64,000 nt of DNA, taken from an uncultured Desulfovibrionaceae bacterium. GTDB taxonomy: Bacteria > Desulfobacterota > Desulfovibrionia > Desulfovibrionales > Desulfovibrionaceae. Where the stretch lies: NCBI GenBank assembly GCA_964440345.1, contig CAYTSA010000008.1, forward strand, positions 1,830 to 65,829. Direction: 5' to 3'. The stretch's first letter is position 1. Every line of letters starts with the position of its first letter. The translations under genes were made by a program, and so were the position numbers. The notes beneath the pieces were generated by a model that was given only the letters and a program-made list of their open reading frames with translations, had not been told where the DNA came from and searched no databases. Of the stretch, positions 1-64,000 are shown one piece after another.

Positions 1-534
1 GACCAGCGCCGCTCAGCCAAGACCATCAACTTCGGCCTCATTTACGGCATGGGCCCGCAAAAGCTGGCCCAGGAGCTGCAAATCACTTTGAAAGAAGCCA
101 AAGAATTTATTGCCAAATATTTCGAAAAACTCTCCCGGCTCAAGGAATTCTACGAGGAAGTAGAAGAAAAGGCCAAGGAGCAGGGCTACGTGACCACCTG
201 GGCCGGGCGGCGGCGGCTGCTGCCAGACCTGCACTCCCGCAACGCCCAGCTGCAGTCCCAAGCCCGACGCCAGGCCATCAACACAGTCATCCAGGGCAGC
301 GCCGCGGACATCATCAAGATGGCCATGATCAAGGTCCACTCCGACGAGAAGCTGGCCAAACTTTCCGCGCAGTGCATTCTGCAGGTGCACGATGAATTGC
401 TGCTGGAAACGCCGGCGGACACGGCGGCCCAGGCAGGCGAGCGGTTGCAGGAAATCATGCAGTCTGTCGCCTCGTTGTCCGTACCCCTATTGGTGGACGT
501 AGGCGCAGGCGATAACTGGGCCCAGGCGCACTGA
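1..534 (+). CDS. polA: DNA polymerase I, C-terminal fragment (N-terminus lies upstream of the window)
   Basis: Frame open from base 1. Family-A polymerase motif B (RRSAKTINFGLIYG) and motif C (QVHDELLLE). Stop at 532-534. Confidence 0.95.
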   Translation, partial: DQRRSAKTINFGLIYGMGPQKLAQELQITLKEAKEFIAKYFEKLSRLKEFYEEVEEKAKEQGYVTTWAGRRRLLPDLHSRNAQLQSQARRQAINTVIQGSAADIIKMAMIKVHSDEKLAKLSAQCILQVHDELLLETPADTAAQAGERLQEIMQSVASLSVPLLVDVGAGDNWAQAH

Positions 535-623
535 GCGTCAACTCGGGTTGCCCTTATGTTTGCATACATAAAGGCAACTCCTTGCACTGTCCTTTCTCAC
601 AAAACTGAAAAGCAGAATAGTAC

Positions 624-1823
624 ATGAAATCACTCTATCTGAAAAAAGGCGAAGACCGGCGCATTCTGGCCGGGCACCTGTGGATATTTTCCAACGAAGT
701 GGACGCCAAGCGCAGTTCGCTGAAGCAGTTCGAACCCGGCGAGGGTGCGCGGGTATACAGCGCCTCCGGCCGGCCCCTGGGCGCGGCAACAGTGAATCCC
801 CACGCGCTCATCTGCGCCCGTCTGCATTCCCGGGACCCTGGCCAGGAGCTGGACGCCAATTTGCTGCGCGAGCGTGTTTCCCAAGCCCTGGACCTGCGCG
901 AGCACCTGTACGGTTCACCGTATTACCGGCTCATCTACAGCGAGGGCGACTCCCTGCCCGGGTTGATCGTGGACCAGTACGGTGACGTGCTGGCCGTGCA
1001 GCTGCTCACTGCAGCCATGGACCGCCGTAGGGACATGGTGCTGGAAGTACTGAATGAGCTGTGCGACGTGGAATCCATTGTCCTAAAGAACGACGCCCCT
1101 GTGCGGGAGCTGGAGGGGCTGGACAGGGTTGTCGAAGCCGGGATTGGCGAAATTCCGGAGACAGTGGACGCCTTTGAGGGACCGAACCGGTTCATCGTTC
1201 CCTTGGCCCGGGGCCAAAAGACCGGTTGGTTCTACGACCAGCGACCGGCCCGAGAAACGTTCTGTCAGGTCTGCGCCCGGCTGGGATGTACGTTGTCGCA
1301 GTCCGTGTCCGCGCTGGACGTGTACAGCTACGCCGGCGGTTTCGCCCTGGCCGCGGCCCGGGCTGGCCTGGCGGCAACGGCGGTGGACAGCTCCCAGCGC
1401 GCCCTGGAGGCCGCCCTGGAAAGCGCGCACGCCAACGACCTGGAGCTGGAGGCCCTGAAAGGCGACGCAGCCGAGGTCATGCAGGCGCTGCAGCAAGAGG
1501 GCCGCATGTTTGCCGCAGTCAGCTTGGACCCGCCAGCTTTTGTAAAACGTTCCAAGGACCTGAAAAAGGGGCTGGCCGGCTACGCCAAAATCAACCGGCT
1601 GGGCCTGGCCCTGGTGGAGTCTGGCGGGGTGCTGCTCTCCAGCTCCTGCTCACAGCACGTTTCCTATCACGATCTGCGGTCCACCGTGGCCGCGGCCGCG
1701 GCAAAGATGGGACGACGGGTGCAGCTGTTGGCCAGCACCAGCCAGGGTCCGGACCATCCTGCCCACCCCTCCATGCCCGAAACCAGCTATCTGAAAGGGC
1801 TGCTGGTCCGGGTGCTGGACTGA
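624..1823 (+). CDS. rlmI: rRNA (cytosine-C5) methyltransferase, RlmI-like (PUA-like N-terminus + class I SAM methyltransferase)
   Basis: 399 aa, colinear with E. coli RlmI as I recall it: HLWIFSNEV, YRLIYSEGDSLPGLIVDQYGD, QKTGWFYDQR, LDVYSYAGGFALAAA, SLDPPAF, C-terminal SYLKGLLVRV. Confidence 0.85.
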   Translation: MKSLYLKKGEDRRILAGHLWIFSNEVDAKRSSLKQFEPGEGARVYSASGRPLGAATVNPHALICARLHSRDPGQELDANLLRERVSQALDLREHLYGSPYYRLIYSEGDSLPGLIVDQYGDVLAVQLLTAAMDRRRDMVLEVLNELCDVESIVLKNDAPVRELEGLDRVVEAGIGEIPETVDAFEGPNRFIVPLARGQKTGWFYDQRPARETFCQVCARLGCTLSQSVSALDVYSYAGGFALAAARAGLAATAVDSSQRALEAALESAHANDLELEALKGDAAEVMQALQQEGRMFAAVSLDPPAFVKRSKDLKKGLAGYAKINRLGLALVESGGVLLSSSCSQHVSYHDLRSTVAAAAAKMGRRVQLLASTSQGPDHPAHPSMPETSYLKGLLVRVLD

Positions 1824-1917
1824 GCTATGGCAGTGCCGCCTCAAACGCGCTCAACCCTTGCGAAGCAGCCCGGTTCCATGCATAGTCAGTGTGCAATTCG
1901 CCACAAGGAGCAACACC

Positions 1918-2307
1918 ATGTCTGAAGACAAGGATTTTAAAGTAACGAACCACAGACCAGATGTTGACGGCCAAGGCACGCAACCGTGCGGTGGCGGCGG
2001 CCACAAGCAGGAGCAAGCGGCCCAGGCCGCAGAACAGGCGGCCGCAAGCGTTTCAGGCCTGTACCCCAAGGTGACCTTTTCCACCTTCATCCTGTCCATG
2101 AGCTCTTCCTGTCTGGTGCATCTGGGCGAAGTGCCGGAGCCTGAAACCGGCCGCTACAACGAGGACGTGGCCCTGGCCAAGCACACCATAGATATTCTGT
2201 CCATGCTCAAGGACAAAACTTGCAAGTGCCTTGACGCGGATGAATGCCGGCTGCTGGACGGCGTGCTCTACGATCTGCGCATGAAATTCGTGATGAAGCA
2301 GAAATGA
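1918..2307 (+). CDS. DUF1844 domain protein
   Basis: 129 aa from ATG 1918, with AGGAG 7 nt upstream. DUF1844-type core FSTFILSMSSSCLVHLGE...LAKHTIDILSMLKDKT. Its stop overlaps the argC start (ATGA). Confidence 0.8.
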   Translation: MSEDKDFKVTNHRPDVDGQGTQPCGGGGHKQEQAAQAAEQAAASVSGLYPKVTFSTFILSMSSSCLVHLGEVPEPETGRYNEDVALAKHTIDILSMLKDKTCKCLDADECRLLDGVLYDLRMKFVMKQK

Positions 2308-3371
2308 CGGAGACTGCCATGAGCGCTATTCCCGTGGGGCTGGTGGGCGTGACCGGCTACGCCGGCATGGAGCTGGCCCGGCTGCTGGCCGTGCATCCTT
2401 CGTTTGTGCTGGCCCGGGCCACGTCCCGGTCTGAAGCCGGCCTGAAGCTGGCTGAGCTGTACCCCTTCATGCAGGGGCTGGACATGGCGGACCTGGAAAT
2501 TACCCAGCCAGACCCGAGCGACCTGGCCAAAGCCTGCGAGGTGGTCTTTCTGGCCGTGCCTCACGGCGCAGCCATGGACGCCGCGGCCGAGCTGCAGGCC
2601 AAAGGCGTGAAGGTTGTGGACCTGTCCGCGGATTTTCGGCTGCGCGACCCAGAAGTCTATGCCCAGTGGTACGGGCTGGACCATCGCCACCCGGCCATGA
2701 TCGACGACGCTGTGTACGGCCTGATTGAACTCTATCGGGAACAGATAGCCGGGGCGCAGCTCATAGCCAACCCCGGGTGCTACCCCACCTGCGCCATCCT
2801 GGCCCTGCACCCGGCCCTGCAGGCAGGGCTTGTTGAAACCCGCGGCATAGTGGTGGACGCCAAATCCGGGACCTCCGGCGCAGGCCGCAAAGCCAGCGTG
2901 GGGACGCTGTTTTGCGAGGTGCACGACACATTCCGCGCCTATAACCTGGGCAAACACCGGCACACGCCGGAAATTGAGCAGGAGCTTTCCCGGGCTGCCG
3001 GGGAGGACATGCGCATATCCTTCAACACTCACCTGCTGCCCATCGATCGAGGCATTCTTTCCACCATATATACGCAGCTGCAGGACAACGTGGACATGGC
3101 GCGTGTCCGGCAGGCGTACCAAGCCGCCTACGCCGGAGAAGGCTGGGTGCGGCTGCTGCCCGAGGGCAAGCTGCCGGAGACGCGTTTCGTGCGGGGGACC
3201 ATGTTTTGCGACATTGGCCTGGTGCATGACCCGCGCACCAACCGGCTGCTCATCGTAGCGGCCATCGACAACCTGTGCCGCGGCGCCTCTGGCCAGGCCT
3301 TGGCCTGCGCCAATCTCATGTGCGGGCTGGAGGAGTCCCAGGGACTGCGCCTGCCCCCGCTCACACCATAA
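2304..3371 (+). CDS. argC: N-acetyl-gamma-glutamyl-phosphate reductase
   Basis: 355 aa. N-terminal Rossmann motif VGLVGVTGYAGMEL. Active-site cysteine motif ANPGCYPT. The ORF track starts at 2244, but ATG 2304 gives the canonical N-terminus. Confidence 0.95.
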   Translation: MTETAMSAIPVGLVGVTGYAGMELARLLAVHPSFVLARATSRSEAGLKLAELYPFMQGLDMADLEITQPDPSDLAKACEVVFLAVPHGAAMDAAAELQAKGVKVVDLSADFRLRDPEVYAQWYGLDHRHPAMIDDAVYGLIELYREQIAGAQLIANPGCYPTCAILALHPALQAGLVETRGIVVDAKSGTSGAGRKASVGTLFCEVHDTFRAYNLGKHRHTPEIEQELSRAAGEDMRISFNTHLLPIDRGILSTIYTQLQDNVDMARVRQAYQAAYAGEGWVRLLPEGKLPETRFVRGTMFCDIGLVHDPRTNRLLIVAAIDNLCRGASGQALACANLMCGLEESQGLRLPPLTP

Positions 3372-3399
3372 GGCCGAAGCCTCACTGAGTGTTGCGATG

Positions 3400-3458
3400 A
3401 CTTTCGTTGCGAGTTTGAAGAATACTCGCAGCAGACAGTTGGTTAAAAAAACAGGCCC
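3400..3458 (+). repeat. Short (internally deleted) copy of repeat family A
   Basis: actttcgttgcgagtttgaagaata..gcagcag|acag...acaggccc matches both ends of the 178-bp copies at 24295 and 51167. It lacks the segment between two GCAGCAG direct repeats. Its 3' end abuts the stop codon of the minus-strand ligase gene. Confidence 0.6.
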
Positions 3459-4774
3459 TAGTCCCCGTACCGCTCGTCCACCACACGCTTGGTCTTGCCA
3501 AACGAGCGGGGCAAGGCGCCCGGGTCCGTGAACTCCACCTCTGGCCGGGCCATGAGCGATTTCTGCAGCGCCCCGGCCACGGCTTTGGCCAAGTCCGCGT
3601 CCATGCCGCTGCTCACGTCGGGTTTGCGCTCCACCTTCAGGCTCATGAAATCCTTGCCGTCCTTGCGGCGCAGGGTGATCTGATACTCGGAGCTGGCCTC
3701 GGGAAAGCGCTCTAGAACTTCGGCTATCTGGCCGGGGTAGATGTTCACCCCGCGGTAGATGATCATGTCGTCGGAGCGGCCCAGTATCTTGTCGTGCCGG
3801 GGCATGCACGCCCCGCAATCGCACTGGCCAGGCAACAGCCGGGTCAGGTCCCGGGTGCGGTAGCGGATAAGGGGCGCGGCCTCCTTACACAAGGTGGTCA
3901 CCACCATCTCGCCCACTTCGCCGGGCGCCACGGGCTGCAACGTGTCCGGGTTCACGATTTCAAGGATGTAATAGTCCGCCCAGTAGTGTATGCCGGCGTG
4001 CGCCCGGCACTCCAACCCGGCGCCAGGGCCATAGAGTTCGGTCATGCCGGTGATGTCGAAACTGTCCTCCAGGCCCAGGCGCTGCTCGAAATTGCGGCGC
4101 ATCTTGGGGCTGTGGGTCTCCGCGCCAAAGATGCAGCGTTTCAGCTGCACCCTGTCGTGCAGGTTGTGCTTTTCTACTTCTTCGGCCATGAGCAAGGCCA
4201 TGGACGCTGTGGAGCAGAGGACTGTTGCCCCCAGGTCGGTGAGAATCTGCAGCTGTATCTCCAGGTTGCCCGGCCCCAGGGGCAAGGCCATGGCCCCGAA
4301 ATGCTCGCAGCCCAGTTGGAAGCCGGCCCCGGCCGTCCACAGCCCGTAGCCTACGGCTATCTGCACCCGGTCCAGCTGGGTCAGGCCGGCCAGCTCGTAG
4401 CAGCGGGCGAACATCTCTTTCCATACGTCGATGTCTTTCTGAGTGTAAGCGAGGATTTTCCTCTTGCCCGTGGTGCCGGAGGAGGCGTGGATGCGCACTA
4501 CCTGCTCCTGCGGTACTGAGAGCAAAGGAAAGGGGTAGCCTTCCCGCAAATCTTCCACTGTGGTAAAGGGCAGGCCTGTCAGCTGGTCCAGAGAATCGAC
4601 TCCCTTGGGGTCCACCCCGGCGGCGTCCAGCTTGCGGCGGTAGGCGTCGCAGTGTGCGTAGGCGTGGGCCACTGTCCAGCGCAGGCCGTCCAGTTGTTTT
4701 CTGGCTATCTGTTCCTCATTCAGTTCTGGTATGAATCGCGGCTGCATGGAAATCTCGCTTGTTCCCTGTTGCAA
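3458..4774 (-). CDS. Phenylacetate-CoA ligase family (PaaK / coenzyme F390 synthetase-like) adenylate-forming enzyme
   Basis: 438 aa. AMP-binding loop SSGTTGKRK. The size and overall pattern are those of the PaaK-type short adenylating enzymes. Confidence 0.85.
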   Translation of the reverse strand: MQQGTSEISMQPRFIPELNEEQIARKQLDGLRWTVAHAYAHCDAYRRKLDAAGVDPKGVDSLDQLTGLPFTTVEDLREGYPFPLLSVPQEQVVRIHASSGTTGKRKILAYTQKDIDVWKEMFARCYELAGLTQLDRVQIAVGYGLWTAGAGFQLGCEHFGAMALPLGPGNLEIQLQILTDLGATVLCSTASMALLMAEEVEKHNLHDRVQLKRCIFGAETHSPKMRRNFEQRLGLEDSFDITGMTELYGPGAGLECRAHAGIHYWADYYILEIVNPDTLQPVAPGEVGEMVVTTLCKEAAPLIRYRTRDLTRLLPGQCDCGACMPRHDKILGRSDDMIIYRGVNIYPGQIAEVLERFPEASSEYQITLRRKDGKDFMSLKVERKPDVSSGMDADLAKAVAGALQKSLMARPEVEFTDPGALPRSFGKTKRVVDERYGD

Positions 4775-4915
4775 TATTTATTACCTTTAGCGCATGCGGC
4801 GCAGCCCAAGAGAGACCGGCCCGCTGCAATGAAATATCTTCTAGCACGAAACTGCCTGCGGGAAAAGGGAAACCCCGCCGGCAGGCAGGCTGATTAAAGC
4901 CAAAGGAGAATACGC

Positions 4916-6184
4916 ATGCGCATGCTGATAATCGGTTCCGGCGGCCGGGAACACGCCATGGCCTGGAAACTGAAGCAGTCCCCCCTGGTGAACAAGCTCA
5001 TCATTGCCCCGGGCAACGGCGGCACGGCCATTTTGGGTGAAAACGTCAATGTAGACGCTGACGACCTGCCGGGCATTGTCTCCCTGTGCAAAGAACGCAA
5101 CATAGACATGGTGGTCGCTGGGCCAGAGCTGCCCCTGGTTCTGGGACTGAAAGACGCCCTGGAGCGCGAAGGCGTTATGTGCTTCGGGCCCAGCGCCTTT
5201 TGCGCCCAGCTGGAGGGCTCTAAAGCCTTTGCCAAGCGCACCATGCGCGCCGCCGGCGCGCCAACCGCAGCGTTCGAAGTTTTTGACGACTACGACCAGG
5301 CCAAAGACTACCTGCAAAGCCGCACCGCGCCCATAGTGGTCAAGGCAGACGGCCTGGCCGCAGGCAAAGGCGTTATCGTGGCCAAGACCATGGACGAGGC
5401 CATGCGCGCCCTGGAAGACATCATGGTCCGCAAGGTCTTCGGCTCCGCCGGCAACCACGTGGTCATAGAGGAAGCCCTGACCGGCCAGGAGGCCTCGTTC
5501 ATGGCCTTTTGCGACGGAACCCACGTCGTTCCCCTGCCATCGTCGCAGGACCATAAACCCATAGGCGAAGGCGACACCGGGCCCAACACCGGAGGCATGG
5601 GAGCCTATTCGCCCGCTCCCATTCTGCCTGAATCCCGCTACCAGGAAATGGCCGACATGGTCATTGCGCCCATCACCCGGTTCATGGCCTCCCGGGAAGC
5701 GCCCTTCGTGGGCATGCTCTACGCCGGGCTGATGATCGACGGCGACGACATACATGTGCTCGAATACAACGTGCGCTTCGGCGATCCTGAATGTCAGCCT
5801 CTGCTCAGCCGGTTGGACACGGACCTGGCTGAGATCATGCTCGCCTGCTGCCAGGGCCGGCTGCACGAAATAGACATAAAATGGAAACCGGAGACCGCCA
5901 TTTGCGTGGTCATGGCTGCTGAAGGCTACCCGGCCAGCTATCCCAAAGGCATGGAAATCACCGGTCTGGACGAGGCTGAAGAACTTGACGGCGTTACCGT
6001 GTTCCACGCCGGCACAAAGCTGGACCAGGGCAAAATCACCGCCGCCGGCGGCCGGGTGCTGGGCGTCACATCACTGGGCAAGGACCTGGCTGCCGCCCAA
6101 AAGACCGCTTACGCCGCCGTGGACAGAATACACTTTGACAACAGCTACGTCCGCCGGGACATTGGCGCCAAGGGACTGGCGTAA
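4916..6184 (+). CDS. purD: Phosphoribosylamine-glycine ligase
   Basis: 422 aa. MRMLIIGSGGREHAMAWKL N-terminus, ATP-grasp core, EYNVRFGDPE motif. AGGAG 6-7 nt upstream of the ATG. Confidence 0.95.
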   Translation: MRMLIIGSGGREHAMAWKLKQSPLVNKLIIAPGNGGTAILGENVNVDADDLPGIVSLCKERNIDMVVAGPELPLVLGLKDALEREGVMCFGPSAFCAQLEGSKAFAKRTMRAAGAPTAAFEVFDDYDQAKDYLQSRTAPIVVKADGLAAGKGVIVAKTMDEAMRALEDIMVRKVFGSAGNHVVIEEALTGQEASFMAFCDGTHVVPLPSSQDHKPIGEGDTGPNTGGMGAYSPAPILPESRYQEMADMVIAPITRFMASREAPFVGMLYAGLMIDGDDIHVLEYNVRFGDPECQPLLSRLDTDLAEIMLACCQGRLHEIDIKWKPETAICVVMAAEGYPASYPKGMEITGLDEAEELDGVTVFHAGTKLDQGKITAAGGRVLGVTSLGKDLAAAQKTAYAAVDRIHFDNSYVRRDIGAKGLA

Positions 6185-6206
6185 GGGCTGAATCGAAAAC
6201 AGCCGG

Positions 6207-6236
6207 GAGGGGAAACTCGTTACTGAGTTTTCCCTC
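6207..6236. terminator. Hairpin between convergent purD and oxidoreductase genes (possible bidirectional terminator)
   Basis: 12-bp stem gaggggaaactc / gagttttccctc (one G-U pair) with a 6-nt loop. A T-run follows only on the minus strand (ctgttttcg). Confidence 0.4.
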
Positions 6237-6250
6237 TCACGCTCTACCTT

Positions 6251-7357
6251 TCAAGCAGAGCTGCCCATTGTGCGCATAAAACGCCGGTCGATCCAATCTT
6301 TCAGCTTCATGGCCAGGACACTGCGAAACACGAAGGGCGGCCGGAAAAGCAGTCCGGTTCCGTCGCCCAGGTTGATGATAAGCATAAACTTCTGTACCGG
6401 CTTGAAAATCCGCAGAGGCTCGCCCAGGGCCCGGGCCGGGACGTTATGCAGTAGAATTGCGGCTTGCTTCACAGCGTGCACGCCCACCTTTTCCAGGGGC
6501 TGCGGCTGAAAGTCGATGCAGTCCCCGCCGCCAAAGATATCCGGCCATGCTACGCTCTGCAGACAGCCATTGACCAGCAGCCCGCCCGCGCCGCCCACGG
6601 GCAGGCCCGAGTCAGCAATGAACGGCGAAGGCCGGGCTCCTATGGCCAGCAGGGCAAGATCGTATCCGGACTCTGTTCCCGCTTCGCTACGGGCGACGCC
6701 CTCGTCCAGCGACTCCACCCGCTCGCCCTCGACCAGGGCCACGCCGTGTTCCTGAAGAGATCGTCGCACCAGAAGCCTGGCTTTGTCTGAAAATCTGTCC
6801 AGCAGCGTTCTGCCGGCGTAGAGCGTCACCCGCGGAGTTCCGCCGCACAGGCGAATCCAGCGCGCTACGTTGCCGGCTGTCTCCACCCCGGCGGCGCCGC
6901 CGCCAGCCACGGCTACGCGGACCTCTCCCTGCGCCGCCAGCTTTTCCAGCCGTTCCCTGGCCAACGCCAGGTTTTCAATAGGCTTTACCGGCAGAACGTC
7001 TTGCCTGCCCCCGGCCTGCAGCGGGTCTGGGACCACACTGCCCACATTAATGGAGAGCACGTCGTACGGCAGAGTCCGGCCTGACCCTGTGCCTACAGTT
7101 TTTGCGTGCGGGTCAATGGAAACCACCCGGTCCTGAATGAATTCCCCGCCCCCGGATTCCGTCATACGCTGCACAGGAAACCGCAAGTCGTCCGGCTCGT
7201 AAAAGCCTCCCAGCATGCCTGGCCCCATGCCGGAATAGGCGTGGGTAGGCTCCGGCCCGACGACAACCACGCTGCAGCCGTGTCGACGCAGGCTACGCAA
7301 AGATTTGACGAGGGCCAGATGGGCGTGGCCGCCTCCAGCCAGAACGATGCGCTTCAC
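6251..7357 (-). CDS. FAD/NAD(P)-binding pyridine nucleotide-disulfide oxidoreductase family protein
   Basis: 368 aa. Two dinucleotide-binding motifs (IVLAGGGHAHL; VAVAGGGAAGVE). From memory it resembles the stand-alone form of the flavoprotein domain found N-terminal to SelD in some species. Confidence 0.75.
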   Translation of the reverse strand: MKRIVLAGGGHAHLALVKSLRSLRRHGCSVVVVGPEPTHAYSGMGPGMLGGFYEPDDLRFPVQRMTESGGGEFIQDRVVSIDPHAKTVGTGSGRTLPYDVLSINVGSVVPDPLQAGGRQDVLPVKPIENLALARERLEKLAAQGEVRVAVAGGGAAGVETAGNVARWIRLCGGTPRVTLYAGRTLLDRFSDKARLLVRRSLQEHGVALVEGERVESLDEGVARSEAGTESGYDLALLAIGARPSPFIADSGLPVGGAGGLLVNGCLQSVAWPDIFGGGDCIDFQPQPLEKVGVHAVKQAAILLHNVPARALGEPLRIFKPVQKFMLIINLGDGTGLLFRPPFVFRSVLAMKLKDWIDRRFMRTMGSSA

Positions 7358-8094
7358 GCTGGGGATGCGCCGTCCGGCGTATCGCGGGCGTTCGTTTCTG
7401 GAACAAGGGAAAGGGCGCGGGCGGCGCGCATGGTGTAGGATTCAGCAAATCCGTTGCTTCCTCCGTGCCGCAGCAGGTGCGCAAGGTCCTCTACTGTATC
7501 CACGTCCCGCCACGGCGGCAGCATGGCTACGCTGCATCCAGCCTGCTCCAAGGCGGTCAGCGTCTGGTCCAGCACAAGGCCCGTGGACCAGTCTATGGAT
7601 TGGAAAACTTGACGACAAAACGTTTCTTTGCGCATGGCGATAAGATAATAGCCGCCGTCGCGGGCCGGTCCGAGCACGGCGTCTGTGCGGTTGAGTTCCC
7701 GATCTGCCTGGCGAATGAGCGATGGGGGCAAATCCGGCAGGTCCGATCCTATCACCGCGGCTTTTTCGGCGCCATTGTCAAACGCCGTCTGCATGGCGTT
7801 GGCCATGCGTTCGCCCAGGTCGGCGCCTTCTTGGGCCATATAAACATGCTCATCGCCAAGCCATTGACGCACGGCGTCAAGCTTCTCCGGCGGATGCACA
7901 CACAGCGTGAAACACAGTCCAGCCCGGGCGCATGTTTCCAGGCTGTCCAGTACAAAGGCGTTATACAGCGCAAGAGCAGTCTCGTTGCCGACTGCGTCGG
8001 CAAGCCGCGTCTTCACTTTCCCTGGTTCCGGGTGTTTCACAAAAAGCAGGAGCCGCATGGGCGGGCATTCGTATGAGACCATGGTAGACCCCAT
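7354..8094 (-). CDS. DUF2064 family (TIGR04282-like) nucleotide-transferase-fold protein
   Basis: MRLLLFVKHPEPGKVKTRLA is the hallmark DUF2064 N-terminus, so the alternative start at 8058 is likely. 4-nt overlap with the downstream oxidoreductase gene. Confidence 0.75.
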   Translation of the reverse strand: MGSTMVSYECPPMRLLLFVKHPEPGKVKTRLADAVGNETALALYNAFVLDSLETCARAGLCFTLCVHPPEKLDAVRQWLGDEHVYMAQEGADLGERMANAMQTAFDNGAEKAAVIGSDLPDLPPSLIRQADRELNRTDAVLGPARDGGYYLIAMRKETFCRQVFQSIDWSTGLVLDQTLTALEQAGCSVAMLPPWRDVDTVEDLAHLLRHGGSNGFAESYTMRAARALSLVPETNARDTPDGASPA

Positions 8095-8204
8095 ACACCA
8101 TTATACTGTTTTTTCCAACCCTGGATGACAAAAGGAGTCTGAAATAGAGCAGCGCAGCCATGCTGTACACGACCGCGCTGCAAAAAATCAATAAACACGA
8201 TATA

Positions 8205-9527
8205 CTATACGTTCAGATTATATGCTTCCACAAAATCCTTCATGCGCTGGCGGGACGCAGTGAGCGTTTCCCTCAGCCATTTTTTGTAGTCGGCCATGTC
8301 TGCAATGGGTTCGCGGGCCACGCCAGTGTCCATGGCGGCCTGGGCCACAGCCGGGGATTCCCACTCAATAACCCGCAGGTCCAGCGCTTTGGGGATGATG
8401 TAATCCACGCCAAACGAGCACTCCTTCAGCCCGTAGGCGTCCATCACTTCGCTGGGTACAGGCTCTTTGGCCAGTGCGGCCAAGCTTGTGGCGGCTGCGA
8501 CCTTCATTTCTTCATTGATGGAGGCGGCCCGCACGTCCAAAGCGCCGCGGAAAATGAACGGAAAACCAAGCACGTTGTTCACCTGATTGGGAAAATCCGA
8601 GCGGCCGGTGGCCATGATGCACTCAGGCCGGGCTTCTTTGGCGTCGTCGTAGCTGATTTCCGGATCCGGGTTGGCGCAGGCAAAGATGATGGGGTCTTTG
8701 GCCATGGCTTTGACCATGTCCTTGGTGACCATGTTGGCTACAGAAAGGCCCAGGAAGCAGTCTGCGCCCTTGAGAGCGTCGCCCAGGGAGCCTGGGTTAG
8801 TAGACTGAGCGTAGGCTTTCTTGGACTCGTTGAGGTCCGTGCGGTCAGTATGCAGGCACCCTTTGGAGTCATACATCCAGATATTTTCCCGCTGCACGCC
8901 CAGGTTTTCGAAAAAACGGGTGCAGGCGATGGCCCCGGCGCCGGCGCCAGACACCACCAGTTTGATGTCCTCGGCCTTTTTGTTGGCTATTTCCAAGGCG
9001 TTGATAAGCCCGGCGCCGGAAATAATGGCTGTGCCGTGCTGGTCGTCGTGAAAGACTGGAATACCCATTTCTTTTTTCAGCGTCTCTTCAATGTAAAAAC
9101 ACTCCGGCGCCTTGATATCTTCCAGATTGATCCCGCCAAAGGTGGGCTCAAGCATTTTGGTAAACTCGATCACCTTGTCCGGATCCAGTTGGTCAATATT
9201 GATGTCGTAGCAGTCCACATTGGCAAAAATCTTGAACAGCACGCCCTTGCCTTCCATGACTGGCTTGCCCGCGTAGGGGCCTATGTTGCCCAGCCCCAGC
9301 ACAGCTGTGCCATTGGACACCACCGCCACCAGGTTGCCCCGGTTGGTGTAGGCGTAGGAAAGGTTTTGGTCCGCGGCAATGGCGCGGCAGGCCTCAGCCA
9401 CGCCCGGGCTGTAAGCCATGGAAAGGTGCTTTTGCGTGTCGCAGGGTTTCGCGGGAATGGTTTCCAGTTTCCCGCGGTGGCCTACTTCGTGATAGGCGAG
9501 AGCTTCTTCTTTGGTGAACAGAGCCAT
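8205..9527 (-). CDS. NAD(P)-dependent malic enzyme (short form, no PTA-like domain)
   Basis: 440 aa. Malic-enzyme N-terminal and NAD-binding domains ([25 protein letters not shown]). Confidence 0.9.
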
Positions 9528-9550
9528 GTGCAGCCTCCAGGTGACGGTTA

Positions 9551-9700
9551 GCAGCCTGTTGAAAAAACCACTATGGCGGCGTTACTTCAAAAAGTTCAAA
9601 TACTTGTGCAGTCTATATACAGGTCGATCTTGAACTTTTTTTGCGCCTTGCCCTCGTGGTTTTTGAACAGCCTGCGAAAAGGGACTTTTTCAACACTCAG
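9551..9700 (+). repeat. Repeat family C copy 1 (MITE/REP-like, about 150 bp)
   Basis: Near-identical in reverse orientation to 52698-52850. Terminal inverted repeats ctgttgaaaaa / tttttcaacac. Internal 9-bp stem aaagttcaa / ttgaacttt. Confidence 0.8.
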
Positions 9701-9889
9701 CTAGCATGAAAGGCTTGCACAATACCGCGCAACCGGCTCTTTTGCAAGAACTGCAGGCGCTTTGTTTGCTCTTTTCTGCACAATTTTTGCTAGACTATTT
9801 CTTGCACATTTGTAGCACACACGGTAAAGGAACCTCTGCAACAGCCGATAAGGGTATATGTAGGCATAGCAACCATCAGGAGAACACCA

Positions 9890-10081
9890 ATGACCCATCC
9901 CGCCGTACTGCTGTTTAACGACGAAACTGCCAATATCGCAGCACAATCCAAACATATCCACACTGACGGGCAGACCGCCGGCCAGAAAGACGCCCCCCGC
10001 CAGTATACGCCGGAGACAGGCTGCCCTTCCCAGCCGTGCATCGTGGAGGAAGACTACTATTTAGGCGAGTCGCTTTTTTGA
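9890..10081 (+). CDS. Hypothetical small protein (63 aa)
   Basis: ATG with AGGAG 7 nt upstream. GC-rich third codon positions like neighbouring genes. No recognisable family. Lies in an otherwise gene-free 570-bp gap. Confidence 0.3.
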   Translation: MTHPAVLLFNDETANIAAQSKHIHTDGQTAGQKDAPRQYTPETGCPSQPCIVEEDYYLGESLF

Positions 10082-10100
10082 CGCCGTTTGCCGTAAAAAA

Positions 10101-13100
10101 CTACACTGGCGCCAAATTACACTGAGATTTTGCAGGCAGCCAGGACTTTACTCTGGCGTGCGGGTCCATTTCACGGCCCAGCTGTTGCAACGAAAGGGCC
10201 GCAAAATCCCGTAGCGACAATTCCAGCACGTCCAGTCGGTTCGTCACATCTTCGCAAAACAGTTCGCCCCAACTGGAGGCGTAGACCAGCGTGGCGCGCT
10301 GCGCTTTTTTTGCCTCTCGCGGGGCGGTAAAATTGGCGGCTATGAACACGCGGACCACCTGCTCCCGCTCCAACCCGGCGTCTATGTCTGCGTCAAACAC
10401 TTTTGAGGCCGGAAAAAACTCCCGCAAAGCCTCCAGCATGTCCGTCACGTCTGGCATAGAGACCGGCGATTGCAGCGTGCTGGACCCGCGCAAGGGCATG
10501 TTGGCGTAGTACAACCCGTTGACCGCCAGCCAGGCGAATAGCCGGACGGGGTTCACATCCCGGGCTGCTTCCTCCACAGTGCGGCCTTTTTTGCCGCCTC
10601 CTTTGGTCATTTCCCCTTCGGCAACCCAGGCCACGGAAGCGCCTTGCACGCCCTCGCAGGAAAACTGCAAAGCGGAAAAAACCTCTTTGCGGGAGGTCAG
10701 CAACTGAATGCGCTTGATCTTGTTGGGCGCTTCCTGAAAGGTGCTGAATATTTTGCGGCCCAGCTTGGTCATGTCGTCGCCAGTTATGGCTATGTCGTAC
10801 TGCTTGCCGGCCAGTTGCTTCTGAATGCCGGCGTAAGTAGAAAACATGAACCGGGACAGCCGCTCGCTCAACGCCATCAGCTCGGCAAAACCCGGCAGGT
10901 CCCGGCCATGACGGCGCACGCCGTCCGGGTCCGCCACTGCCGGCGTAAGATTTTTCTCCATGGGCGACTCGCTGTACGGAAAAAAATACTCCACATAGCT
11001 GTCGCCGCGCATCTCAGTGCGGCGGCCCGTGGTCCGGGACAGGGGGTCAAACCCGGTTTTTTGCACAAAGGCCAGCTCCATCAAATCCCGCTCGTCCTTG
11101 CGCTCTGTTGCTTCATAGTGTTCATACAATTCGCGGAACAGCGCAGCGTAAGGGTCCACGTCCCAGACGTCGGCTTCGCCCCGGTACAATCTTTCTTTGA
11201 TTCTGTCGCACAGCAAGTCCCGATTCTCTGGATTGTGCACGTAGCGGTCCATAAGCGCCAGCTTCATGATGGATTTAAATGGAGACTTCAGGGCCTTGAC
11301 AATTTGCCACAGACAGGCGCCAAAAAACTCTTCCGGCGGTATATCGCCCAGATGCCCCAAATCCACCAACTGGGCCGCTTGAGCGCTACGGATCATGGGA
11401 GAGCGGACAACAGTGTGCAGCTGCTTAACGTAGGCTTTCTCGCTCAGCGCCGTAGGCAAGCAATGCCAAGCCGGTATCTTGCCGGCCAGCAGCATGGCCG
11501 TGCGGTAGAATTCCTCTTTAAGCAGCTTGGCCTGGGCCGAGCCCGCAGACTCCTGGCTGGAAAACCCAAAGTCGTTGGCCCGAATTTTATCCAGGTCCAT
11601 CAGAAAAAAATGCGTTTCCAGATTGAACGCTGTGTCCGCCCAATCCTCCAGAGCAGAGAGCTTATCCTGCAGTTCATTAAGCTTGTCATCGGGTATGCGC
11701 TCACGCTCATAACACACCCACAGGTCCAGATCCGACGTCCGGGTCTGGGCTATGGCCCCTGTGGAGCCTATGGAATAGACCGCCTCTATGGGTAAGCCGG
11801 AACGCTTGGCGCTCCAATCCACGTTGTCTGCCCCCAGGTGCTCCTCCAGCAGCATCACTGTCTCATGGTTCGGAGCGTAGCCGGAAATGATGCACTGCAC
11901 TGAGGGAAATACGTAGCTTTCCCCCCGGGAAACGCCTGGTGTTACAGGCGACTCGATAAGAGCGGGCAGCATTTTTAGAAAAGCGGCCTGTTCGCCCAGC
12001 TTCCACATCGTCCAGGCCAGGCGGTCAGCGTTGCGGGCCAGAAACACCCGCCTGCGGGCCGCCGCCTCCTTTTCGCTGAACCAGAGAGAGAGCAGCTTGT
12101 ACATGAAGCGCACGCCCTCGGCTGCGCCCAGCTCTGAGGGCAGGCCTGTTGCCTTGACTCCTTGGGCGGCTGTTTCCAGCTGGTCAAATAAGCTCTCATG
12201 CTCGGCCTGCAGCATCGCCGGGGAGTCGGAATCCAGCAGATGCACGCGCAGGTCGCTGCACGCCACACCGGTGAAACGCGCGCTGGTAACCGAGGAAGAA
12301 TGAATGAACGCTTTTTCAAACCGGGCGTCTTCAAAAGCTGCCCCGTGGCATTGCCACTGCCGCATGGCGCAGTGGGAAAAATTGGCGCTGGTGAAGCCGC
12401 ACCGTTCTACCTCCCAGTGAATCAAGGACGCGCCCCAGAAATCGTTTTCATAGAATTGGGAATCAGCGCACCGCAGATGCTCTGCCCTGGTCCCGGCAAA
12501 ATGGGCGGCGGTCAGTTTGCAGTGGTCAAACCGGACCCGCTTCAAAGCGGCGCCGTTGAACCGGCAATTCGTCAGAACGCACTTTTCGAAAACAACAGAT
12601 TCTAAAACTGAGCCTGTGAATTCCACGTTGCTCAGTTTGCAGCCTGTAAAATGGACGCCTTGCATGGCGCTGCGAGAAAGGTCCAGGTTTACCAGCGCCA
12701 CCTTGACGAACCGGTTCCTCTTGAAAGAGCACCCCGGCAGCGCCCCGTTCTGATACGTTTTTTCCTGCACGTTCTGGCCAGACTGCAGCTTGGTCAGAGC
12801 ATGTACGGCCCCTTCCGGGGCCTCTTCGTGCACGCCCATGGCCTTTTTCACCTGGGTTAAAAAGCCCCCCCCCTCCTTTGTTTCTGTCTTCCGGCTCACA
12901 GCCAGCGACGCCTTGGGCGGTTCGTACTCCGGTTTTCTGGCCAGGGGCGCAAATGCTTCCAGATACTGCTGCAAAGCTGTAACCACGTGCGAGCCGGTCT
13001 GTTCCTTGCTTGCCCGGGCGGCGGCCTTAACGCCGTGGTCCATCCATTCCGGCATGGCCCTGTGCACCATGACCAGCAAAAAAGCTAATGTTTGGGCGTG

Positions 13101-14069
13101 GTCGGTGGCGGGCAGAGACTTTATGTACTGGCTGAACTCCCGGGCGCTGCAGCGCATGAGTCTGGGGTTGACCTGCGGCCGCATAGCTGGAAACCGGGTG
13201 TGTAAAAACCCTGCCGCTGTGACAGCCTGACGAGCGCCCAGCGCCAGCAGGCAATCCAGCGCCGCCAGTTTGACGGCCGGATGCGGCTGCTTGAGAAACA
13301 GAGCCAACTGGCGCACCAGCTTCTGGTCCCCCCGCCGGCCAGTGCGGCCCACGGCTTCCAGCACGGCTATAAGGGATTCAGACCGCAATTCTCCGGCCCG
13401 GCGCAACAGGTCTGCAGCCAGCGAAGCAGACCGCAGCCGGCCGGCTGTTTTGCCCATGTAAGCTATCTGCGTTTCATCCAGGTCCATTTTTAGCAGCTGC
13501 CCCAGCCAGATGCCGAAACGGCCCTTCAACAGCTCGCGCTGCATGGGCAAGGCTGGCTCCTGCCGGCGTTCATCCAACTTTTCCAGGTAGAGCAGAGCCT
13601 CTTCCGGGTCTTCGCTCTGGTATATTTTGGCCAGGTCAAAGGCCCACTGCAAAAACCAGGGCTCCACCTTGCGCGGAGAGCGGAAAAACTGGTCCAACAA
13701 AATAAGCTGCTGATTCGGTTCGTAATTGGAAAGAAAAGCCCCAAGAGCTTCCGCCCGGACCTTGCCTTTGTGCAGATAGCGGCCGGCCAGGTGTTCCCCT
13801 ACTGGCCCAAGCTCCAGTAAAAGGCCGAAACCGGACGAGACAGTGGACTGGTCCTGGGTGTTTTCTATGATGGTGGAGATAGTGTGCGCCAGGTCTGAGG
13901 TGTAGCGCTGGCCCTCCAGCGAGTCCATGTCCTCCCGGGCGAGCAGGGAAAGGGCCTGGTCGATGAGCGGACGCGAGTCAGACGGAATGAACGGAGGCGA
14001 GGTGCGCAGCATTGACCGCACAGACCCGAGCAGCTCATCCAAAGGGGCGTGCATGGGAGAATCGGACAT
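10101..14069 (-). CDS. cyaA: Class I (CyaA-type) adenylate cyclase with N-terminal HEAT-like and pentapeptide-repeat extension
   Basis: 1322 aa. The C-terminal ~600 aa align with E. coli CyaA as I recall it: VYSIGSTGAIAQTRTSDLDLWVCY (Ec: [24 protein letters not shown]), LLKEEFYRTAMLLAGK (Ec: LLLDEFYRTAVRLAGK), EEFFGACLWQIVKALKSPFKSIMKLAL (Ec: [27 protein letters not shown]). Residues ~445-625 are pentapeptide repeats. Residues ~1-440 are helical and HEAT-like. Confidence 0.85.
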   Translation of the reverse strand: MSDSPMHAPLDELLGSVRSMLRTSPPFIPSDSRPLIDQALSLLAREDMDSLEGQRYTSDLAHTISTIIENTQDQSTVSSGFGLLLELGPVGEHLAGRYLHKGKVRAEALGAFLSNYEPNQQLILLDQFFRSPRKVEPWFLQWAFDLAKIYQSEDPEEALLYLEKLDERRQEPALPMQRELLKGRFGIWLGQLLKMDLDETQIAYMGKTAGRLRSASLAADLLRRAGELRSESLIAVLEAVGRTGRRGDQKLVRQLALFLKQPHPAVKLAALDCLLALGARQAVTAAGFLHTRFPAMRPQVNPRLMRCSAREFSQYIKSLPATDHAQTLAFLLVMVHRAMPEWMDHGVKAAARASKEQTGSHVVTALQQYLEAFAPLARKPEYEPPKASLAVSRKTETKEGGGFLTQVKKAMGVHEEAPEGAVHALTKLQSGQNVQEKTYQNGALPGCSFKRNRFVKVALVNLDLSRSAMQGVHFTGCKLSNVEFTGSVLESVVFEKCVLTNCRFNGAALKRVRFDHCKLTAAHFAGTRAEHLRCADSQFYENDFWGASLIHWEVERCGFTSANFSHCAMRQWQCHGAAFEDARFEKAFIHSSSVTSARFTGVACSDLRVHLLDSDSPAMLQAEHESLFDQLETAAQGVKATGLPSELGAAEGVRFMYKLLSLWFSEKEAAARRRVFLARNADRLAWTMWKLGEQAAFLKMLPALIESPVTPGVSRGESYVFPSVQCIISGYAPNHETVMLLEEHLGADNVDWSAKRSGLPIEAVYSIGSTGAIAQTRTSDLDLWVCYERERIPDDKLNELQDKLSALEDWADTAFNLETHFFLMDLDKIRANDFGFSSQESAGSAQAKLLKEEFYRTAMLLAGKIPAWHCLPTALSEKAYVKQLHTVVRSPMIRSAQAAQLVDLGHLGDIPPEEFFGACLWQIVKALKSPFKSIMKLALMDRYVHNPENRDLLCDRIKERLYRGEADVWDVDPYAALFRELYEHYEATERKDERDLMELAFVQKTGFDPLSRTTGRRTEMRGDSYVEYFFPYSESPMEKNLTPAVADPDGVRRHGRDLPGFAELMALSERLSRFMFSTYAGIQKQLAGKQYDIAITGDDMTKLGRKIFSTFQEAPNKIKRIQLLTSRKEVFSALQFSCEGVQGASVAWVAEGEMTKGGGKKGRTVEEAARDVNPVRLFAWLAVNGLYYANMPLRGSSTLQSPVSMPDVTDMLEALREFFPASKVFDADIDAGLEREQVVRVFIAANFTAPREAKKAQRATLVYASSWGELFCEDVTNRLDVLELSLRDFAALSLQQLGREMDPHARVKSWLPAKSQCNLAPV

Positions 14070-14071
14070 GC

Positions 14072-15376
14072 TTAGCCTGCCTCCGACACTGTATCAGCGT
14101 AGTAGTTTATCTGCTTGCTCGGGCTCAGGTACGCAAACATCTCCCGGGAAAGCTCTTCCGGCCGCAGCGTTTTGATAATGTCCAGATTGGTCTCAATGGT
14201 CAGGTCCACAATGAGGGCCTCCTTTTTGGGCACCTCAGGATGGTAGACCAACACGCCAGGCCGGGCCGCCTTTTGCAAGTTGGTGGAGACGACCATGCCG
14301 TACAAACCGTTGGACAGTTGCACCACAGTGCCTGGCGGATAGACGCCCATGTTGCGGATGAAGGCGGAAAGAATTTTCCCGTCCAGCATTTTCTTCATGG
14401 ACGAATACATTTTCTTCAACACGTCGTGGGGCGTCAGGGCCCCGCCGTCTCTGGGGTTGCACAGATTGTCGTAGGCGTTGGTCACGGCCACTATCTTGGC
14501 CAGGGGAGAAATATCGTTTCCTTGAAGTTTTTTCGGAAAGCCCGAGCCGTCAATGTTTTCATGGTGCTGCAGGATGATGTGCCGGGCCTCTGAAGGATAT
14601 GCGGCCATGGATGTTACCAGTTTCACGCCCAAGGCCGGGTGCTGCTTGTAGTACTTTTCCGCCGCCGCCTTGATGGAGAGCACCTTGTTCTCCTTTAGCG
14701 CGCTCATGGGTATGCGGCCCTTGCCAATGTCGTGAAACAAAGCGCCCATGCCCAGGTAATGCATGGTCTTGGAGTCCAGGCCGAACTCCTTGCCCAGAAT
14801 CATCGACAGCACTGTGACGTTCAGGGCGTGCAGGTTCTGCTGCCCCTCTGCCGGTTTGTTGGTCATCAGGTTGATGACAACGTCGCGCTCAGATAAAAAC
14901 GTACCCACCATGGCGTCCACAGCCTGGCCGGCCTCCTCCATGGCGTCCTCGGCCTTGCCTGAGGCCCGGCGCAAAATGGTGGTTATGGACGACACCGTGG
15001 CTTCATACTGTTTCTCGCACCGGGCAAAGCGCTCTTTGCGCTCCTTGTTGCGCTCTATGGTCTCCCGTTTCAGTCCCAACAACTGCCGCGACACCGGGGT
15101 CTTCATCGGCACCTTTTTTTTCTTTTTGGCTTCTTCTTCCTCCAGAGAGGGGGCGGCCTTGCGCTCCAACGGGATGGGCAGAGTGTCGCTCTTGTTCAGC
15201 ACGCAGGTCACGTGGGTGAAGCCGGCTCTTTTAATCTTCTCCACCTGCTTCTGGTTCTTTATCTTAAAGCTGTTGCGCAAAAAGGGAGATTTGGCGCGGC
15301 CTGAGGACTCCAGGCGCACGAAAAGGCCGGGACACAGCTGGTCCACGTGGATGGGATACTCAGAAAAGTTGCTCAT
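14072..15376 (-). CDS. DUF3391 + HD-GYP domain phosphodiesterase
   Basis: 434 aa. DUF3391-like N-terminus (VDQLCPGLFVRLE..SPFL). HD motif HDIGK. HHENIDGSGFP (the GYP motif reads GFP). Its stop lies 3 nt from the cyclase start. Confidence 0.85.
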   Translation of the reverse strand: MSNFSEYPIHVDQLCPGLFVRLESSGRAKSPFLRNSFKIKNQKQVEKIKRAGFTHVTCVLNKSDTLPIPLERKAAPSLEEEEAKKKKKVPMKTPVSRQLLGLKRETIERNKERKERFARCEKQYEATVSSITTILRRASGKAEDAMEEAGQAVDAMVGTFLSERDVVINLMTNKPAEGQQNLHALNVTVLSMILGKEFGLDSKTMHYLGMGALFHDIGKGRIPMSALKENKVLSIKAAAEKYYKQHPALGVKLVTSMAAYPSEARHIILQHHENIDGSGFPKKLQGNDISPLAKIVAVTNAYDNLCNPRDGGALTPHDVLKKMYSSMKKMLDGKILSAFIRNMGVYPPGTVVQLSNGLYGMVVSTNLQKAARPGVLVYHPEVPKKEALIVDLTIETNLDIIKTLRPEELSREMFAYLSPSKQINYYADTVSEAG

Positions 15377-15472
15377 TGCCGCCGCCCGCCCCGCAAAGCA
15401 TTGCTCCGGCGCGCAGGCCTGGAATATTCCATCTGCCTTGCTTAGCCCCTGGTCTTTACGCGTGTCAATGCT

Positions 15473-16516
15473 TCAAGCGCAATTGCAGAGCGGTTCCTGC
15501 ATGCAAAGGCAGTGTATTGCCCCATATCCCAGGATGAGGTCCCCGGCGTACACGCCGTAGGCTGGCCGGCCTGTCAGTTCTGCAAGCAGGCCCAGCGCAC
15601 GACAGTCCGCCGGGTCGTTAAAGGTGGGAACCAACAAGCCAGCGTTGCACACAGCGTAGTTGGCGTAGCTGGCCGGCAGGGGCCAGCCGTCAAAAAACAG
15701 GGGCTGCGGCATGGGCAGGTCCACAATCTCGGCCCGGGAGCCGTCCTCCAGCACGGCGTCCTGCAGCCTCTCCCGGTTTTCCTGCATGGCCCTGTAGTTG
15801 GGGTCGCCGGGATTATCCGGCCTGCATAAGACCAAAGTCCTGGCGTCTACAAAGCGGCAAAAGTCGTCCACGTGGCCATGGGTGTCGTCGCCAGCCACGC
15901 CCCGGCCCAGCCAAATGGCGTTGGAAGCGCCCAGCCACTCTGCAAACAGCGCTTCGTACTGCGCCTTGCCCATGCCCGGGTTGCGCACTTGCACCGCCGG
16001 GTCCAGCAAGCATTCCTCGCTGACGATGATGGTCCCCCGGCCGTTCACCTCTATGGCGCCGCCCTCCAGCACCGCCGGACCGGCCTTCCATTGCGGCCGT
16101 GACAGAGGCAGCCCCAGCCAGCCGGCCGCCCGCTCTGGAATCCGGGCGTCCAAAACCCAGTCAGGATACTTGGCCCAGCCGGTGAAACCAAAACCAACGA
16201 CGGCGCGGCCTGCGGCGGAATCTTCCACCACACAGGGTCCGCTGTCCCGCAGCCAGCCCCTGTTAGTCTCCATGTGCAGAAAATCCACGCCGCCACTATC
16301 CACCCCCGCCCGGGACAGGCAGCGCCGGGCCTCTGTTTCCAAACGCTCGTTCTGCACCAGCAACCGCACCCGCTCACCCTGCAGGATGCGCCGGATGATC
16401 TCCACGTACACCCAGCGGATGGACGCGAATTTTCCGGGCCAGTCCGAGCTTCTGTGCGGCCAGCACAGCCACGTGGCTTCGTGCGGCTCCCACTCTGCAG
16501 GCAGACGACAGGCCAT
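15473..16516 (-). CDS. aguA: Agmatine deiminase (peptidyl-arginine deiminase superfamily)
   Basis: 347 aa. EWEPHEATWLCWPH N-terminal motif and C-terminal catalytic-cysteine motif GAIHCLCMQEP. Confidence 0.85.
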   Translation of the reverse strand: MACRLPAEWEPHEATWLCWPHRSSDWPGKFASIRWVYVEIIRRILQGERVRLLVQNERLETEARRCLSRAGVDSGGVDFLHMETNRGWLRDSGPCVVEDSAAGRAVVGFGFTGWAKYPDWVLDARIPERAAGWLGLPLSRPQWKAGPAVLEGGAIEVNGRGTIIVSEECLLDPAVQVRNPGMGKAQYEALFAEWLGASNAIWLGRGVAGDDTHGHVDDFCRFVDARTLVLCRPDNPGDPNYRAMQENRERLQDAVLEDGSRAEIVDLPMPQPLFFDGWPLPASYANYAVCNAGLLVPTFNDPADCRALGLLAELTGRPAYGVYAGDLILGYGAIHCLCMQEPLCNCA

Positions 16517-16525
16517 GAAAACGCT

Positions 16526-17623
16526 CTATCCTTTGCGCTTGCGCAGCCGCTGGTCCAAACCCTTAACAAGCAAGGGCCAGGCAATGGTGGCGTCACTGTG
16601 CACCTCGGCGTAACGTCCGCCCTGCTCCGGCGGGGCGAATTTGCCCCAGCTCACGCCTTCAGAATAGGTGCAACCCGAAAGGCCGCCCCAGTGCACGGGC
16701 TCAGGACATACTCGCACGCCGTACGTAAAACGCCGAGCCGGCAAATCCATCTTAGGAACCCGCTGGGAGGCAATCTCCACAAACGGTCCCACCTGCTGCG
16801 CCCAGTTGCGGGGCACGCCGCCGCCTATGGTAAAAATGCCCATTTTTTTCGCCTTCAGGCAGCGCTGCGTGTAGCTGTAAAGGTCAAGAAAAGGGTTGAA
16901 CTGAAACGGCAACTGCGACGGTTCCACTCCTTCAGTCATCAGCTGTGCATTGGCGCGCATCATGTGCGTGGCCACGTCCAGCGCCAGCTCCGAATCCGTA
17001 AACGCCGGGATGTAGACCGGCACGCCCTGGCGGTAGGCGGATTTCAGCACGCCAACGCCTTCGTAGTGCGCGTCCAAATGCTTGCCAATGGCCTGGCACA
17101 AAGACTCCGAGCACATGAAAGGCTCGCCTTCCAGCTCGTCCAGAACGCGGCTGAGCACCTCCTCGGCCTGGGTAAAGTTCGACTCCGGCTCCAGGGTGTC
17201 GTAAACCCTGTTGTACCCCTTGGAAAACAGCGCCTTGTCGTCCATGCGGCCGAATTCGTACTTGTAGTGCTTCAGGCCTATGGACTCTACGAAACCGTGC
17301 GCCATAAGCGCGCCTGTGGAAATGACCACGTCCACCCAGCCGGCGTCGATCATCTTGCACAAGACGCCGGTCATCTTGGCCACAGTCATGGCGCCGGACA
17401 AGGTGGCGACCACCATGCAGTCTTCGTCCGTGACCATGGCCTCCAGCACGTCCAGCGCCTCGCCCAGGTTCCGGCCGCCAAAGGCCGTCCGAGACATGGC
17501 GGAGAGCATGTCGTCAATGTCTTCCAGGGCGTCCGGGTCCAGGGTCTGCAGTGGTGTCAACCCGTCCTTTTCGGCGTTTCCCAGCTCCTCCAGAGAACGC
17601 ATTCCGTTCTTGGCGTGTTCCAT
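16526..17623 (-). CDS. Deoxyhypusine synthase family protein (bacterial homospermidine-synthase-like)
   Basis: 365 aa. Typical DHS-family pattern (TLSGAMTVAKM, VISTGALMAHG, IPAFTDSELALD, GGGVPRNW). Confidence 0.8.
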   Translation of the reverse strand: MEHAKNGMRSLEELGNAEKDGLTPLQTLDPDALEDIDDMLSAMSRTAFGGRNLGEALDVLEAMVTDEDCMVVATLSGAMTVAKMTGVLCKMIDAGWVDVVISTGALMAHGFVESIGLKHYKYEFGRMDDKALFSKGYNRVYDTLEPESNFTQAEEVLSRVLDELEGEPFMCSESLCQAIGKHLDAHYEGVGVLKSAYRQGVPVYIPAFTDSELALDVATHMMRANAQLMTEGVEPSQLPFQFNPFLDLYSYTQRCLKAKKMGIFTIGGGVPRNWAQQVGPFVEIASQRVPKMDLPARRFTYGVRVCPEPVHWGGLSGCTYSEGVSWGKFAPPEQGGRYAEVHSDATIAWPLLVKGLDQRLRKRKG

Positions 17624-17636
17624 GTCGCTCCTTAGG

Positions 17637-18188
17637 TTACGGCAGCAATACGGCCACCGCCAGGGTTGTTGTCCACATGCCCCCCTGTCCGTTGGTTACG
17701 CAGGTCTTGGACAAAGAGTCAATTATCTTCCCGGACATCATGTAGATATTGCGGCGCTCGTCATAATCGTGCTCGGGGTCGAAATCGATGCCCAGCGTGG
17801 TGGCCAGCATGGTGGAGGCCAGATCCTCGGCAAAGTCTCCCATTTCTTTCTCATCCTGGCCGAAACCGGTGTGCTCGGAAATGTAGCCGTACTGGTTCTT
17901 GTCCGCTGGAAAGGCCATGCCAACGGCGGAGCCCACCAGCCGGCCCTTCTCGTCGGTGGCGTTGCGGGCCATAACGCAAAAGGTGATCTGCCCGGGGCAC
18001 AGATGTTTCACGCCCTCGTCAACTTCCAGAATTTCAGCCTGAGGCGGCAAAATGGACGACACGTACACCAGATTCTGCTTCTCTATTTTTGCTTCGCGCA
18101 GAGCCAGCTCAAAAGACTGCAGCTTGTTCTTGTGCCGGCCAATGCCGCGTGTGAAAAACACTTTTTTGGGGACAAACGTGCATTGCAT
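17637..18188 (-). CDS. pdaD: Pyruvoyl-dependent arginine decarboxylase
   Basis: 183 aa from ATG 18188 ([17 protein letters not shown]). Ser-Ser self-cleavage site context VYVSSILPP. The ORF track extends to 18248. Confidence 0.8.
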
Positions 18189-18385
18189 GGTCAGGGTTAC
18201 CTCCTTGAGCGGCCTAAAGGGTATATAGTTCACGTCAACATGATCCAAATGCGACGCTTTGTAACATGCTGCGCGTCATGTCAAGCGTTCATGCTGGGGC
18301 CAGGTCTCTGGAAGGCGATTTCTTTTTTAAAAATCCGCTGCAGCCTCTTGCTTCCTTTGAAGAATAGCCGCGCCATTCAAATCTG

Positions 18386-19834
18386 TCACTCCCCCGCCAA
18401 ACGGCCCAGCGTTTTGATTCCAGAGTCCATGCGCTCGTTCCACACCCCGTTGCAGCTGAGCCGGATGCAGTTGCGAAACGAGTCGTGGGCAGAAAAGATA
18501 TTGCCTGGAGCGACGCCAACGCCAAACTGCTTGGCCCGGTAGAACAGCTCCACCCCGTCCCGGAGTCCCGGGCCGTTTGGGGGCAGTTCCACCCACAGAG
18601 CGCTGCCCCCAGCCGGATCGGTAACCCGCGTCCCAGCAGGAAAATGCCGAGCCACAGCGTGGCGCATGGCCTGCATCTGGCTTTGTATAGCCGTGCGCAG
18701 CTGCTTCAGGTGGCGGTCGAAGTTGCCCCGGTTCAGGTATTCAGCCACCGTCAGCTGCGTCAGCGAAGGGCAGCAGACGTTGGTGGTGGCTTTCACCTCC
18801 AAGGCTTTGTCCATAAACCGGCCTGGCGCCATGTAGCCCACCCGGTAGCCAGGCGCCAGCACCTTGGAAAAGGACGAGCACAGGATGACGTTGCTCTCCT
18901 CGCCCGGCCTGTCATATCCTTTGCACGCCCTGGGCCGCGGCCCGCCAAAATGCAAATCCCCGTAAACGTCATCCTCCACAAGCGGAACCTCGGCCCGGTC
19001 CAAAATGCGCACGATTTCGGCCTTGACTTCCTCCGGAACTAGGCTGCCGTCCGGGTTGTTGAAGCTGGGGCACAGAATGCAGGCGGCCACAGGATAGGTC
19101 CTCACAGCCTCATCCAAGTGGGCCGGGTCCACCCCGTCCTCCGGGCAGGAAGGCAGCTCGATGGCCCGCAAGCCAAGCGTTTCCAGCAACTGCAGAAAAC
19201 AGTAATACGTCGGGGACTGGATGATCACCGTATCCCCGGGCCGGGTGAGGCAGCGCAGGGAAATGTACAATGCCTCCAGAGCGCCCCCTGTGATGATCAG
19301 CTCTTCCGGCTTGATGGACGTTCCCCAGTCCGGCGCACGGAAGGCCACGGCCCGGCGCAATGCGTCCAGGCCATGCACCGGCCCGTAGCCCAAGGCCGCG
19401 TCGGGCTGCTCCTGCAGCACAGCACGGGCCATGCGGGCCAGCGTCTTGCCGGGCAAAACCTCTTCCGCAGGACAGACCACAGCCAGGGGCAGCAGCTCAT
19501 GGTCGCCCACAGCCTCCAGCACTGTGGAGATAAGCCCGCCGCGGGTAACCGCGCGCGGGGTTTCCGCCGCCCGCGCCTTGCGCTGGGGAGTTTGCACGCT
19601 GCGCACGTGCCGCCGCACGAAAAAGCCGGACCTGGGCCGGGCCTCGACCACGCCCTTGCGCTCCAGCTCCACGTAAGCGCGGTTCACCGTGGCCACAGAA
19701 AGCCCCATGCAGCCGGAAAGCCTCCGCAAGGACGGCAGACGCGCCCCGGGCGACAGCTCGCCGGCGTCCATCATGGCCAGCAGTTGTTGCTCCACCCGCC
19801 TGTAGTGTAAGTCAGCATCCGGGCTGCGAGCCAT
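18386..19834 (-). CDS. MocR/GabR-type transcriptional regulator (GntR wHTH + fold-type I aminotransferase domain)
   Basis: 482 aa. N-terminal GntR HTH (LPSLRRLSGCMGLSVATVNRAYVELE). PLP-lysine motif SFSKVLAPGYRVGY. Divergent from azlCD. Confidence 0.85.
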   Translation of the reverse strand: MARSPDADLHYRRVEQQLLAMMDAGELSPGARLPSLRRLSGCMGLSVATVNRAYVELERKGVVEARPRSGFFVRRHVRSVQTPQRKARAAETPRAVTRGGLISTVLEAVGDHELLPLAVVCPAEEVLPGKTLARMARAVLQEQPDAALGYGPVHGLDALRRAVAFRAPDWGTSIKPEELIITGGALEALYISLRCLTRPGDTVIIQSPTYYCFLQLLETLGLRAIELPSCPEDGVDPAHLDEAVRTYPVAACILCPSFNNPDGSLVPEEVKAEIVRILDRAEVPLVEDDVYGDLHFGGPRPRACKGYDRPGEESNVILCSSFSKVLAPGYRVGYMAPGRFMDKALEVKATTNVCCPSLTQLTVAEYLNRGNFDRHLKQLRTAIQSQMQAMRHAVARHFPAGTRVTDPAGGSALWVELPPNGPGLRDGVELFYRAKQFGVGVAPGNIFSAHDSFRNCIRLSCNGVWNERMDSGIKTLGRLAGE

Positions 19835-19885
19835 CTGTTATGCTCCTTTTTATGAAAAACTGTGTCTGTTCAGTAGACAGAATTT

Positions 19886-20635
19886 TTGCTGTACTCCACA
19901 GCCATGAACCATGCAAGCCAAACCCTTACTCGTCGGAGATGGGAAATGCCGCCGGAAATTATGAGAGGAATAAAGCAAACCCTGCCCATTGTCCTGGGCT
20001 ACATACCAGTGGGCTTCGCCTACGGAGTGCTGGCCCGCAAGAACGGCCTGGCCGTGGACAACACGCTGCTCATGTCGGTGCTTGTGTTTGCGGGATCAGC
20101 CCAGCTCATCGGGGTGGGGCTCATCGGCGCAGGCGCTTCGGCCGCTTCGGTCATCGTGACCACGTTTATCGTCAACCTGCGGCATCTACTCATGTCCGCG
20201 GCGCTGGCGCCGCATCTTTCGCGCTGGCCCAAGTGGCTGATTGCACTGTTCGGCTTCCAGCTGACGGACGAGACCTTCGGGTTGCACTCCTTGCGCTTTC
20301 CCAAGGGCGAGACCGAAGTAACAGAGACGCTGGCCGTCAACATGACCGCCCAGGGAGCCTGGGTGCTTGGCACGGCCCTGGGCGTCTTCTCCTCCTCGCT
20401 GATCACGGACGTGGAGCCCATCGGTCTGGACTTTGCGCTGCCAGCCATGTTCATCGCCTTGCTGGCCGCGCAGTTGAAAAACAAGAACCACCTGGCCGTG
20501 GCCCTGGCCGCGGGGCTATTCTCCACCCTGCTGGCGCTTTACGGCCTGGACGGTTGGAACGTCATGGCCGCCACGGTGGCGGCCGCAACCATAGGAGTGT
20601 TGTTACCCTCATGGACCAGAGCACAATCTTCCTGA
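19886..20635 (+). CDS. azlC: AzlC family branched-chain amino acid exporter subunit
   Basis: Multi-TM protein with IVLGYIPVGFAYGVLA and AGSAQL motifs. The likely true start is ATG 19946 (GGAG 7 nt upstream) or 19904. Confidence 0.8.
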   Translation: MLYSTAMNHASQTLTRRRWEMPPEIMRGIKQTLPIVLGYIPVGFAYGVLARKNGLAVDNTLLMSVLVFAGSAQLIGVGLIGAGASAASVIVTTFIVNLRHLLMSAALAPHLSRWPKWLIALFGFQLTDETFGLHSLRFPKGETEVTETLAVNMTAQGAWVLGTALGVFSSSLITDVEPIGLDFALPAMFIALLAAQLKNKNHLAVALAAGLFSTLLALYGLDGWNVMAATVAAATIGVLLPSWTRAQSS

Positions 20636-20937
20636 CCATATGCGGCATGGCCGCAGTGACCGCGCTGCCGCGCATTCTGCCGGCGTTGGCCCTGGCCTCG
20701 CGGCCCCTGCCGCAACTGTTGACCCGCTGGCTCAGCTTCGTTCCCGCGGCCGTGCTCTCAGCCTTGCTCTTTCCCGCCCTGCTGCTGCAGGACGGCAAGC
20801 TGCGCCTGAGCCTGGACAACGTCTACCTGCTGGCCGCCGTCCCCTCCATGCTGGTTGCCTGGCGGTTCAAAAGCTTCTTCGGGGCCATCGCCGCGGGTAT
20901 GGCCGCGGCGGCGCTGCTGCGGCTGGTTGTGGGGTAG
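20611..20937 (+). CDS. azlD: AzlD family branched-chain amino acid transport protein
   Basis: 108 aa, hydrophobic (MDQSTIFLTICGMAAVTALPRILP...). Corresponds to the last third of the artefactual 365-aa ORF 19840-20937. Overlaps the azlC 3' end. Confidence 0.75.
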   Translation: MDQSTIFLTICGMAAVTALPRILPALALASRPLPQLLTRWLSFVPAAVLSALLFPALLLQDGKLRLSLDNVYLLAAVPSMLVAWRFKSFFGAIAAGMAAAALLRLVVG

Positions 20938-20966
20938 AGGGGAAACGCCGCAGGCCTGTCTCATGG

Positions 20967-22637
20967 CTACTGCAGCAACAGCTGCAGTAGCGGCCCGGTC
21001 CCCACAGCCGGCGCTGGCGGCCACTCGGCGGCAAACACGCCGAATTTGGAGAGGCCAAGGTCTACATGATATAATGCCAGAACAACCTCCGTGCCGGCGT
21101 CATTGACGGCCCTGCCTTTCAAAGGGGCTTTGGCGTCATAAAACGGAGGAGTTGCCAAGCCGCCCCATAAAATATTGGTAAAGCCGAATACGCCAAATCC
21201 CGTCCGTGTCGCGTAGCGCAGCGCTCCCTGCTCCATGACTGGCAAGCCCGGGTCGTGCCCCGCCCACACCGCCATGGATTCGTCGCCTTCAAGGTACACC
21301 CCGGCGGCAAACGGCGTGCTGGTATTGAGTTCGTCCAACCAGCCGCTCAACTGGACCTCTGACATCCAACCGCCGCCGCTATTGGCCCGGCGCATGCTCC
21401 AGTAATAGGCCAGTTGCGAGCCGGCTGGCTGTGCGGCGTCCTGTCCGCTGAATAACAGCAAGACTTCGCCGCCGTCCTGGCGCATGGCTATGTCCATTAT
21501 GTCTGGCGAATTCATATTTGAACCGAAGAACGACTCCGTGCTCCATTGGCTGCCCGGGTCGCGGTATGTGGCGTACACCGCCTTTGCCGTGCCGGTTATC
21601 TGCCCCAGCCAGGCGAGCACGGAATAGCCCCCGCGCATGTAGGCCTGCAGGTCCTCCACCGTGTTCAGCGCAAAAATGTTTGAGCTCCTGTCAGGAGAAC
21701 TCCAGCTGTGCGAGGCGACTTGCCAGGTGGCGGACCAGATGTACACGCCGGTTCCGCCGGGATTCTTGGCCGCCCAGGCAGCCAACACCGACCCGTCGTC
21801 ATTCATAACCGGCTGGGCCAGCCAATTCACCTTTGTAGGGTCTTCCGGCTCCACGCCGGTGACCACTGTGTCAGTCCCGGAGGAAGGAGTCCACGCCGTA
21901 GCCGCCGGGTCCCACCAGCGCGAGAGCAGCGACCAGTTGTTGCCCATAACCCCGGAGGTCTGCCCCCAGAGCACGAAAACTTCGCCGGCGTTATTCACAA
22001 ACACATAGCACCCGTCCATGCCTTCGTTGCCTGTGGCCGAGTCCAGCCTCTCTATGGGCTCCCAGGCAAAAGCGCCATTGAACAATCTCGTGGCGTACAG
22101 CTGGCACGGCCCCTGGTCCGACAAGCTCGGGTTTGTCGCCTGGGTGGCCACCCAGCACACCGCCGCGTCGCCCGTCTCGCCCACAGATACGTCCACGTCT
22201 CGTATGTGTATCTCGGTGGAGGAGACCTGCTCAGTAGTCCAAGAGCCGGCTGCGCCGCGTCGAGACACATTGACGTACTGGCCAAACGCGTTGACTTCCA
22301 CCCAGGCGAACCAGACCGTTCCATCCGGGCCGACCGCCGCCGCCGGCGAAACAGAAGAATATTGCGCAGCGGACATCCAGCCGGTTATGGACTGCGCCTC
22401 CCTCCAGGGTTTGCCTGACGGCTTGACCGCAGCGGCATGCTGAATAGTGGTGCTGGAAGTGTCCATCTCAGTCCAGAACGCGGCGCTGTCCCCGGAGCTG
22501 TTCATCTGCACCCAGACTTCCGTTATCAGGTCCGCCCACCCAGAGCGATTTTTGGGCGTGCTCCACTCAGCCCATGACGTAGCTGTACAAGCCGTCACCA
22601 CAATAATAACTGCAACAAACATAACCAAACGCTGCAT
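20967..22637 (-). CDS. Secreted repeat protein, probable beta-propeller (no family recognised)
   Basis: 556 aa with an N-terminal signal peptide (MQRLVMFVAVIIVVTACTATSWA). Seven or more degenerate ~60-aa repeats of the form D-G-x-V-(L/W)-x-A-W ... W-(S/T) (e.g. PDGTVWFAWVE, DDGSVLAAWAA, QDGGEVLLLFS). Confidence 0.6.
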   Translation of the reverse strand: MQRLVMFVAVIIVVTACTATSWAEWSTPKNRSGWADLITEVWVQMNSSGDSAAFWTEMDTSSTTIQHAAAVKPSGKPWREAQSITGWMSAAQYSSVSPAAAVGPDGTVWFAWVEVNAFGQYVNVSRRGAAGSWTTEQVSSTEIHIRDVDVSVGETGDAAVCWVATQATNPSLSDQGPCQLYATRLFNGAFAWEPIERLDSATGNEGMDGCYVFVNNAGEVFVLWGQTSGVMGNNWSLLSRWWDPAATAWTPSSGTDTVVTGVEPEDPTKVNWLAQPVMNDDGSVLAAWAAKNPGGTGVYIWSATWQVASHSWSSPDRSSNIFALNTVEDLQAYMRGGYSVLAWLGQITGTAKAVYATYRDPGSQWSTESFFGSNMNSPDIMDIAMRQDGGEVLLLFSGQDAAQPAGSQLAYYWSMRRANSGGGWMSEVQLSGWLDELNTSTPFAAGVYLEGDESMAVWAGHDPGLPVMEQGALRYATRTGFGVFGFTNILWGGLATPPFYDAKAPLKGRAVNDAGTEVVLALYHVDLGLSKFGVFAAEWPPAPAVGTGPLLQLLLQ

Positions 22638-22717
22638 GCTGGCCCCCTTTGTTAATGTTGTCTGGAGTGCTCCCCGTTCACGTCCTGTTTTTGTAAATGA
22701 GTTTACTCCATTTTTGC

Positions 22718-22733
22718 AGCAATGGCGACACCT
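22718..22733 (-). promoter_or_regulatory. Candidate sigma-54 (-24/-12) promoter for the beta-propeller gene
   Basis: The minus strand reads aGGtgtcgccaTTGCt. GG and TTGC have the canonical spacing of TGGCACG-N4-TTGC. It lies about 80 nt upstream of ATG 22637. Confidence 0.25.
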
Positions 22734-22762
22734 GCAAACTGAATGGCGAACTGGATGGCCGA

Positions 22763-23884
22763 CTATTCCGGCGAACCGTACTCATACATGGAAAAATCGT
22801 ACGCTATCTTCCCATGGGCCAGCTGGCATGCTCTCAGCTCCCGGTCCGCAAGCCTGAGCACGCCGCCTTTTTCCAAGGGCGCCAACATATCGCGGAAGAA
22901 CGGCGCGTCCTCTCCATCCGGGGCCTTCTGGCCGCGTTCTTGCGCCCACAGTTCCGGGAGGTCCTCGCGCAGCAGGGCCAACATGGTCGGATGCGGACGC
23001 AACGTCGCATCAACAATGTAGGGCAATGCGCGCACAACTGACTGCGGCGCCCGGCCAGAAGCAGCGGCCCAGGCGGCTAGGTCATGCACGGCGTTCACCA
23101 CGTAGAGAATTTCCATGTAGATGAAAACAAAGCGCTGCTGCTCTATATGCCGGGTGATGCGCTCATAAGCCTGGGGCGTAAAAAAAGCCGCGGCCACCTC
23201 CCACAAGGATGCGCCGCCGGCTATGTGTTGCTTCACCTGGGCTTCGAACCAGGTCCAGGTTTTGCGGGCAATGGCCCTGCGGGAAAGCTGGCGCACCTGG
23301 GTCGCCAGTGCGCCCGGCTCCACCGCCAGCACATACCCGTGCTCCCGCAGCTTGCGGCAAAAAAAGTGGTCTTCGTGGATGCGGCCATTGTGCCCGGCAA
23401 ACCCTTTTACGGAGTCCCAGGCCTCTTTGCGCAGCAGCCACGCCCCGCCGGTAAGAAACTCCACTGTCTCAGCAGCGCCGATGTTGTGTGCGTCGCCGTA
23501 AATTTTCCAATACTGCGAGGCGAAATCCGCTGTTTCTTGCTGGCGTAGAGGACTCGAAACCAGCGTAGCGCCGGTTGCCTCCATTTGTTTTTCGCACAGA
23601 GCCGCCCAGTCTGGCGTCAACCGGATGTCGCAGTCCAGCGACAGGACATACGGCGCCTGGGCCGCCTCTATGCCTCTGGACTTGGTAAACGTGGTACCCC
23701 TGTTCCGGTCATTGCGCAGCACTGTCACGCCGTCAACGCCTACAGGGGGCGCATACGTCTTCTCTGAGCCGTCGTCCACGACGATGATGCTCCCTGGCTG
23801 CAGCGTCCATTCGGCAACACTGCGCAAAAGCCCGTCCACAAGAAAAGCGTCGTTATACGTATATGTAGCTAGTGCATACTGCAT
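22763..23884 (-). CDS. Glycosyltransferase family 2 with an extra C-terminal domain
   Basis: 373 aa from ATG 23884 (MQYALATYTYND). GT-A signatures VVDDGS and DCD (DXD). The last ~140 aa match no family I recognise. The ORF track extends to 23995. Confidence 0.8.
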   Translation of the reverse strand: MQYALATYTYNDAFLVDGLLRSVAEWTLQPGSIIVVDDGSEKTYAPPVGVDGVTVLRNDRNRGTTFTKSRGIEAAQAPYVLSLDCDIRLTPDWAALCEKQMEATGATLVSSPLRQQETADFASQYWKIYGDAHNIGAAETVEFLTGGAWLLRKEAWDSVKGFAGHNGRIHEDHFFCRKLREHGYVLAVEPGALATQVRQLSRRAIARKTWTWFEAQVKQHIAGGASLWEVAAAFFTPQAYERITRHIEQQRFVFIYMEILYVVNAVHDLAAWAAASGRAPQSVVRALPYIVDATLRPHPTMLALLREDLPELWAQERGQKAPDGEDAPFFRDMLAPLEKGGVLRLADRELRACQLAHGKIAYDFSMYEYGSPE

Positions 23885-24173
23885 GTAGCGGATTCCTCTA
23901 GTATGATTACAAGGCCGGCAATGCAGGCAGCAGGGCGAGCGCCTCTGCAAAGTTTCTGGCTCAGTGCACAGAGGCCTTGAATGTCTTTTTTGCATACACT
24001 ATGGCTGCAAAAAACGCCAAACGGCAGTATTCCCCCTGCTGGCGATTGAACAGGACGGGGCGTTGGACGCCAAACGTTCTTTCACCTCAGTGTTTCCTCC
24101 GTAGGCTTTCACCTGATCCACCACCAAAAAACAAAGCGCCTCAAAGAGGCCTGCTGCGGGGGAAGGGACGCGA

Positions 24174-24231
24174 GCGTCAAGCGCAATGGAGCGTCAAGCG
24201 CAATGGAGCGTCAAGCGCAATGGAGCGTCAG
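24174..24231. repeat. Tandem repeat, 17-bp unit GCGTCAAGCGCAATGGA x 3.4
   Basis: Three perfect contiguous units (24174-24190, 24191-24207, 24208-24224) plus a partial fourth. Located in the 626-bp divergent region between GT2 (minus) and the wzz operon (plus). Confidence 0.95.
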
Positions 24232-24294
24232 GCCTGGCGGTGGATTTAGGGCTGTTTTCCAGATTGTTATTCACCCCGTTTCAATGTAGTAGGC

Positions 24295-24472
24295 AGGGTC
24301 TGTCTCTACATAACTTTCGCTGCGAGTTTGAGGAATAATTGCAGCAGGCAAGGCTGCAGCGAAAAATGGCTAGCAGGCGTAGCAGCGCTACGTCAAAAGT
24401 CATTTTTTGCTGAAAACGCAGCATGATGCAAGTATAACCAAGCGCAGCAGACAGGTATTGAGAGACAGGCCT
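24295..24472 (+). repeat. Repeat family A copy 1 (MITE/REP-like, 178 bp)
   Basis: Roughly 90% identical by eye to 51167-51344. Imperfect terminal inverted repeats gggtctgtctctacataac / ggtattgagagacaggcc. Internal hairpins cgtagc-agc-gctacg and aaaaatgg...tcattttt. Confidence 0.85.
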
Positions 24473-24510
24473 TAGTTTTCATTTCATTTCGTGTTTTTTA
24501 CGGCGACAAC

Positions 24511-25929
24511 ATGGAACTACTTATACTATTCGATATTATCTGGAGGCGTCTCTGGCTTTTCCTTCTGGTGTTCTGCAGTTTTTTTGCTGTGGTTGCCGTG
24601 GGCTCCTTTGTCGCCACCCCAGTCTATAAGGCCAAGACTGTTATTCTGCTCCAAAGCTCCGACGCTTTCAGCAACTTGATGGGCGTATTGAATATTCGTC
24701 AGCAAGGACAAAGCCGCCAGGCGGAAAAACCATTTGCCAAGGACGCAGTTCTGGCTACAGCACGGCCCGTAGCCGACCAGGTCATAGATCAGCTTGGCCT
24801 GAAGAACAAAGACGATGAGCGGCTGGACGCTGATGATTTTACTGACACGGGGCTGCTCAACGTGTTCAAAGCCGGCCCTTTTGTAGAAGCGGAACTGGAT
24901 GACGACGCTGACGACCTGCTGGGGCTCGTCTGTTCGTCTCCTGACCCCGAATTCGCCGCCAGAATATGCAACGCCATGGGCGACGCCTTTCTCCGCTACC
25001 GGGGACGGCTGATGCTGCAGGACTACAAAAAGGCTTCGGAGTACGTGGCCCAGCGCATAGACCAGGTTCGTGTACAATACTATCAGGCCCAGGCGGCTCT
25101 GGTTGCTTATCAGCGTGAACACTCCGCCGTAGACCTGAACTTTGAATCACAAGGGCTTATCACCAAGGTACAAAACGCCAAAACCGCCGTGCGGGAGAAC
25201 GAGACTGTCATCGCCAACATGGAGGCGGAGGCCCGTTCTGCGCGCCAAGACCTGGCCATCGTCAACAAGTTCCGTGACGAAACCATAGACTTGCGAAAAA
25301 GCGAGAACCTGAACGAACTTGTAAGCAAGCTAAATGACTTATTCGTCAGCTTGACAGCGCGGCGCGTTGAACTCACAGAGTCGCACCCGGACATTTTACA
25401 GTTAAAAGAACAGATCAACCAAGTCAAAGAGCTGATAGGCGACAACACAGGACTGACAAAGGAAGGCGTTCGCCAAGCCATAAATCCCTTGCACGACTTT
25501 TTGCAAGAACGGCTGGCGACATTGCGCATGAACCTGCGCGGAGCTTTGGCAAAGAGGGAAGCGCTGGCAGCCTCAGTTGACCTGGCCATGGCGGAACTCA
25601 TTGAGATGCCCCAAAAAGTTGCAGACAGCTCAAAACTATCGCAAACGTCTTCCATGTACCGGGAACTGTACGAAAGCTTGATGGAACATCAAGCCCGGCT
25701 GAAGCTCATTGAGCAGAGCCCTCTGTCTGACGGGGCTGTTGTTGAAGCAGCCGCGCCCCCTGAAGACCAAAGTTTTCCGGACAAGAAATTGAATTTTATC
25801 TTGGGCTTTATCCTGGCAATATTTTTCGCCCTGGCGGCAGTGTTGTTTGTGGAATATATAGCAGTGGCCCGCCAGGAGCAACAACGCAAAAACGCCTCCC
25901 CTGCCGGCACAGAAACAGCCCAGCCATGA
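24511..25929 (+). CDS. Polysaccharide co-polymerase / chain-length determinant (Wzz/GumC-type, no kinase domain)
   Basis: 472 aa. N- and C-terminal TM helices flank a long coiled-coil periplasmic region. Wzz-type N-terminus (FVATPVYKAKTVILLQ). Confidence 0.8.
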   Translation: MELLILFDIIWRRLWLFLLVFCSFFAVVAVGSFVATPVYKAKTVILLQSSDAFSNLMGVLNIRQQGQSRQAEKPFAKDAVLATARPVADQVIDQLGLKNKDDERLDADDFTDTGLLNVFKAGPFVEAELDDDADDLLGLVCSSPDPEFAARICNAMGDAFLRYRGRLMLQDYKKASEYVAQRIDQVRVQYYQAQAALVAYQREHSAVDLNFESQGLITKVQNAKTAVRENETVIANMEAEARSARQDLAIVNKFRDETIDLRKSENLNELVSKLNDLFVSLTARRVELTESHPDILQLKEQINQVKELIGDNTGLTKEGVRQAINPLHDFLQERLATLRMNLRGALAKREALAASVDLAMAELIEMPQKVADSSKLSQTSSMYRELYESLMEHQARLKLIEQSPLSDGAVVEAAAPPEDQSFPDKKLNFILGFILAIFFALAAVLFVEYIAVARQEQQRKNASPAGTETAQP

Positions 25930-27269
25930 AGCAACATCTATTCCACGTACTTGAGAACCTCGATTTCAAGGAGCTTTTCCGGGGCGCCGCCGCCGGCTTC
26001 GCCGTGCGCATTGTGGGCACGGCGTGCGGATACCTGCTTACCCTGGCCATTACGCGCATCTACGGCGTGGAGGTCATGGGCCAATACGCCTTTGCCATGT
26101 CCGTGCTCATGATCGTCAGCCTGCCGGCAGTGCTGGGCTTCGACTCCTCCCTGGTTAAGTTCGTCTCCCAGGCTGTGGCCAAGGGCCGTAGCGGCGAGGC
26201 CCGGACGATATACCGCATGGGTTTGCTGGCGGTGTTGCCCACAGCCGCCGCCGTAGCCTTGGCTCTTTGGCTGTGGGGCTGCACTTTGCTGGGAGGGCGG
26301 CTGAGCCCGGAAGCGGTGTTGTGGCTGGCCGCCATCATGACGCCCTACGCCTTGTACAAGGTGAACGCCGCCTGGTTGCAAGGAATGAAAAAGATGGCCA
26401 AGCAGTCCGCCCTGTACAACACCACGCCACAACTTTTTGCCTTGCTGCTGCTGTGGCCTGCGGCGCAGGCAGGTTTTGGGGGCATGTCCCCCCTGGCGGC
26501 CATGGGCGGCTCCCTGCTGCTGTCCGCAGTCCTGAGCGAATGGTGGCGGCGGCAATCACTCATGGAGATGGACGCGCCAAAGTCTGTGGATATTTCCATG
26601 CGCGGCGTGCTCAGCCAGTCCCTCTCCATGATGCTGGCTGGCTCGTTGCTGTTCATGTTCGGCTGGATCGACCTGTTCATGATAGGTCTTATGAACGACA
26701 AGGAAAGCGTGGGCCTCTACAACGTGGCGCTCAAGTTGGCCATGCTCATCAATTTCACCATGGTTTCGGTAAGCGCCATTGCCGCCCCAAAATTTGCGGA
26801 ACTAAGCCAGGACAGGGACAATACTCGATTCGCCGTGCTTGTCCGGCGGGCTTCCAAGCTCATCTTTATGTCAGCGTTTCCGGTGTTTCTGGTCCTGACC
26901 ATTTTTTCCGGCTTCGCCCTCAGCATCTTCGGGCCGGAATTCCGGGCCGCCCAGCCCGTCCTCATCGTCCTGTGTTGCGGCCAGTTGGTCAATATCTGCT
27001 GCGGATCAGTCGGCGCACTGTTACGCATGACCGGCCATCACGTCATATTCCAGAACATACTCATCGCCGCCACCTTGCTGAACATCGTGCTGAATCTGAT
27101 ACTCATCCCCATACTGGGCGAGCTGGGAGCAGCCATTGCCAGCGCCGCCGGATACGCCTGCTGGAACCTGCTTTCCGTGGGGTTTGCAAGACGCTTCTAC
27201 GGCTTCTATACAATCTATTTGCCTGGGTTGGAAAGAATATTTGGCAATATACGGCCAAATAAGATATGA
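25926..27269 (+). CDS. Wzx-type oligosaccharide flippase (MOP superfamily polysaccharide biosynthesis protein)
   Basis: 447 aa with about 12-14 predicted TM helices. ATGA overlap with the upstream gene. Confidence 0.8.
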   Translation: MKQHLFHVLENLDFKELFRGAAAGFAVRIVGTACGYLLTLAITRIYGVEVMGQYAFAMSVLMIVSLPAVLGFDSSLVKFVSQAVAKGRSGEARTIYRMGLLAVLPTAAAVALALWLWGCTLLGGRLSPEAVLWLAAIMTPYALYKVNAAWLQGMKKMAKQSALYNTTPQLFALLLLWPAAQAGFGGMSPLAAMGGSLLLSAVLSEWWRRQSLMEMDAPKSVDISMRGVLSQSLSMMLAGSLLFMFGWIDLFMIGLMNDKESVGLYNVALKLAMLINFTMVSVSAIAAPKFAELSQDRDNTRFAVLVRRASKLIFMSAFPVFLVLTIFSGFALSIFGPEFRAAQPVLIVLCCGQLVNICCGSVGALLRMTGHHVIFQNILIAATLLNIVLNLILIPILGELGAAIASAAGYACWNLLSVGFARRFYGFYTIYLPGLERIFGNIRPNKI

Positions 27270-27338
27270 TACACAGGTTTTTTGCCAACGTCTGCGTAAC
27301 TCCACACGCGCCTCAAAACTCCAACAACGCAAAACATC

Positions 27339-28958
27339 ATGACACAGAAAATTGCCATCATCGGCTTTGACGGAGCCACCTTCGACGTTATTACGCCACT
27401 GGCCAAACGCGGCCTCATGCCCAACTTTAAGCGATTTATGGAAGAGGGGGCCCACGGCCCCCTTGTTTCCACATTGCCCCCTCTTAGCCCAGTGGCCTGG
27501 ACTTCCATGATAACCGGAGTCAATCCAGCCAAACATGGCGTTTTTGACTTCATCGTGACCAAACGCCATGAGAACGAGCGGCGCATCCACTTCAACAGCG
27601 GCGGCGACCGCAAGATTGCCCCCATCTGGAGCCATATTGGCGAATACAAAATGAAATCCGTGGCGCTGAACGTTCCCATGACTTACCCGCCGGACAAGAT
27701 TCCCGGCGTGATCGTCTCCGGCATGGACGCGCCAAGCGTGGATTCCGACTTTGTCCACCCGCCAGAGGCCAAGGAAAAGCTGCTACAGGCAGCTCCTGAA
27801 TACGTCATTGAAATGCACATGGACCGCCGCTACCTGAAACGCCAGGACCTTTACCTGAAAGACCTCTTCGCCTCTGAAGAAGCCAAACTGAAAGCCAGCC
27901 TGCACTTTGCAAACACCGAAGACTGGTCTTTCTACATGACAGTGTTCACCGGTCTGGACCGTACGCAACACATGTTCATGGACGTTTTCGACTTTACAGC
28001 GCCAGCGCAGGAACTGGCCAAGAACCCCGTGCTGGCTACATACATGAAAATGGACGAATACCTCGGCCGGCTGATGGAGCAGCTGGGCGACGGCATCAAC
28101 GTGCTGGTGGTTTCAGACCACGGTTTCGGTCCTGTCCGCAACTTATTCTCCTTGAACAAATGGCTCATCCAGAACGGCTACATGAAGCTGGCCAAAGAGC
28201 AGGACCGGCAGAAAAAGTTTTTACAGGACAACATGGGCAAAATACGCCGCAAAATACAACGCATGCTTTCCCCGGGCGGACCGGTTGAGTCAAGCATGTT
28301 CGGCGAGCTGGAAGGACGCTCCGTCTTGCGCAACGTAGACTGGGAGAACACCCAGGCTTTCAGCTTTGGCTCCGCGCCGTCCATCTATATCAACCGCGAG
28401 GCAGTGCCAGACCCCGCCGAGCGCGTCCGGCTCATCGAGCGGATGACGACGGGGCTGCGACAAATCAAGGATCCAATGACCGGCGAATACATCTTCCGCC
28501 AAGTAGAGCCCGCGGACACAGCCTATGAGGGCCCGCTTCTTGAGCAAGGACCGGACATTGTGGCTGAGCACGCTGCAGGCTGGCAATATGAACAGATGAT
28601 GCTTTTCGGGTCTGAGCGGGTAAGCGGCCAGGGCGACCCCATCTCCCGCCAGCCTGGCTCCTCTGGCAATCACGTGCGCGAAGGAATACTGTTGGCAAAA
28701 GGTCCGCTCGTAAAACAGGGCGCCCTGCTCACTGCCAATATCATGGACATAGCCCCCACCGCCTACTACTGTCTGGGCATGGAAATTCCCGGCAACCTGG
28801 ACGGCAAGCTGCTTACCGAAATGCTGGACCCGGCCAGACTGCAGTCTGCCCCGCCGGCATACGGTCCGGACCTGCCCATAAGCGGCCAGGAGGGCGACTA
28901 TTCCGACAGCGAGAAACAGGCCATTGAGGAACGCCTGAAGAACCTGGGCTACATGTAA
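27339..28958 (+). CDS. Alkaline phosphatase superfamily protein (type I phosphodiesterase / nucleotide pyrophosphatase family), soluble
   Basis: 539 aa. IAIIGFDGATFDV metal-ligand motif. Nucleophile region TLPPLSPVAWTSMITG. VVSDHGF metal-ligand motif. No TM segment or signal peptide seen. Confidence 0.75.
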   Translation: MTQKIAIIGFDGATFDVITPLAKRGLMPNFKRFMEEGAHGPLVSTLPPLSPVAWTSMITGVNPAKHGVFDFIVTKRHENERRIHFNSGGDRKIAPIWSHIGEYKMKSVALNVPMTYPPDKIPGVIVSGMDAPSVDSDFVHPPEAKEKLLQAAPEYVIEMHMDRRYLKRQDLYLKDLFASEEAKLKASLHFANTEDWSFYMTVFTGLDRTQHMFMDVFDFTAPAQELAKNPVLATYMKMDEYLGRLMEQLGDGINVLVVSDHGFGPVRNLFSLNKWLIQNGYMKLAKEQDRQKKFLQDNMGKIRRKIQRMLSPGGPVESSMFGELEGRSVLRNVDWENTQAFSFGSAPSIYINREAVPDPAERVRLIERMTTGLRQIKDPMTGEYIFRQVEPADTAYEGPLLEQGPDIVAEHAAGWQYEQMMLFGSERVSGQGDPISRQPGSSGNHVREGILLAKGPLVKQGALLTANIMDIAPTAYYCLGMEIPGNLDGKLLTEMLDPARLQSAPPAYGPDLPISGQEGDYSDSEKQAIEERLKNLGYM

Positions 28959-28960
28959 TC

Positions 28961-29914
28961 ATGAAAGACAGACTGACCGAAACAGCCAAGTCGGCGTTCC
29001 TGGCCGTGGCCAAGAGAGTGTTCCCCCAAGCCCCGCATGCGGCGCTGCATCGGCTGGGCGACCTTGTCGGCCCCATCATGATAGGCGAAAAGGGCCGCAT
29101 CATCAGAGAAGAGCTGGGCGCGCTGTTGCCGGAGCTTTCCAGCCAGGACCTGGACGACGCGCTATACAAAGCCATGCGCAACTTCCGTAAGGATCTGTTC
29201 GAGATATGGTCCTTCCCCGGCCTGACCCAGGAAAAAGTGAACCGCTTGTGCATTCTGGAAGGCCGGGAACATCTGGACAAGGCCCTGGAAAAAGGCAAAG
29301 GCGCCATTATCTGCCTGACCCATTTCGGCTCCTGGAAAATCGTCCTGCCAGCCCTTGCCTTCAACGGCTACTCCGTGCACCAGGTGGCGGCCGATCCCAT
29401 GACCTTTGTGCGCGACGGGGAAAGCCCGGCCCACAACCAGATCATGTCATTTGAACGGCAATGTGAGGCCAGCTTGCCTGTGCAGTTCATCTACGTAAAC
29501 GACAAAGCAGTCCACAAACCGCTGTACAAGGCCCTGCAGAAGAATGAAATTGTCGTTGTCGCCCTGGACGGCGTCCTGGGCCGGGAACGGCTGTTTTGCG
29601 ACTTTCTGGCCGGCAGTCTGGGACTTTCCACCGGACCCGCGTCCTTGGCGCACCGTACGGGGTCGGCCTTGTTGCCGGAATTCGCCATCCGGGGCAGTGA
29701 CAACAGGCACAGGGTGACCATGCACCCGCCCCTGGACGTTTCCACAGAGCTGGACAGGGAAACCTTCATCCGCCAGTGGTGCGAACGCTTTGCCCGGCTT
29801 TTTGCCGCTCAGGTGCGCCAGCATCCAGACCATTACGCCAGGTTCCTGTTCACCTTGCGCAAATACCCGGTGGAAGGCATAGGGTCGGTCATCCGCGCAA
29901 AGGAAGCAGCGTGA
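28961..29914 (+). CDS. LpxL/HtrB-type lysophospholipid (lipid A-like) acyltransferase family protein
   Basis: 317 aa. Family-typical GKGAIICLTHFGSWKIV block. The usual H-x4-(D/E) dyad reads H-F-G-S-W-K here. Confidence 0.7.
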   Translation: MKDRLTETAKSAFLAVAKRVFPQAPHAALHRLGDLVGPIMIGEKGRIIREELGALLPELSSQDLDDALYKAMRNFRKDLFEIWSFPGLTQEKVNRLCILEGREHLDKALEKGKGAIICLTHFGSWKIVLPALAFNGYSVHQVAADPMTFVRDGESPAHNQIMSFERQCEASLPVQFIYVNDKAVHKPLYKALQKNEIVVVALDGVLGRERLFCDFLAGSLGLSTGPASLAHRTGSALLPEFAIRGSDNRHRVTMHPPLDVSTELDRETFIRQWCERFARLFAAQVRQHPDHYARFLFTLRKYPVEGIGSVIRAKEAA

Positions 29915-31272
29915 AGATATTGCTTGTCCAATCCTGGCTCGGTCCCAATCAGGACTACCCAGTCTACCCTTTAGGGCTGGCTTACCTGGGCACAGCCCTG
30001 AGGAACGCTGGCAGGGAAGTACGCATTTTCGACCCCAACGTGAGCGGCGCGCCCCTGGAAGAACTGAAGGCAAAAATACGGCGTTTCGGGCCGGACGTTA
30101 TCGGCCTCTCCCTGCGCAACCTGGACAACCAGGTGCGCATCGACTTCGTGTATTATTACAATTTTTTCCAGGAGCTGCTGGCCACAGCCTGGCAAAGCGC
30201 TCCAGACGCGCTCCGTATTGTAGGCGGCGCCGGGTTCTCCATGTTCGCCAAGCAGATCATGCAAGACAACCCCGCCATAGACATGGGCGTATTTCTGGAA
30301 GCTGAGGATTCTTTTCCCCAACTGCTCAATAATCTTTCCGCGCCGGAACAGGTAAAGGGAGTCTACTACAGGCGCGACGGCGAGATTCGCTTTACTGGCG
30401 AGGCGCCTGTCCCGGACTTTGCCGCTCTGCCCTATCCACAACGGGATTTCAATGACCTGACGCAGTATAAAAAACATTTTTCCGCTTTCGGCGTGCAGAC
30501 CAAGCGCGGCTGCCCTTTGCGCTGCGCCTACTGCAACTACCCCTTCCTCAGCGGCAAGCGCTGGCGCATGCGCAGCCCGGAACACATTGGCGAAGAGCTG
30601 GAATACCTCCAGTCCCTGGGCGTCTCCTCCTTTGTCTTTGCCGACTCCATTGTCAACTTGCCCTATGACTACTCCGCCGCCATTTTCAATGAAATGATCT
30701 CCCGCAAGGTGAACCTGGAGTGGGTTGGCTACATGCATCTACAAGGAATGACAAAGGAATACATGCTCCTGGCCAAGAAGGCCGGCTGCAAAGTCATGGT
30801 CTTTTCGCCGGACGCCGTTTCAGCCCAAGCCTTGCAAGCCTTGCAAAAAGACATTGATCCGGAAGAGGTCAAAAGAATCTACGCCCTGGCCTGCAAGGAC
30901 CCGGACCTGCGAGACATATATTTCCATTTCAGTTTTTTCATCAACCCGCCCGGGGAGACCTTCTCTGGACTGGCCAAGACGCTTTGGCGCTATGCTGAAG
31001 CCAAGCGGCGCGTTTTTAACCGACGCATCATTGTTTTCATCAACTGGATTCGGGTCGAGCCCCACTCCGAGGTGTACAAAACCGCCCTGGAACAAGGCGT
31101 CTTTACAGAACAGACAAACCTGCTGCCTGCTTCTGCAGACCAAGCCAGCCAATGCTTCTACTCCAACCCGTCGCTACGCTTTATGGACGGACCCATTCAG
31201 TCACTGCTCAAAACGCCCGGCCGCCTGAAAAGCGTGCTGAGAAAAATCAAACCTGCTCCACCAGGAGCCTGA
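29911..31272 (+). CDS. Cobalamin-binding-domain radical SAM enzyme (class B-like)
   Basis: 453 aa from GTG 29911 (VKILLVQSW..., overlapping the upstream stop). Rossmann-like B12-type N-domain. CxxxCxxC cluster motif CPLRCAYCNYP. Confidence 0.8.
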   Translation: MKILLVQSWLGPNQDYPVYPLGLAYLGTALRNAGREVRIFDPNVSGAPLEELKAKIRRFGPDVIGLSLRNLDNQVRIDFVYYYNFFQELLATAWQSAPDALRIVGGAGFSMFAKQIMQDNPAIDMGVFLEAEDSFPQLLNNLSAPEQVKGVYYRRDGEIRFTGEAPVPDFAALPYPQRDFNDLTQYKKHFSAFGVQTKRGCPLRCAYCNYPFLSGKRWRMRSPEHIGEELEYLQSLGVSSFVFADSIVNLPYDYSAAIFNEMISRKVNLEWVGYMHLQGMTKEYMLLAKKAGCKVMVFSPDAVSAQALQALQKDIDPEEVKRIYALACKDPDLRDIYFHFSFFINPPGETFSGLAKTLWRYAEAKRRVFNRRIIVFINWIRVEPHSEVYKTALEQGVFTEQTNLLPASADQASQCFYSNPSLRFMDGPIQSLLKTPGRLKSVLRKIKPAPPGA

Positions 31273-31284
31273 CGGCAAGAAAGC

Positions 31285-32790
31285 ATGGTTCGCGCACAGC
31301 CGCACATACTACGATTTGCATCCTTGATACGATGCTGTGCGTGCGCCTTGTGCGTCGCGCTTGTGTGCGCAGACGCAGCGCACGCTGCAGAAGAAAACCT
31401 GTCCGTGCTGCTTCCGGTAAAGGGCGAGCGTGCTTACTACTCGCCGGCCGTGCCCCCGTTTCCCGCCGGGGCTCAGGTCCCTTCTTCGAACAAAGCGTTT
31501 CCGGAAACAGTGCTGCAGGCCAAACAGGGTCGCGTCGCCGTCTCTTTGGGCCGAGCCCCGGTCATTGTCGAAGACGTTGCGGCCAGGGCCTCCAGCGGAG
31601 AGGGACCGTCGCCCATGGGTTTGCACCCCCCGCACACCTACGCCAAACCTCCCAGCAGCCGCCGTCAGTTGCCGCCGCCCAGCCGCCTTGGCTACATGTA
31701 CGACGACGCCGTTGCGCTCAACGCAGGTTGGGGCCGTCCGGAATACTACGTCCGCTGGGGTCTGGTGCAACCCACAGACGAAGACGTAGCGCGCAACCGG
31801 TTTGACTGGTCCAGCACCGACTACGTAATACAGAGCGCTCCTGCAGACATGGAACTGCTGGTCAACGTTGGCGGCGTCATCTCCCGGCTGAAGGACGGCC
31901 GGCGGGCCGGCCCCACCGCCACGGGAAGCCCTGGCCAGCAGTTGGATTTCGAATTTGCCAAAGAGGAATACGAAGAACGGTTCGCCCAGTTCGTCCAGGC
32001 AACAGTGGAGCGCTATGACGGCGACGGCGTAGCGGACATGCCGGGCCTGCAAAACCCCGTCACCCATTGGCAGGTCCTGAACGAGCCTGATTTTTACGGC
32101 TCTGACGCAGAGGGCTATGGGCGCTTGCTGGCCCTGGCCTCCCTGGGAATACGCCGGGCCTGCCCGGAGTGCCGCATAGCCTGCGGCGGGGTCTCCCGGT
32201 TTCTGGAACAACGCGTTTTCGATGATTTTTACGTACCGGCCCTCAAGCAGTTGGAGCCAGGCGATATTGATATTTTCGACGCCCACCTGCTCACCCAGGC
32301 CGGGGTGTGGGAAAAGGATATTCTAAAACGCATGGAACACGCCCGCAATACTTTGGACTCGCTCGGATTTCGCAATGTGGAGCTCTGGTCTACAGAAGCT
32401 GGAACCTACAGCGGTTCGCCCTTGCATTTTTCCAAGACGCGAAACTTTCCTTACCAGAGCGAACAGGTTCAGGCCGCCGATCTGGTCAAACGCTTCGTCA
32501 GCCTGTTCGGCCTGGGCGCGCGAAAGGTGTTCTGGTCCTTTGGCATAGAGGAAGGATTCATTGGCGACGGCACATTTTTCGACAACTTTGGCCTGATCTA
32601 TGACGGCAAGGGGGATGAGGACCCGGGCCGCGGGGTCCGCAAGCTGGCTTACTATTCTTTTGCCAGGCTGGCGCAGATACTGAAGGGCGCGGACGTTGCC
32701 CGGGCCCGCACGCTGGACCTGGGACCAGGCGTCACGGCTGTGCAGTTTCTCAAAGGCGGCGGGTCTGTCGTTATACTCTGGGCGGACTGA
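31285..32790 (+). CDS. Secreted clan GH-A (GH5/GH39-like) glycoside hydrolase
   Basis: 501 aa. Signal peptide ending AHA-AE. Acid/base motif WQVLNEPDF and nucleophile motif ELWSTEAG, with the spacing expected for a (beta/alpha)8 retaining glycosidase. Confidence 0.65.
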   Translation: MVRAQPHILRFASLIRCCACALCVALVCADAAHAAEENLSVLLPVKGERAYYSPAVPPFPAGAQVPSSNKAFPETVLQAKQGRVAVSLGRAPVIVEDVAARASSGEGPSPMGLHPPHTYAKPPSSRRQLPPPSRLGYMYDDAVALNAGWGRPEYYVRWGLVQPTDEDVARNRFDWSSTDYVIQSAPADMELLVNVGGVISRLKDGRRAGPTATGSPGQQLDFEFAKEEYEERFAQFVQATVERYDGDGVADMPGLQNPVTHWQVLNEPDFYGSDAEGYGRLLALASLGIRRACPECRIACGGVSRFLEQRVFDDFYVPALKQLEPGDIDIFDAHLLTQAGVWEKDILKRMEHARNTLDSLGFRNVELWSTEAGTYSGSPLHFSKTRNFPYQSEQVQAADLVKRFVSLFGLGARKVFWSFGIEEGFIGDGTFFDNFGLIYDGKGDEDPGRGVRKLAYYSFARLAQILKGADVARARTLDLGPGVTAVQFLKGGGSVVILWAD

Positions 32791-32800
32791 GGCAGAGACT

Positions 32801-34279
32801 ATGCAAGCCGCTTCAGCGAAGAGACTCGCTCTGCCCCACCCCCTGGCCGCCGGCGTCGCCATCTTGCTCCTGGGCCTGGCCACGGCTGCGGCCGCGGTTC
32901 CCTTTCCTGCGCACACCGCCCTTGCCGTGCTGGGCGCAAGCCTGCTGCTCCTGTTCTGGCTCAAACTGCCTGTTATCTACAGCGTCACCCTGCTGGCTTT
33001 TCAGACCATTGTCGTCAGCCTTGCCTGGACAGAGGGAACAGTCAAATTTACCCTCAAGCCTTACGATATTCTGTGCATTCTGTGCCTGTTCAGCTTTTTT
33101 ACAGCCCGGGCCATGAACCGCGTCAAGCCATACGCCGCCAAGCCGGGAGACTTGTTGGCCTTTTGCTTGTTTGCCCTGGGCGTCGCCAGTCTGTGGTGGT
33201 CGCACGACGTGGACCGCGGCGTATACGAGCTGCTCCGGCTGTCCGGCGCCTTGTTTTTCGCTCTGGTCCTCACCCCCGCGGTCATCGATTCCGAGCGCCG
33301 GCTCAATCTGCTCATGCATCTGCTCATCATCGCCGGCGTCGTCAACGGCGCCATCTCCATTTTCGCCTTCTACACCTATCCGGACTTTCTCTCCCAGGTG
33401 CTGTACAAAGACCAGACCTACACCATCTCCCTGCTCTTCAACGACCTGACCGTGCAACAACGCGGGCACGGCTTCACCCATCCGTTGAACACGTCCATAT
33501 GGCTGGACATGGCTCTGTTCATGGTTGCCGCCAAGTTTGTGACCATGCCTGCCTCGCCCCAGCTTCTCCGCGGGCGAGCAGGCATAGCGATAACCGGATT
33601 ATTCATTCTTGCCAGCCACTTAAGCACAATGAGCAAAGGCTCTGTATTGAGCATGCTGGCTGTGGCCGGGCTGATTATCCTGGCGGTGCGTCATTTGCGG
33701 CTGCGGCTCTTTCAGAGCGCGGCGGTCGTCGCGTTGGCTCTGGTCTGTTGCTTTCTGGCTGTTCACAGTGTGGACCTGGTCAAACACATCAAGGTCATTG
33801 GCCAGCAGACGCAGGTAGGCGGGGAGCGCAGCTCCGCCAACGACCGCGTGGTCTGGTGGGGCCAGGCCCTGGATAAAACCATGGAAACCGACGGCGCGGG
33901 CGTGGGCGCTGGGGGCATATTCCAGTATCTGGACCCATGGGGCCCACACGCCCACTCCATCTACCTGTCCACCCTGTCAGAATTGGGGTTTCCCGGGCTC
34001 ATTCTTTTTTTACTGGTCTGCATCGTCTCGCTGGTCCACTTCTGCTCCGTCATGCGGCGCTGCAAGAACACCACCAACCAGCTGCTGCTGCTCATGTTCA
34101 CGGCTAACTGGGTGAACATGCTTGTCTACGGCTTTCTGGACCTCACCTACTCCGAAGCCACGGTCTGGGCGCCGCTGGGCATGGCCCACGCCGCCTGCAT
34201 TCTGGTCATGCGGGCGGAAGCCGCCGGCCGGTCCCTCTTCCCCAAGGCCGCCACACAAGAGACAGGCCGTGCACTATAA
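32801..34279 (+). CDS. Wzy-type polymerase / O-antigen ligase family membrane protein
   Basis: 492 aa from ATG 32801 with about 10-12 TM helices. Has the large periplasmic loop typical of Wzy_C/O-antigen ligase proteins. Confidence 0.75.
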   Translation: MQAASAKRLALPHPLAAGVAILLLGLATAAAAVPFPAHTALAVLGASLLLLFWLKLPVIYSVTLLAFQTIVVSLAWTEGTVKFTLKPYDILCILCLFSFFTARAMNRVKPYAAKPGDLLAFCLFALGVASLWWSHDVDRGVYELLRLSGALFFALVLTPAVIDSERRLNLLMHLLIIAGVVNGAISIFAFYTYPDFLSQVLYKDQTYTISLLFNDLTVQQRGHGFTHPLNTSIWLDMALFMVAAKFVTMPASPQLLRGRAGIAITGLFILASHLSTMSKGSVLSMLAVAGLIILAVRHLRLRLFQSAAVVALALVCCFLAVHSVDLVKHIKVIGQQTQVGGERSSANDRVVWWGQALDKTMETDGAGVGAGGIFQYLDPWGPHAHSIYLSTLSELGFPGLILFLLVCIVSLVHFCSVMRRCKNTTNQLLLLMFTANWVNMLVYGFLDLTYSEATVWAPLGMAHAACILVMRAEAAGRSLFPKAATQETGRAL

Positions 34280-35480
34280 ATTCGTAAAACCCCGCACCCG
34301 ACGCATCATGTTCTGCATCGACGCAGCCGGTTTCTGCGTCTGGACGCTGCTGCGGCTTTTCCAGCCCTGGACCTGGTTCCGCTCCCGGAAAATACCTGAA
34401 AACCCCAAAAGACTGCTCCTCATCCGGGCAGACTACATTGGCGACGTTCTGCTGGCCACGCACACCTTCCGGGCCATCAGGCAGAGGTTTCCGCATACGG
34501 AAATAACTCTGCTCACCTCCACCAGGGGGGCGACCCTGGTGCAGGGCAATCCGTACATAGACCGCGTCATGGCCTGGGACCCTCCCTGGTTCTTCCCGGA
34601 CAAGCGCAAGACGGCCTGGCCGGAATGCAAACGCATCATCAAGGAGCTGCAAGCATGCTCCTATGACCTGGGAGCTGACTTTCGCGGCGACCTGCGCAAT
34701 ATCGCCGTGCTGCTCGTTGCCGCGGGCGTGCGCTTCAGAGTCAGCTTTGCGGCGTCAGGGGGGTTTTACCTGCTCCACAAGGTTGTTCCCTACGCTAATG
34801 ACCTGCACGAAGCCGCACACCACACCCGCGTGGCCCAGGCCCTGGGAGCCGACGTGCAGCTCCACGACTCTCCACAGGTGTATGTGGACCAGGAGGAACG
34901 CGCAGCTGTGGACAATTTTATGCAGCGCCACGGTCTGGAAGCCGGCAAGTGCGCGGTGATAGCCCCGGGCGCCCGCAAAAAAGTGCGGCTGTGGCCGCCA
35001 GAAAGATATGCAGAGCTTGGCAGACGGCTGCAAAAATCGTATGGCCTGCGGGTTATTCTGGCCGGCCCGCCTGAAGAAAGGCCCCTGCTGCAACATGTCG
35101 CAGACATGATGGGCGGAGAAGCGGCCTTTAGCTGCGACGGCGTGGCGGACCTGCGCCAGCTTTACGAACTGTTCACGCGCTGCCGCCTATACGTCGGCGT
35201 CAGCTCTGGCCCGGCCCACCTGGCTGCTGCGGCTGGAGTGCCGCAAGTTCTGCTTTTCGGGCCAGAACTGCAAAGCCAGTGGAAGCCGCTCGGCGTTGCA
35301 CACCGCATCATCCAGCACCTTTTCCCATGCAAGCCGTGCACCCAAAACGACTGCCCCAGGCTGGAGGACAACTGCATCAAGGCCATTCGCACGGACGAGG
35401 TTCTGGAGGCCGTGGACGAGCTGCTACGCGCCAGCAGCCCGCATGCTGAAACACATGGCGACTGCCATGAAACTGCATAA
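34269..35480 (+). CDS. Glycosyltransferase family 9 (heptosyltransferase-like)
   Basis: GT9 hallmark LLLIRADYIGDVLLATHTFRAIRQRFP. C-terminal GVSSGPAHLAAAAGVP. The start is either GTG 34269 (overlapping the upstream stop) or ATG 34308. Confidence 0.8.
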   Translation: MHYKFVKPRTRRIMFCIDAAGFCVWTLLRLFQPWTWFRSRKIPENPKRLLLIRADYIGDVLLATHTFRAIRQRFPHTEITLLTSTRGATLVQGNPYIDRVMAWDPPWFFPDKRKTAWPECKRIIKELQACSYDLGADFRGDLRNIAVLLVAAGVRFRVSFAASGGFYLLHKVVPYANDLHEAAHHTRVAQALGADVQLHDSPQVYVDQEERAAVDNFMQRHGLEAGKCAVIAPGARKKVRLWPPERYAELGRRLQKSYGLRVILAGPPEERPLLQHVADMMGGEAAFSCDGVADLRQLYELFTRCRLYVGVSSGPAHLAAAAGVPQVLLFGPELQSQWKPLGVAHRIIQHLFPCKPCTQNDCPRLEDNCIKAIRTDEVLEAVDELLRASSPHAETHGDCHETA

Positions 35481-35621
35481 ACTGCCGGCGTATTCACGCA
35501 TATTCACGCATTGGAAACTGCTCGGCTCCGGTCGCGTTCCCTACCCGCCGGAACATATTTCCATAGAGGCGACAAACGCGTGCAGGGAGCTTTCGGAGGG
35601 GCTGAAGACTCGCTTTGCCCC

Positions 35622-36191
35622 TCAGGCTTTTTCCCGGTGCAGAGCCGGGTCTACAACAATGGACATGGCCTCAGTGTCCAACTTTTTAGACAAAAAACCC
35701 TGGACTTTTTGCGCCCATTCTGTGGGATTCGCCAGGCACTGGCGATAATCCACATACAGCACGTCCATGTTCCGCCTTTTTGTCAGCCACTCCTTCACCC
35801 TGGCCAGGTGGCTGGAAAAAAACACCTCCATGTCTGCGTCAGAAAGGTCGTCTCCCTTGCCCATGCGGCGCATCATGGCCTGCTGCGAGGCCAGCACTTC
35901 CGCGATGGGCCGCAGCATGAAGACCACCTTGCACGGCGTATTCTCCGGCATATGCTGCAGCATCGGAGAGACCACCTTGACCACACGGCCCTCGCACTCC
36001 GCCAGCCAGCTGTTGTCCTCGCGCAAAGATTTCACCTTATCCAACTCGTAGTACCCCTTGGGGTTGCTTGCGTCAGCGGCTCGCTTCCCGTCGGCCGCTA
36101 TATCCAGCCCGCCGGCGGCAAGCATCTGCATCATCATGGACGTGCCGGAACGCGGCAGGCCAGAAACAACAATTATAGGCTGTTGCGTCAT
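35622..36191 (-). CDS. PAPS-type sulfotransferase family protein
   Basis: 189 aa from ATG 36191. 5'-phosphosulfate-binding loop VVSGLPRSGTSMM. ATGA overlap with the upstream DUF362 gene. Confidence 0.7.
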   Translation of the reverse strand: MTQQPIIVVSGLPRSGTSMMMQMLAAGGLDIAADGKRAADASNPKGYYELDKVKSLREDNSWLAECEGRVVKVVSPMLQHMPENTPCKVVFMLRPIAEVLASQQAMMRRMGKGDDLSDADMEVFFSSHLARVKEWLTKRRNMDVLYVDYRQCLANPTEWAQKVQGFLSKKLDTEAMSIVVDPALHREKA

Positions 36192-37567
36192 GTTTGTGTC
36201 CTTTTGGATGAATGTGCCTGCGCGCATTCGCGTATGCAGTGAGCGTAGCGCCGCTGGTTCTCTTCCAAAAAACCCAGGTTGCCGTCATGCGCCACCGCTT
36301 GCTGCGGGCAAGCCAGAAAACAATAAAAACAGTCAATGCACTCGCTGCAGGCGGCCCCGCTTTCGCCCACAGGCGGCAGGTCTCGGGCTGGGTCCAGGCC
36401 CGCGGGGCAGTAGTCTTTGCACACGCCGCAGCCGTTGCACGCGTCCCTGTCCACCCGCAACCGGCCCAGGTCTGGCTCCTGTCCCAAAAAAACGTCCTGA
36501 CGCAACTGCAACAGACACAGCAACTTTCCGAACCACCCAGTGTCGCACAGATATTTGAACAACTGGGTGTTGCGTACGGCCAGAAACACTTTTTGCCGGC
36601 CCGGGCTGTGGATGAACGAGGCCAGCGCGTTGGCCCGGGGCGGTTCAAACTGTCTGGCCCAGGCGGCAAGGTCCAGACTGTCCACTTCGGCCATCATGTT
36701 TGAAGTCAGCATTCCCATGCGCGTGGCCAGGGCCAGTGGGCTCACCTGCTCCAGAGAAAAGCCGGCCAGCTTCAAACACAGGTAATCCAGCACAAATGGG
36801 TCCGTCCCGGCGGCGACCAGGTCGAGCGGCACGGGCCGGCCCCGGGTGGGGCCCAATCCCTCCATGGCCGCCAGCCCGTCCACTATGTGCAGATGCGGCT
36901 GCAGCTGCTGGTTCAGTTTCAGTATATTCAGGGCCAGGTTGTCGTGGACCTTTTTTTTGCTCTCCTGGCCGACCAGGCAACCGATGAGATTTTTCAAGCA
37001 CACGGACATGCCGGTTTCCATATGCGTCTTGATCACCGGCAGATTGATCAAACAAGCAGCCTCGGCGGCTTCCCTCGCCACGCTGGCCTGCAGCCCACGG
37101 TCAAACTCCACCAGACTCGTTTCGGAATAGTTCAGATCAATAACCGGAACTCCATAGCGTTGAGCCAGACGCCGAACGCCCAGCAGCGAGATGACGTCTA
37201 TCTTGTGCCGGTAAAAACCGCTGTTGGTTCCTTCGCCAATGGTCACGTTGGCGTAGCCGGCGTCCTTGAGGACGGCTAGCACAGCAGCCAGCAGCCGCAA
37301 ATCTGTGGTGTTGCCGGTCAGAGCCGTCATGTTTGCGTTCAGGTTCGGCTTCAGCAGCACAGGGGCCTGCTTGTCCTGCGGCAATGCACCGGCAAACCGG
37401 GAGCATATTGCTTCCACAGCCTGACAGGCGGAATCCAGAGAGCGGACCTTGCGCAGCAAAAAGCCCGCGCTATCCGGGAAGGGGGGGGCGGCGCCAGAGC
37501 CCCTGGAGCCGGTATTCTGTATGGGCATGATGACGGTAAAGTGACCATGAAGCCGGGAAAAAAGCAA
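36188..37567 (-). CDS. DUF362 domain protein fused to a 2x[4Fe-4S] ferredoxin domain
   Basis: 459 aa. DUF362 blocks LLKPNLN, INLPVIKTHM, VDGLAAMEGLGPTRG. Two cluster motifs near the C-terminus: CNGCGVCKDYCP and CIDCFYCFLACP. Confidence 0.8.
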   Translation of the reverse strand: MLFSRLHGHFTVIMPIQNTGSRGSGAAPPFPDSAGFLLRKVRSLDSACQAVEAICSRFAGALPQDKQAPVLLKPNLNANMTALTGNTTDLRLLAAVLAVLKDAGYANVTIGEGTNSGFYRHKIDVISLLGVRRLAQRYGVPVIDLNYSETSLVEFDRGLQASVAREAAEAACLINLPVIKTHMETGMSVCLKNLIGCLVGQESKKKVHDNLALNILKLNQQLQPHLHIVDGLAAMEGLGPTRGRPVPLDLVAAGTDPFVLDYLCLKLAGFSLEQVSPLALATRMGMLTSNMMAEVDSLDLAAWARQFEPPRANALASFIHSPGRQKVFLAVRNTQLFKYLCDTGWFGKLLCLLQLRQDVFLGQEPDLGRLRVDRDACNGCGVCKDYCPAGLDPARDLPPVGESGAACSECIDCFYCFLACPQQAVAHDGNLGFLEENQRRYAHCIRECAQAHSSKRTQT

Positions 37568-37572
37568 GGACT

Positions 37573-37587
37573 TGGAAATTGACCTGC
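37573..37587 (+). promoter_or_regulatory. Candidate sigma-54 (-24/-12) promoter upstream of the wza-like operon
   Basis: TGGaaattgacCTGC has the canonical GG-to-GC spacing. It lies about 75 nt upstream of ATG 37662. The -12 element is CTGC rather than TTGC. Confidence 0.2.
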
Positions 37588-37661
37588 GCCCGCGCCAGTG
37601 ACAAGCACGCAGAGCCGTGGTATATACGCTGCTACACGCGCTGCATATTCAGGTACGCTCC

Positions 37662-38453
37662 ATGTTCAGGACACATACTTTATTGACGACAATCCTCCGG
37701 CTTATGACGGCGTTATTTCTGGCCGTTGCATTGCTCGCTTGTGCTGTGTCGTGCTCCCGCACTCAATACCCGGCTGTTGACTACGCCGACGCGCCAGCTC
37801 CAGACCAGGGACCACTGGTGCTTGGTCCGGGCGACGAGGTGCGCATCAGCGTATGGCGCCACGACGACATGAGCCACAGCCCTACTCTGGACATGACCGG
37901 CCGTATCTATCTGCCGCTGGTTGGCGAGATCAAAGCCGGCGGCATGACCCCGGACGACCTGCGGGAGCATGTCGCCACGAAACTCTCCGCCTATGTGAAA
38001 AACCCCCATGTCACGGTCAGCGTGTCCAGCGTGAGCAGCATGCGGGTGCACGTGCTGGGGGAAGTGGAAAACCCCGGGACAATAGCCATGAAACGCCGGC
38101 TGACACTGTGGGACGCTTTGGCCAGCGTCGGCGGGTTGAACACTTACGCAAACGAAGAGCGCGTGCTGCTCATCCGCCATGATGCTGAAAAAGCCCAGGT
38201 TATGGCCCTGAGCGCCAGCCTGCCGGATGCACCGGACGGCGACATGCCGTCCACCCGCTTCTGGCTGCAAAACAACGACATCATCTACGTAACCCCAACC
38301 AGATTGGGAGAGGTAGAGCGGTTTATGACTAAGCTCAACGCTTCCATGGCGCCCTTTCTCACCGTCGGTCGCGCCACGCTGCTGTATCCGGACATAAAAT
38401 CCATCATCGAAACTGGTGAGAGGTCTACTGAAGCCAGCATCATTGTTGACTGA
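37662..38453 (+). CDS. Wza-type outer-membrane polysaccharide export lipoprotein (Poly_export + SLBB)
   Basis: 263 aa from ATG 37662. Lipobox LLAC. LGPGDEVRISVW...IYLPLVGEIKAGGMTPDDL matches the polysaccharide-export signature. Confidence 0.85.
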   Translation: MFRTHTLLTTILRLMTALFLAVALLACAVSCSRTQYPAVDYADAPAPDQGPLVLGPGDEVRISVWRHDDMSHSPTLDMTGRIYLPLVGEIKAGGMTPDDLREHVATKLSAYVKNPHVTVSVSSVSSMRVHVLGEVENPGTIAMKRRLTLWDALASVGGLNTYANEERVLLIRHDAEKAQVMALSASLPDAPDGDMPSTRFWLQNNDIIYVTPTRLGEVERFMTKLNASMAPFLTVGRATLLYPDIKSIIETGERSTEASIIVD

Positions 38454-38491
38454 AGTTTGCGCCTTCGCCATGCCTACCGGGAGAACCATCC

Positions 38492-39961
38492 ATGCACGTG
38501 GTGGCGCTGAACGCGCCGTATTTTGACAAATTTTCCCGGCCCCAGCGCAGCCCGGCCGTTACCAAAAGCGGGACCATCTATTTCCCCATCTGGCTGGCCT
38601 TTGCCGTGGCCGTGCTGGAACAAGCCGGCTACGACGTGTCCTTCATCGACGCGCCAGCCAGAGGATATGACCTGGAGGAGACCTTGCGCCAAGTCACAGC
38701 GGTCAAGCCTGGCCTGGTTGTCATGGACACCACCACGCCCAGCGTGGACAACGACGGCGCTGTGGCCCAAGCCATAAAAGAAGCGCTGCCTGACACTGTC
38801 ATCATCTTTGTGGGCGTTCACAGCTCAGCCCTGCCGGAAGACACCTTGCGCCGATGTCCGGCGGTGGACGCAGCAGCCGTGCGCGAATACGAACACACTG
38901 TGCGGGACCTGGCCGCGGCGATTGAAGCCGCGGGGGGACTGCCCGAAACTGGCGTCCTGCGCACGGTCGAGGGGATAGCGTTTCGCCACGCCGACAACAT
39001 CGAACGAACGCCGGACCGGGAATTCATCGAGAACCTGGACGAGCTGCCCTGGGTAAGCCCGGTGTACAAAAAACACTTAGACATCCGCGACTATTTCAAC
39101 CCCAACGCCCGCTACCCCATGGTCACGCTCATCACCAGCCGGGGCTGCCCTTTTCGCTGCAGCTTCTGCGTCTACCCCCAGACCATGAGCGGCCGGCGCT
39201 ACCGGTTCCGATCCATCGCCGACGTTGTGGACGAAATGGCCTGGGTCAAAGAGCAGTTCCCGGAGGCCAAATCCATTTTCTTTGAAGACGACACCCTGAC
39301 CGCGGACAAGAAGCGCTGCCAGGAGTTCAGCCGGGCCGTCATAGACCTCAACCTGGGTCTGAGCTGGACTGCCAATTCGCGCATAGACCTGGACTACGAA
39401 ACCATGGCCCTGATGCGCAAGGCCGGCTGCCGCATGCTCTGCGTGGGCTTTGAAAGCGGCGACCCGGAAGCGCTGAAGGCCATGCGCAAGGGCGTCAAGC
39501 GCGAGCGCATGCTGGAGTTCATGCGCGACGCCCGCAAAGCCGGCGTCCTCATCCACGGCTGTTTCATTTTCGGCTTTCCCGGCGAGACTGCAGAATCCAT
39601 CCGCCGGACCATAGACTTCGCCATGGAGCTGGGTCCAGACACCGTGCAGTTCTATCCCATCATGGTCTACCCCGGCACAGAAGCCTACGACGACTACCTC
39701 CAGCGCGGCTGGGTGACCGTGAACGATTTCAGCCGCTGGCTGACTCCGGACGGGCTGCACAACTGCGTAGTGCGCAACGAGAACCTGACCGGCGAGGAGC
39801 TGGTCCGGCTGTGCGACGAGGCCCGGCGGAAATTCTACCTGCGGCCAGGGTACATGGCTTACAAGCTGCGGCAAGTAATCACCCAGCCCCAAGAATGGAG
39901 CCGCACGGCCAAGGCGGCGCGAACTTTTTTCAAACACCTGATTCTCGGATCCCGGGTATGA
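38492..39961 (+). CDS. Cobalamin-binding-domain radical SAM enzyme (class B-like), second copy
   Basis: 489 aa. B12-type N-domain. Radical SAM motif TSRGCPFRCSFCVYP. C-terminal region typical of this family (FYPIMVYPGTEAY). Confidence 0.8.
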   Translation: MHVVALNAPYFDKFSRPQRSPAVTKSGTIYFPIWLAFAVAVLEQAGYDVSFIDAPARGYDLEETLRQVTAVKPGLVVMDTTTPSVDNDGAVAQAIKEALPDTVIIFVGVHSSALPEDTLRRCPAVDAAAVREYEHTVRDLAAAIEAAGGLPETGVLRTVEGIAFRHADNIERTPDREFIENLDELPWVSPVYKKHLDIRDYFNPNARYPMVTLITSRGCPFRCSFCVYPQTMSGRRYRFRSIADVVDEMAWVKEQFPEAKSIFFEDDTLTADKKRCQEFSRAVIDLNLGLSWTANSRIDLDYETMALMRKAGCRMLCVGFESGDPEALKAMRKGVKRERMLEFMRDARKAGVLIHGCFIFGFPGETAESIRRTIDFAMELGPDTVQFYPIMVYPGTEAYDDYLQRGWVTVNDFSRWLTPDGLHNCVVRNENLTGEELVRLCDEARRKFYLRPGYMAYKLRQVITQPQEWSRTAKAARTFFKHLILGSRV

Positions 39962-40773
39962 ACGCGGCAGAGGGCCGGCTGCAATGCTCCGTTATTGTTC
40001 CGGCGTACAACGCCGCGGCCACGCTGGACTTGTGCCTGCGTTCCCTGACCTGCCAGACCTTTTGTCGTTCGGCGTATGAAATCATTGTCGTGGACGACGG
40101 CTCCGCGGACAACACCGCGGCCATAGCCGAAAACCACGACGTCCGGCTCGTCCAGCAGCCCAATAGGGGCCCGGCTGCAGCCCGCAACCGCGGCGCCCAG
40201 GAAGCCCGGGGCGAGATCATCGTCTTCACGGACGCAGACTGCGAGGCGGAAAAAGATTTTCTGGAAAAACTGCTGGCCCCCTTTGCAGACCCGGGAGTGA
40301 GCGGCGCGCAAGGGGCTTATCTGACCCGGCAAACTTCACTGACCGCCCGTTTCGCCCAGGTGGAGTTTGAGGACCGCTACGCGCTCATGGCCAGGTATGA
40401 CTCCATAGACCTGGCCGCCACCTACGCTGCGGCTTTTCGCCGGGAGCTGTTCCTGGCCATGTCTGGCTTTGACGCGTCCTTTCCCGTGGCTAACAACGAA
40501 GACACCGAGTTCTCCTACCGGCTGTGCAACGCCGGCTGCACACTGGTTTTTGCGCCAGACGCGTACGTCTACCATCAGCACCCGGAGACCCTGCGCCGCT
40601 ACCTGCGCACCAAGTACTGGCGCGCCTACTGGCGCATGGTGGTATACCGCAAATACCCGGAAAAAGCGGTCAGGGACCGCTACACCTCCACGCCAGTCAA
40701 GCTCCAGACCATGTTCATGCTGCTTTTGGCCGCCGACCCTGCTGGCAGCCTTGTTTTTGTGGATAGCCACTGA
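39958..40773 (+). CDS. Glycosyltransferase family 2, probably frameshifted near its 3' end
   Basis: MNAAEGRLQCSVIVPAYN, VVDDGS, DAD (DXD). ATGA overlap with the upstream radical SAM gene. After about codon 258 the expected membrane-anchoring C-terminus continues in the +1 frame (ORF 40469-40963). Confidence 0.75.
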   Translation: MNAAEGRLQCSVIVPAYNAAATLDLCLRSLTCQTFCRSAYEIIVVDDGSADNTAAIAENHDVRLVQQPNRGPAAARNRGAQEARGEIIVFTDADCEAEKDFLEKLLAPFADPGVSGAQGAYLTRQTSLTARFAQVEFEDRYALMARYDSIDLAATYAAAFRRELFLAMSGFDASFPVANNEDTEFSYRLCNAGCTLVFAPDAYVYHQHPETLRRYLRTKYWRAYWRMVVYRKYPEKAVRDRYTSTPVKLQTMFMLLLAADPAGSLVFVDSH

Positions 40774-40928
40774 AGTATCGGGATACGCGCTCATCCGCAG
40801 AGCCTGGAAACAGTCCAAGATGCTGGGCCTGGCTGCGCCGGACATCATCCTGCTGCGCGGGCTCGTCTTTGCCGCCGGCTCGCTGCACGGACTGGCGGCC
40901 TGTGTGCTGGGCATAACCGAGGGCGCTC

Positions 40929-41035
40929 GCGCATTTTCGCGTAGAGACAACGCTCGCTCCTGAAACAATGTATACTTGTTTCAGGAAAATGCATAAGAGC
41001 ATCTAAACATTTCAATGGTAAAATGCTCTAAAATG
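40929..41035 (+). repeat. Repeat family B copy 1 (MITE/REP-like, about 107 bp)
   Basis: Shares gcgcattttcgcg..gagacaacgctcgctcctg...gtttcagg...ctctaaa with 52851-52958 and 56534-56606. 9-bp termini gcgcatttt / aaaatgcgc. Perfect 9-bp hairpin cctgaaaca / tgtttcagg. Confidence 0.8.
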
Positions 41036-41061
41036 CGCCCAGTGACGGCCTTAGGCCAGGC

Positions 41062-42300
41062 TCAATCCACGCAGGAATCCTGCTCTCTGGCTTTTTTGTA
41101 TTCCAGATAGAAATCAAGAATGTGCGGCGGGCAACCCGGTATGAACTTGCCCACACGGCCGTACTGCCGGTAGTCGTGCACCAACTCCGCGGCGCAGTTG
41201 CCAAAGCACCACAGCTGGCCCTCTTTCTGGCGCAGGTTTTGCCGGTCTGGCATGGGCTTGCCCACGTATACGTTTTCCACAGCGCGGTCAGCAAAAAGCC
41301 CTTCAATGTGCAGTTTGTCCAGAGCGTGGCGCAGGGCGGAAAGGCAGCCAAAACAAGCGCCCCCCTCGACAACACGCACCTGGGGATACGCAGCGATGGA
41401 ACTGATGACCGGCCGGCGAAACGGCCGGCGAACCTCTTCTATGCCTGCCCCGCTCACCTGAATCTCACCCTCCGCCATGGCCCCCAGTCCTTCAGCGTGA
41501 GCCATGCGCAGCATGGTCACCTCAAACGGGTCCACAGACATAACCCGGGCCGCTGTCCCGTCCACCGCCAGCACGTCCCTGCCGGCAATGATGGTGTTCA
41601 TATCGTCCACCACCGCCCCGGAAAGCGGCGCCTGCCCCTGCACGGCCATTATACCGTCCAGTATAGTCAGGTCCGGCTTGACCACCCGCAGTATGTCCAC
41701 CAGCTTGATGTTAATGTCATTTCGATGGAAGGACATCCGGTCCTCGTCCAGAATGAGCCCATACTGGTTCTTCACGCCCAGGGTCAGCAGGGTGTGCATG
41801 TGCGTCTTCATCTTGGGCAGGTTGATGTACACGTCTGCGTCTACCAGGCACTTGGGCACGGTGACCGGGTCGTAGAGCACGGCATTGGGATTCTTCAGGG
41901 CAACCCGAGGCTCGCCGTCAAAAAAGCGTATGGTCGCGCCGGCGGCCTCAAGCCGCTCCCGAACCTGTTCGGTCTGGGCCAAAGCCTTTTTCAGGGGCAG
42001 GCCCCAGCCCGGGTTGTCGCCTATCCAGACCTTTTGGGCGCCAGCGTCGCGCAGCAGCTGCACCAGGGCGATAATCACCCGCTCGTCGGTAACGATGGCG
42101 TAAGGGTTGTGCGCGCTGGGCCGTACGTAGTTGGGCTTAATAAGCACGGTCATGCCGCTCACCAGCCGTTGCAGGTCCACAGCCAACGCCACAGCGTCCG
42201 CCATCAGGTTGCGGATGACAGAAAGTGACTTTTCCGAGTATTCGCCGGGTTTTTCCGGCACGCGCCCGGCCTTTAACAGGCCGACGACAGCTTTTTCCAC
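41062..42300 (-). CDS. DUF362 domain protein (no ferredoxin domain; Cys-rich C-terminus)
   Basis: 412 aa. Shares LIKPNYV, INLPKMKTHM and LDGIMAVQGQAPLSG blocks with the protein at 36188-37567. C-terminal cysteines GGACFGC...CFGNC...GCPPH. Confidence 0.8.
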   Translation of the reverse strand: MEKAVVGLLKAGRVPEKPGEYSEKSLSVIRNLMADAVALAVDLQRLVSGMTVLIKPNYVRPSAHNPYAIVTDERVIIALVQLLRDAGAQKVWIGDNPGWGLPLKKALAQTEQVRERLEAAGATIRFFDGEPRVALKNPNAVLYDPVTVPKCLVDADVYINLPKMKTHMHTLLTLGVKNQYGLILDEDRMSFHRNDINIKLVDILRVVKPDLTILDGIMAVQGQAPLSGAVVDDMNTIIAGRDVLAVDGTAARVMSVDPFEVTMLRMAHAEGLGAMAEGEIQVSGAGIEEVRRPFRRPVISSIAAYPQVRVVEGGACFGCLSALRHALDKLHIEGLFADRAVENVYVGKPMPDRQNLRQKEGQLWCFGNCAAELVHDYRQYGRVGKFIPGCPPHILDFYLEYKKAREQDSCVD

Positions 42301-43862
42301 GCTACTTTACCTCCAGGCGTTCTTGGCAACTCGTCAATAATTTCCACAAGACGCGGAGTCCTGTAGCGGTGCAGCCGGCGGCTGCACCATTTGCGGATAT
42401 CCGCCGCCGTCAATTGGCGTCCCTCTTTTGCCACCACAAAGGCTTTGGGAATCTCACCATGCAAGGCGTCGTCGTTTTTTACCACCGCCGCCTCGGCCAC
42501 GTCTGGATGGGCGCGGATCACATTTTCGATTTCTATGGGATAGACCTTTATGCCGCCCACCTTCATCATGCCGGAAATGCGGCACTTAAAGTAAAAAAAT
42601 CCGTCCTCGCCCTGACACATCACATCGCCGGTGTGGAACCAGCCTTGCGCGTCCGTAACCGGAACCAGTTCTCCGTGGCCTGTCAGATAGTTATGGCACA
42701 CGGCCGGTCCGCGGATGAGCAGCTCGCCCACCTGGCCGGGGTCGGCCTCCTGGCCGCTTTCGTTTGTGATAATGGCTTGATAACCCGGGCAGGGCCGGCC
42801 CACCGAGCCCGGCGGCGCCTCCAGATCGCGGGGGTTGTTGTCCTTCATGCGGTTGGTCAAGGCAACGCCGGCTGTTTCTGTGGAGCCCCAGACGGCTTGG
42901 ATGGGCAAGCCGAACCGTTCGGCAAAGGCCTGGCGCAAGGCGGGTGTTACATGCATGCCGCCGCTCTCCGGCGCCCGCAAGCTGGAGAAGTCCCAGCCTG
43001 TTAAGGAAGGCAAACGAACGAGCGTTTCGTATATGGACGCCACCGCCATCAGCGTGGTCACCTTGTGTTCATGCAGAGCCTTGGCGATGGTCTTTGGCCG
43101 CACGCCATCCAGCAACACAGCCGTTCCGCCCAGAAAGATTGGCCGGGCGTAGATTTCATGCGGGTGCACAAAGGCTGGAAACATACACAGGTGAACGTCT
43201 TCTTCCGTGAACCCAAAGGCGCGGACTGCAGCGATGGTGTTGGCGTCCATGTTGGCGTGAGTGGTCACCGCCGCCTTGGGCCTACCAGTGGTGCCGGATG
43301 TGTAGTTCAGGTACGCTGGATCGTCCGGAATGATGGCCGGCATGGCGGCTGGCCGGCTCATATAGGTTTCATGCTCGGCGTAACTGCGGCGGCCTGCGCC
43401 CCCCATTGCCGCGCCCAGGAAAAAGGTGGCGGCCGGTTCCGGCGCGTCCTGGGCGTTTTGCAGCATGCCGGCCAGTTCGGCGGCGACAAACAAGGCCCGT
43501 GGCTGTGCCTGTTCCAGCACACTGTGCAGCGTTTCCCGCGGCATGTTGCAATCCAGGGGAAAAAACACTCCGCCGCACTCCATTATGGCCAGGTGGCAGA
43601 GCATGGCTTCAGGCGTTTTGGGCCCCAGGCAGCCCACCTTATCGCCCTTGCGCACCCCGGCGTCAGCCAGCATGGCGGCCAGGGCGGACGTACGCTCCTG
43701 CACCTCCTGGTACGATATGCGCACATCGTCATAGATAAAGGCTGCTTTGCCGGGAAAAACGTCCGCGCTGCGCCGCAGCCGTTCGCGAAACGTGCGAAAG
43801 TCTCCTGGAGCGGCATGCGCTGGCTCCGCCGCTATGTTGGTCTTGCCGGTAAAAGCGTACAT
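42273..43862 (-). CDS. AMP-dependent synthetase/ligase (acyl/aryl-CoA ligase superfamily)
   Basis: 529 aa. Core motifs YTSGTTGRPKA, GWFHTGD and PRTPGGKV. 28-nt overlap with the downstream DUF362 gene. Confidence 0.85.
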   Translation of the reverse strand: MYAFTGKTNIAAEPAHAAPGDFRTFRERLRRSADVFPGKAAFIYDDVRISYQEVQERTSALAAMLADAGVRKGDKVGCLGPKTPEAMLCHLAIMECGGVFFPLDCNMPRETLHSVLEQAQPRALFVAAELAGMLQNAQDAPEPAATFFLGAAMGGAGRRSYAEHETYMSRPAAMPAIIPDDPAYLNYTSGTTGRPKAAVTTHANMDANTIAAVRAFGFTEEDVHLCMFPAFVHPHEIYARPIFLGGTAVLLDGVRPKTIAKALHEHKVTTLMAVASIYETLVRLPSLTGWDFSSLRAPESGGMHVTPALRQAFAERFGLPIQAVWGSTETAGVALTNRMKDNNPRDLEAPPGSVGRPCPGYQAIITNESGQEADPGQVGELLIRGPAVCHNYLTGHGELVPVTDAQGWFHTGDVMCQGEDGFFYFKCRISGMMKVGGIKVYPIEIENVIRAHPDVAEAAVVKNDDALHGEIPKAFVVAKEGRQLTAADIRKWCSRRLHRYRTPRLVEIIDELPRTPGGKVAWKKLSSAC

Positions 43863-43867
43863 GGGAT

Positions 43868-44632
43868 CTATTGTTTTTTACTGCTCTTTACAACGCGGTT
43901 CTGACAACCTGTAAAGTGCAGCAGCAGCCTGGCCACAGTCCACATGGTGAGAGCCGCTGTCTTGGCCACAAGCTTGCCGTCATACCAAAAAGACTGATGT
44001 TCCAGATAGTGTTCATCATGTTCTATGTGGTCGCCAATGGGCAGCGTTCGGTGGGGGCTGAGCTGCCAGGGCCCGGTCACCCCCGGCGTCACGTTCAGCC
44101 GGCGGCGCTGGCGGGGAGAATACTGATCCACCAGAAACTGCATCTCCGGCCGCGGCCCGACCACGCTCATGTGGCCGCGCAGCACATTGTAAAACTGCGG
44201 CAACTCGTCCAAGCCTGTCCTTCGCAGCAGACGGCCCACCCGGGTAACCCTGGGGTCGCAGCTGTCATCTTTGGGCGTTGTCGCATATTTAGGGGCAGTG
44301 ATGAACATGGTTCTGAATTTGTACAGAGTGAAGAGCTTGCCGTTTTTTCCAACGCGTTTCTGAGAAAAAAATACCGGGCCCGGGCTTTCCAGCTTCACCG
44401 CCAGGGCAATAATTAGGCTCACAGGCGCAGAAAACACGATGATTGCGCTGGCAAAGCATAGGTCAAACAGCCTCTTTGCCCGCAGATAGCCCCTGGATTG
44501 ATTCGGAACGCCGCTTGTATTCCCCGCGTTGCAATTCTGGCCGCTGGTCCCGGCTTCGAGTGGCGCGGCCTCCTCGCAAGCCATTGCAGCCTGACGCGAC
44601 GAGGCATTATTCCTGTTTGTCATCTCCCCCAC
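43868..44632 (-). CDS. Polyprenyl-phosphate sugar-phosphate transferase (bacterial sugar transferase, small WbaP/EpsL type)
   Basis: 254 aa with one TM helix. Conserved SQKRVGKNGKLFTLYKFRTM and LRRTGLDELPQFYNVLRGHMSVVGPRP. Confidence 0.85.
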   Translation of the reverse strand: MGEMTNRNNASSRQAAMACEEAAPLEAGTSGQNCNAGNTSGVPNQSRGYLRAKRLFDLCFASAIIVFSAPVSLIIALAVKLESPGPVFFSQKRVGKNGKLFTLYKFRTMFITAPKYATTPKDDSCDPRVTRVGRLLRRTGLDELPQFYNVLRGHMSVVGPRPEMQFLVDQYSPRQRRRLNVTPGVTGPWQLSPHRTLPIGDHIEHDEHYLEHQSFWYDGKLVAKTAALTMWTVARLLLHFTGCQNRVVKSSKKQ

Positions 44633-44815
44633 CCCTTATGGCCAGCTCACTACACTTCTGGGAATGGCGCTTACCAGCAAGTGCAAAGCTCAATAACGAA
44701 AAGACATACGCTGTTAACTGAAGAGGAATTGGTACTACACTCAGAGAAAAAAAACAATGCTGCGGTGAAGTTTATAACTGTCTCGCGCTGGAAAAAAACT
44801 GGGGACACAGTACTC

Positions 44816-45226
44816 CTAAGCACATACATGCAACACAACTGTATTAGCGTCGCCCTCCCGGATGTATTCCATGCGCTCTGTCATTCTGCGGACAAAGAAA
44901 ACCCCCAGCCCGCCAATGCCGCGTTCCTCTACGCCCAGCGACGTGTCCGGCGCAGGGGCTGAGGCAACAGGATCAAAGGATCCGCCCCAGTCTGTAATCC
45001 GCAACACAAAGCACCCCCGGTCGTCCAGACTGCAGGCAACCTCCACCTCCCCTTCAGAATCCGGGTAAGCGTAGCGCATCACATTGACCAGCAGCTCTTC
45101 GAGCACCAGATCAAGCTTGGGTTCCAGGCCCTCGGCTTCTGGAGTCAGCAAAGCAGCCTGCTCCAAGACAAAAGACCGGAATCGCTCTAAATTGTCCAGC
45201 CTGGCCGGCAGGCGCAAGGCAACCAT
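44816..45226 (-). CDS. Anti-sigma-factor-type serine kinase (RsbW/SpoIIAB-like HATPase)
   Basis: 136 aa. N-box EELLVNVMRYA and G-box GIGGLGVFFV. Confidence 0.8.
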   Translation of the reverse strand: MVALRLPARLDNLERFRSFVLEQAALLTPEAEGLEPKLDLVLEELLVNVMRYAYPDSEGEVEVACSLDDRGCFVLRITDWGGSFDPVASAPAPDTSLGVEERGIGGLGVFFVRRMTERMEYIREGDANTVVLHVCA

Positions 45227-45235
45227 AGCCAGGGC

Positions 45236-45568
45236 CTATAGTTTCTGCAGGGCTTCATCCAGACTGTCCGCCATGGGAAACATGGATGCAAAGCCGGAAA
45301 CCTGAAATACTTCTTTGACCATGCCCGAAAGGTTGCAGAAAACCATCTTCCCGCCGGCAGACTTGAGCTTTTTGGCTGTGGCCAGAATGGACCGCAACCC
45401 TGCGCTGGAGATGAACTCCAGCCCAGCCAGGTCCACAACCATGACAGTTTCGCCAGCGTCAATGTGCTTTTGGCACTCATTTTCAAATTCCGGCGCTGTG
45501 ACCGCGTCCATACGGCCAAACACTTGCAACGCCATCGCGGCGTCCCTTTTTTCTGCTTTGAATTCCAT
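45236..45568 (-). CDS. STAS-domain anti-sigma-factor antagonist (SpoIIAA/RsbV-like)
   Basis: 110 aa. Phosphorylatable-serine motif DLAGLEFISSAGLRS. GAGGA 9 nt upstream of the ATG. Confidence 0.85.
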   Translation of the reverse strand: MEFKAEKRDAAMALQVFGRMDAVTAPEFENECQKHIDAGETVMVVDLAGLEFISSAGLRSILATAKKLKSAGGKMVFCNLSGMVKEVFQVSGFASMFPMADSLDEALQKL

Positions 45569-45641
45569 GGCGGGCTATCCTCGTTTAGAGTGTATGATGC
45601 ATCAACCTGAACATGCTGCATGTTGCGTATCGCACGGGGAA

Positions 45642-45670
45642 AATATGCCTCAACCCCGCCAGTTTCGCAA
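45642..45670 (-). promoter_or_regulatory. Candidate sigma-70 promoter for the STAS/kinase pair
   Basis: The minus strand reads TTGCGA-N17-CATATT, about 70 nt upstream of ATG 45568, in the 133-bp gap after the permease gene. Confidence 0.25.
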
Positions 45671-45701
45671 GCGGTTAGCAGGGAAACCGCGTCCACAGTT
45701 T

Positions 45702-46883
45702 TCAAGACCGCAAGGCGTCAATAGGGTTCAGCCGGGCTGCAGACCTGGCCGGATAGAACCCAAAAAACACCCCGACCGCTGCAGACACGCCCACTCCCAA
45801 GCCGATGGCCCAGTACACGACAAAAAAATGCCAGTTAGAGTAGTGAGCTATGACCCAGGAAGCGCCAACCCCCAATGCTATGCCCAGCGCGCCTCCAACC
45901 AGAGAAAGGAGGACGGACTCGATGAGAAACTGTCCTTGTATATCGCTACGCTGAGCGCCCAGCGCCCGGCGGACGCCGATTTCCTTTTTGCGTTCAGTGA
46001 CTGAAACAAGCATGACGTTCATGACTCCCACGCCGCCCACAATGAGCGAGATGGACCCCACCGCGCCCAGCAGCAGGGTGAACATGCGCTGCTGGCTCTC
46101 CATGCGCTGGATCAACTCTTCTGCAGTGCGGACGCTCACCTTCAGATTCTTTTGCCGCGCAGCAAAGAAATCGTGCACTTCCGCCGTGGCCTGAGCTGTT
46201 GCGTAGCCTTTGGCCATGCGGCCCATGACGGCGCCTATGGAGGCGTCGGGGCTCATCCGCAACGCTGTGGCGATATGGGTCATCAGGCCCTCGTTTATCT
46301 CATAGGGGCGCATGCCCCCAGCCGGGGCGTTCTCCAAAACGCCGGCCACAGTAAACAGACGGCCGCTGAACTTCACTTGCGCTCCCACGGGGTTCAAAAG
46401 CCCTTTACCCCGCAGCTTTTCTGCCGCGTTGGCCCCCAGCACGCAATAATACATGCGTTCATCCATGTCGGAAATGATCCGGCCACTGACAACAGCAAGC
46501 TTGTTGATGCTGAAGAACGTTTCAGTCACCCCCAAACCGGGAATGGAGAAACGTTCTCCTTCATACCCCATGTCGCCGTAGATCGTAGTATAGGGCGCCG
46601 TAAGCGCCACAGACGGACATGCGGCCGGAATATCCAACGCGTTGTCCAGGCTGATAGAGGTTTTACCAGCCCCGTCTCCGCCGTAGTCTTTGCGGATGAG
46701 CATAATGTCCGTGCCCATTTCCACAAACTGCCGCAACACCTCTGCCTGGACGATGGAGCCTACAGACACCATGGCAATGACAGAGCCAATGCCGATGATG
46801 ATGCCGATGAGCGCCAGTATGGTCCGCTGTTTGGCGGACAAAAGCGATTGCGCCGCCTCGCGCAGATTTTCCCGCAATTGCAT
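45702..46883 (-). CDS. ABC transporter permease, MacB/FtsX type (stand-alone)
   Basis: 393 aa. One N-terminal TM helix, a large periplasmic domain, then three C-terminal TM helices (FtsX fold). N-terminus REAAQSLLSAKQRTILALIGIIIGIGSV. Confidence 0.85.
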   Translation of the reverse strand: MQLRENLREAAQSLLSAKQRTILALIGIIIGIGSVIAMVSVGSIVQAEVLRQFVEMGTDIMLIRKDYGGDGAGKTSISLDNALDIPAACPSVALTAPYTTIYGDMGYEGERFSIPGLGVTETFFSINKLAVVSGRIISDMDERMYYCVLGANAAEKLRGKGLLNPVGAQVKFSGRLFTVAGVLENAPAGGMRPYEINEGLMTHIATALRMSPDASIGAVMGRMAKGYATAQATAEVHDFFAARQKNLKVSVRTAEELIQRMESQQRMFTLLLGAVGSISLIVGGVGVMNVMLVSVTERKKEIGVRRALGAQRSDIQGQFLIESVLLSLVGGALGIALGVGASWVIAHYSNWHFFVVYWAIGLGVGVSAAVGVFFGFYPARSAARLNPIDALRS

Positions 46884-46910
46884 AGTTCTTCAGATTCCCT
46901 TGGCGACCCT

Positions 46911-47627
46911 TTACGCCGCAAAAATCACGCCGTCCTTCATGCGCACAGAGCGCGTGCACTGCCCGGCTATGCTTGGGTCGTGCGTTATGATGAGTATGGC
47001 GACGCCTTCGGCGTTCAGCTCCAGAAACAAATCCATGACGCCCTGCCCAACCACCGTATCCAGGGCGCCCGTAGGCTCGTCAGCCAATATCAGCGAAGGG
47101 TCGCCGCACAGAGCCCGGGCAATGGCCACCCGCTGCTGCTGCCCGCCGGAAAGCTCTGCAGGCTTGTGCTCCATTCTCTCAGCCATGCCCACGCGCTCCA
47201 GCCTGGCCACTGCCCTCTCTTTGCGCTCCTTTTCCGACGCGCCGCGATAAACCAGAGGCAAACAGACATTCTGCAGAGCTGTGAGTTTGGGCAACAGATG
47301 GAACTGTTGGAAGACGAAGCCAATTTTGCGGTTGCGTATGGAGGAAAGCTGCTTGTCGGTCAGGGACGAGGCGTCCTGGCCTTCAAAGCGGTACTCGCCG
47401 GCCGACGGAGTGTCCAGAAAACCGATGATGTTCATGAGCGTGGACTTGCCGCAGCCGGAAGACCCCACTATGGAGGTCAACTCCCGCGGCTGCATGGCAA
47501 AATCGACGCCCTTCAGAACTTCCAGGGGCACTGGCCCCAGCTGAAATGACTTGCGAATGGCGCGCAGCTCTAGAAGCGGGACGGCCGCAGCACTACTCGC
47601 CGCCACATCCAACACCGGCTGCATCAC
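46911..47627 (-). CDS. ABC transporter ATP-binding protein (MacB/LolD type)
   Basis: 238 aa. Walker A GSSGCGKST, signature LSGGQQQRVAIARAL, Walker B ILADEPTGALD. ATGA overlap with the adaptor gene. Confidence 0.9.
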   Translation of the reverse strand: MMQPVLDVAASSAAAVPLLELRAIRKSFQLGPVPLEVLKGVDFAMQPRELTSIVGSSGCGKSTLMNIIGFLDTPSAGEYRFEGQDASSLTDKQLSSIRNRKIGFVFQQFHLLPKLTALQNVCLPLVYRGASEKERKERAVARLERVGMAERMEHKPAELSGGQQQRVAIARALCGDPSLILADEPTGALDTVVGQGVMDLFLELNAEGVAILIITHDPSIAGQCTRSVRMKDGVIFAA

Positions 47628-49384
47628 GGCAGCACCACCGTATCCCCCGGCTGCAGGCCCTGCGTGATTTCTACGGAGTTCAAGGTGGTCAGGCCGGTCT
47701 GCACCGGCACAAGCACAGGCTCTCCGTCCTTGAGCACTGTGACCGTCCGGCTGTCAGAACCGCGCCCCACTGCAAAGATGGGCACAAGCAGAGCTTGGGG
47801 ATTCTCATAGACTTTCACCTCCAGGTTGGCGGACATGCCAATGCGTACTATGGCCCGTTCTTTCTCCGTGAGGGAGGACACCTGCACCACTACTTCAAAG
47901 GTGGCTACCCCGCCGGAGCCTTTATCAGCCTGGGAGGATATGTGGGCAATTTCCCCGTTCAGCTCCACATCCGGAAATGCGTCGCCAAACACTCGAACCT
48001 CTTGCCCAATGCTAAGATTGCCGATGTCCACCTCATCCACCTGGGCCTTCACCACCAGTCCGGACAAGTCGCCTATGCCCAGGAGAATCTGCCCTTCCGA
48101 GACTTTTACGCCCTGCTCTATCTGCTGCTGCTTGTTGTCCTTGCCGGTTTCCGCCGGCTTGACCACAATGCCGGCCAATGGCGCCGCAATAACGCTGGCA
48201 TTACGCTTCTGCTCCAGCTCCTGCAGCTCGAACTGGGAGTTCTCCAGCTCCAAGTGTGCTATGCGGACATTTTCTGCGCTGCCTTGTTGGAGTGTAGAGT
48301 CCAGCTCCTCCTTGGCGGCTTTGAAGTCCAGCTCGGCGTTATCCAGGCTTTGCTGTGCAGAGTCCAGATCATTTTTGGGAACTATGCCTTTGCCGTATAG
48401 CAACTTGTTTTCTTCGAGCTTGCGGCGGGCGGCGTCCAAGGTGCTCTGAGCCTTGGTGTAAGACCGCCGGGCCCGAGAAACTTCGTTGCTTTGAGTCCAG
48501 TTGACTATCTGCTGATACTTTTGCTTGGCCTGGATGAATGTTGTCCGGGCCTTGCGCAGCTTGACCTCCAGCTTTGCGGGGTCCAGCTCCAGCAACACAT
48601 CTCCCTTATTAACGATTTGCCCGTAGTAAAAGTTCGTTTCCTTAACCCGGCCTTCATACGGAGCCGCCAGATGCACCTGCCGCAAAGGCTCAAGTTCGCC
48701 GGTCAGTGAAATGGAATTGGAGACTGGCCGGGGTTCAATGCGCAGAGTATTAAGGTGCTGCGCATGTTGGCCAGAGCGTTTACCCTCTGCATCCTTCACC
48801 AGGCTGGCCAGGGCGCCTGTGGCTGGGGACCATTGCCAGTAGCCCAAGCCTCCCACCAGGCCGATGATAAACAACGTAGCCAGAACACGCACCACCTGGA
48901 CTTTTTTCAGGGCAGAGCGCAAACTTTGGTTGGTCTCCTCCAGCTTGCGGTAACTTTCCGCCAGCTGGCGGTTCAGCTCTTGCTGGGCTTCCTGCAGCTG
49001 CTGCAGTTGGGTAACGTCGCTGAACACAACGATAACGCCGCTGTTGGCTTCTTCACTGTCCTCAGATGCGTCTTTAAGAAAGGAGGACGTCACAGACAAG
49101 TTTAGTTTTGTCCCGTCCTGGCGGGTATACTCCACCACGCTTTGGCTTCCCACGCCAGTCTGATACACCGCGTCAAGGACTGCCTGATTGAAGCCGTCGT
49201 TGCCCTCCATTTCCATCATGAACACTTCGGCAAACCGCCGGCCCAGCACCCGCTCCGGCGCCAAGCCCAAGATGCGGGCTGCGGCATGGTTGAACATGAT
49301 GACTGCGCCGGAAAAATCCAGAGTCATGACGCCTTCATTCATGTTCTGCAATATATTGGTATGGAAGGAGGACTCGTCCTGCAT
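47624..49384 (-). CDS. HlyD-family periplasmic adaptor (membrane fusion protein) with N-terminal cytoplasmic PAS domain
   Basis: 586 aa. Residues ~8-120 are PAS-like (ILQNMNEGVMTLDFSGAVIMFNHAAARILG...VVFSDVTQLQ). TM helix VLATLFIIGLVGGLGYWQW. The rest has lipoyl/coiled-coil/beta-barrel MFP architecture (VNKGDVLLELD, IAAPLAGIV). Confidence 0.8.
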   Translation of the reverse strand: MQDESSFHTNILQNMNEGVMTLDFSGAVIMFNHAAARILGLAPERVLGRRFAEVFMMEMEGNDGFNQAVLDAVYQTGVGSQSVVEYTRQDGTKLNLSVTSSFLKDASEDSEEANSGVIVVFSDVTQLQQLQEAQQELNRQLAESYRKLEETNQSLRSALKKVQVVRVLATLFIIGLVGGLGYWQWSPATGALASLVKDAEGKRSGQHAQHLNTLRIEPRPVSNSISLTGELEPLRQVHLAAPYEGRVKETNFYYGQIVNKGDVLLELDPAKLEVKLRKARTTFIQAKQKYQQIVNWTQSNEVSRARRSYTKAQSTLDAARRKLEENKLLYGKGIVPKNDLDSAQQSLDNAELDFKAAKEELDSTLQQGSAENVRIAHLELENSQFELQELEQKRNASVIAAPLAGIVVKPAETGKDNKQQQIEQGVKVSEGQILLGIGDLSGLVVKAQVDEVDIGNLSIGQEVRVFGDAFPDVELNGEIAHISSQADKGSGGVATFEVVVQVSSLTEKERAIVRIGMSANLEVKVYENPQALLVPIFAVGRGSDSRTVTVLKDGEPVLVPVQTGLTTLNSVEITQGLQPGDTVVLP

Positions 49385-49387
49385 GCG

Positions 49388-51058
49388 CTACTCGTTTTGC
49401 TCGCCTGTTCCGCCAGCGCTGGTTTGTGGTTGCGTAAACGTCTGCAGTTGTCTGTTCACGTCATCCATGGTTTCCCGGGTTTCGCGAAATTCTATGGACC
49501 ATGTTTCCAGGGTCACGCCCATGGTTTGGTTCAAGTTGGTCACGGCGTTGCGGTAGTTGATCATAGACTGCAAAGCCGTGGTCTGGGAAGAGACCAGGTC
49601 GTTCTCAAAGCTGACCACCTGAAAGTTCGTGGACCGTCCCAGCCGCAGTTTTTCCTTTTCTATTTCCAGCTTGCGTTTGGCAAGCTCCAAAGCCTGCTTG
49701 GAAAACTGCAACTGCCGCGACTGGGCGTGAACCTCCCGCACGGCGTCGCGCACCTCCACCCGAAGGTTGGCCTCCAGCTCTTTCAAGTTCACCTGGGCGT
49801 TGCGCAGGGCCACCTTGGCGGAGACAAGCTGCTGGCGCCGGCTAAGGTCGCCGTATAAAGGCGCCGCAAGACGCAACCCCAGCCCCCAAGTAGACGCGTC
49901 CGAATCCGAGCCCGGGTCTACGTCGGAGAAATTGCGGGCGTAGGTGGACTCAAGGTCCAGCGTTATAAGCATATTGTTCTCAGCCAGCACGAGGTTTATC
50001 TGCGCCTGAGTGAGCCCAATCAGAGCCTGCAAGTAGTCAGTCCGGTTGGCCAGAGCCACGGCCAGGACCTCGTCAAACGCAGGGTCCACAGTCTCCAGGG
50101 GGTCCTCTTCCACAGTGGCGAGGGGCGTATCTTCGTCTATGTCCAGCACCTGGATAAGCCGCAGCCGGGCGCTGACCACAGAATTTAAAGACTCTTCATA
50201 GGAGAATTCTCTGTTGGCGATGTCCGCTTGGGTCTGGACAATTTCCATGGGCGCCATGCGGCCGGCCTGGATAAGCAGCTTGTTGACTTCCAACTGCTTT
50301 TTAGAACGCTCAAGCGAGGTCTTGCTGATGTCCACCTGCCAGCGGGCCTGCTGGTAGCTGCGGTAGGCGCTGATTATGGAGTTGACGGTGGAGACAAGCG
50401 TGGCTTTCAGGCCAAGGACGTTGGATTCTTCTGAGAGCCGCGCCTTACGCAAACTGGCGGTGGCGACGCCGTACCCTGCGTTTTTCAGCAGCGGCTGGGT
50501 GAAACTGAAGTTCCATCCCCATTTTTCCGTATCAGTGCGGTCGCTCCCTTTGGTCTTGCGGCTGGAGTAGCCAGAATTTAGCGACAGGCTCAAGGAGCCG
50601 CCAATGGCGGTCTTTTCCGAAAGCACAAACGACCAGTCCATGGCGTTTGTTTCGCTCCAGCTCTTGGAAGAAGGTGAAGTGTACGAAGATTCCGAGCCGC
50701 TGGTATTGAGATTGCCCTTCACGTCCAGATTGGGGACAAATTCATCTTCCGCCACTTTCAAACTGAATTTCTGGACGATGCGGCTCAGATAGGCGCCGGT
50801 GACGGAACGGTTGTGGCGCAGGCCAACAGCAATGGCCTCCTGCAGCGTCATGGGCACGGTGTTGAGGGTGTGCTCGTCGCTTTGCACCGCAGCTACTGCA
50901 GCAGACTCCACCGGATATCCGGACGCCTGGTCTGCGTTGGCCGGGGCGGCCGCATTTGCGCTGGCGGCCTCAGCTGTACACATGCTCCCCGGGGAGCAGA
51001 TTACCGCCAAAAAAAAATAACAGGCGCAGCAGAAGAGTATGCGTTGCAAACGAACCAT
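49388..51058 (-). CDS. TolC-family outer membrane efflux protein
   Basis: Two OEP repeats with coiled-coil segments. Signal peptide from ATG 51058 (MVRLQRILFCCACYFFLAVICSPG). The ORF track extends to 51109. Confidence 0.85.
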   Translation of the reverse strand: MVRLQRILFCCACYFFLAVICSPGSMCTAEAASANAAAPANADQASGYPVESAAVAAVQSDEHTLNTVPMTLQEAIAVGLRHNRSVTGAYLSRIVQKFSLKVAEDEFVPNLDVKGNLNTSGSESSYTSPSSKSWSETNAMDWSFVLSEKTAIGGSLSLSLNSGYSSRKTKGSDRTDTEKWGWNFSFTQPLLKNAGYGVATASLRKARLSEESNVLGLKATLVSTVNSIISAYRSYQQARWQVDISKTSLERSKKQLEVNKLLIQAGRMAPMEIVQTQADIANREFSYEESLNSVVSARLRLIQVLDIDEDTPLATVEEDPLETVDPAFDEVLAVALANRTDYLQALIGLTQAQINLVLAENNMLITLDLESTYARNFSDVDPGSDSDASTWGLGLRLAAPLYGDLSRRQQLVSAKVALRNAQVNLKELEANLRVEVRDAVREVHAQSRQLQFSKQALELAKRKLEIEKEKLRLGRSTNFQVVSFENDLVSSQTTALQSMINYRNAVTNLNQTMGVTLETWSIEFRETRETMDDVNRQLQTFTQPQTSAGGTGEQNE

Positions 51059-51166
51059 GACGCCGCCTTGGACTGATAGTGTAAAGGTCCAAAACGCAAA
51101 ATACCTCATTGCCTCAATGTTTGCAACATGTTGCTAAACTTACTGCGCGTACCGGACAACGAGGCG

Positions 51167-51344
51167 AGGGTCTGGCTCTACATAACTTTTGTTGCGAGTT
51201 TGAGGAATAATTGCAGCAGGCAAGGCTGAAGCGAAAAATGGCTTGCAGGCGTAGCAGCGCTACGTCAAAAGTCATTTTTTTCTGAAAACGCAGTATGATG
51301 CAATTATAACCAAACGCAGCAGCCAGGTATTTAGAGACAGGCCC
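51167..51344 (+). repeat. Repeat family A copy 2
   Basis: See 24295-24472. The 3' terminus ...gacaggccCTA abuts and shares the TAG stop of the minus-strand lipoprotein gene. Confidence 0.85.
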
Positions 51345-51835
51345 TAGCTCTTGTGGTCCACGATCTCCCACGTGCCGTCCGGCCGGCGGCAGGCTGTGCC
51401 TGTGGCGGTTTCCTGCTTGCTGTCTATCCATATTTTCTGCGTGTATTCGCGGCAATACCTGCCGCTTTCCGGCTGGTACGTCCGGGTTGGCGTCACGGCG
51501 TATTCAGCTCCAGTGTCAGGATTGCGCCACCTGTCGGTTTGGCCTGTCTTGTTGTATTCTAGAGTTTTGTTCATTTCCAGCCGGTCGGCCTCGTCCATGC
51601 GCGAGCCGATGTAGCTGCCAGCCGCTGCGCCTACCAGCACGCCGGCAATGGTGGCGGCTGTCTTGCCGGAGCCGGAACCGAACTGCGAACCGACGACGCC
51701 GCCGGCTATGCCGCCCAGCAACCCGCCTACCTGCTGCTGGTTGACGCCCCCGTTTTTGGAACATCCCGGCGCGGCGGCGAAAACGCTGATCAAGACAACT
51801 ATCAAGAGCAACGACCTGACGTGTGTACACTTCAT
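51344..51835 (-). CDS. Glycine-zipper (17-kDa surface antigen-type) outer-membrane lipoprotein
   Basis: 163 aa from ATG 51835. Lipobox AAPGC. Glycine zipper GGLLGGIAGGVVGSQFGSGSG...GVLVGAAAGSYIG. The C-terminal ~80-aa domain contains two Cys residues. Confidence 0.7.
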   Translation of the reverse strand: MKCTHVRSLLLIVVLISVFAAAPGCSKNGGVNQQQVGGLLGGIAGGVVGSQFGSGSGKTAATIAGVLVGAAAGSYIGSRMDEADRLEMNKTLEYNKTGQTDRWRNPDTGAEYAVTPTRTYQPESGRYCREYTQKIWIDSKQETATGTACRRPDGTWEIVDHKS

Positions 51836-52014
51836 ACTGATTCCTCCAACTGTTTTCTTGACTATAGTATACTTTGGAGAGCTAACAGGGTCAAAGTCTC
51901 CGGGAAAAATATTGATAGAAAATGCTGGACAACACCCTCTTCGCACATAGTACATAGGCAAAGCACAACCTGTTTCGCATTGCAGGTTTCGTATACCATA
52001 GAAGGAGATTGTGT

Positions 52015-52611
52015 ATGGCTCGCTACACAGGCGTCAACCACCTGGCCATGATCACTGCAGACATGGACGCAACCATCCGCTTCTGGCGGGACCTTTTGGG
52101 CATGCCTTTAACGGCCGGCATGGGCCGGCCAGGAAGCAGACACTACTTTTTCAAAATATCAGCGCACGACATGATCGCGTTCTTCGAATGGGACGGAGTG
52201 GAACCGGCGCTGGAAAAGGAGCACGGAGCGCCGGTCAAGGGACCAGCCATTTTTGATCATGTGTCCTTTGGCGTGGAGAGCGATGATGATTTGTGGGAAC
52301 TCAAAGACAAGCTGGAAGCCGCCGGATTTTGGGCCTCGGAACTCGTCAACCACGGTTTCATCCATTCTTTGTACGCCTTTGACCCGAACGGGATTCCCAT
52401 TGAATTCAGCGCCTGCACGCCTGACGTAGACTTGAGCAAGACCCCGCGCATGACGGACCGGGAGCCCTGCCCGTGCGCCATGGAGGGGCCCTTGCCCCAA
52501 CCAGGCAAATGGCCGCCGGTACATGAGCCCACGCCCGAGGAAGATAAACAGATATATCCTGGGGAAGGGGAGGATTTTTTACACAAGGCGAAAAACAAAT
52601 GGAGCGAATGA
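52015..52611 (+). CDS. VOC (glyoxalase/bleomycin-resistance/dioxygenase) family protein
   Basis: 198 aa from ATG 52015, with AGGAG 7 nt upstream. VNHLAMITADMDATIRFWRDLLGM and FDHVSFGVES are typical VOC modules. Confidence 0.8.
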   Translation: MARYTGVNHLAMITADMDATIRFWRDLLGMPLTAGMGRPGSRHYFFKISAHDMIAFFEWDGVEPALEKEHGAPVKGPAIFDHVSFGVESDDDLWELKDKLEAAGFWASELVNHGFIHSLYAFDPNGIPIEFSACTPDVDLSKTPRMTDREPCPCAMEGPLPQPGKWPPVHEPTPEEDKQIYPGEGEDFLHKAKNKWSE

Positions 52612-52697
52612 CCAGAGCCACACTGTGTCTGGGCCTGCTGCCCTGGCCTGCCGCGGCTGGACAACAACCCTGACTGGCGTCAGCCTGCTTCCCCTTT

Positions 52698-52850
52698 GCA
52701 GCGTGTTGAAAAATCCTTATTCGCAGGCTGGTTAAAAAAAATACGAGGATAAGGCGCAAAAAAGTTCAAAATCGACGTGTAGATGTAATACACGAGAGTT
52801 TGAACTTATTGAAGCAACGCAGCCATAGCGGTTTTTTCAACAGTCGGTTA
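52698..52850 (-). repeat. Repeat family C copy 2 (inverted relative to copy 1)
   Basis: The reverse complement aligns end to end with 9551-9700. It directly abuts family B copy 2. Confidence 0.8.
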
Positions 52851-52958
52851 GCGCATTTTCGCGCTGAGACAACGCTCGCTCCTGGTGCAATGTACACGCG
52901 TTTCAGGCAACTTCATAAGCGCATCTACCTATTTACAATGTTAGAGCGCTCTAAATAG
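52851..52958 (+). repeat. Repeat family B copy 2
   Basis: Aligns with 40929-41035. The second hairpin shows compensatory changes (agagcat/atgctct in copy 1 versus agcgc/gcgct here). Confidence 0.75.
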
Positions 52959-53120
52959 CAGCCAGGAAGGTTTCGTTGTTTACATCATTGCAACGGGAGC
53001 AGACAGCAATTCTCTGTCTGCTCCCTCACAGGCAGTATTGCGAAGTTAAAGCAGGGGTCTTTGTCAGCGTGTTGCTTAACGGTATGAAGCACCGCCGCAC
53101 AAGAGCCATACCAGTGGCGT

Positions 53121-53561
53121 CTATGACTTCTTGCCTCGCTTTTCCCAGAGCTTCATTTCCTTCATTTTCTTGCGGCGCTCCCGCTGCAGGGACTTGCAGA
53201 CCAACGCAGAACCCTTTTTGTAGCCCCACTTGGACCGATACTCTTCTGGAGTAATATTGTGGGTGGCAAGATGCTTGCGAGTGAGCACCTTGAATGATTT
53301 GCCGCACTCCAGACAGGTGATGGACTTCTCCTTGATGGCCTTCTTGGGGTCCATAGCAGGCGTCTGGTTTTCTTCTGAGGAGACACTTCCTTCAGCAATG
53401 TTGCGAATCTCATCTGAAAGTTTTTTTACCATGAGGGCAATTTCTTCTTCTGCCATGGTGCGCACACTTGCCTGAGCCTTGACGATTTCAAGCGCTTCCT
53501 TCAAATAGTCGTCCATTAATTTTTCCTCCGAGAGTCCCTTCTGCGTTGCCGCCTTCGCCAC
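53121..53561 (-). CDS. MucR/Ros family zinc-finger transcriptional regulator
   Basis: 146 aa. ITCLECGKSFKVLTRKHLATHNITPEEYRSKWGY matches the Ros/MucR zinc-finger core (CLECGxxxKxLxRHLxxxHxxTPxEYRxKWG). Confidence 0.9.
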   Translation of the reverse strand: MAKAATQKGLSEEKLMDDYLKEALEIVKAQASVRTMAEEEIALMVKKLSDEIRNIAEGSVSSEENQTPAMDPKKAIKEKSITCLECGKSFKVLTRKHLATHNITPEEYRSKWGYKKGSALVCKSLQRERRKKMKEMKLWEKRGKKS

Positions 53562-54037
53562 TACACGTAACTATAACATTTCCATAAAGACAGCTACGCA
53601 ATACTGAATGAGAGACAACGCGTCAATGCATTTATTCTATAATTTTTTAAAAAAAGAACTTGCCTCAGCATTCTTCATGCTATGGAGATACTACAGCAGC
53701 TATCTGTGTAGCATCAATTCTAGAGTAAATCTAGAAGCCATATACTTCCAATTAGCACCTGTGAAGCAACGCCATATGCAATGCTTGCTTGGACTAGGCT
53801 TAAGCACTACATCGCCGTACCTTAGACGCAGCAGAAAATTTGCGCTGCAGCGTTGCACAAGAAAAGCGCCGCAGCTGGCTCAGTCTGCTGAACACGGGAA
53901 AGTCAACTTTTTGACAACCCAGCCGCCAGCACCAGCATCGACACACAACATGTTAGAATAAAATAATAATTTTACTGGCAGACTTTTTGCTTATGTTCCT
54001 GTGCATTTTGACAACTAACGCAACAGAGGAGTGAACC

Positions 54038-54421
54038 ATGCTTTTCCTGCTCAGCAAAGACGAGAAGAAACACAAGCAACATAGTGCAGCAAACAACGAA
54101 GAGATGGACCGAGTCAAGGAGCTGTTCAGCACGGGGAAATTTCCCGTAGTGACCACAGACGGTATTACAGACCGGGAAATTGACAAAGTCCTCGGGCTGG
54201 TCGCCTGCCGGGGCTATGACTCTGAAGAAGCTTTTTTCGGCATGACCAACCGTGCAGTCAACAAGGGCGCACAGGCCATCATCGGCTACCAGGAAAATGT
54301 CGCTTTTCATCCAGACGGGTCGAAATATTTTTCTTGTTACGGAACCGCTGTGCAGCTGGCCAAGCGGTCCAAGGCCCTGCCGCCGCCCAAGAGCGCGCAG
54401 TCGGTCAACGCCAGGGCGTAA
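54038..54421 (+). CDS. YbjQ/UPF0145-like (heavy-metal-binding domain family) protein
   Basis: 127 aa. FPVVTTDGI..IDKVLGLVACRG and C-terminal CYGTAVQL resemble the YbjQ family pattern. The assignment is tentative. Confidence 0.45.
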   Translation: MLFLLSKDEKKHKQHSAANNEEMDRVKELFSTGKFPVVTTDGITDREIDKVLGLVACRGYDSEEAFFGMTNRAVNKGAQAIIGYQENVAFHPDGSKYFSCYGTAVQLAKRSKALPPPKSAQSVNARA

Positions 54422-54585
54422 GGGCCGGCACAAAAAAGCCGGCAGATCAAAAGCTGCGCCGGCCCCTGGGGAGGGGAGTACCGACGCAGCTTTTTTTTCT
54501 TGCCAAAATTTCCAGCCAGTTTCGGAAAAAAGCAGTCCTATAAAAAAATCACTCTCGCCGCCCTGCCGCGGAGACGGCCGGGGGG

Positions 54586-56520
54586 CTATTCCTCCTTAAA
54601 GCGTTTGCGAATAGCGAGAATGACGTCATATATCTGAAAAAAGGCTTCGACCACGCTGGGATCAAAGTGTTTGCCTGATTCTTCTTTAATGATACTGAGC
54701 ACCTTTTCGTCCGGCCAGGGGTCCTTGTAGGTCCGCCGGGAGCAGAGCGCGTCAAAAACGTCTGCCAAGGCGACAATGCGCGCAGCGAGGGGAATCTCCT
54801 CGCCTTTCATGGGCGTGTCCATGGGGTAGGAATCAGCCATGATGTCGTCCACCACGCCGGGGTATCCTCCGCCGCTCCATCGTTCGTGATGGTGCATGGC
54901 GATGTCGTAGCACATATTGTCCAAGGCGGAGGATGAATCGTGAAATAATCGGCCGCCATAGATGGTATGCCACTTCATGGTTCTGAATTCGTCTTCGTCG
55001 AGCTTGGCCGGTTTTTTCAATATTGCGTCAGCAATGCCCACCTTGCCCACGTCGTGGAGCATGGAGGCCAGGCGCAACAAGTCCCGCTCGCGGCGGATTT
55101 CTGCAGAGGGGACGCCCCGGTTCTTGGCCCAGCGCTGGTATATCTCCCCCGAGTAGCCGCCCACCCTCTGCACGTGGGCGCCGGTTTCCTTCGGGTCGCG
55201 CAGCTCGGCCAGCTTCATCATGCGCAATACCCGGTCCCGGGTCATAATCCCTCGCTCCAACGCGACCGCAGCATTGCCAGCAAAAAGCGGAGCGTATGTC
55301 TTGCTCTCCTTGGCAAAAGGCACGTGCTCGCCGTGCTCGCCTTTGGCGTTGAGAATCTGCATGACGCCGATGAGCCGGTTTTGCTGCGTCTTCATGGGTA
55401 TCGTCAGAATTGACGTGGTCTTGTAGCCGGACTGTTTGTCATACGAGGAGTTGAACGAGTAAGGCAGTTCCGGAGGCAGGTTGTACGCGTCGTCAATAAC
55501 AACAGTTTCCCCCGTAAGTGCGGCGTAGCCCACAATTGAACTTTCGCTGATGGGTACGGAAAAACTTTTATACGTCGCCTGCTGGGCCATGGAGCCGGTG
55601 AACAAGGTATCGTTGTGTACATAGCTAAAGGTCAGCTTATCGCCGTCAACAAGAAAAATAGAACCCGCGTCTGCATGTGCTATCCGCCTGGCTTCGTACA
55701 ATATCTTGTCTAAAATTGTATCCACGTCGTTGAAGTGGTTCACTTCTTCTATAGTGCGCAAAATGTTGGACAGTTTTTCATACTGGTAGGAGCTTTGCAC
55801 TGGCGGACCGACATAGGAGGCAATCATGCCCAGCATTGCCAAATCCTCTTCACCATAGCGTTCCGCTTCAACAGAAAAACAGGCAATAACGCCCAAGGGC
55901 TGCTCGTTCACCTTGAACGGAGCGTACATGACAGACAGTATCTCCCCGCAGCCCATGGACAACAATTCCTGGTATTCGCCCTCCACAGCATCGCGGCAAA
56001 AGCTGACGCCGGGTTCTTTCATGGAGTCTCGAAGCCACAGGTCCACATGAGGCGGCGCTGTTTCGCTGGTATTTGCCAGTAAATCAAAGGTTTGTTCATT
56101 ATCGTTGCGCAAGTATATGGCCGCGATTTCAGAGGCGAACTTTTTTTCAACCTCTTCAAGAATGAGCATGGCCACTTCGTCCAGCTCCATGGTCGCGGCC
56201 AACCTTTCCGACAAGCCGTGCAGCATGGCTATTTCGCAACTCTTGTCGTTGGCCATTGCCGCCAGCGCTACTTTTTCCGCCTCCCGCTTTATGAGGATTG
56301 ACAGCACCATGGCCAGCGTAGCGGCCTCTTTATCCCCCAGCACTACAGCTGCGCGCCTCCCGTCGAGAAGCACCTCATGCTCATGAACGCTTGCCGGTTC
56401 TCCGCCAGCAATGTACTCGCCTTCTGCGCCGAGCAGCCGCACCTTGTTTTCCCCCATGTATCCGACCAGTTCATGAATTTCTTGCCGCCGGAAAAAATCT
56501 TGAATCAAGGAAGATTCCAT
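54586..56520 (-). CDS. GAF-domain HD-GYP phosphodiesterase
   Basis: 644 aa from ATG 56520, with GAGGA 5 nt upstream. Two GAF-like regions. HD motif HDVGKVGI and HHERWSGGGYPG. The track's extra 18 N-terminal codons lie inside repeat B3. Confidence 0.85.
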   Translation of the reverse strand: MESSLIQDFFRRQEIHELVGYMGENKVRLLGAEGEYIAGGEPASVHEHEVLLDGRRAAVVLGDKEAATLAMVLSILIKREAEKVALAAMANDKSCEIAMLHGLSERLAATMELDEVAMLILEEVEKKFASEIAAIYLRNDNEQTFDLLANTSETAPPHVDLWLRDSMKEPGVSFCRDAVEGEYQELLSMGCGEILSVMYAPFKVNEQPLGVIACFSVEAERYGEEDLAMLGMIASYVGPPVQSSYQYEKLSNILRTIEEVNHFNDVDTILDKILYEARRIAHADAGSIFLVDGDKLTFSYVHNDTLFTGSMAQQATYKSFSVPISESSIVGYAALTGETVVIDDAYNLPPELPYSFNSSYDKQSGYKTTSILTIPMKTQQNRLIGVMQILNAKGEHGEHVPFAKESKTYAPLFAGNAAVALERGIMTRDRVLRMMKLAELRDPKETGAHVQRVGGYSGEIYQRWAKNRGVPSAEIRRERDLLRLASMLHDVGKVGIADAILKKPAKLDEDEFRTMKWHTIYGGRLFHDSSSALDNMCYDIAMHHHERWSGGGYPGVVDDIMADSYPMDTPMKGEEIPLAARIVALADVFDALCSRRTYKDPWPDEKVLSIIKEESGKHFDPSVVEAFFQIYDVILAIRKRFKEE

Positions 56521-56533
56521 GCAGTTCCTCGCT

Positions 56534-56606
56534 AGCACATTTTCGCGTTGAGACAGCGCTCGCTCCTGAAGCAATGTACAAATGTTTCAGGAACATGCTC
56601 TAATGT
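56534..56606 (+). repeat. Repeat family B copy 3 (short form)
   Basis: agcacattttcgcgttgagacagcgctcgctcctgaagcaatgtacaaatgtttcagga|acatgctctaatg. It lacks the segment carrying the second hairpin's 5' arm. Fills the folD / HD-GYP intergenic gap. Confidence 0.7.
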
Positions 56607-56610
56607 TTGA

Positions 56611-57474
56611 TTACTCGGCGCCTGTCCGTTTGCAAAACGCTCTCACTGTATTCTCCAACAGCATGGCGATGGTCATGGGACCCACGCCGCCCGGAACCGG
56701 CGTCATGGCGGACGCCACATCCTCCAAGCCGGCAAAATCGCAATCGCCAACTAAACCATGCTCTGTACGGTTCATGCCCACATCCACTACCACGGCCCCA
56801 GGCTTGACCATGTCCCGGGTCACAAGTTTTGGCTTGCCCACTGCAGCGAACACAAAATCCGCCTTGCGGCAATGGGCCGCCAGGTCTGGCGTGCGGGAAT
56901 GACACAACGTCACTGTGGCGTGGCCCATGGGGTGATATCCCGAAAGCATGACCGCCAGGGGCCGGCCCACTATGTTGCTGCGGCCGATGACCACAGCCTC
57001 CTTGCCGGCCGGCTTCAAGCCGTACCGCTCCAACAACAGCATAACCCCGGCCGGGGTGCAAGGCGCCAGCCCGTCCAGGCCCAGGACCAGCCGGCCCATA
57101 TTCATGGGGTGAAATCCATCCACGTCCTTGTCCGGATCAATTCGTTCCAGGCAGACCCGGCTGTCCACATGCTGGGGGACGGGCAACTGGAGCAAGACGC
57201 CGTCCACCTCCGGCCGGGCGTTCAATTCGTCTATCCGGCGGAGCAGCTCCTCCTGAGAGGTTTCTTCGGGCAGCCTGACTGTTTCTGAGAAAATGCCCGC
57301 CTCAGCACAGGCTTTCTCCTTGTTGCGCACGTATATCTGCGACGCAGGGTCTTCGCCCACAAGCATCACAGCCAACCCGGGCCGGCGGTCCGTTGCAACC
57401 TGCAGGGAGTCCACCTTGTCCTTCAATTCAGCCCGCAGCGCTTGCGCTGTGGCCTTGCCGTCCAAAAGCATCAT
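56611..57474 (-). CDS. folD: Bifunctional methylenetetrahydrofolate dehydrogenase / methenyl-THF cyclohydrolase
   Basis: 287 aa from ATG 57474 ([14 protein letters not shown]). Motifs [30 protein letters not shown] and [14 protein letters not shown]. Confidence 0.95.
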
Positions 57475-57581
57475 GCAGCCATACTCCAATCACCCCGAAA
57501 AATCGCACCATTATACGGGATTGTCATGTACGTTTTGTGTTCCATATCCTACTGTTGGAAAAGTGACCACTATCAATATAA

Positions 57582-59702
57582 TCACAAGCCGGCGATTCTG
57601 TCGCGGACCAGCTCTGGAATGGACGCCAGGTCCTCGCAGACCACCACGCCGGCGTCAGCAAGAGCCTGCAGCTTAGAGTCCGCCGTGCCCGAGGCTTCGT
57701 CCAGAATGGCCCCGGCGTGGCCCAAGCGCTTGCCCTCCGGCGCCGTGCGGCCGGCAATAAACGCAAACATGGGCTTGTCAAAACGGGTTCTGATCACATA
57801 CTCAGCCAGCCTCTCTTCCTTGTCGCCGCCAATTTCTCCGAGAATGAGCACGCCCTTGGTGTCTGCGTCATTGCGCACTGTTTCTATGAGCGTGGCCAAG
57901 CCGGCCCCTACAAAAGGATCACCGCCCACGCCGGCGCATACAGACTGACCAATGCCCGCCGCCGTAAGCCTGGCTGCTGTTTCGTAGGTCAACGTGCCGC
58001 TACGGGAAAAGACCGCGATGGGCCCAGGAGCGTAGGCCTGCTCAGGCATGATGCCAAGCTTGAAACGCCCCGGGATGATGAGCCCGGGGGTATTGGGACC
58101 AATGAGGGTGGTCTGCAGTCCAGCCAGTTTTTCCCGCACAGCCAGCATGTGCGCCTGGGGCACGCCTTCGGTAATGCAGACAACGAGAGGAACCCGGGCC
58201 TCTGCTGCTTCCAGAATGGCGTCCGCTGCATAAGGACCGGGCACAAAAATAATGCTTGCGTCAATACGGTGGTTTCGGGCGGCCATGCGCACGCTGTCAT
58301 AAACAGGCGCGCCCAGAACCGTCTCGCCTCCTTTAAAAGGAGTCACCCCAGCCGCGATGTTGACGCCATATTGCTGCATGCGTTCTGTATGCAGCCGGGC
58401 GGCCTTGCCTGTAATTCCTTGCACGAGCACGTTGCTCTCCGGCCCCAGCGACAGCAAAGGAAAGCATGACGCGTCTGGCTCCGCCGGGGAAAAGTCTAGC
58501 CTTTTTCCGCTGGCAACGATGCACAAAGCCGGGGTCTGCTCCGCCGGCTCCACCCCCAGTTGTTTGGCTATCCTGCGCAGCATCTCCATGGCCTGGGCCA
58601 TGGACCGGGCCACGTGCACGTCTGGCTGCTCCAGGGCCGCCAGCAGCTCCCGTGCTTCATATTCGCCTGTGCCGGACATGCGGGCGACCAGGGGTTTAGG
58701 CGGCGCCCCATCCGGGTATTCCTGCAAGGCCTGCTTAATGGCCCGGGCCACAGTGGCGCAGGAGACAATGCCCCCGAACAGATTGACGCAGACCGCCTTG
58801 ACTTTGGGATTCGTGAAAAGAATGTCCAGGGCCACGGCCATGCGCTCTGCGTCTGCGGCGCCTCCCAAGTCCATGAAATTGGCTGCAGCCAGACCGCTGC
58901 GGTTCAACTGGTCCATGGTGGCCATGGCCAGGCCAGCGCCGTTGCCCATCAAGCCCACCCAGCCGTCCAGGTCTACGAACTGCAGCCCGGCGTTACGGGC
59001 TTTGTTCTCCACCTCACTGGCGTGCTCAGGCTGGTAGTATTCGTCCAGGTCCACCCTGGAGTCGCGAACCATGTCGTCAATCTCCGCCTTACCGTCCAAG
59101 GCCAACCATTCTCCGCCGGCCAAGGCGACAAGAGGATTGATCTCAGCCAGCAACAACCCGTAATCATAAACAGCCTCGTACAGTGAAAACACGAGTTTTT
59201 GGAAAGAAGGCCAATACTCCCGGCCCAGTCCTGCGCTTGCAGAAAGGTTAAAAAACGCCGTGCGGACATGACGCGGCCGCAGTCCCTCCAAAGAGCTGAG
59301 GGGTTGGATACACATGCTCGCGCTAGACTGGGACTCCACGTCGACGCCGCCGGCTCCCACCGTAAGCACATAGGCTTCTGCCTTGCGGGAGACCGCGAAG
59401 GACATATAGAATTCGGTAATATACTGTACCGCCGGCTCCACCCGGACCAGCGGCGCGCGGTGGCCTTTGATGGTCAAGTCAAACAGCTTGCTGCAGACGT
59501 CTGCCAACTCTTCTTCTGTAGAAGCGGTAACCACTCCCCCCGCCTTGCCCCGTCCCCCGGCGAGCACCTGGGCCTTGCAGCACCAGGGAGCTGGGAACTC
59601 AGGCTTTTCGATCTTCTGGCCGGGCTGCACAAGCATCCCCGGCGGCACAGGGACGCCTTTTTGGGAAAACAAACGCTTAGATTGATGTTCATTCAACAAC
59701 AT
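57582..59702 (-). CDS. Fused SucC-like (ATP-grasp) / SucD-like (CoA-binding, phosphohistidine) CoA ligase
   Basis: 706 aa. N-terminus MLLNEHQSKRLFSQKGVPVP resembles the succinyl-CoA synthetase beta subunit. The C-terminal half resembles the alpha subunit (VLVQGITGKAARLHTE, SRSGTLTYE, active-site LGHAGAI). Confidence 0.8.
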   Translation of the reverse strand: MLLNEHQSKRLFSQKGVPVPPGMLVQPGQKIEKPEFPAPWCCKAQVLAGGRGKAGGVVTASTEEELADVCSKLFDLTIKGHRAPLVRVEPAVQYITEFYMSFAVSRKAEAYVLTVGAGGVDVESQSSASMCIQPLSSLEGLRPRHVRTAFFNLSASAGLGREYWPSFQKLVFSLYEAVYDYGLLLAEINPLVALAGGEWLALDGKAEIDDMVRDSRVDLDEYYQPEHASEVENKARNAGLQFVDLDGWVGLMGNGAGLAMATMDQLNRSGLAAANFMDLGGAADAERMAVALDILFTNPKVKAVCVNLFGGIVSCATVARAIKQALQEYPDGAPPKPLVARMSGTGEYEARELLAALEQPDVHVARSMAQAMEMLRRIAKQLGVEPAEQTPALCIVASGKRLDFSPAEPDASCFPLLSLGPESNVLVQGITGKAARLHTERMQQYGVNIAAGVTPFKGGETVLGAPVYDSVRMAARNHRIDASIIFVPGPYAADAILEAAEARVPLVVCITEGVPQAHMLAVREKLAGLQTTLIGPNTPGLIIPGRFKLGIMPEQAYAPGPIAVFSRSGTLTYETAARLTAAGIGQSVCAGVGGDPFVGAGLATLIETVRNDADTKGVLILGEIGGDKEERLAEYVIRTRFDKPMFAFIAGRTAPEGKRLGHAGAILDEASGTADSKLQALADAGVVVCEDLASIPELVRDRIAGL

Positions 59703-60001
59703 GGTTTTTTCTCTGCTCCTCTGGCAAGGATTTCATGTTCCTCTGCCCGCTCGGCGCGCGGCAAATGGACGCAACTGCAGGCGGATGTTTACCATTGAGG
59801 CTTTCTTGCTATCCAAAAACATGCATCATGTAGCACTGTAATGGGAAATGGACAATAAGTAGTAATCAGCATATCCCGCCATAGTTGTAACCAAACAGAC
59901 ACCTCAGTTACGCGTTTGTCGTGTTTTATTTTGACACCCGCCAGGCAAACGGATAATTTGGCTTCTGCTAGCGCCCACACAAGCGGCGCCGCGGGGGGCT
60001 G

Positions 60002-62563
60002 ATGGCCGGCAAATCATATAAAGCAGGAAGCAACGCAACTAAAGAAGACCTGCTGCTTGAAATTGCTTCTCTTCGCAACAAACTTGCAGAGATGGAACGG
60101 AGCAAAACCCGCCAGAAAGAGGTGGAGATATCTTTTTCGTATGTCTTCAGGGCGTTGCGGGTGTTGCGCGAATTCAAGCAGTTCTCTTTGCGCGCAGAAA
60201 GCGAGGCAGAGCTGAACGCGCTGGTCTGCCGCATTATTGTTGAGCAGGGCGGATACAGCATGGCCTGGGTTGGCTATTCCGAACCAGACGGCGCGATCAC
60301 GCCTGTAGCCAGCTGGGGCGACAGAAGCGGCTACCTGGACTCCATAACCGCCCGCTGGAGCGACGAACCTTTAGGCCACGGGCCTACAGGAACAGCCATC
60401 CGCACCCAAGAAACCCAGCTGGTGCGCAACCTTGCAGACGCCCCCGACTTTGCCCCATGGCTACAAAAGGCGAAGGAACGAGCCTATGTCGCGGTGTTGT
60501 CCTTGCCACTCATCATTGAAGGCGAATCCTTCGGCGCTTTGACCATCTATTCATCTGAGCCGGATACATTCAATAACGAAGAGCAGGCCATGCTCGCCGA
60601 CCTGGCGGTTGATCTTTCCTTCGGGGTTCGCCGGTTGCGTGAAATGGAGCGCATATCCCGCGAGCGCCAAGAATTCATTTCCATGTTCGACTCCATTCAG
60701 GAGGCTGTCTATGTCTCCGATCCTGTAACGTATGACATTCTTTACGCAAACAACGCCATGGTTTCACTTTTTGGCAATATTTTGGGCAAAAAATGCTATG
60801 AAAGCATCCAAGGCCGGCAGGAGCCTTGCTCGTTCTGTTCCAACCCCATCATTATGAAGCAAGCCCGCACGCCCCATGTGTGGGAATACTACAACTTACA
60901 AGTAGAGCGCTGGATTCGTTGTATCGACATGGCCATTGAGTGGCCCGACGGGCGCCTGGTCCGCTACGAGATGGCCCTGGACATCACTGATTTGCGGGAC
61001 GCCGAGGCAGACTTGCGTTCATTTCGCACTGCTTTGGACACGTCTGCAGACTCCATTTTGCTCATTGAAATGGAGACCATGCAGTTCAAGGATGTGAACG
61101 AAACCGCTAGTACAGCCCTGGGCTACACGCGGGATGAATTGCTGCAGATGGGGCTGCACGATATTACGCCGGATTTCTCCCGGCAAAACTTGGCTGAATT
61201 TTTTGACGAAATGCTGCGCAGCTACTCTGAAGTGCGCTTGTTGGAAAGCAGCTGGCAGCGCAGGGACGGCTCCACCTTTCCGGTGGAGATTGCTTTTCGG
61301 ATCATGACAGAGGGCGACGCCCCGCTTCTGGTGGCGACAGCGCGGGACATTTCCAAACGCATCAAGGACCGCAAGGAACTGGAAAGAGCGCTGGAACAGG
61401 CTGAAGCCGCCAACAAGGCCAAAAGCGAATTTTTGGCCACCATGAGCCATGAAATACGCACGCCCATGAACGGCGTCATCGGCATGACAGAACTTGCCCT
61501 GGATACAAAAATCGACGATGAGCAGCGCGACTACCTGGAGACTGTCCGCACATCCGCCCGGTCCTTACTTACGCTTATCAACGACATTCTGGATTTTACG
61601 CGCATTGACGCTGGCAAGCTGGAGCTGGAACAACAACCGTTCTCATTGCAGGGAACCGTGGATTCCGTCGTCAGCCTGATGCAGCGCAAAGCGATGAAAA
61701 AGAAACTGCTGCTGTCGGCAACCGTGGAGCCTGGAACGCCTGATGAATTTGTTGGCGACGCCAGCCGGCTGCGCCAGGTGCTCATCAACCTGATCAACAA
61801 CGCCATAAAATTCACGGAAACCGGGGAAGTGGCCCTGCACGTCTCCTGCGAACCAGACACCGGCTATATGGAGGAGAACACAGCCACGCTTCTCTTTGCC
61901 ATCCGCGACACCGGCGTCGGCATTGCCCCGGACAAAATTGATAATATCTTCGAACTGTTTACCCAAGCAGACAGCCAACTGGGACGTCAATACGAAGGAG
62001 CCGGCCTGGGACTGGCCATCTGCCGCAAGCTGGTCAAGCTGATGGGCGGCCGCATCTGGGCTGAGAGCGAACCCGGCAAGGGCAGTGTCTTCTCATTCAC
62101 CATCACCTTGCCTTTGCTGGAGGCGTATCCGGATGATTCATATGCCTTGCCAAACGCCCCGCAACAGCCTGCAGACGAGAAGCAGCCGTCCTTGCAGGTG
62201 CTGCTGGCTGAAGACAATCCGGTAAACCAACGGCTGGCGCGCATTCTGCTCGAAAAACTGGGACATTCTGTCCTGGTGGCGTCCAACGGCAGGGAAGCGC
62301 TGAAACTGCTCTGCGAGCATACCTGTGATCTGGCCCTCATGGATGTGGAAATGCCGGAGCTGGACGGGATCGAGACTACCCAGCGCATCCGCAACGGCGA
62401 ATGCTCTGAGAATAACTGCGGCATCCCTATCATCGCCATGACAGCCCATGTGCTGCCAAAGGAACGCGAACGCTGCATGAGCGCAGGCATGAACGGCTTT
62501 ATGTCCAAGCCCATTGACTTGGACAGTTTGCGCGCAGCCATAGACCAGACCATGGCGGCCTGA
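60002..62563 (+). CDS. Hybrid sensor histidine kinase (coiled coil-GAF-PAS-PAS-HisKA-HATPase-receiver)
   Basis: 853 aa. H-box [12 protein letters not shown]1 DTGVGI, G2 GAGLGLAI. The receiver domain has [10 protein letters not shown] and [11 protein letters not shown]. Confidence 0.9.
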
Positions 62564-62587
62564 TGTCAGTCTGGAGCCAGGTTCTTG

Positions 62588-63241
62588 CTATATCCCCATA
62601 TTCTGGTTGATGAGAACCACGGCTATTCTGCCTTTTGGATAGGATTTCTCCGAAATAACCCAAACGTTGCATATCCTGTCCGGACTCTTGCAATCCTGGC
62701 ACTCAGACGTCTTGACGCACGGCGTTTTCTTGTCCAGCCGCATGGCGTTGACGGGAGAGGCGTAGTCCTTGATCCGGAGCATGGCGGTGTCCAGGTCCGG
62801 AACCAGCTTGTTGCGGCCAGCCAAGACAATGACGTGCTTGGGGCCAAAAGCCAGGGCTGCGACGCGGTTGCCGAACATGTCCAGGTTCACGAGCACGCCG
62901 GACTCAGTGAGCGCGTTGGTCCCGGTAAAAAAACAGTCAGCCAGCAAGGCTTTGCGCCGGCGTTCCAGCACTGCTTCGGGCCCGCCGTCTTTTACGTACG
63001 TGTCTATCACTTCCACATCGCTGCGCTGCGCCAAGGCGTCGTACAAACCTGCCGCCTTGAACGTGCCAGACCCACCCCAAGATATGGATTTTGGAGCCAT
63101 GGACGGCAGCAGATCATCCAGGACAACATCACGCGCAGCTTCAGCCGTTTCGGCCAGCCGTACTGTGAAATTATTTTTTTCAAGAGCTTCTTTGACGCTC
63201 TCCAACCGAAGCTTCCAATACTGTTCAGTAGGATCATCCAT
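62588..63241 (-). CDS. LUD-domain (LutC/YkgG-like lactate utilization family) protein
   Basis: 217 aa. Family-like blocks SWGGSGT, FFTGTNALTESGVLVN and VIVLAGRNKLV. C-terminal CxxxxxCxxC cysteines. Confidence 0.65.
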   Translation of the reverse strand: MDDPTEQYWKLRLESVKEALEKNNFTVRLAETAEAARDVVLDDLLPSMAPKSISWGGSGTFKAAGLYDALAQRSDVEVIDTYVKDGGPEAVLERRRKALLADCFFTGTNALTESGVLVNLDMFGNRVAALAFGPKHVIVLAGRNKLVPDLDTAMLRIKDYASPVNAMRLDKKTPCVKTSECQDCKSPDRICNVWVISEKSYPKGRIAVVLINQNMGI

Positions 63242-63536
63242 TATCCTCTCTCCTTTGCAGCTGCAGGCTCAACAGATCAACAACAGACCAGTAGATAAAC
63301 GCATCAGCATAGTACGGGTCTTCCATCAACTTTTTCATTGGCGTGGGCTTGGGCAATCCCTTTTTGGCGGACAACAAAGCCTCCACCCGTTCTTGAAGCT
63401 TGGCTTCGGCTTTTTCCCTGGCTTGCTCCAGGCTGCTCCCAGAGACAATGCATCCCAAAAAATCCGGGTACTCAATGACATAGTCCGCGCCAGGAGAATG
63501 GCGGACAACGCCTATGTATTGCTGCTGCTTTGCCAT
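63234..63536 (-). CDS. HicB-like (antitoxin-fold) small protein
   Basis: 100 aa. YIGVVRHSPGADYVIEYPDFLGCIVSGSSLEQAREKAEAKL matches the HicB N-terminal fold pattern. No DNA-binding tail is evident. 8-nt overlap with the downstream LUD gene. Confidence 0.55.
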   Translation of the reverse strand: MAKQQQYIGVVRHSPGADYVIEYPDFLGCIVSGSSLEQAREKAEAKLQERVEALLSAKKGLPKPTPMKKLMEDPYYADAFIYWSVVDLLSLQLQRREDNG

Positions 63537-63541
63537 GGGGA

Positions 63542-64000
63542 TCAGGTCATGAAGATGATGGGCGCTGCTTCCTCAATGGTGGTCAGCCCCTGGACCACTT
63601 TGTTCAGCGCGTCTGTCTGCATGGTGCGTAGGGCCTTTAACTTAACGGCGTTTTTGGCCAGTTCCTTGGGAGGCGTCAGCTGCATGATCATCTGCTGCAC
63701 TTCGTCAACCATGGAAAGAACTTCATAGATGCCAAGCCGCCCCTTGTAGCCGGTGTTGTTGCATGCGTTGCATCCCTTGCCGTGGTAAAACGTAATCTTC
63801 TTGTTGAATTTTAAGGCGTCTATGTATTTCTGCTCCGGCTCGTACTCTTCCTTGCATTTTGAACAGACGCGGCGCACCAGCCTCTGGCCTATGGCGCACA
63901 GCAAGGTGGAGGCCACCAGAAAGGGCTCCACGCCCATGTCCATAAGCCGGCTCACAGCTGCAGTGGCGGTGTTGGTGTGCAAAGTGGAGAGCACCATATG
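63542..64000 (-). CDS. GspE/PilB-family secretion ATPase, C-terminal fragment (continues beyond the window)
   Basis: His-box LSTLHTNTA. Tetracysteine motif CSKCK...GKGCNACNNTGYKGR. The frame is open to base 64000. Confidence 0.85.
   Translation of the reverse strand, partial: HMVLSTLHTNTATAAVSRLMDMGVEPFLVASTLLCAIGQRLVRRVCSKCKEEYEPEQKYIDALKFNKKITFYHGKGCNACNNTGYKGRLGIYEVLSMVDEVQQMIMQLTPPKELAKNAVKLKALRTMQTDALNKVVQGLTTIEEAAPIIFMT

Follow-up and report, generated by a model that had tools for sequence, protein, structure and literature searches.

The class I adenylate cyclase CyaA of Escherichia coli (848 aa) consists of an Adenyl_cycl_N domain followed by an Adenylate_cycl domain and carries the signature GS-x9-SDxDxW together with K136, R188 and D300. 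The cyclase described here shares this organization and all of these residues, but it has approximately 670 additional N-terminal residues, made up of a solenoid, a β-helix and a connector, and the final 200 to 300 positions of the CyaA regulatory domain are missing from it. The curated model that fits it best (369 bits) is NF006981, which represents short class I cyclases of approximately 640 to 700 aa, found for example in Tectomicrobia and Nitrospinota MAGs. Proteins of 660 to 700 aa are its nearest non-extended relatives, and unlike the cyclase described here the short enzymes have neither a solenoid nor a pentapeptide module. A protein of Desulfovibrio inopinatus (WP_027185953.1, 1318 aa) belongs to the same family and shares the full architecture, including an HD-GYP gene upstream (locus L013).

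Pentapeptide-repeat proteins such as AlbG, QnrB1, MfpA, HetL and 6fls form the same quadrilateral β-helix, but each of them stands alone as a protein of approximately 200 aa, and several act on gyrase as DNA mimics, whereas the β-helix described here is embedded within an enzyme. Both ARM/HEAT solenoids and pentapeptide β-helices are typical protein-binding scaffolds.

The closest described relatives of the HD-GYP protein are found in the Bd1817 family (PA4108, VC2497 and Bd1817), with which it shares the two-domain architecture and the full set of HD metal ligands; Bd1817 (3tm8) is its best sequence match in the PDB (E 2e-12). In canonical HD-GYP proteins the KPG motif contacts Gua2 of c-di-GMP and the RxY[K/R] motif provides specificity for Gua1 (bioRxiv 10.1101/2021.11.05.467447). 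V-cGAP and other cGAMP-specific HD-GYP proteins (for example 5z7c) set a precedent for changes in the base contacts that retarget the enzyme to another cyclic nucleotide (bioRxiv 10.1101/2021.11.05.467447). In them, however, the Arg of the latter motif is retained and the Lys alone is altered (RxxQ or RxxN), while the HD-GYP protein described here has lost the whole motif; nor are they linked to a class I cyclase.

The HD-GYP and cyclase genes

The analyzed DNA, below called the window, is a stretch of 64,000 nucleotides from an uncultured Desulfovibrionaceae bacterium. The related cyclases and HD-GYP proteins point to a genome of Desulfovibrionaceae, sulfate-reducer type, in agreement with the “deltaproteobacterium” of a preliminary description of this DNA. 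Both genes are on the minus strand with the cyclase gene downstream of the HD-GYP gene (Table 1). Direct reading of the junction gives TAA-GC-ATG with a GGAGG sequence 10 nt 5′ of the cyclase ATG; the spacer is therefore 2 nt and not 3 nt as originally given. Because of the short spacer and the Shine-Dalgarno sequence inside the HD-GYP gene, the two genes are probably carried on a single transcript. A group of polyamine genes is located upstream from the HD-GYP gene, on the same strand and 96 nt away.

Table 1 Features of the HD-GYP/cyclase gene pair (positions counted from the first nucleotide of the window).
Feature	Position	Strand	Basis
DUF3391 + HD-GYP gene, first of the pair, 434 aa, Bd1817-type architecture	14072..15376	-	ORF; Pfam; orthologues
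DUF3391 N-terminal domain, residues 9-147	14936..15352	-	PF11871, 72.9 bits; conserved in linked orthologues
HD-GYP catalytic domain, residues ~167-343	14348..14878	-	Pfam HD_5, HD; alignment to 4mcw and 3tm8
LKENK at the canonical KPG guanine-contact site	14684..14698	-	Alignment
QHHENIDGSGFP motif, F280 replacing the Tyr of GYP	14534..14569	-	Sequence
NPRDGG at the canonical RxY[K/R] guanine-specificity site	14441..14458	-	Alignment
Conserved C-terminal extension (GVYPPGTVV...LSPS.QINYYA)	14075..14347	-	Alignments
Junction: GGAGG Shine-Dalgarno in the 3′-terminal part of the HD-GYP gene, its TAA, spacer, cyclase ATG	14070..14090	-	Sequence
Long-form class I adenylate cyclase gene, 1322 aa	10101..14069	-	ORF; Pfam; NCBIfam; end-to-end homologues of ~1300 aa
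ARM/HEAT-like α-solenoid, residues 1-360	12990..14069	-	AF2; Foldseek; family consensus
Variable gap-rich linker, residues 361-443	12741..12989	-	108-member alignment
Pentapeptide-repeat right-handed β-helix, ~34 units/8.5 coils, residues 444-615	12225..12740	-	Pfam; AF2; Foldseek
Helical connector from β-helix to cyclase, residues 616-670	12060..12224	-	AF2 secondary structure
Adenyl_cycl_N, Pol-beta-type nucleotidyltransferase core, residues 671-868	11466..12059	-	Pfam PF12633, 155 bits; BLASTP to CyaA
Catalytic motif GSTGAIAQTRTSDLDLW	11718..11768	-	Alignment to E. coli CyaA
Rest of class I cyclase module, residues 869-1322	10101..11465	-	Pfam PF01295; NF006981; BLASTP

Conservation of the pair

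The preliminary description had named conservation of the gene pairing in other genomes as a test that its proposal might fail. It is clear that the pairing is conserved, since an HD-GYP orthologue is found directly upstream from the cyclase gene and on the same strand in all ten related loci that were checked (L003-L007, L013 from D. inopinatus, L014 from Desulfolutivibrio sulfoxidireducens, L016, L021, and L023 from Megalodesulfovibrio paquesii), while the remaining annotated neighbours differ among these loci. No other examined gene of the window was found in the five loci that were searched for them. The two genes probably make up one cyclic-nucleotide signalling unit, and we favor, with moderate confidence, the reading that they are a conserved signalling module of the Desulfovibrionaceae in which the HD-GYP protein counteracts or gates the signal of the cyclase. 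Functionally unrelated genes that just happen to be adjacent could be suspected from the polyamine genes, which lie close by on the same strand, and from the long-form cyclases that have no HD-GYP neighbour, but such an incidental arrangement is contradicted by the recurrence of the pair across several genera with otherwise different flanks and is extremely improbable.

The Desulfovibrionaceae HD-GYP orthologues are 44 to 61% identical to the HD-GYP protein of the window, and the paired cyclases 30 to 38% identical to its cyclase. HD-GYP proteins at or below 43% identity are unpaired, and this boundary between linked and unlinked proteins, falling between 44% and 43%, coincides with a jump in E-value and with the loss of KPG and a two-residue insertion. 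The pairing is not obligatory, which counts against the favored reading: the cyclase gene of locus L008 has no adjacent HD-GYP gene, even though its product is 54% identical to the paired cyclase of L016, and more distant long-form cyclases are unpaired as well.

The cyclase module

The 1322-aa protein consists of four parts: the solenoid, the variable linker, the β-helix, and the cyclase module from approximately residue 670 to the C-terminus. The module is recognized by Pfam both as Adenyl_cycl_N (residues 674-868, 155.3 bits; gathering score 27) and as Adenylate_cycl (PF01295, 105.6 bits; gathering score 27), the latter in two stretches of which the best, at residues 901-1005, spans only model positions 2-106 of 601. 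The NCBIfam model NF006981 aligns almost completely (protein residues 671-1278, model positions 22-619 of 638), but its 369 bits are below the equivalog cut-off of 802, and all nine class I NCBIfam models remain below their cut-offs for this protein, which is a point against our reading. BLASTP aligns residues 700-1220 with residues 37-532 of E. coli CyaA at 28% identity (E 2e-45).

In this alignment S769, S779, D780, D782 and W784 correspond exactly to S103, S113, D114, D116 and W118 of CyaA, which we take to be catalytic residues, and all of the catalytic CyaA residues tested for are present. The motif positions are 95 to 99% conserved among 108 long-form members, and in 34 of the 39 columns with at least 95% conservation E. 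coli has the identical residue; the columns in common include G102, S103, S113, D114, D116, W118, K136, R188 and D300. The intact motif and the alignment uphold the earlier assignment to the class I cyclases. It had also been claimed that both the catalytic and the regulatory regions of CyaA are matched motif for motif, which is overstated, because the last 200 to 300 residues of CyaA have no counterpart: BLASTP stops at CyaA 532, so that the full-length enterobacterial regulatory domain (CyaA ~540-848) is absent, and conserved columns reach approximately CyaA W602, with some 55 residues of the window cyclase beyond.

From the conserved residues we infer that cAMP is the product. A PDB sequence search and Foldseek found no solved structure of a class I cyclase, and base specificity can therefore not be read from the sequence. 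The Pol-beta nucleotidyltransferase superfamily includes synthases of cyclic di- and oligonucleotides, with which class I cyclases share the Pol-beta nucleotidyltransferase motif. One could therefore imagine a cyclase-like enzyme making another cyclic mononucleotide or an oligonucleotide with the divergent HD-GYP protein as its dedicated hydrolase, the more so since HD-GYP proteins are known to hydrolyze cyclic dinucleotides including cGAMP and the base-contact motifs are altered in this one. We consider this improbable, as the E. coli enzyme, which forms cAMP, has the same residue in those 34 of the 39 best conserved columns, the class I models run colinear with the module over approximately 600 residues, and neither the cyclase nor the HD-GYP protein gave any match to the PADLOC defence-system models.

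A large family of extended cyclases

As described before, the N-terminus is helical and HEAT-like. Residues 1-360 form an α-solenoid of 21 helices in the AF2 model (pLDDT 90.1), with the best conserved stretch of the family consensus, DPEEALLYLE...QRELLKGRFGIWL, at residues 154-189. Foldseek returned only generic armadillo/HEAT neighbours with weak scores (E 2e-3 to 2e-2, TM 0.3-0.45), the top ones being designed armadillo proteins, importin-α, β-catenin and PP2A-A, and Pfam gave no HEAT/ARM or other family at E ≤ 0.01 for residues 1-440. The linker at residues 361-443 is the least conserved part, with 30 to 35% gaps in the 108-member alignment.

The pentapeptide β-helix had been placed at nt 12195-12737, and this range is correct. 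Pfam identifies Pentapeptide_4, Pentapeptide and Pentapeptide_3 at residues 469-605 (PF00805 and PF13599, 65 and 43 bits), and the repeat register is continuous from approximately residue 444 to 615 with a hydrophobic central position in 35 of 37 units. AF2 predicts a four-sided β-helix (pLDDT 93-98) with a strand period of 20 residues. AlbG, Qnr and MfpA were found as PDB sequence matches (E down to 5e-9), and 6fls, AlbG, QnrB1, HetL and MfpA by Foldseek (E about 1e-8 to 1e-5, the lowest being 2e-8).

A homology search with the cyclase gave 600 matches at E<1e-30. Among the best 150 cluster representatives (clusters at 50% identity) 108 are between 1200 and 1450 aa, and the alignments of those listed cover nearly the full length. 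The whole architecture is common to at least 108 of these representatives, and the extended cyclase is not a one-off fusion. This makes it misleading to regard such extensions as normally absent from class I cyclases, as was done previously. Class I cyclases are also found in Tectomicrobia and Nitrospinota. Family members, for example that of D. inopinatus, are already annotated as class I adenylate cyclases (RefSeq/NCBI, JGI). The window cyclase itself is at most 40% identical to any database match and forms a singleton 90% cluster. Our literature search for the long solenoid/β-helix class I architecture found no paper on any member; the paired cyclase/HD-GYP architecture is thus conserved across the Desulfovibrionaceae, yet unstudied in the literature found.

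The HD-GYP protein

The upstream gene was correctly described as encoding DUF3391 plus HD-GYP with a GFP variant of the signature: the DUF3391 domain is followed by HD_5 (residues 167-334, 83 bits), and residues 271-281 read HHENIDGSGFP with G279-F280-P281 in place of GYP. Alignment to PmGH (4mcw) and Bd1817 (3tm8) assigns H183, H215, D216, H246, H271, H272 and D303 as metal ligands. All are present, and among the 89 HD-GYP proteins of the linked clade six are invariant and D303 is found in 83, suggesting a catalytically competent, probably binuclear phosphodiesterase. The GFP motif is not diagnostic of a new specificity, because Phe (62) and Tyr (25) both occur at this position within the 89 members.

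At the guanine-contact sites the protein differs from the canonical ones. KPG is replaced by LKENK with a two-residue insertion, and K[PR]G is found in only one of the 89 linked proteins compared to 16 of the 30 nearest unlinked relatives. RxY[K/R] is replaced by NPRDGG, and Rx[YF][KR] occurs in none of the 89, while the canonical comparators (PmGH and L017-L020) carry both KPG and RxY[K/R]. The acidic third-metal ligand of the trinuclear centre, E185 in PmGH, is likewise absent: the HD-GYP protein of the window has Q there, and the orthologues that were compared have T or A, although this alignment is somewhat uncertain with conserved Glu residues one to two positions upstream. The differences from the Bd1817 family are the loss of KPG and RxY[K/R], the non-acidic E185 position, and Phe for Tyr in most members. 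The loss of both guanine motifs with all metal ligands retained favors a changed substrate. Two points count against this: the nearest unlinked HD-GYP proteins also lack RxY[K/R], so that its absence does not set the cyclase-linked proteins apart, and an HD-GYP protein with RxxS is reported to still hydrolyze c-di-GMP (bioRxiv 10.1101/2021.11.05.467447).

The invariant ligands also bear on a purely regulatory role, in which the HD-GYP protein would bind the solenoid or β-helix of the cyclase and control its activity by contact, its own hydrolysis being secondary. The scaffold-type folds of the cyclase would offer the surface, the probable translational coupling across the 2-nt spacer would fit partners needed in stoichiometric amounts, conservation is higher in the HD-GYP protein than in the cyclase, and catalytically inactive HD-GYP proteins of the RpfG family reportedly act as regulators by contacting other proteins. 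Invariance of every metal ligand would be unnecessary in a purely structural partner, however, and closely related cyclases occur without an HD-GYP neighbour, and we find this role unlikely.

A model for the cyclase/HD-GYP module

Our best reading is a conserved module for cAMP synthesis and turnover, or for cross-talk. The C-terminal 650 residues or so would convert ATP to cAMP in a CyaA-type Pol-beta site, as judged from residue conservation, with D780 and D782 as the putative metal ligands. Control would come from the N-terminus, replacing most of the enterobacterial regulatory domain, and the N-terminal modules may plausibly serve in regulation or docking: the solenoid is probably a protein- or ligand-binding surface, which the rigid β-helix of approximately 8.5 coils and the following long helix may hold apart from the catalytic domain. 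A point against the module is that no gene for CRP or another cNMP-binding receptor was seen among the main ORFs of the window.

The HD-GYP protein, with its metal centre kept and without the two motifs that grip the guanines of c-di-GMP in canonical HD-GYP proteins, would most likely counteract or gate the cyclase signal in one of two ways. It may hydrolyze the product of the cyclase, putatively cAMP, or it may act on another nucleotide and thereby give a reciprocal change of two messengers. An ordinary c-di-GMP phosphodiesterase, co-expressed so that c-di-GMP falls while cAMP rises and no substrate is shared, is a possible but less probable explanation. The DUF3391-HD-GYP proteins PA4108 and VC2497 hydrolyze c-di-GMP, as the RxxS variant reportedly does, and since KPG reaches Gua2 with its main-chain atoms, side-chain changes may be tolerated (bioRxiv 10.1101/2021.11.05.467447); the intact metal ligands also agree with such an enzyme. 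It is less easily reconciled with a whole linked clade that has lost the base-contact motifs and gained an insertion at KPG, and in which 62 of 89 members have Phe instead of the Tyr of GYP that bonds the ribose-phosphate ring.

Domain architecture of the cyclase

What is known of class I adenylate cyclases comes almost wholly from the enzyme of enterobacteria and from how the sugar phosphotransferase system controls it. In the 1322-aa protein Pfam places Adenyl_cycl_N at residues 674-868 (155 bits) and Adenylate_cycl from residue 901 (106 bits), and the top NCBIfam model, NF006981, a 638-position model of “short” class I cyclases, is colinear over residues 671-1278. With 369 bits this match stays below the model's cut-off of 802, and in no curated subgroup does the protein rank as an equivalog. 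By BLASTP, residues 700-1220 align with residues 37-532 of E. coli K-12 CyaA at 28% identity (E 2e-45), and the stretch GSTGAIAQTRTSDLDLW falls exactly on E. coli G102-W118, with S769, S779, D780, D782 and W784 corresponding to CyaA S103, S113, D114, D116 and W118, residues with a catalytic role known from mutagenesis. Among the columns at least 95% conserved in 108 long-form relatives (those combining solenoid, linker, beta-helix and class I module), 34 of 39 are identical in E. coli CyaA, including K136, R188 and D300. Judged by domain content and catalytic motif, the protein thus belongs to the superfamily of class I cyclases.

Conserved positions in the same alignment reach to about CyaA W602, and nothing in the long-form cyclase corresponds to the final stretch of approximately 200-300 residues in the regulatory domain of the E. 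coli enzyme. The preliminary description had the catalytic and regulatory regions match CyaA motif for motif, which is thus correct only in part, since the catalytic motif is exact while the distal regulatory residues are absent. In contrast to the enterobacterial enzyme, the long form lacks most of the regulatory region and carries an N-terminal solenoid and a pentapeptide beta-helix instead.

The pentapeptide repeats were placed at residues 469-605 by Pfam and show a clean register over residues ~444-615, the central position being hydrophobic in 35 of 37 cases. AlphaFold2 models this stretch as a beta-helix with a regular 20-residue period (pLDDT 93-98), and has a long helix at residues ~650-706 (220-276 of the model). 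Foldseek matched the beta-helix to 6fls, AlbG, QnrB1, HetL and MfpA (E 1e-8 to 1e-5), and the PDB sequence matches concur. No class I cyclase structure was found in the PDB sequence search, and the significant Foldseek matches of the model covering beta-helix and cyclase contained pentapeptide proteins and no neighbour of the cyclase domain.

Residues 361-443 form a variable linker, and residues 1-360 are modelled as 21 helices (AlphaFold2, 21-sequence alignment; pLDDT 90.1, pTM 0.81). This region has no Pfam family, and Foldseek returned generic armadillo/HEAT repeat matches only (E 2e-3 to 2e-2, TM 0.3-0.45), so that the earlier label “HEAT-like” holds for the class of fold, with no specific homologue known. 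The most conserved stretch of the solenoid is DPEEALLYLE...QRELLKGRFGIWL at residues 154-189.

When residues 1-1200 were compared exhaustively by HMMER with 1.84 billion cluster representatives, 600 matches at E<1e-30 were obtained, and 108 of the best 150 are 1200-1450 aa long. Among the matches listed, those of this length mostly align from residue ~5-80 to ~1195 of the query, at 24-40% identity. The window cyclase is a singleton at 90% identity clustering, and the nearest relatives without the extension are proteins of 660-700 aa, e.g. from Tectomicrobia and Nitrospinota MAGs. By these alignments the long-form architecture is that of a family, excluding a one-off fusion. The premise of class I cyclases as gammaproteobacterial enzymes normally without extensions proved too narrow in view of the many long relatives and of members in Desulfovibrionaceae, Tectomicrobia and Nitrospinota. 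Long-form cyclases are already named by database pipelines, as “class I adenylate cyclase” or “adenylate cyclase, class 1” (e.g. WP_027185953.1 from Desulfovibrio inopinatus, 1318 aa), yet are uncharacterised.

Conservation of the gene pair

The HD-GYP gene lies directly upstream of the cyclase gene (Table). Direct reading of the junction gives TAA-GC-ATG, i.e. 2 nt between the HD-GYP stop and the cyclase start and not the 3 nt claimed before, and a GGAGG is located within the HD-GYP gene, 10 nt 5' of the cyclase ATG. A scan for promoters and terminators returned 2 promoter-like sites against 1.9 expected. On the same strand, a 96-nt spacer separates the HD-GYP gene from a polyamine cluster, and a 63-aa ORF in convergent orientation and the gene of a malic enzyme lie 3' of the cyclase gene. 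The small ORF, predicted also on the Logan contig L001, has a good Shine-Dalgarno sequence and no family match.

Coordinates of features in the window and, where a locus is named, in related loci
Feature	Position	Strand	Remarks
Convergent ORF, 63 aa	9890-10081	plus	
Long-form cyclase gene, 1322 aa	10101-14069	minus	ORF
HD-GYP gene, 434 aa	14072-15376	minus	ORF
Agmatine deiminase	15473-16516	minus	polyamine cluster upstream of HD-GYP gene
Deoxyhypusine-synthase-like protein	16526-17623	minus	polyamine cluster
Pyruvoyl-dependent arginine decarboxylase	17637-18248	minus	polyamine cluster
GntR + aminotransferase (MocR-type) regulator	18386-19834	minus	beyond polyamine cluster (whole stretch 15473-19834)
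ORF, 556 aa	20967-22637	minus	
Surface-polysaccharide cluster	22763-44632		
Type I phosphodiesterase/nucleotide pyrophosphatase	27339-28958		polysaccharide cluster
B12-binding radical SAM enzyme	29776-31272		polysaccharide cluster
ORF, 501 aa	31285-32790	plus	
DUF362 protein	36188-37567		polysaccharide cluster; 4Fe-4S motifs
B12-binding radical SAM enzyme	38492-39961		polysaccharide cluster
DUF362 protein	41062-42300		polysaccharide cluster
Efflux operon	45702-51109		MacB/FtsX, ABC ATPase, outer-membrane efflux
PAS-HlyD protein, 586 aa	47624-49384	minus	within efflux operon
GAF + HD_5 protein, 662 aa	54586-56574	minus	PmGH-type architecture
Succinyl-CoA-ligase-like protein, 706 aa	57582-59702	minus	single chain
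HD-GYP orthologue in two frames	L003 6414-7705		Desulfovibrionaceae MAG
Cyclase locus with shared context	L008 493-6009		HD-GYP gene missing
Cyclase locus with shared context	L014 5927-12999		HD-GYP gene present
REC and HD-domain proteins at unpaired cyclase	L011 9956-11446		
REC protein after unpaired cyclase	L009 10144-10542		

The preliminary description had made a lack of pairing in other genomes part of what would speak against its proposal, and the pairing proved to be kept: in all ten related loci examined, a long-form cyclase gene is immediately preceded by an HD-GYP orthologue on its own strand. These are five GTDB genome loci (L003-L007), D. inopinatus (L013), Desulfolutivibrio sulfoxidireducens (L014), a metagenome contig (L016), a locus whose incomplete downstream ORF matches the cyclase N-terminus (L021, E 2e-28) and Megalodesulfovibrio paquesii (L023, with a 7-nt spacer); a genome scan from a four-sequence alignment gave five of them, and a metagenome scan one close relative. 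Adjacency by chance is contradicted by this conserved pairing, and we give it practically no weight. Neither polyamine genes nor malic enzyme or DUF2064 were found in L003-L007, and the annotated flanks of the remaining paired loci differ from those in the window. Hence it is the pair of genes that is conserved as a unit, and the polyamine genes were rejected as a part of it.

The HD-GYP partner is better conserved (44-61% identity) than the cyclase (30-38%). Homologues in the 44-61% range are all DUF3391-HD-GYP proteins from Desulfovibrionaceae (Oceanidesulfovibrio, Desulfolutivibrio, Desulfobaculum, Desulfocurvus, Megalodesulfovibrio, D. inopinatus and D. ferrophilus), and we refer to those at least 44% identical as the linked clade. 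HD-GYP homologues at or below 43% identity were not followed by a cyclase in the loci L015 and L022, and at the same boundary the E-value jumps from 1e-115 to 1e-102. In L003 the orthologue is split into two frames, either by a frameshift or through misassembly.

Long-form cyclases also occur without the partner gene. The cyclase in L008 has no HD-GYP neighbour though it is 54% identical to the paired cyclase of L016, and long-form cyclases at 24-28% identity are unpaired too. In both L008 and L014 a divergently oriented TPR gene lies upstream of the cyclase, and two small convergent ORFs are found downstream; the HD-GYP gene sits between the TPR gene and the cyclase in L014 and is missing in L008, which suggests that the partner gene was lost or relocated in one lineage. 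A stand-alone receiver (REC) protein follows distant unpaired long-form cyclases in L011 and L009, in L011 together with a convergent 284-aa HD-domain protein, and REC with or without the HD protein may be an alternative partner set. Among the HD, REC and TPR neighbours of the unpaired cyclases there was no consistent second partner.

The HD-GYP partner's active site

The HD-GYP protein contains DUF3391 (residues 9-147) and HD_5 (residues 167-334), the layout of the “Bd1817 family” of Galperin and Chou (bioRxiv 10.1101/2021.11.05.467447), and its closest PDB sequence matches are Bd1817 (3tm8), PmGH (4mcw) and V-cGAP3 (5z7c). It lacks three motifs of a canonical c-di-GMP enzyme, namely the Tyr of GYP, KPG and RxY[K/R]. 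The first difference, F280 in the motif HHENIDGSGFP, had been described as a degeneration to GFP. The residue is indeed present, but since F and Y alternate inside the linked clade we regard it as ordinary variation and rejected it as a signature of specificity.

Active-site positions in 89 linked-clade HD-GYP sequences (assignment extrapolated from 10 examined loci and the sequence boundary) and in the 30 nearest unlinked relatives
Position or motif	Linked (89)	Nearest unlinked (30)
H183, H215, D216, H246, H271, H272	invariant	invariant
D303	83/89	30/30
G-x-P position	F 62, Y 25	mostly Y
K[PR]G	1/89	16/30
Rx[YF][KR]	0/89	0/30

The linked clade has a 2-residue insertion at the KPG site, and in the matching columns LxKPG and DALTSxRxYK are seen in PmGH and in L017-L020, four distant HD-GYPs that served as further canonical comparators. 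KPG holds Gua2, and RxY[K/R] largely sets specificity for c-di-GMP, changes of its Lys moving some enzymes to cGAMP (bioRxiv 10.1101/2021.11.05.467447). The position of PmGH E185, a ligand of the third metal, appears to be occupied by a non-acidic residue in the HD-GYP protein and the orthologues compared, which suggests a binuclear metal site. With the metal ligands kept and the guanine-contact motifs lost, the linked-clade enzymes look catalytically competent, and binding of c-di-GMP in the canonical mode appears unlikely. This bears on a rival explanation, in which the HD-GYP protein is an ordinary c-di-GMP phosphodiesterase and the pair mediates cross-talk between c-di-GMP and cAMP; one HD-GYP with RxxS reportedly still cleaves c-di-GMP (bioRxiv 10.1101/2021.11.05.467447), and we consider the explanation possible, if not very likely. 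The motifs are compatible with the different substrate proposed earlier, without pointing to cAMP as that substrate.

The window encodes a second HD-GYP-type protein (GAF + HD_5), and the genome therefore has at least one further gene of this type.

A putative coupled signalling module

The intact class I core, the conserved solenoid and beta-helix and the closely spaced upstream HD-GYP gene form the basis for our model of a coupled cyclase/HD-GYP signalling module, which as a whole we consider somewhat more probable than its negation. The long-form enzyme would make cAMP by means of its class I core, a different product being highly improbable in our judgement. The N-terminal solenoid would serve as a regulatory or docking input in place of the missing distal enterobacterial region, with the beta-helix and the long helix (residues ~650-706) as a putative rigid connector, and the HD-GYP enzyme would oppose or gate the cyclase signal. 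That the HD-GYP protein instead acts as a regulatory partner by protein-protein contact we regard as improbable, its metal ligands being kept. Within the coupled module, retargeting of the linked clade away from c-di-GMP and onto what the cyclase itself makes (cAMP or a different adenine nucleotide), giving a self-contained circuit, is suggested only tentatively. A role in defence was rejected, since neither protein had a PADLOC match. No CRP or cNMP-binding gene was found among the main ORFs of the window.

If retargeting to cAMP is true, the linked HD-GYP would be the first HD-GYP-type cAMP phosphodiesterase, the solenoid and beta-helix a new sensory input, and the pair a self-contained cAMP circuit in sulfate-reducing Desulfovibrionaceae. 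The substrate of the partner would tell whether HD-GYP enzymes act on cAMP, or how cAMP and c-di-GMP connect in sulfate reducers. The long-form family is large, occurs in Desulfovibrionaceae and unidentified metagenomic lineages, and is apparently unstudied. In the literature searched, which left most subscription-journal papers outside, we found no description of the long-form architecture, its HD-GYP partner or an HD-GYP cAMP phosphodiesterase, nor of the conservation of the gene pair, the motif loss in the partner or cAMP signalling in sulfate reducers.

Other features of the window

The large surface-polysaccharide cluster encodes Wzz, a flippase, a Wzy_C ligase-like protein, GT2 and GT9 glycosyltransferases, a sulfotransferase, Poly_export, a sugar transferase and an AMP-binding enzyme, besides the two radical SAM enzymes, the two DUF362 proteins and the phosphodiesterase listed in the Table. 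Pfam assigns no family to the ORFs of 556 and 501 aa at thresholds of E<=1e-3 or 1e-4. In the efflux operon, the HlyD-type membrane-fusion protein carries an N-terminal PAS domain, a fusion that looks unusual. Finally, the 706-aa chain combines ATP-grasp_2, Ligase_CoA, CoA_binding and Succ_CoA_lig, i.e. fused alpha and beta parts resembling those of succinyl-CoA ligase.

What the first reader, a model, noticed from the sequence alone, without database searches (positions are those of the whole stretch)
22763..44632. 22-kb Wzx/Wzy polysaccharide locus with an atypical redox, acyl and sulfo tailoring set
Seen in sequence: a complete Wz-type assembly line. It comprises a co-polymerase (24511), flippase (25926), Wzy-like polymerase (32801), Wza lipoprotein (37662) and priming sugar-phosphate transferase (43868). 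It also has two GT2s, one GT9 and a secreted clan-A glycosidase. Interleaved with these are genes that are not standard for such loci: two cobalamin-domain radical SAM enzymes; two DUF362 paralogues, one fused to a 2x[4Fe-4S] ferredoxin; an adenylate-forming ligase with no carrier protein anywhere in the locus; a PAPS-type sulfotransferase; a soluble alkaline-phosphatase-superfamily enzyme; and an LpxL-type acyltransferase. The locus forms five transcription units in alternating orientation, with many 4-nt start/stop overlaps inside units. Inference: the product is a heavily decorated glycan or glycolipid (sulfated, acylated, possibly radical-modified). The chemistry of at least five of these enzymes cannot be assigned by homology. 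This is the best candidate in the window for an undescribed pathway.
Basis: partly seen in the sequence, partly recalled or inferred. Interest (0 to 1): 0.75.

Follow-up and report, generated by a model that had tools for sequence, protein, structure and literature searches.

The report
Glycan locus with conserved radical-SAM module
This 22-kb surface-sugar gene cluster is real, and its odd "decorating" genes are not local extras: they form an unstudied gene module found in the same order in dozens of anaerobic bacteria from several phyla, probably making a sulfated, fatty-acylated sugar polymer or glycolipid by chemistry not yet described.

Summary
The gene content is confirmed: 17 genes in five alternating units, with PGT, Wzx, Wzy_C, Wzz-like PCP, Wza lipoprotein, two GT2, one GT9, a PslG-like glycosidase, two B12-radical SAM enzymes, two DUF362 proteins, an acyl-CoA-type ligase, a sulfotransferase, an NPP-type AlkP enzyme and an LpxL-like acyltransferase.

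The interpretation needs inverting. In 80 genomes anchored on the DUF362-ferredoxin gene, the conserved collinear unit is LpxL-like, GT9, DUF362-Fd, HpnJ-like rSAM, GT2. An rSAM2 orthologue is present in 49 loci and all five genes in 20, across Desulfobacterota, Nitrospirota and Planctomycetota. Wzx, Wza, Wzz and PGT are the variable part.

Sulfation is built in. The sulfotransferase is fused to DUF362-Fd in one genome and to the rSAM in another, and CysD/CysN genes sit in other loci. PGT, ligase and DUF362b form a separate conserved operon.

Both DUF362 proteins have a LarA (nickel-pincer racemase) fold, and the LarA cofactor-binding Lys and His residues align. rSAM2 is nearest to HpnJ and AprD4, which both act on sugars.

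The most likely product is a sulfated, acylated, radical-modified surface glycoconjugate. I found no published description. One GT2 is frameshifted. I rate it a new variant of a known kind, interest about 0.6.

The parts
22763..23995 (-). GT2/GT21-type glycosyltransferase (GT2a). Peripheral: no orthologue in the 80 related loci.
   Evidence: Pfam Glycos_transf_2 9e-15 and Glyco_transf_21 1e-12; 0 of 80 loci.
24511..25929 (+). Wzz/PCP-type co-polymerase with two TM segments, a coiled-coil periplasmic part and no kinase domain.
   Evidence: Pfam Wzz 7e-9 and GNVR 1e-4. NCBIfam XrtA chain-length determinant 86 bits, below the 279 cut-off. TM segments at 2-24 and 425-455.
25926..27269 (+). Wzx-type flippase (MOP superfamily). 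Its start overlaps the Wzz stop (ATGA).
   Evidence: Pfam MatE, Polysacc_synt and Polysacc_synt_3; at least 8 hydrophobic segments.
27339..28958 (+). Cytoplasmic NPP-type alkaline-phosphatase-superfamily enzyme. Recurrent in the module: 21 of 80 loci, often next to CysD/CysN.
   Evidence: Pfam Phosphodiest 4e-40. No TM segment or signal peptide; the ITGxxPxxHG and DHG metal/nucleophile motifs are visible in the sequence. Loci counts.
28961..29914 (+). LpxL/PatA-family acyltransferase. Part of the conserved module.
   Evidence: Pfam Lip_A_acyltrans 1.5e-25. Best NCBIfam match is PIM acyltransferase, 77 bits, below cut-off. HFGSW motif. Present in 38 of 80 loci.
29911..31272 (+). B12-binding radical SAM enzyme no. 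1 (BzaD/'ladderane-cluster' type; probable C-methyltransferase).
   Evidence: Pfam B12-binding and Radical_SAM. NCBIfam BzaD 264 bits and TIGR04072 222 bits, both below cut-off. CPLRCAYC motif. Orthologues in 21 of 80 loci, at 54% and 49% identity in the nearest relatives.
31285..32790 (+). Secreted PslG-like (GH39-like, clan GH-A) glycosidase. Usually paired with Wzy_C.
   Evidence: Signal peptide. Profile A4 against PDB matches PslG at 1e-17, then GH39 xylosidases; E267 (NEP) and E371 are invariant. Present upstream of the anchor in 13 of 49 evaluable loci.
32801..34279 (+). Wzy_C-family polymerase or ligase.
   Evidence: Pfam Wzy_C 1e-12; 8 or more TM segments; present in 14 of 80 loci, adjacent to the PslG-like gene.
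34308..35480 (+). GT9 glycosyltransferase (heptosyltransferase-like). Part of the conserved module.
   Evidence: Pfam Glyco_transf_9 5e-29. Heptosyltransferase II 111 bits, below the 134.6 cut-off. Directly upstream of DUF362-Fd in 42 of 68 evaluable loci.
35622..36193 (-). PAPS-type sulfotransferase. Its start overlaps the DUF362-Fd stop codon (ATGA).
   Evidence: Pfam Sulfotransfer_1 2e-13; PRSGTS and R-x7-S motifs. 43% identical to the sulfotransferase halves of the fusion proteins P0045 (DUF362-Fd + ST) and P0315 (ST + rSAM2).
36188..37528 (-). DUF362 (LarA-fold) domain fused to a 2x[4Fe-4S] ferredoxin. This was the anchor gene for the conserved module.
   Evidence: Pfam DUF362 2e-43 plus Fer4 families; eight invariant ferredoxin Cys. 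AF2 model pLDDT 88; the top Foldseek hits are all LarA/Mar2. H169/K179/H195 align with the LarA His174/Lys184/His200 equivalents.
37662..38453 (+). Short Wza/OPX lipoprotein (Poly_export + one SLBB).
   Evidence: Pfam Poly_export 2e-22 and SLBB. NCBIfam XrtA-type exporter 115 bits, below the 180 cut-off; EpsY 100 bits. LLAC lipobox.
38492..39961 (+). B12-binding radical SAM enzyme no. 2, HpnJ/AprD4-like. It is the most conserved partner of DUF362-Fd.
   Evidence: NCBIfam HpnJ 415 bits over the full length, below the 578 cut-off; next best is BchE at 169. Closest solved structure is AprD4, 1e-29. CPFRCSFC motif. More than 120 protein clusters at >=59% identity. Directly downstream of the anchor in 41 of 62 evaluable loci.
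39958..40963 (+). GT2 glycosyltransferase (GT2b), orthologue of the module's GT2. Frameshifted near 40715-40725: the intact reading frame ends at 40773, and the C-terminal membrane part continues in another frame to 40963.
   Evidence: Pfam Glycos_transf_2 3e-36. 47-58% identical orthologues in 41-44 loci. Homologues L016 and L020 align across the frame change.
41062..42300 (-). Second DUF362 (LarA-fold) protein, with a C-terminal region holding four invariant Cys.
   Evidence: Pfam DUF362 2.5e-43. AF2 model pLDDT 89; the top 19 Foldseek hits are LarA family. H167, K177, H192 and C316/C319/C369/C390 are invariant.
42273..43862 (-). Adenylate-forming ligase of the fatty-acyl-CoA-ligase type. 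It overlaps DUF362b by 28 nt.
   Evidence: Pfam AMP-binding 2e-77 plus AMP-binding_C. NCBIfam long-chain-fatty-acid-CoA ligase 366 bits, below the 476 cut-off. The ligase/DUF362b pair, with a 25-28 nt overlap, is conserved in L090, L091 and L172.
43868..44632 (-). Small monotopic polyprenyl-phosphate glycosyl-1-phosphate transferase (PGT).
   Evidence: Pfam Bac_transf 2e-59; NCBIfam EPS_sugtrans 254 bits. The PGT-ligase-DUF362b operon recurs in L090 and L172 at 62%, 58% and 75% identity.

Best explanation
The locus is a composite of three pieces that this genome has brought together.

(1) An ordinary Wzx/Wzy-dependent assembly and export set: PGT, Wzx, Wzy_C, a kinase-less PCP, a short OPX lipoprotein and a PslG-like periplasmic glycosidase.

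(2) A widely conserved but uncharacterised module: LpxL/PatA-like acyltransferase, GT9, DUF362-ferredoxin (plus sulfotransferase), HpnJ/AprD4-like B12-radical SAM enzyme and GT2. It is accompanied by an NPP-type AlkP enzyme and a BzaD-like B12-radical SAM enzyme. Here the DUF362-Fd/sulfotransferase pair is inverted and wza is inserted next to it.

(3) A conserved PGT, acyl-CoA-type ligase and DUF362b operon.

Proposed working (inferred, not shown). A polyprenyl-phosphate-linked oligosaccharide is started by the PGT and extended by GT2a, GT2b and GT9 on the cytoplasmic face. The sugar added by GT2b is rebuilt by the HpnJ/AprD4-like radical SAM enzyme through ring contraction, dehydration or deoxygenation. 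The LarA-fold DUF362-Fd supplies or removes reducing equivalents, either by hydride transfer to a keto intermediate or by feeding electrons through its two [4Fe-4S] clusters. rSAM1 adds a C-methyl group. The sulfotransferase adds sulfate from PAPS. The ligase makes an acyl-CoA, possibly of an acid first processed by DUF362b, and the LpxL/PatA-like enzyme transfers it to a sugar hydroxyl. The unit is then flipped, polymerised or ligated, and exported.

The product is a sulfated, acylated, radical-modified surface glycan or glycolipid.
For: Shown by tool results:
- Gene identities.
- Collinear conservation of the module in 80 genome loci from Desulfobacterota (including cable bacteria), Nitrospirota (including magnetotactic ones), Planctomycetota/Brocadiaceae, Schekmanbacteria and Nitrospinia.
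- An rSAM2 orthologue lies directly downstream of DUF362-Fd in 41 of 62 evaluable loci, GT2b in 32 of 54, GT9 upstream in 42 of 68 and LpxL-like in 31 of 56. All five genes are present in 20 loci.
- Three further metagenome loci show the same theme.
- Gene fusions tie the sulfotransferase to both DUF362-Fd (P0045) and rSAM2 (P0315). In the window the DUF362-Fd stop overlaps the sulfotransferase start.
- Dedicated CysD/CysN sulfate-activation genes occur in 10 further loci; 16 of 80 loci have a sulfotransferase or CysD/N.
- Other neighbours are glycan-decorating genes: GDP-mannose dehydratase, GT4, carbamoyltransferase and AlgX/GDSL. There are no lipid A, Kdo or hopanoid genes among them.
- rSAM2 is far closer to HpnJ (415 bits) than to any other named B12-rSAM family, and its closest solved relative is AprD4, a sugar diol-dehydratase.
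- Both DUF362 proteins model confidently as LarA folds, with the cofactor-binding His/Lys/His positions aligned.
- The ligase/DUF362b pair with its 25-28 nt overlap recurs in four other genomes.
- The nearest relatives keep DUF362-Fd next to Wzy_C, Wzz-like, PslG-like, LpxL-like and rSAM1 genes.
Against: - No biochemical data exist for any module gene, so the order of reactions and the substrate are inference.
- Fifteen of 80 DUF362-Fd loci show none of the window's other locus genes within 10 kb of the anchor (several are short contigs). These include Solidesulfovibrio genomes, where DUF362b is also an orphan.
- In D. inopinatus and in L033, DUF362-Fd, ligase and DUF362b form an operon with no glycosyltransferase nearby. 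The DUF362 proteins may therefore act on a small acid rather than on the glycan.
- The Desulfovibrionaceae closest to the window by DUF362-Fd identity lack an rSAM2/GT2b orthologue beside it.
- Only 25 of 80 loci have any wz-type gene within 10 kb.
- GT2b is frameshifted in this assembly, so the pathway may be broken here, or the assembly may be wrong.
- The sequence-level LarA alignment is weak (E 0.31), and the second catalytic His of LarA is missing.
- No LarB/C/E genes are in the window.
Confidence: 0.5

Rival explanations
1. An LPS/LOS core and lipid A modification (waa-like) cluster. GT9 acts as a heptosyltransferase on Kdo-lipid A, the LpxL-like enzyme as a late lipid A acyltransferase, and the Wzy_C protein as a WaaL ligase. 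Wzx, Wzz and PGT supply an O-antigen. The redox and sulfo enzymes decorate the core.
For: The functions known to me for GT9 are LPS heptosylation and autotransporter heptosylation (own knowledge). The best NCBIfam matches are heptosyltransferases II and III (111 and 103 bits) and lipid A lauroyl acyltransferases. Pfam Wzy_C covers O-antigen ligases. LpxL-like, GT9 and Wzy_C travel together in many loci while Wzx and Wza do not.
Against: All these matches are below the curated cut-offs. The top LpxL-family match is the PIM acyltransferase, not LpxL. No KdtA, LpxK, MsbA or ADP-heptose genes appear in the window or among the 25 most frequent Pfam families of 107 neighbouring genes in related loci. 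An OPX (Wza) and a PslG-like glycosidase point to a secreted polymer.
Confidence: 0.17
2. Adjacent but functionally separate systems. The wz genes, GTs, LpxL-like enzyme and sulfotransferase make an ordinary EPS. DUF362-Fd, the ligase and DUF362b belong to a small-molecule pathway, for example anaerobic conversion and CoA activation of a 2-hydroxy acid. This pathway merely sits nearby, or supplies only an acyl substituent.
For: DUF362-Fd, ligase and DUF362b form a self-contained operon in Desulfovibrio inopinatus and in L033, with no GT nearby. Both DUF362 genes are orphans in Solidesulfovibrio. LarA-superfamily enzymes act on 2-hydroxy acids (PMC11770544). Distant DUF362 relatives occur in many unrelated contexts.
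Against: DUF362-Fd sits between GT9 and rSAM2/GT2 in the same order and on the same strand in about two thirds of evaluable loci across phyla. It is fused to, or translationally coupled with, the same sulfotransferase that is elsewhere fused to rSAM2. The PGT is co-operonic with the ligase and DUF362b in the window and in two relatives.
Confidence: 0.2
3. A hopanoid side-chain pathway. rSAM2 is an HpnJ that makes a bacteriohopanetetrol cyclitol ether from a glucosamine added by the adjacent GT2 (HpnI-like).
For: HpnJ is by far the best named match for rSAM2 (415 bits, full length). A GT2 lies immediately downstream, as hpnI lies near hpnJ (own knowledge; HpnI/K/J roles per PMC13459092).
Against: The score is below the HpnJ cut-off of 577.6. 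GT2b matches HpnI only at 20 bits against a cut-off of 310. No squalene-hopene cyclase, HpnH, HpnG or HpnK is in the window, and none appears among the 25 most frequent Pfam families of the related loci's neighbours. The constant partners are GT9, LpxL-like and DUF362-Fd, which are not hpn genes.
Confidence: 0.04
4. A decayed or misassembled locus with no coherent product. The GT2b frameshift and the rearranged gene order would reflect a degenerating region or a chimeric MAG contig.
For: GT2b is frameshifted. The DUF362-Fd/sulfotransferase segment is inverted relative to the canonical order. The sequence comes from an unnamed 74.7-kb NCBI contig.
Against: The other 16 genes are intact, full-length ORFs with tight start/stop overlaps. 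GC content is even across the locus at 0.53-0.61. A single frameshift is a common assembly error.
Confidence: 0.06

Closest known systems
Wzx/Wzy-dependent EPS/capsule loci with PCP and short OPX (e.g. Myxococcus EPS/EpsY type, Pseudomonas psl with PslG)
   Same: PGT, Wzx, Wzy_C, Wzz-domain PCP, Poly_export/SLBB lipoprotein and a PslG-like periplasmic glycosidase are all present.
   Different: There is no BY-kinase and no identified outer-membrane barrel partner. About half of the locus consists of Fe-S, B12, LarA-fold, sulfo and acyl enzymes that I do not know from characterised loci of this type (own knowledge). These enzymes, not the wz genes, are the conserved unit across genomes.
Synechan (xss) sulfated exopolysaccharide cluster of Synechocystis (PMC8205485)
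   Same: It is a Wzx/Wzy-type EPS cluster that carries its own sulfotransferases (title and abstract; details from own knowledge).
   Different: As far as I know the xss cluster has no radical SAM, DUF362, LpxL-like or GT9 genes, and it belongs to an oxygenic phototroph. Homology between the two sets of sulfotransferases was not tested.
HpnI/HpnK/HpnJ: bacteriohopanetetrol cyclitol ether formation
   Same: A B12-domain radical SAM enzyme lies next to a GT2. HpnJ is proposed to contract a lipid-linked glucosamine ring (PMC13459092). rSAM2 matches the HpnJ model along its full length.
   Different: The score is below the family cut-off. The GT2 is not HpnI-like. There is no deacetylase and there are no hopanoid genes. 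The genomic partners are different.
AprD4/AprD3: radical SAM sugar diol-dehydratase plus reductase in apramycin biosynthesis
   Same: AprD4 is the closest solved structure to rSAM2 (1e-29). The logic of a radical SAM enzyme acting on a glycoside followed by a dedicated reductase would fit the rSAM2 and DUF362-Fd pairing (inference).
   Different: As far as I recall AprD4 does not use cobalamin, and its partner AprD3 is an NAD(P)H-dependent dehydrogenase rather than a LarA-fold ferredoxin fusion (own knowledge). NCBIfam AprD4 scores 110 bits against a cut-off of 500.
LarA superfamily (nickel-pincer-nucleotide 2-hydroxy-acid racemases/epimerases; Pfam clan CL0471)
   Same: Both DUF362 proteins model as LarA folds (Foldseek prob 1.0). 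The invariant H169/K179/H195 and R78 align with, or are spaced like, LarA1 His174/Lys184/His200 and Arg75.
   Different: Sequence identity is only 10-16%. The second catalytic His (His108) has no counterpart. Fe-S domains are appended (2x[4Fe-4S], or a four-Cys region), implying net redox chemistry rather than racemisation. NPN binding is untested.
Nod-factor decoration genes (NodC GT2, NodA acyltransferase, NodH sulfotransferase, NodP/NodQ sulfate activation, NodU carbamoyltransferase)
   Same: The logic is the same: a GT2-built oligosaccharide that is fatty-acylated, sulfated with cluster-encoded CysD/CysN paralogues, and carbamoylated in some loci (Nod functions from own knowledge).
   Different: There is no orthology: NodC scores 52 bits against a cut-off of 550, and the acyltransferase family differs. 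Nod clusters have no radical SAM or DUF362 enzymes, and no polyprenyl-linked Wzx/Wzy route.
XrtA/PEP-CTERM exopolysaccharide loci
   Same: The best NCBIfam names for the PCP, OPX and Wzy_C proteins are the XrtA-associated families. Those loci also carry an acyl-CoA ligase (own knowledge).
   Different: All scores are far below cut-off. No exosortase gene is in the window.

Membership tests
Wzx/Wzy-dependent polysaccharide pathway | Initiating polyprenyl-phosphate glycosyl-1-phosphate transferase | tested here: met
   Bac_transf 2e-59; EPS_sugtrans 254 bits.
Wzx/Wzy-dependent polysaccharide pathway | Wzx (MOP) flippase | tested here: met
   Polysacc_synt, Polysacc_synt_3 and MatE hits above the gathering scores; at least 8 TM segments.
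Wzx/Wzy-dependent polysaccharide pathway | Wzy polymerase (as opposed to a WaaL/PglL-type ligase) | tested here: inconclusive
   The Wzy_C domain is present at 1e-12, but the Pfam family covers both polymerases and ligases. No second Wzy_C gene is in the window.
Wzx/Wzy-dependent polysaccharide pathway | PCP and OPX export pair | tested here: met
   Wzz+GNVR PCP and Poly_export+SLBB lipoprotein. No BY-kinase was found in the window.
HpnJ (TIGR03471) | Score at or above the curated cut-off (577.6 bits) | tested here: not met
   414.8 bits, full-length alignment.
HpnJ (TIGR03471) | Genomic association with squalene-hopene cyclase and hpnH/G/I/K | tested here: not met
   None is in the window. 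None appears among the 25 most frequent Pfam families of the neighbours in related loci. GT2b scores 20 bits against HpnI, cut-off 310.
Class B (cobalamin-domain) radical SAM enzymes | N-terminal B12-binding domain plus a radical SAM core with CxxxCxxC | tested here: met
   Both proteins have PF02310 and PF04055. Motifs CPLRCAYC and CPFRCSFC. Cobalamin use itself cannot be tested here.
LarA superfamily (NPN-dependent) | LarA fold | tested here: met
   AF2 models have pLDDT 88 and 89. All top Foldseek PDB hits are LarA/Mar2/LarAH, prob 1.0, E down to 8e-8. Same Pfam clan (PMC11770544).
LarA superfamily (NPN-dependent) | NPN-binding Lys184, His200 and Arg75, and catalytic His108 and His174 (LarA1 numbering) | tested here: inconclusive
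   H169, K179 and H195 align with the Mar2 residues H171, K181 and H197 in an ungapped stretch, but at E 0.31. They are invariant in 41 sequences, and their counterparts are invariant in DUF362b. No counterpart of His108 exists. Residue roles are from PMC11770544.
LarA superfamily (NPN-dependent) | LarB/LarC/LarE cofactor-synthesis genes in the genome | not testable with these tools
   None is in the 64-kb window. The rest of the genome is not available.
LPS core (waa) / lipid A late acylation | Heptosyltransferase and LpxL/LpxM at curated cut-offs | tested here: not met
   Heptosyltransferase II scores 110.9 against 134.6. LpxL/LpxP subfamily scores 41 against 297.8. The best match is PIM acyltransferase at 76.7 against 209.
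LPS core (waa) / lipid A late acylation | Neighbouring Kdo transferase, LpxK, MsbA or ADP-heptose genes | tested here: not met
   Absent from the window and from the 25 most frequent Pfam families of 107 neighbours.
XrtA/PEP-CTERM EPS locus | Exosortase gene and XrtA-type PCP/OPX at cut-off | tested here: not met
   No exosortase is in the window. TIGR03007 scores 86 against 279 and TIGR03027 scores 115 against 180.
PAPS-dependent sulfotransferases (PF00685) | Domain match plus the 5'-PSB loop and 3'-PB motif | tested here: met
   Sulfotransfer_1 scores 50.7 bits against a cut-off of 22. PRSGTS and R106-x7-S114 are present. Donor specificity was not tested.

The most novel reading that the evidence does not exclude
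DUF362 (PF04015) proteins are nickel-pincer-type (LarA-like) hydride-transfer enzymes wired to ferredoxin-type Fe-S clusters. With an HpnJ/AprD4-like cobalamin radical SAM enzyme and a GT2, they form a previously unrecognised, phylum-spanning pathway. This pathway converts a lipid-linked hexose into a carbocyclic (cyclitol-type) or deoxygenated sugar, which is then sulfated and acylated. The result would be a conserved envelope glycolipid or glycan of strictly anaerobic Desulfobacterota, Nitrospirota and Planctomycetota, including cable bacteria, magnetotactic Nitrospirota and anammox relatives.
Probability: 0.15. Interest if true: 0.85.

Novelty: new variant of a known kind. Interest (0 to 1): 0.62.

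Why it matters
- **A context for DUF362.** DUF362 is a large family with no assigned function. The only functional remark I found in the searched library is its use as an outgroup for LarA. This work gives it a reproducible genomic context (GT9, HpnJ-like rSAM, GT2, sulfotransferase), two gene fusions, and a testable cofactor hypothesis based on the aligned LarA Lys and His residues.
- **A second setting for HpnJ-type chemistry.** The HpnJ mechanism has not been studied (PMC13459092). This module places HpnJ/AprD4-type sugar radical chemistry outside hopanoids and aminoglycosides.
- **Environmental reach.** The module occurs in environmentally important, mostly uncultured anaerobes: sulfate reducers, cable bacteria, magnetotactic Nitrospirota and anammox relatives. 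A conserved sulfated, acylated surface glycoconjugate in these organisms would bear on envelope biology, biofilm matrix, sulfur budgets and possibly lipid or glycan biomarkers.
- **Genome annotation.** 'Tailoring' genes inside an EPS locus can be the conserved core of the system, with the wz machinery as the interchangeable part.

Tried and rejected
- Exact look-up of the window's own proteins for their source contig: not on record, or unnamed. The organism is inferred only from best hits: Desulfovibrionaceae-like MAGs at 58-62% identity and Syntrophobacteraceae at 56%.
- Rfam scan of the window: nothing found.
- Metagenome scan with the DUF362b alignment: this returned almost only distant (25-41%) DUF362 relatives in unrelated contexts. 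Only L092 kept the ligase. It gave little beyond showing that the broad family is context-diverse.
- Sequence search of PDB with the DUF362-Fd profile: only ferredoxin-domain hits. LarA was reached only with a trimmed profile at E 0.31 and by fold search.
- PDB sequence search with the AlkP enzyme: no hit, so its substrate remains open.
- Promoter and terminator scans: no more hits than in shuffled sequence, so they were not used to define operons.
- Literature searches for DUF362/PF04015, Npun_F2552, and combinations of radical SAM, heptosyltransferase, sulfotransferase and EPS: no description of this module. Some DUF362 hits were really DUF3623/DUF3627.
- Hopanoid, LPS-core, XrtA and RiPP readings were considered and rejected on cut-offs and neighbourhood.
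- The + strand ORF 35511-36242 was rejected as the shadow of the minus-strand sulfotransferase.

Full report
**1. The observation**

The window is about 59% GC, with no compositional break across 22.7-44.7 kb.

The five units are:
- GT2a on the minus strand.
- Wzz, Wzx, AlkP, LpxL-like, rSAM1, secreted 501-aa protein, Wzy_C and GT9 on the plus strand.
- DUF362-Fd and sulfotransferase on the minus strand.
- Wza, rSAM2 and GT2b on the plus strand.
- PGT, ligase and DUF362b on the minus strand.

Start/stop overlaps of the ATGA/GTGA type are present at Wzz/Wzx, LpxL/rSAM1, rSAM2/GT2b and DUF362-Fd/sulfotransferase. The ligase and DUF362b overlap by 28 nt.

- The long plus-strand ORF 35511-36242 is a shadow ORF. 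The real gene there is a 190-aa minus-strand sulfotransferase (Sulfotransfer_1 2e-13, a PRSGTS loop and R-x7-S).
- The 501-aa secreted protein, aligned with 13 relatives, matches PslG and GH39 enzymes in the PDB (1e-17). The NEP and nucleophile glutamates are invariant. The 'clan-A glycosidase' call is therefore right.

Other checks:
- Wza has an LLAC lipobox.
- No ACP-like ORF fits in the only sizeable gap.
- GT2b is frameshifted near 40715-40725, and homologues continue in another frame to 40963.
- The rest of the window is housekeeping, signalling and an efflux system. It holds no exosortase, lipid A, hopanoid or LarB/C/E genes.

**2. What is conserved elsewhere**

I used the DUF362-ferredoxin protein as anchor because it sits mid-locus and is one of the atypical genes. 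It belongs to a tight family: hundreds of proteins at 50% identity or more, with eight invariant ferredoxin cysteines.

A scan of one genome per species returned 80 loci with up to 10 kb of flank on each side. They come from:
- Desulfobacterota, including Electrothrix and Electronema;
- Nitrospirota, including magnetotactic lineages;
- Planctomycetota/Brocadiaceae;
- Schekmanbacteria;
- Nitrospinia;
- a few others.

I assigned every ORF in these loci to its best match among the window's proteins.

| Window gene | Loci with an orthologue (of 80) |
|---|---|
| GT9 | 54 |
| rSAM2-like | 53 (49 at >=45% identity) |
| GT2b | 44 |
| LpxL-like | 38 |
| AlkP | 21 |
| rSAM1 | 21 |
| PslG-like | 14 |
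| Wzy_C | 14 |
| Sulfotransferase | 6 |
| Wzz | 5 |
| Ligase | 4 |
| Wza | 3 |
| Wzx | 2 (plus 10 divergent flippases) |
| DUF362b | 2 |
| PGT | 1 |
| GT2a | 0 |

The order is strikingly constant and on one strand: [B12-rSAM paralogues, rSAM1] [PslG-like, Wzy_C] [AlkP] LpxL-like, GT9, DUF362-Fd, rSAM2, GT2b.

Counting only loci with enough flank:
- rSAM2 lies directly downstream of the anchor in 41 of 62;
- GT2b in 32 of 54;
- GT9 directly upstream in 42 of 68;
- LpxL-like in 31 of 56.

All five genes are present in 20 loci. Metagenome contigs show the same pattern.

The window has the canonical order, except that the DUF362-Fd/sulfotransferase pair is inverted and wza is inserted beside it.

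Only 25 of 80 loci have any wz-type gene within 10 kb. The linkage is not absent, however. The nearest relatives (L003/L008, L005/L009, L024) keep DUF362-Fd next to Wzy_C, a Wzz-like gene, the PslG-like gene, LpxL-like genes and the rSAM1 orthologue.

**3. Sulfation is part of the module**

- One metagenomic protein (P0045) is a DUF362-Fd/sulfotransferase fusion. Another (P0315) is a sulfotransferase/rSAM2 fusion. Both sulfotransferase halves are 43% identical to the window's enzyme.
- In L012, L045 and L047 the sulfotransferase follows DUF362-Fd, as it does in the window. In the window the two genes share an ATGA overlap.
- Ten other loci carry CysD-like and/or CysN-like sulfate-activation genes a few kb downstream, next to a second AlkP-family gene.

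Other recurrent neighbours are:
- a cytoplasmic molybdopterin oxidoreductase directly after GT2b (15-20 loci);
- GDP-mannose 4,6-dehydratase;
- GT4;
- carbamoyltransferase;
- AlgX/GDSL;
- SAM methyltransferases;
- a SPASM radical SAM enzyme.

This set is typical of sugar-nucleotide supply and glycan decoration. It is not typical of lipid A/Kdo or hopanoid synthesis.

**4. The third piece**

DUF362b is only 21% identical to DUF362-Fd. It defines a smaller family of about 100 clusters at 40% identity or more.
- In the two closest relatives (72-75% identity), PGT, ligase and DUF362b form the same three-gene operon but stand alone among housekeeping genes. These relatives are the same MAG or sample as L008 and L006, which carry the DUF362-Fd cluster on another contig.
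- In Desulfovibrio inopinatus and in L033 the operon is DUF362-Fd, ligase, DUF362b, with no glycosyltransferase nearby.
- In L092 only the ligase stays beside DUF362b.
- The 25-28 nt ligase/DUF362b overlap is conserved in L090, L091, L172 and the window.
- In Solidesulfovibrio both DUF362 genes are orphans.

The two DUF362 proteins and the ligase are thus linked to each other at least as firmly as to the glycan genes. This is the main reason for keeping a 'separate small-molecule pathway' rival.

**5. What the enzymes look like**

*rSAM2.* It matches the HpnJ model over its full length at 415 bits. The next named family, BchE, scores 169. The HpnJ score is still under the 578-bit cut-off. Its closest solved relative is AprD4, a radical SAM diol-dehydratase acting on an aminoglycoside sugar (1e-29). 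HpnJ is proposed to contract the glucosamine ring of a GT2-made hopanoid glycoside, and its mechanism is unexplored (PMC13459092). Both relatives act on glycosides, and rSAM2 is followed by a GT2. I therefore infer a sugar substrate.

*rSAM1.* It is nearest to BzaD, a C-methylase (own knowledge), and to TIGR04072. Both scores are below cut-off.

*The DUF362 proteins.* Both give confident AF2 models (pLDDT 88 and 89). The top PDB fold matches for both are exclusively LarA-family nickel-pincer racemases (prob 1.0, E down to 8e-8). This agrees with their shared Pfam clan (PMC11770544).

A trimmed DUF362 profile aligns, without gaps, the invariant H169, K179 and H195 with H171, K181 and H197 of malate racemase Mar2. 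By spacing and offset, these correspond to LarA1 His174 (catalytic), Lys184 (cofactor tether) and His200 (nickel ligand). The invariant R78 is placed like Arg75 (residue roles from PMC11770544). DUF362b keeps H167, K177 and H192.

Two cautions apply. The alignment is weak statistically (E 0.31), and LarA's second catalytic histidine has no counterpart. Cofactor use is therefore a lead, not a finding.

Each paralogue adds an Fe-S-type region: 2x[4Fe-4S] in one, four invariant Cys in the other. This suggests net electron transfer rather than racemisation.

*The ligase.* It is closest to long-chain fatty-acid-CoA ligases (366 bits).

*The LpxL-family protein.* It is closest to the PIM acyltransferase model PRK07920. 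The mycobacterial PIM acyltransferase PatA uses acyl-CoA (own knowledge). This removes the 'missing carrier protein' problem.

*The AlkP enzyme.* It has intact NPP-type metal and nucleophile motifs. It has no close solved relative, and its role is open.

**6. Most likely mechanism, and its status**

Shown:
- the gene identities;
- the module's cross-phylum collinearity;
- the fusions and translational coupling that link sulfotransferase, DUF362-Fd and rSAM2;
- the conserved ligase/DUF362b pair;
- the LarA fold.

Inferred:
- a polyprenyl-linked oligosaccharide is primed by the PGT and built by GT2a, GT2b and GT9;
- one sugar is remodelled by rSAM2, with DUF362-Fd as redox partner;
- rSAM1 adds a C-methyl group;
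- the sulfotransferase adds sulfate;
- the LpxL/PatA-like enzyme adds an acyl group, using acyl-CoA from the ligase;
- the unit is flipped by Wzx, polymerised or ligated by the Wzy_C protein, trimmed by the PslG-like enzyme, and exported through PCP/OPX.

I put about 0.5 on this overall picture. I put less, about 0.3, on the specific rSAM2/DUF362-Fd pairing chemistry.

Rivals:
- an LPS core/lipid A cluster (0.17), weakened by sub-threshold scores and by the lack of Kdo, lipid A or heptose genes;
- functionally separate neighbours, with the DUF362/ligase set acting on a small acid (0.2);
- a hopanoid side-chain pathway (0.04);
- a decayed or misassembled locus (0.06).

**7. Comparison with known systems, and novelty**

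The locus meets the tests for a Wzx/Wzy-type pathway, except that polymerase and ligase cannot be told apart. It fails the membership tests for HpnJ, LPS-core and XrtA loci (see the membership table).

In logic it resembles three sulfated, acylated glycoconjugate systems:
- Nod-factor decoration (own knowledge);
- mycobacterial sulfolipid-1 (own knowledge);
- the sulfated EPS synechan (PMC8205485).

None of these contains B12-radical SAM or DUF362 enzymes as far as I know.

Full-text searches found no description of the module and no function for DUF362. The library lacks most subscription papers, so this is not proof of absence.

I class the finding as a new variant of a known kind. It is a glycoconjugate biosynthesis locus whose conserved core is an undescribed redox, radical and sulfo module.

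**8. Verdict**

Interest is 0.62: it is not an overturning result, but it is a concrete, widely distributed and experimentally tractable entry point to DUF362 function and to HpnJ-type sugar radical chemistry.

Noticed in passing
window 40715-40963: GT2b is frameshifted. Orthologues from L016 and L020 align to frame 1 up to about 40719 and then to another frame from 40718 to 40924. The predicted C-terminal membrane segment is therefore cut off. This is either an assembly error or a pseudogene.
   Followed up: partly
window 20967-22637 (-): A 556-aa protein with a lipoprotein-like signal (VTAC) and Asp-box-like repeats (e.g. GPDGTVWF, NDDGSVLAAW). It has no Pfam or NCBIfam hit and lies directly beside GT2a. 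It has no counterpart in the 80 related loci, so whether it belongs to the locus is unknown.
   Followed up: partly
L011, L021, L034, L038, L048, L053, L056, L057, L060, L068, L070, L071, L073-L075, L079, L083 (directly after the GT2b orthologue): A cytoplasmic molybdopterin oxidoreductase of about 700 aa (Fe4S4 + Molybdopterin + Molydop_binding, with no obvious Tat signal in the representative read) follows the module's GT2 in 15-20 loci. It is absent from the window, and its role in a glycan cluster is unexplained.
   Followed up: partly
L034, L038, L056, L057, L059, L068, L071, L073, L075, L083 (about 7-8 kb downstream of the anchor): CysD-like (PAPS_reduct) and CysN-like (EF-Tu-type GTPase) genes, next to a second AlkP-family gene. 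These loci lack a recognisable PF00685 sulfotransferase. This raises the question of which enzyme uses the activated sulfate there.
   Followed up: partly
L035/L088 1-7100; also L050, L054, L056, L020: Up to five tandem B12-binding radical SAM paralogues lie upstream of the module in some genomes. This suggests multiple or iterative radical modifications.
   Followed up: no
L091 (Desulfovibrio inopinatus) 7186-13626: The DUF362-Fd, ligase and DUF362b operon is followed by a chorismate-mutase/DAHP-synthase fusion and a DHQ synthase. This may be a chance neighbour, or a hint at the acid substrate.
   Followed up: no
window 44816-51109 (-): An RsbW-like anti-sigma kinase, then a MacB-type permease, an ABC ATPase, a HlyD-family adaptor with an N-terminal PAS domain, and an OEP outer-membrane factor. 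Together these form a tripartite efflux set directly after the PGT. No link to the glycan locus was tested.
   Followed up: no
window 10101-14069 (-): A 1322-aa protein combining pentapeptide repeats with class-I adenylate cyclase domains, followed by an HD-domain protein (14072-15376).
   Followed up: no
window 15473-18248 (-): A polyamine-type gene run: an agmatine-deiminase-like PAD_porph protein, a deoxyhypusine-synthase-like protein and a pyruvoyl-dependent arginine decarboxylase.
   Followed up: no
L003 19414-21293 (-): An Aas-like fusion (AMP-binding + PP-binding + PlsC-type acyltransferase) lies at the edge of the closest relative's cluster. This is a different solution to acyl activation and transfer from the window's separate ligase and LpxL-like pair.
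   Followed up: no

Follow-up and report, generated by a model that had tools for sequence, protein, structure and literature searches.

Why does a gene for a DUF362 protein with a ferredoxin domain overlap the gene for a 189-aa sulfotransferase in a probable sulfate reducer, and do the two products work together? A preliminary description of this DNA had proposed that the iron-sulfur DUF362 protein acts as a redox partner on the sulfotransferase's substrate. We addressed the question with the stretch of DNA that carries both genes, 64 kb long and called the window here, and with the neighborhoods of homologues in other genomes and in metagenomes.

An overlapping gene pair

Both genes are found on the minus strand in the ORF list and in the sequence itself, with the following features.

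36188..37528, minus strand: DUF362-ferredoxin gene (DUF362-Fd), 446 aa from ATG; an alternative TTG start at 37567 would give 459 aa
36305..36439, minus strand: predicted 2x[4Fe-4S] ferredoxin domain with two CxxCxxCxxxCP motifs (translation CNGCGVCKDYCP...CIDCFYCFLACP; Fer4 Pfam matches)
36188..36191, minus strand: ATGA overlap of the TGA of DUF362-Fd and the ATG of the sulfotransferase, read from the sequence, with AAGGA 7 nt 5' of the ATG
35622..36191, minus strand: minimal PAPS-type sulfotransferase, 189 aa, starting MTQQP (Pfam, AlphaFold2, Foldseek)
36138..36164, minus strand: 5'-phosphosulfate-binding loop SGLPRSGTS, residues 10-18, invariant in 25 homologues
35886..35912, minus strand: 3'-phosphate-binding motif R94-PIA-E98-VLA-S102, with R94, E98 and S102 invariant in 25 homologues

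The arrangement first described, a DUF362 protein with two CxxCxxCxxxCP motifs overlapping a 189-aa sulfotransferase through ATGA, is thus confirmed by the ORFs, Pfam and the sequence. The public gene call (P0001, identical to the DUF362-Fd product) and the homologue alignment favor the ATG at 37528 as the start. The G+C content of the pair, 0.58-0.61, is the same as that of its flanks. Four-base overlaps occur in at least four other gene pairs of the window (25926-25929, 7354-7357, 47624-47627 and 45702-45705). Because they are ordinary here, the ATGA overlap marks operon membership and nothing beyond, and it would reflect operon compaction rather than a special enzyme pair.

It is reasonable, if on indirect evidence, to regard the host as a probable sulfate reducer. 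Among the named matches to PurD, the best are from Desulfovibrionaceae and Desulfobaculum (68-70% identity), and no dsr, apr or sat genes lie within the 64-kb window.

A minimal PAPS-type sulfotransferase

The sulfotransferase matches Sulfotransfer_1 (PF00685; E=2e-13, 51 bits against a cut-off of 22) and Sulfotransfer_3 (PF13469; 39 bits against a cut-off of 27) in Pfam, and no NCBIfam model matches the 189-aa protein. The assignment of PRSGTS as its PAPS loop was borne out, and the PAPS-binding motifs are intact: VSGLPRSGTSM, around PRSGTS, is invariant in 25 sulfotransferase homologues. The R94-x3-E98-x3-S102 motif went unmentioned in the preliminary description. Sequence matches in the PDB are weak, none below E=6e-4; the AlphaFold2 model (pLDDT 88.5) has 56 Foldseek matches at E<=0.001, and all 50 of the matches listed are PAPS sulfotransferases (probability 1.0, TMq 0.5-0.6).

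The fold, the 5'-phosphosulfate-binding loop, the 3'-phosphate-binding motif and the PF00685/PF13469 matches are common to the window enzyme and to known PAPS sulfotransferases such as heparan sulfate 3-OST-3, cytosolic SULTs, tyrosylprotein sulfotransferases and Teg12/StaL. However, solved enzymes of this group have 230-330 aa, whereas the window enzyme has 189 and lacks most of the acceptor-binding insertions. The group includes bacterial glycan sulfotransferases, namely rhizobial NodH and LpsS and the enzymes of cyanobacterial clusters for sulfated EPS. Also like PAPS-dependent enzymes, the family is genomically linked to PAPS synthase and CysQ, and the window gene lies in a polysaccharide locus. 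Inspection of the sequence revealed no signal peptide, and the enzyme is therefore probably cytoplasmic.

A surface-glycan cassette around the pair

The genes on either side of the pair, and in a neighboring operon (41062..44632), are listed below.

24511-25929, plus strand: Wzz-like chain-length determinant (Pfam Wzz; NCBIfam)
25926-27269, plus strand: Wzx-like flippase (Pfam Polysacc_synt and MatE; NCBIfam)
27339..28958, plus strand: PF01663 (alkaline-phosphatase superfamily) phosphodiesterase-like protein (Pfam Phosphodiest)
28961..29914, plus strand: lipid-A-type (LpxL family) acyltransferase (Pfam Lip_A_acyltrans)
29776..31272, plus strand: second B12-binding radical-SAM enzyme (Pfam; NCBIfam BzaD-like and lipid-type radical-SAM matches below cut-off)
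31285..32790, plus strand: PslG-like glycoside hydrolase, U500 (no Pfam match; best PDB sequence match PslG, E=0.004, with WQVLNEP and WSTE(A)G aligned)
32696..34279, plus strand: Wzy_C membrane protein, O-antigen ligase/polymerase-like (Pfam Wzy_C)
34122..35480, plus strand: GT9, heptosyltransferase-like (Pfam Glyco_transf_9; weak NCBIfam heptosyltransferase II/III matches); canonical upstream neighbor of DUF362-Fd
37617..38453, plus strand: Wza-like polysaccharide export protein (Pfam Poly_export and SLBB; NCBIfam PEP-CTERM export-type match)
38492..39961, plus strand: B12-binding radical-SAM enzyme, HpnJ-like (Pfam B12-binding and Radical_SAM; NCBIfam HpnJ 415 bits, below the cut-off of 578); canonical downstream neighbor of DUF362-Fd
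39811..40773, plus strand: GT2 glycosyltransferase (Pfam Glycos_transf_2); likely true start an ATG near 39955
41062-42300, minus strand: second DUF362, without a ferredoxin domain, neighboring operon (Pfam and NCBIfam)
42273-43862, minus strand: acyl-CoA ligase, neighboring operon (Pfam and NCBIfam)
43868-44632, minus strand: priming sugar-phosphate transferase, neighboring operon (Pfam and NCBIfam)

Wzz, Wzx, Wzy_C, Wza, a priming transferase, GT2, GT4 and a PslG-like hydrolase are shared by the window and Wzx/Wzy-dependent EPS or O-antigen loci, including exosortase PEP-CTERM EPS loci and Pseudomonas Psl. In contrast, a literature search found no described EPS or LPS pathway with the block of GT9, DUF362-Fd, B12 radical-SAM and GT2 together with an LpxL-type acyltransferase. 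The radical-SAM neighbor of DUF362-Fd scores best against HpnJ, a B12 radical-SAM type that acts on sugars or lipids, and it is followed by a GT2 gene; HpnJ itself acts alongside the glycosyltransferase HpnI. However, the score stays below the cut-off and no hopanoid genes are nearby, and the likeness belongs to the radical-SAM gene rather than to the DUF362-Fd/sulfotransferase pair. No APS kinase (CysC), ATP sulfurylase (Sat, CysDN) or CysQ gene is present in the 64-kb window.

To place this locus, we compared DUF362-Fd neighborhoods in 80 species-level genomes, scoring genes within 10 kb. The canonical order is PslG-like hydrolase, Wzy_C, in some cases a PF01663 protein, LpxL-type acyltransferase, GT9, DUF362-Fd, B12 radical-SAM and GT2, as in L004, L014, L046, L056, L058, L063, L064, L076 and others, with GT9, DUF362-Fd, radical-SAM and GT2 on one strand. 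The hosts are anaerobic Desulfobacterota, Nitrospirota and Planctomycetota. GT9 lies immediately upstream of DUF362-Fd in 38 of the 80 loci and the B12 radical-SAM gene immediately downstream in 45, often overlapping; GT2 follows the radical-SAM gene in 43. Other members are the LpxL acyltransferase (41/80), PF01663 (22/80), Wzy_C (20/80), a molybdopterin oxidoreductase (20/80) and the PslG-like hydrolase (16/80). DUF362-Fd is a core member of this cassette. It is also found without the cassette in at least nine Solidesulfovibrio-type loci, so its role need not be bound to this glycan.

The window has the canonical order (phosphodiesterase, acyltransferase, radical-SAM, U500, Wzy, GT9, pair, radical-SAM, GT2), with DUF362-Fd and the appended sulfotransferase inverted between GT9 and the radical-SAM gene and the Wza-like gene inserted between DUF362-Fd and the radical-SAM gene.

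The DUF362 domain resembles nickel-pincer racemases

DUF362-Fd matches Pfam DUF362 (PF04015; cut-off 24 bits) with 149 bits and E=2e-43 along almost the entire profile (1-199 of 200), and Fer4, Fer4_6 and Fer4_7 at or near their respective cut-offs. PDB profile matches of its ferredoxin domain are to polyferredoxins, and all eight cysteines and both prolines of the motifs are invariant in an alignment of 25 homologues. As previously stated, DUF362 has no assigned function; this is still so, and the literature goes no further than placing it and the LarA N-terminal domain in one Pfam clan, CL0471 (PMC11770544).

Fold comparison suggests a closer look at that placement. For the AlphaFold2 model of DUF362-Fd (pLDDT 87, pTM 0.90), the top 14 Foldseek matches in the PDB are all LarA-family structures (probability 0.99-1.0, E down to 4e-5, TM ~0.3), with malate and lactate racemases at the top; 6d6z, 7s91, 9eia and 5huq (probability 1.0) match the DUF362 domain best, and no fold match outside the LarA family is significant. 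The domain is thus predicted to have the fold of LarA, a family of racemases and epimerases of lactate, malate and other 2-hydroxy acids that use a nickel-pincer nucleotide cofactor (Pfam DUF2088, clan CL0471).

The residues that would correspond to the LarA cofactor site lie in one segment.

36944..37024, minus strand: HMETGMSVCLKNLIGCLVGQESKKKVH, with His169, Lys179 and His195, equivalents by alignment of LarA His174, Lys184 and His200

In LarA, His174 is catalytic, Lys184 tethers the cofactor and His200 is a nickel ligand (PMC12611868, PMC11796402). All three positions are invariant in alignments of 25 and 23 homologues, among roughly 60 invariant residues of the DUF362 domain, and the spacing His-x9-Lys-x15-His (10 and 16 residues) is the same in both proteins. 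A gap-free profile alignment, itself a weak match (E=0.57), places the triad on H171/K181/H197 of the malate racemase Mar2, which align onto H174/K184/H200 of LarA Lp. DUF362-Fd therefore appears to keep equivalents of LarA His174, Lys184 and His200, the first link of this alignment being the weak one. The second DUF362 of the window retains the triad as well. For His108, a further catalytic residue of LarA, the matching stretch holds no invariant His in the homologue alignment, and the weak Mar2 alignment leaves that region uncovered; some LarA homologues function with a single His (PMC12611868).

The likeness covers fold, clan and the invariant His/Lys/His positions, and it has clear bounds. 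Identity to the LarA family is only ~10-15%, TM is ~0.3, and DUF362-Fd has no Pfam DUF2088 match even at E<=10, which leaves it outside the LarA sequence family. In DUF362-Fd the DUF362 domain is followed by a helical region and the 2x[4Fe-4S] ferredoxin domain, whereas no characterized LarA has such a domain. The gene context is glycan assembly, compared to hydroxy-acid catabolism for LarA, and no larB, larC or larE was seen within the 64-kb window.

A probable shared glycan pathway and rival readings

We consider it likely, with a probability of roughly 0.6, that the pair is co-transcribed within a conserved surface-glycan cassette (Wzx/Wzy-type EPS or LPS-like), that the sulfotransferase sulfates the glycan of this cassette, and that DUF362-Fd is one of its core members, a redox enzyme. 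The cytoplasmic sulfotransferase would use PAPS to place a sulfate ester on a lipid-linked repeat unit or sugar precursor before export. Given the LarA-like fold and the retained His/Lys/His positions, we take DUF362-Fd to be a sugar-modifying hydride-transfer enzyme, catalyzing an oxidation/epimerization or a reduction. Either low-potential electron carriers or the adjacent radical-SAM enzyme, if not both, may be linked to it through its two [4Fe-4S] clusters.

The link to the radical-SAM enzyme could be the whole of its function. DUF362-Fd might mainly deliver electrons to the B12 radical-SAM enzyme, with a DUF362 domain that only docks or loads electrons and a sulfotransferase that is functionally unrelated beyond the shared pathway. 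Radical-SAM enzymes require a low-potential one-electron donor, and both the frequent, often overlapping radical-SAM gene directly after DUF362-Fd and the invariance of the eight cluster cysteines are consistent with such a role. Nevertheless, we regard it as unlikely: the invariant residues of the DUF362 domain, including the LarA-like triad, exceed the needs of docking; L005, L038 and L040 have no radical-SAM gene downstream of DUF362-Fd; the window copy is inverted and transcribed separately from the radical-SAM gene; and the second DUF362 of the window has no ferredoxin domain.

Alternatively, the pair could be a dedicated two-enzyme unit that acts on the same substrate molecule, with translational coupling setting a 1:1 stoichiometry. 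The ATGA overlap with its internal Shine-Dalgarno sequence fits this idea, and the 189-aa core, without acceptor-binding insertions, could lean on a partner for acceptor recognition. The same gene order exists elsewhere, and the refutation that the preliminary description had named, neighbors in no other genome, does not hold: DUF362-Fd is followed by the sulfotransferase in L005 (2 nt apart), L038 (~20 nt), L040 (~110 nt) and L141, and Desulfamplus magnetovallimortis has the same adjacency. One predicted DUF362-Fd/sulfotransferase fusion, P0045, also fits.

Despite these examples, a dedicated unit is still less probable than mere electron delivery. The sulfotransferase is immediately downstream of DUF362-Fd in only 3 of 80 loci and within 10 kb in 6, and it sits elsewhere in the cassettes of L028, L056 and L057. 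When the comparison was reversed and the neighbors of 80 metagenomic sulfotransferase loci were scored, DUF362-Fd was a neighbor in only one; the recurrent neighbors were PF01663 proteins (26/80), sulfatases (10/80), Sat-CysC PAPS synthase (6/80) and CysQ (3/80), and the window PF01663 protein matches the family that adjoins these sulfotransferases with E=1e-94. Genuine fusions join the sulfotransferase to PF01663 (P0305, P0345 and P0379), sulfatase, DegT or TPR domains, and DUF362, with or without the ferredoxin domain, to GT2 (P0244) or to a WecG/TagA glycosyltransferase (P0266). Four-base overlaps, as described above, are common within the window.

P0045 is the only fusion of its kind among 1.84 billion representative proteins. 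Its contig has 3.5x coverage, with radical-SAM, GT2 and acyltransferase genes split by frameshifts, and this apparent Rosetta-stone fusion, for which no second example was found, does not support a specific partnership.

Phylogenetic co-occurrence of DUF362-Fd and sulfotransferases as a dedicated pair is thus not supported by the adjacency counts, and no recurrent fusion was found. Of the partnership originally proposed, the specific pairing finds no support, whereas a common pathway is very probable, given that one conserved surface-glycan cassette encodes both proteins.

The juxtaposition might even be meaningless, a mobile accessory sulfotransferase having landed behind DUF362-Fd at a local inversion, where it is tolerated or acts on an unrelated small molecule. 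No sulfotransferase is present in the closest relatives (L001-L003, Desulfovibrionaceae, 58-62% identity), the nearest sulfotransferase homologue is only 54% identical and not cassette-borne, and the pair has the opposite orientation to that of the canonical cassette. We nonetheless find this highly improbable, as the ~190-aa family occurs in eight independent cassette loci (6 of the 80 species genomes, L081, which is the contig of P0045, and the window), far above expectation for a gene otherwise missing from most 20-kb stretches. These copies are always co-oriented and occupy four different positions. By sequence they split into at least 4-5 groups, and no group is the nearest relative of another. 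Within the cassette the sulfotransferase is an accessory member, recruited several times. In the window, the G+C content of the pair is like that of its flanks and every catalytic motif of the sulfotransferase is intact.

CysD-CysN ATP sulfurylase is encoded in 11 further DUF362-Fd cassettes, so sulfur-oxyanion chemistry recurs in the cassette; APS kinase is absent from all 81 DUF362-Fd loci examined. Least probable of all is that DUF362-Fd itself reduces or handles an activated sulfate or sulfite intermediate for a sulfonated or sulfated sugar, for although these sulfurylases, the eight cassette sulfotransferases, the molybdopterin oxidoreductase and PF01663 genes, and the strong inhibition of LarA by sulfite, which is also a covalent ligand of its cofactor (PMC12611868), are in its favor, about 60 of the 80 cassettes have no sulfur gene within 10 kb and the constant partners of DUF362-Fd are glycosyltransferases and the radical-SAM enzyme.

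Significance

On its own, the sulfotransferase would be a modest finding, a further sulfated surface polymer. In a sulfate reducer it would be of some interest because PAPS formation would use the same APS pool as respiration, the competition proposed in the preliminary description. DUF362, in contrast, is a very common domain, and here it recurs as a constant part of an uncharacterized glycan cassette that is widespread in anaerobes.

We speculate, tentatively and against the odds, that DUF362 proteins form a second branch, and a very large one, of hydride-transfer enzymes with a nickel-pincer-type (or analogous, covalently tethered) cofactor. The LarA-like site of DUF362-Fd would be wired through its two [4Fe-4S] clusters to the low-potential electron pool, giving a net redox step, beyond racemization, on a sugar in the surface-glycan assembly of anaerobes, together with the B12 radical-SAM enzyme; the sulfotransferase, or elsewhere CysDN and PF01663, would then sulfate that sugar. 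The presence of DUF362 in the cassette, its fusions to glycosyltransferases and the three retained LarA cofactor-site residues together provide a concrete hypothesis for DUF362 function, and tractable organisms in which that function could be studied, such as Desulfamplus magnetovallimortis, have been identified.

The surface-polysaccharide locus and the gene pair

The genes listed below form a surface-polysaccharide locus.

Features of the surface-polysaccharide locus (window coordinates, strand)
24511-25929 (+): Wzz-like chain-length determinant
25926-27269 (+): Wzx-like flippase
27339-28958 (+): PF01663 phosphodiesterase-like protein
28961-29914 (+): LpxL-type acyltransferase
29776-31272 (+): B12 radical-SAM enzyme
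31285-32790 (+): PslG-like hydrolase
32696-34279 (+): Wzy_C
34122-35480 (+): GT9
35622-37528 (-): sulfotransferase and DUF362-ferredoxin (DUF362-Fd) pair
35622-36191 (-): sulfotransferase ORF, 189 aa
36188-37567 (-): DUF362-Fd ORF, 459 aa from a TTG start
37617-38453 (+): Wza-like exporter
38492-39961 (+): HpnJ-like B12 radical-SAM enzyme
39811-40773 (+): GT2
41062-44632 (-): second DUF362, acyl-CoA ligase and priming sugar-phosphate transferase

The PurD protein encoded in the window is 68-70% identical to those of Desulfovibrionaceae and Desulfobaculum, a comparison that places the organism in Desulfovibrionales. Neither Pfam nor NCBIfam recognises the 501-aa PslG-like protein. In the PDB it comes closest to PslG, the hydrolase of the Psl exopolysaccharide (E=0.004), and the alignment covers both the NEP acid/base and the TE nucleophile motif.

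Sequence and Pfam searches bear out the reading frames of the preliminary description, namely a DUF362 protein with two CxxCxxCxxxCP motifs (36305-36439), a 189-aa sulfotransferase, and an ATGA (36188-36191) in which the DUF362 stop codon (TGA) overlaps the sulfotransferase start codon (ATG). For DUF362-Fd, the public gene call (P0001) and homologue alignment favor an ATG start at 37528, giving 446 aa. The sequence AAGGA lies 7 nt upstream of the sulfotransferase ATG. Because 4-base overlaps occur at at least four other gene junctions of the window, the ATGA overlap points to co-transcription and not to a special relationship between the two genes. No promoter or terminator above shuffled expectation was found in 35300-37800, and the composition profile has no G+C anomaly pointing to recent transfer.

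Elsewhere in the window, a 1322-aa protein with pentapeptide repeats and a class-I adenylate cyclase domain (10101-15376, -) is followed by a DUF3391/HD-domain protein, an unusual signalling pair. A polyamine operon (15473-18248, -) encodes a pyruvoyl-dependent arginine decarboxylase, a deoxyhypusine-synthase-like protein and an agmatine-deiminase-type (PAD_porph) enzyme. Two long ORFs have no Pfam or NCBIfam match: one of 463 aa (8160-9551, +), and one of 556 aa (20967-22637, -) at the margin of the polysaccharide locus, beside a GT2 gene.

DUF362-Fd belongs to a conserved glycan cassette

We scanned one genome per species for DUF362-Fd and obtained 80 loci (48-62% identity) from Desulfobacterota, Nitrospirota, Planctomycetota and a few other phyla. 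Flanks extended up to 10 kb, many contigs being shorter; ORFs were defined from stop to stop and grouped by our own unbiased clustering before HMM annotation. The result is a cassette on one strand, in the order (PslG-like, Wzy_C, PF01663), LpxL-type acyltransferase, GT9, DUF362-Fd, B12 radical-SAM, GT2, (molybdopterin oxidoreductase, PF01663). Of the 80 loci, 58 contain the radical-SAM family, which lies directly downstream of DUF362-Fd in 45; 55 contain GT9, which lies directly upstream in 38. The PslG-like gene adjoins Wzy_C in 16/80 cassettes. The gene order of the window is canonical apart from an inversion of the DUF362-Fd unit, with its sulfotransferase, and the insertion of an exporter gene. 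The literature searched, including that on radical-SAM/heptosyltransferase clusters, contained no description of the GT9, DUF362-Fd, radical-SAM and GT2 core.

In 20/80 loci (among them L004, L014, L015, L027, L031, L041 and L046), the gene after GT2 encodes a molybdopterin oxidoreductase of cytoplasmic type, with Fe4S4, Molybdopterin and Molydop_binding domains; the window has no such gene. The enzyme could be a redox partner of the ferredoxin domain of DUF362-Fd.

Eleven loci carry DUF362-Fd without nearby cassette genes (L010, L016, L018, L022, L030, L039, L045, L051, L059, L079 and L080). They come from Solidesulfovibrio-type and some other genomes, their DUF362-Fd proteins are 53-57% identical, and their neighbors include, by eye, histidinol-phosphate-aminotransferase-like and cytidylate-kinase-like genes. 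The role of DUF362-Fd may therefore extend beyond the cassette glycan.

The usual companion of the sulfotransferase is a PF01663 protein

The sulfotransferase matches Pfam Sulfotransfer_1 and Sulfotransfer_3, both over cut-off. Its 5'-phosphosulfate loop (VSGLPRSGTSM) and its 3'-phosphate motif (R94-x3-E98-x3-S102) are invariant in 25 homologues. The structure model is confident (pLDDT 88.5), and its PDB fold matches are exclusively PAPS-dependent sulfotransferases, all with probability 1.0: heparan sulfate 3-OST-3, SULTs, Teg12 and TPSTs. At 189 aa, the protein is a minimal core, whereas these matches span 230-330 aa. Inspection revealed no signal peptide. The protein adds a new, minimal member to an established enzyme class, in a well-known type of locus.

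The preliminary description had suggested that DUF362-Fd and the sulfotransferase may be partners; co-occurrence does not support a specific partnership. The sulfotransferase family occurs in 6/80 DUF362-Fd loci, directly downstream of DUF362-Fd in only three (L005, L040 and L038, the last from Desulfamplus magnetovallimortis); otherwise it lies between GT9 and DUF362-Fd (L057), before GT9 (L056) or before the acyltransferase (L028). Sulfotransferases within cassettes form at least four to five sequence groups that are not mutual nearest relatives. This suggests that the family has entered the cassette repeatedly, but weakly so, because the family is star-like at 50-60% identity. Conversely, among 80 metagenome loci of the sulfotransferase family (L082-L161), DUF362-Fd adjoins the sulfotransferase once, on a 1.7-kb contig (L141), and in none of the 45 loci of at least 5 kb. 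A PF01663 alkaline-phosphatase-superfamily protein adjoins it in 26/80, and the window PF01663 protein (27339-28958) matches this neighbor family at E=1e-94. By these counts, the usual companion of the sulfotransferase is the PF01663 protein and not DUF362-Fd. Possible functions for the PF01663 protein, which had no match in a PDB sequence search, are PAP removal and APS or PAPS hydrolysis. Other neighbors in the metagenome loci are sulfatase-like proteins (10/80), a fused Sat-CysC PAPS synthase (6/80) and CysQ-like proteins (3/80); the neighbors of the family support its predicted dependence on PAPS.

A 609-aa protein (P0045) that joins DUF362-Fd to a sulfotransferase within the same cassette was dropped as Rosetta-stone proof of partnership. 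Its contig (L081) has 3.53x coverage, and the radical-SAM, GT2 and acyltransferase genes on it (12283-14752 and 5576-5929) are split into overlapping frames, so indel errors are indicated and the fusion may be an artefact; no second protein matching both halves was found among 1.84 billion representative proteins. Searches of representative proteins returned other predicted fusions. DUF362 is joined to a GT2 domain in a 702-aa protein (P0244) and DUF362-Fd to a WecG/TagA/CpsF glycosyltransferase in a 681-aa protein (P0266), independent hints that DUF362 may act in glycan assembly. Fusion partners of the sulfotransferase are PF01663 plus TPR repeats (P0305, P0345 and P0379), a sulfatase, TPR domains and a DegT-type sugar aminotransferase. 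Both sets of predicted fusions agree with the neighborhood data.

Sulfate activation genes at the cassette end

Searched with Sat-CysC and CysQ models, neither the window nor the 81 DUF362-Fd loci yielded an ATP sulfurylase, an APS kinase or a CysQ; the remaining window ORFs were also negative for all three in Pfam scans. The Sat-CysC HMM misses the CysD-CysN pair, which emerged from the unbiased clustering: CysD (PF01507) and CysN (an EF-Tu-like GTPase), together an ATP sulfurylase, directly follow the PF01663 gene in 11/80 cassettes (L027, L031, L046, L049, L050, L052, L061, L064, L066, L068 and L076). Their place is the cassette end, some 6-9 kb downstream of DUF362-Fd, preceded by GT2, molybdopterin oxidoreductase and PF01663. 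These 11 cassettes have no sulfotransferase of the window family and no APS kinase within reach. The cassette thus has a recurring, optional extension of sulfur-oxyanion genes.

Likeness of DUF362 to lactate racemase

DUF362-Fd matches Pfam DUF362 (E=2e-43) and Fer4 models, and its structure model is confident (pLDDT 87, pTM 0.90). The only significant PDB fold matches are nickel-pincer racemases of the LarA family (6d6z, 7s91, 9eia and 5huq), in agreement with the placement of DUF362 and the LarA domain in one Pfam clan, CL0471 (PMC11770544). By sequence, DUF362-Fd tested negative for LarA family membership, and the one match in PDB sequence searches with the DUF362 domain was that of a domain-only profile to malate racemase Mar2 (E=0.57). 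In this match, H169, K179 and H195 of DUF362, invariant across DUF362-Fd homologues, pair without gaps with Mar2 H171, K181 and H197, which align to His174, Lys184 and His200 of L. plantarum LarA. His200 is reported by Desguin et al. 2015 to be the nickel ligand. His174 is a catalytic histidine and Lys184 the cofactor-tethering lysine (PMC12611868, PMC11796402). This tentative residue correspondence hangs on the one weak profile match, backed by fold and spacing.

The second DUF362 protein of the window (41062-42300, -; 412 aa) has no ferredoxin domain and a Cys-rich C-terminus; it is 24% identical to the first and keeps the His/Lys/His triad. Its gene overlaps the 3' end of the acyl-CoA ligase gene; the first gene of this operon encodes the priming sugar-phosphate transferase.

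That DUF362 lacks an assigned function, as had been stated at the outset, holds for the literature searched (on DUF362, PF04015, radical-SAM/heptosyltransferase clusters and APS kinase in sulfate reducers), which gave no functional study of the domain or the cassette. A 2026 paper that introduces a new nickel-pincer family deals with aldo-keto reductases and not with DUF362.

A proposed pathway

DUF362-Fd and the sulfotransferase are members of the cassette, and their domains and motifs are directly observed. We propose that the cassette assembles a lipid-linked glycan in the cytoplasm, that DUF362-Fd would act in this assembly, and that the sulfotransferase would transfer sulfate from PAPS before Wzx-type export. 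At this pathway level, we give the proposal a probability of about 0.6. For the specific chemistry the probability is much lower: DUF362-Fd might oxidise, reduce or epimerise a sugar at a site resembling that of LarA, and its pair of clusters would feed or withdraw electrons, which the neighboring radical-SAM enzyme may share. If true, the link between DUF362 and LarA would be of more interest than the pairing of DUF362-Fd with a sulfotransferase.
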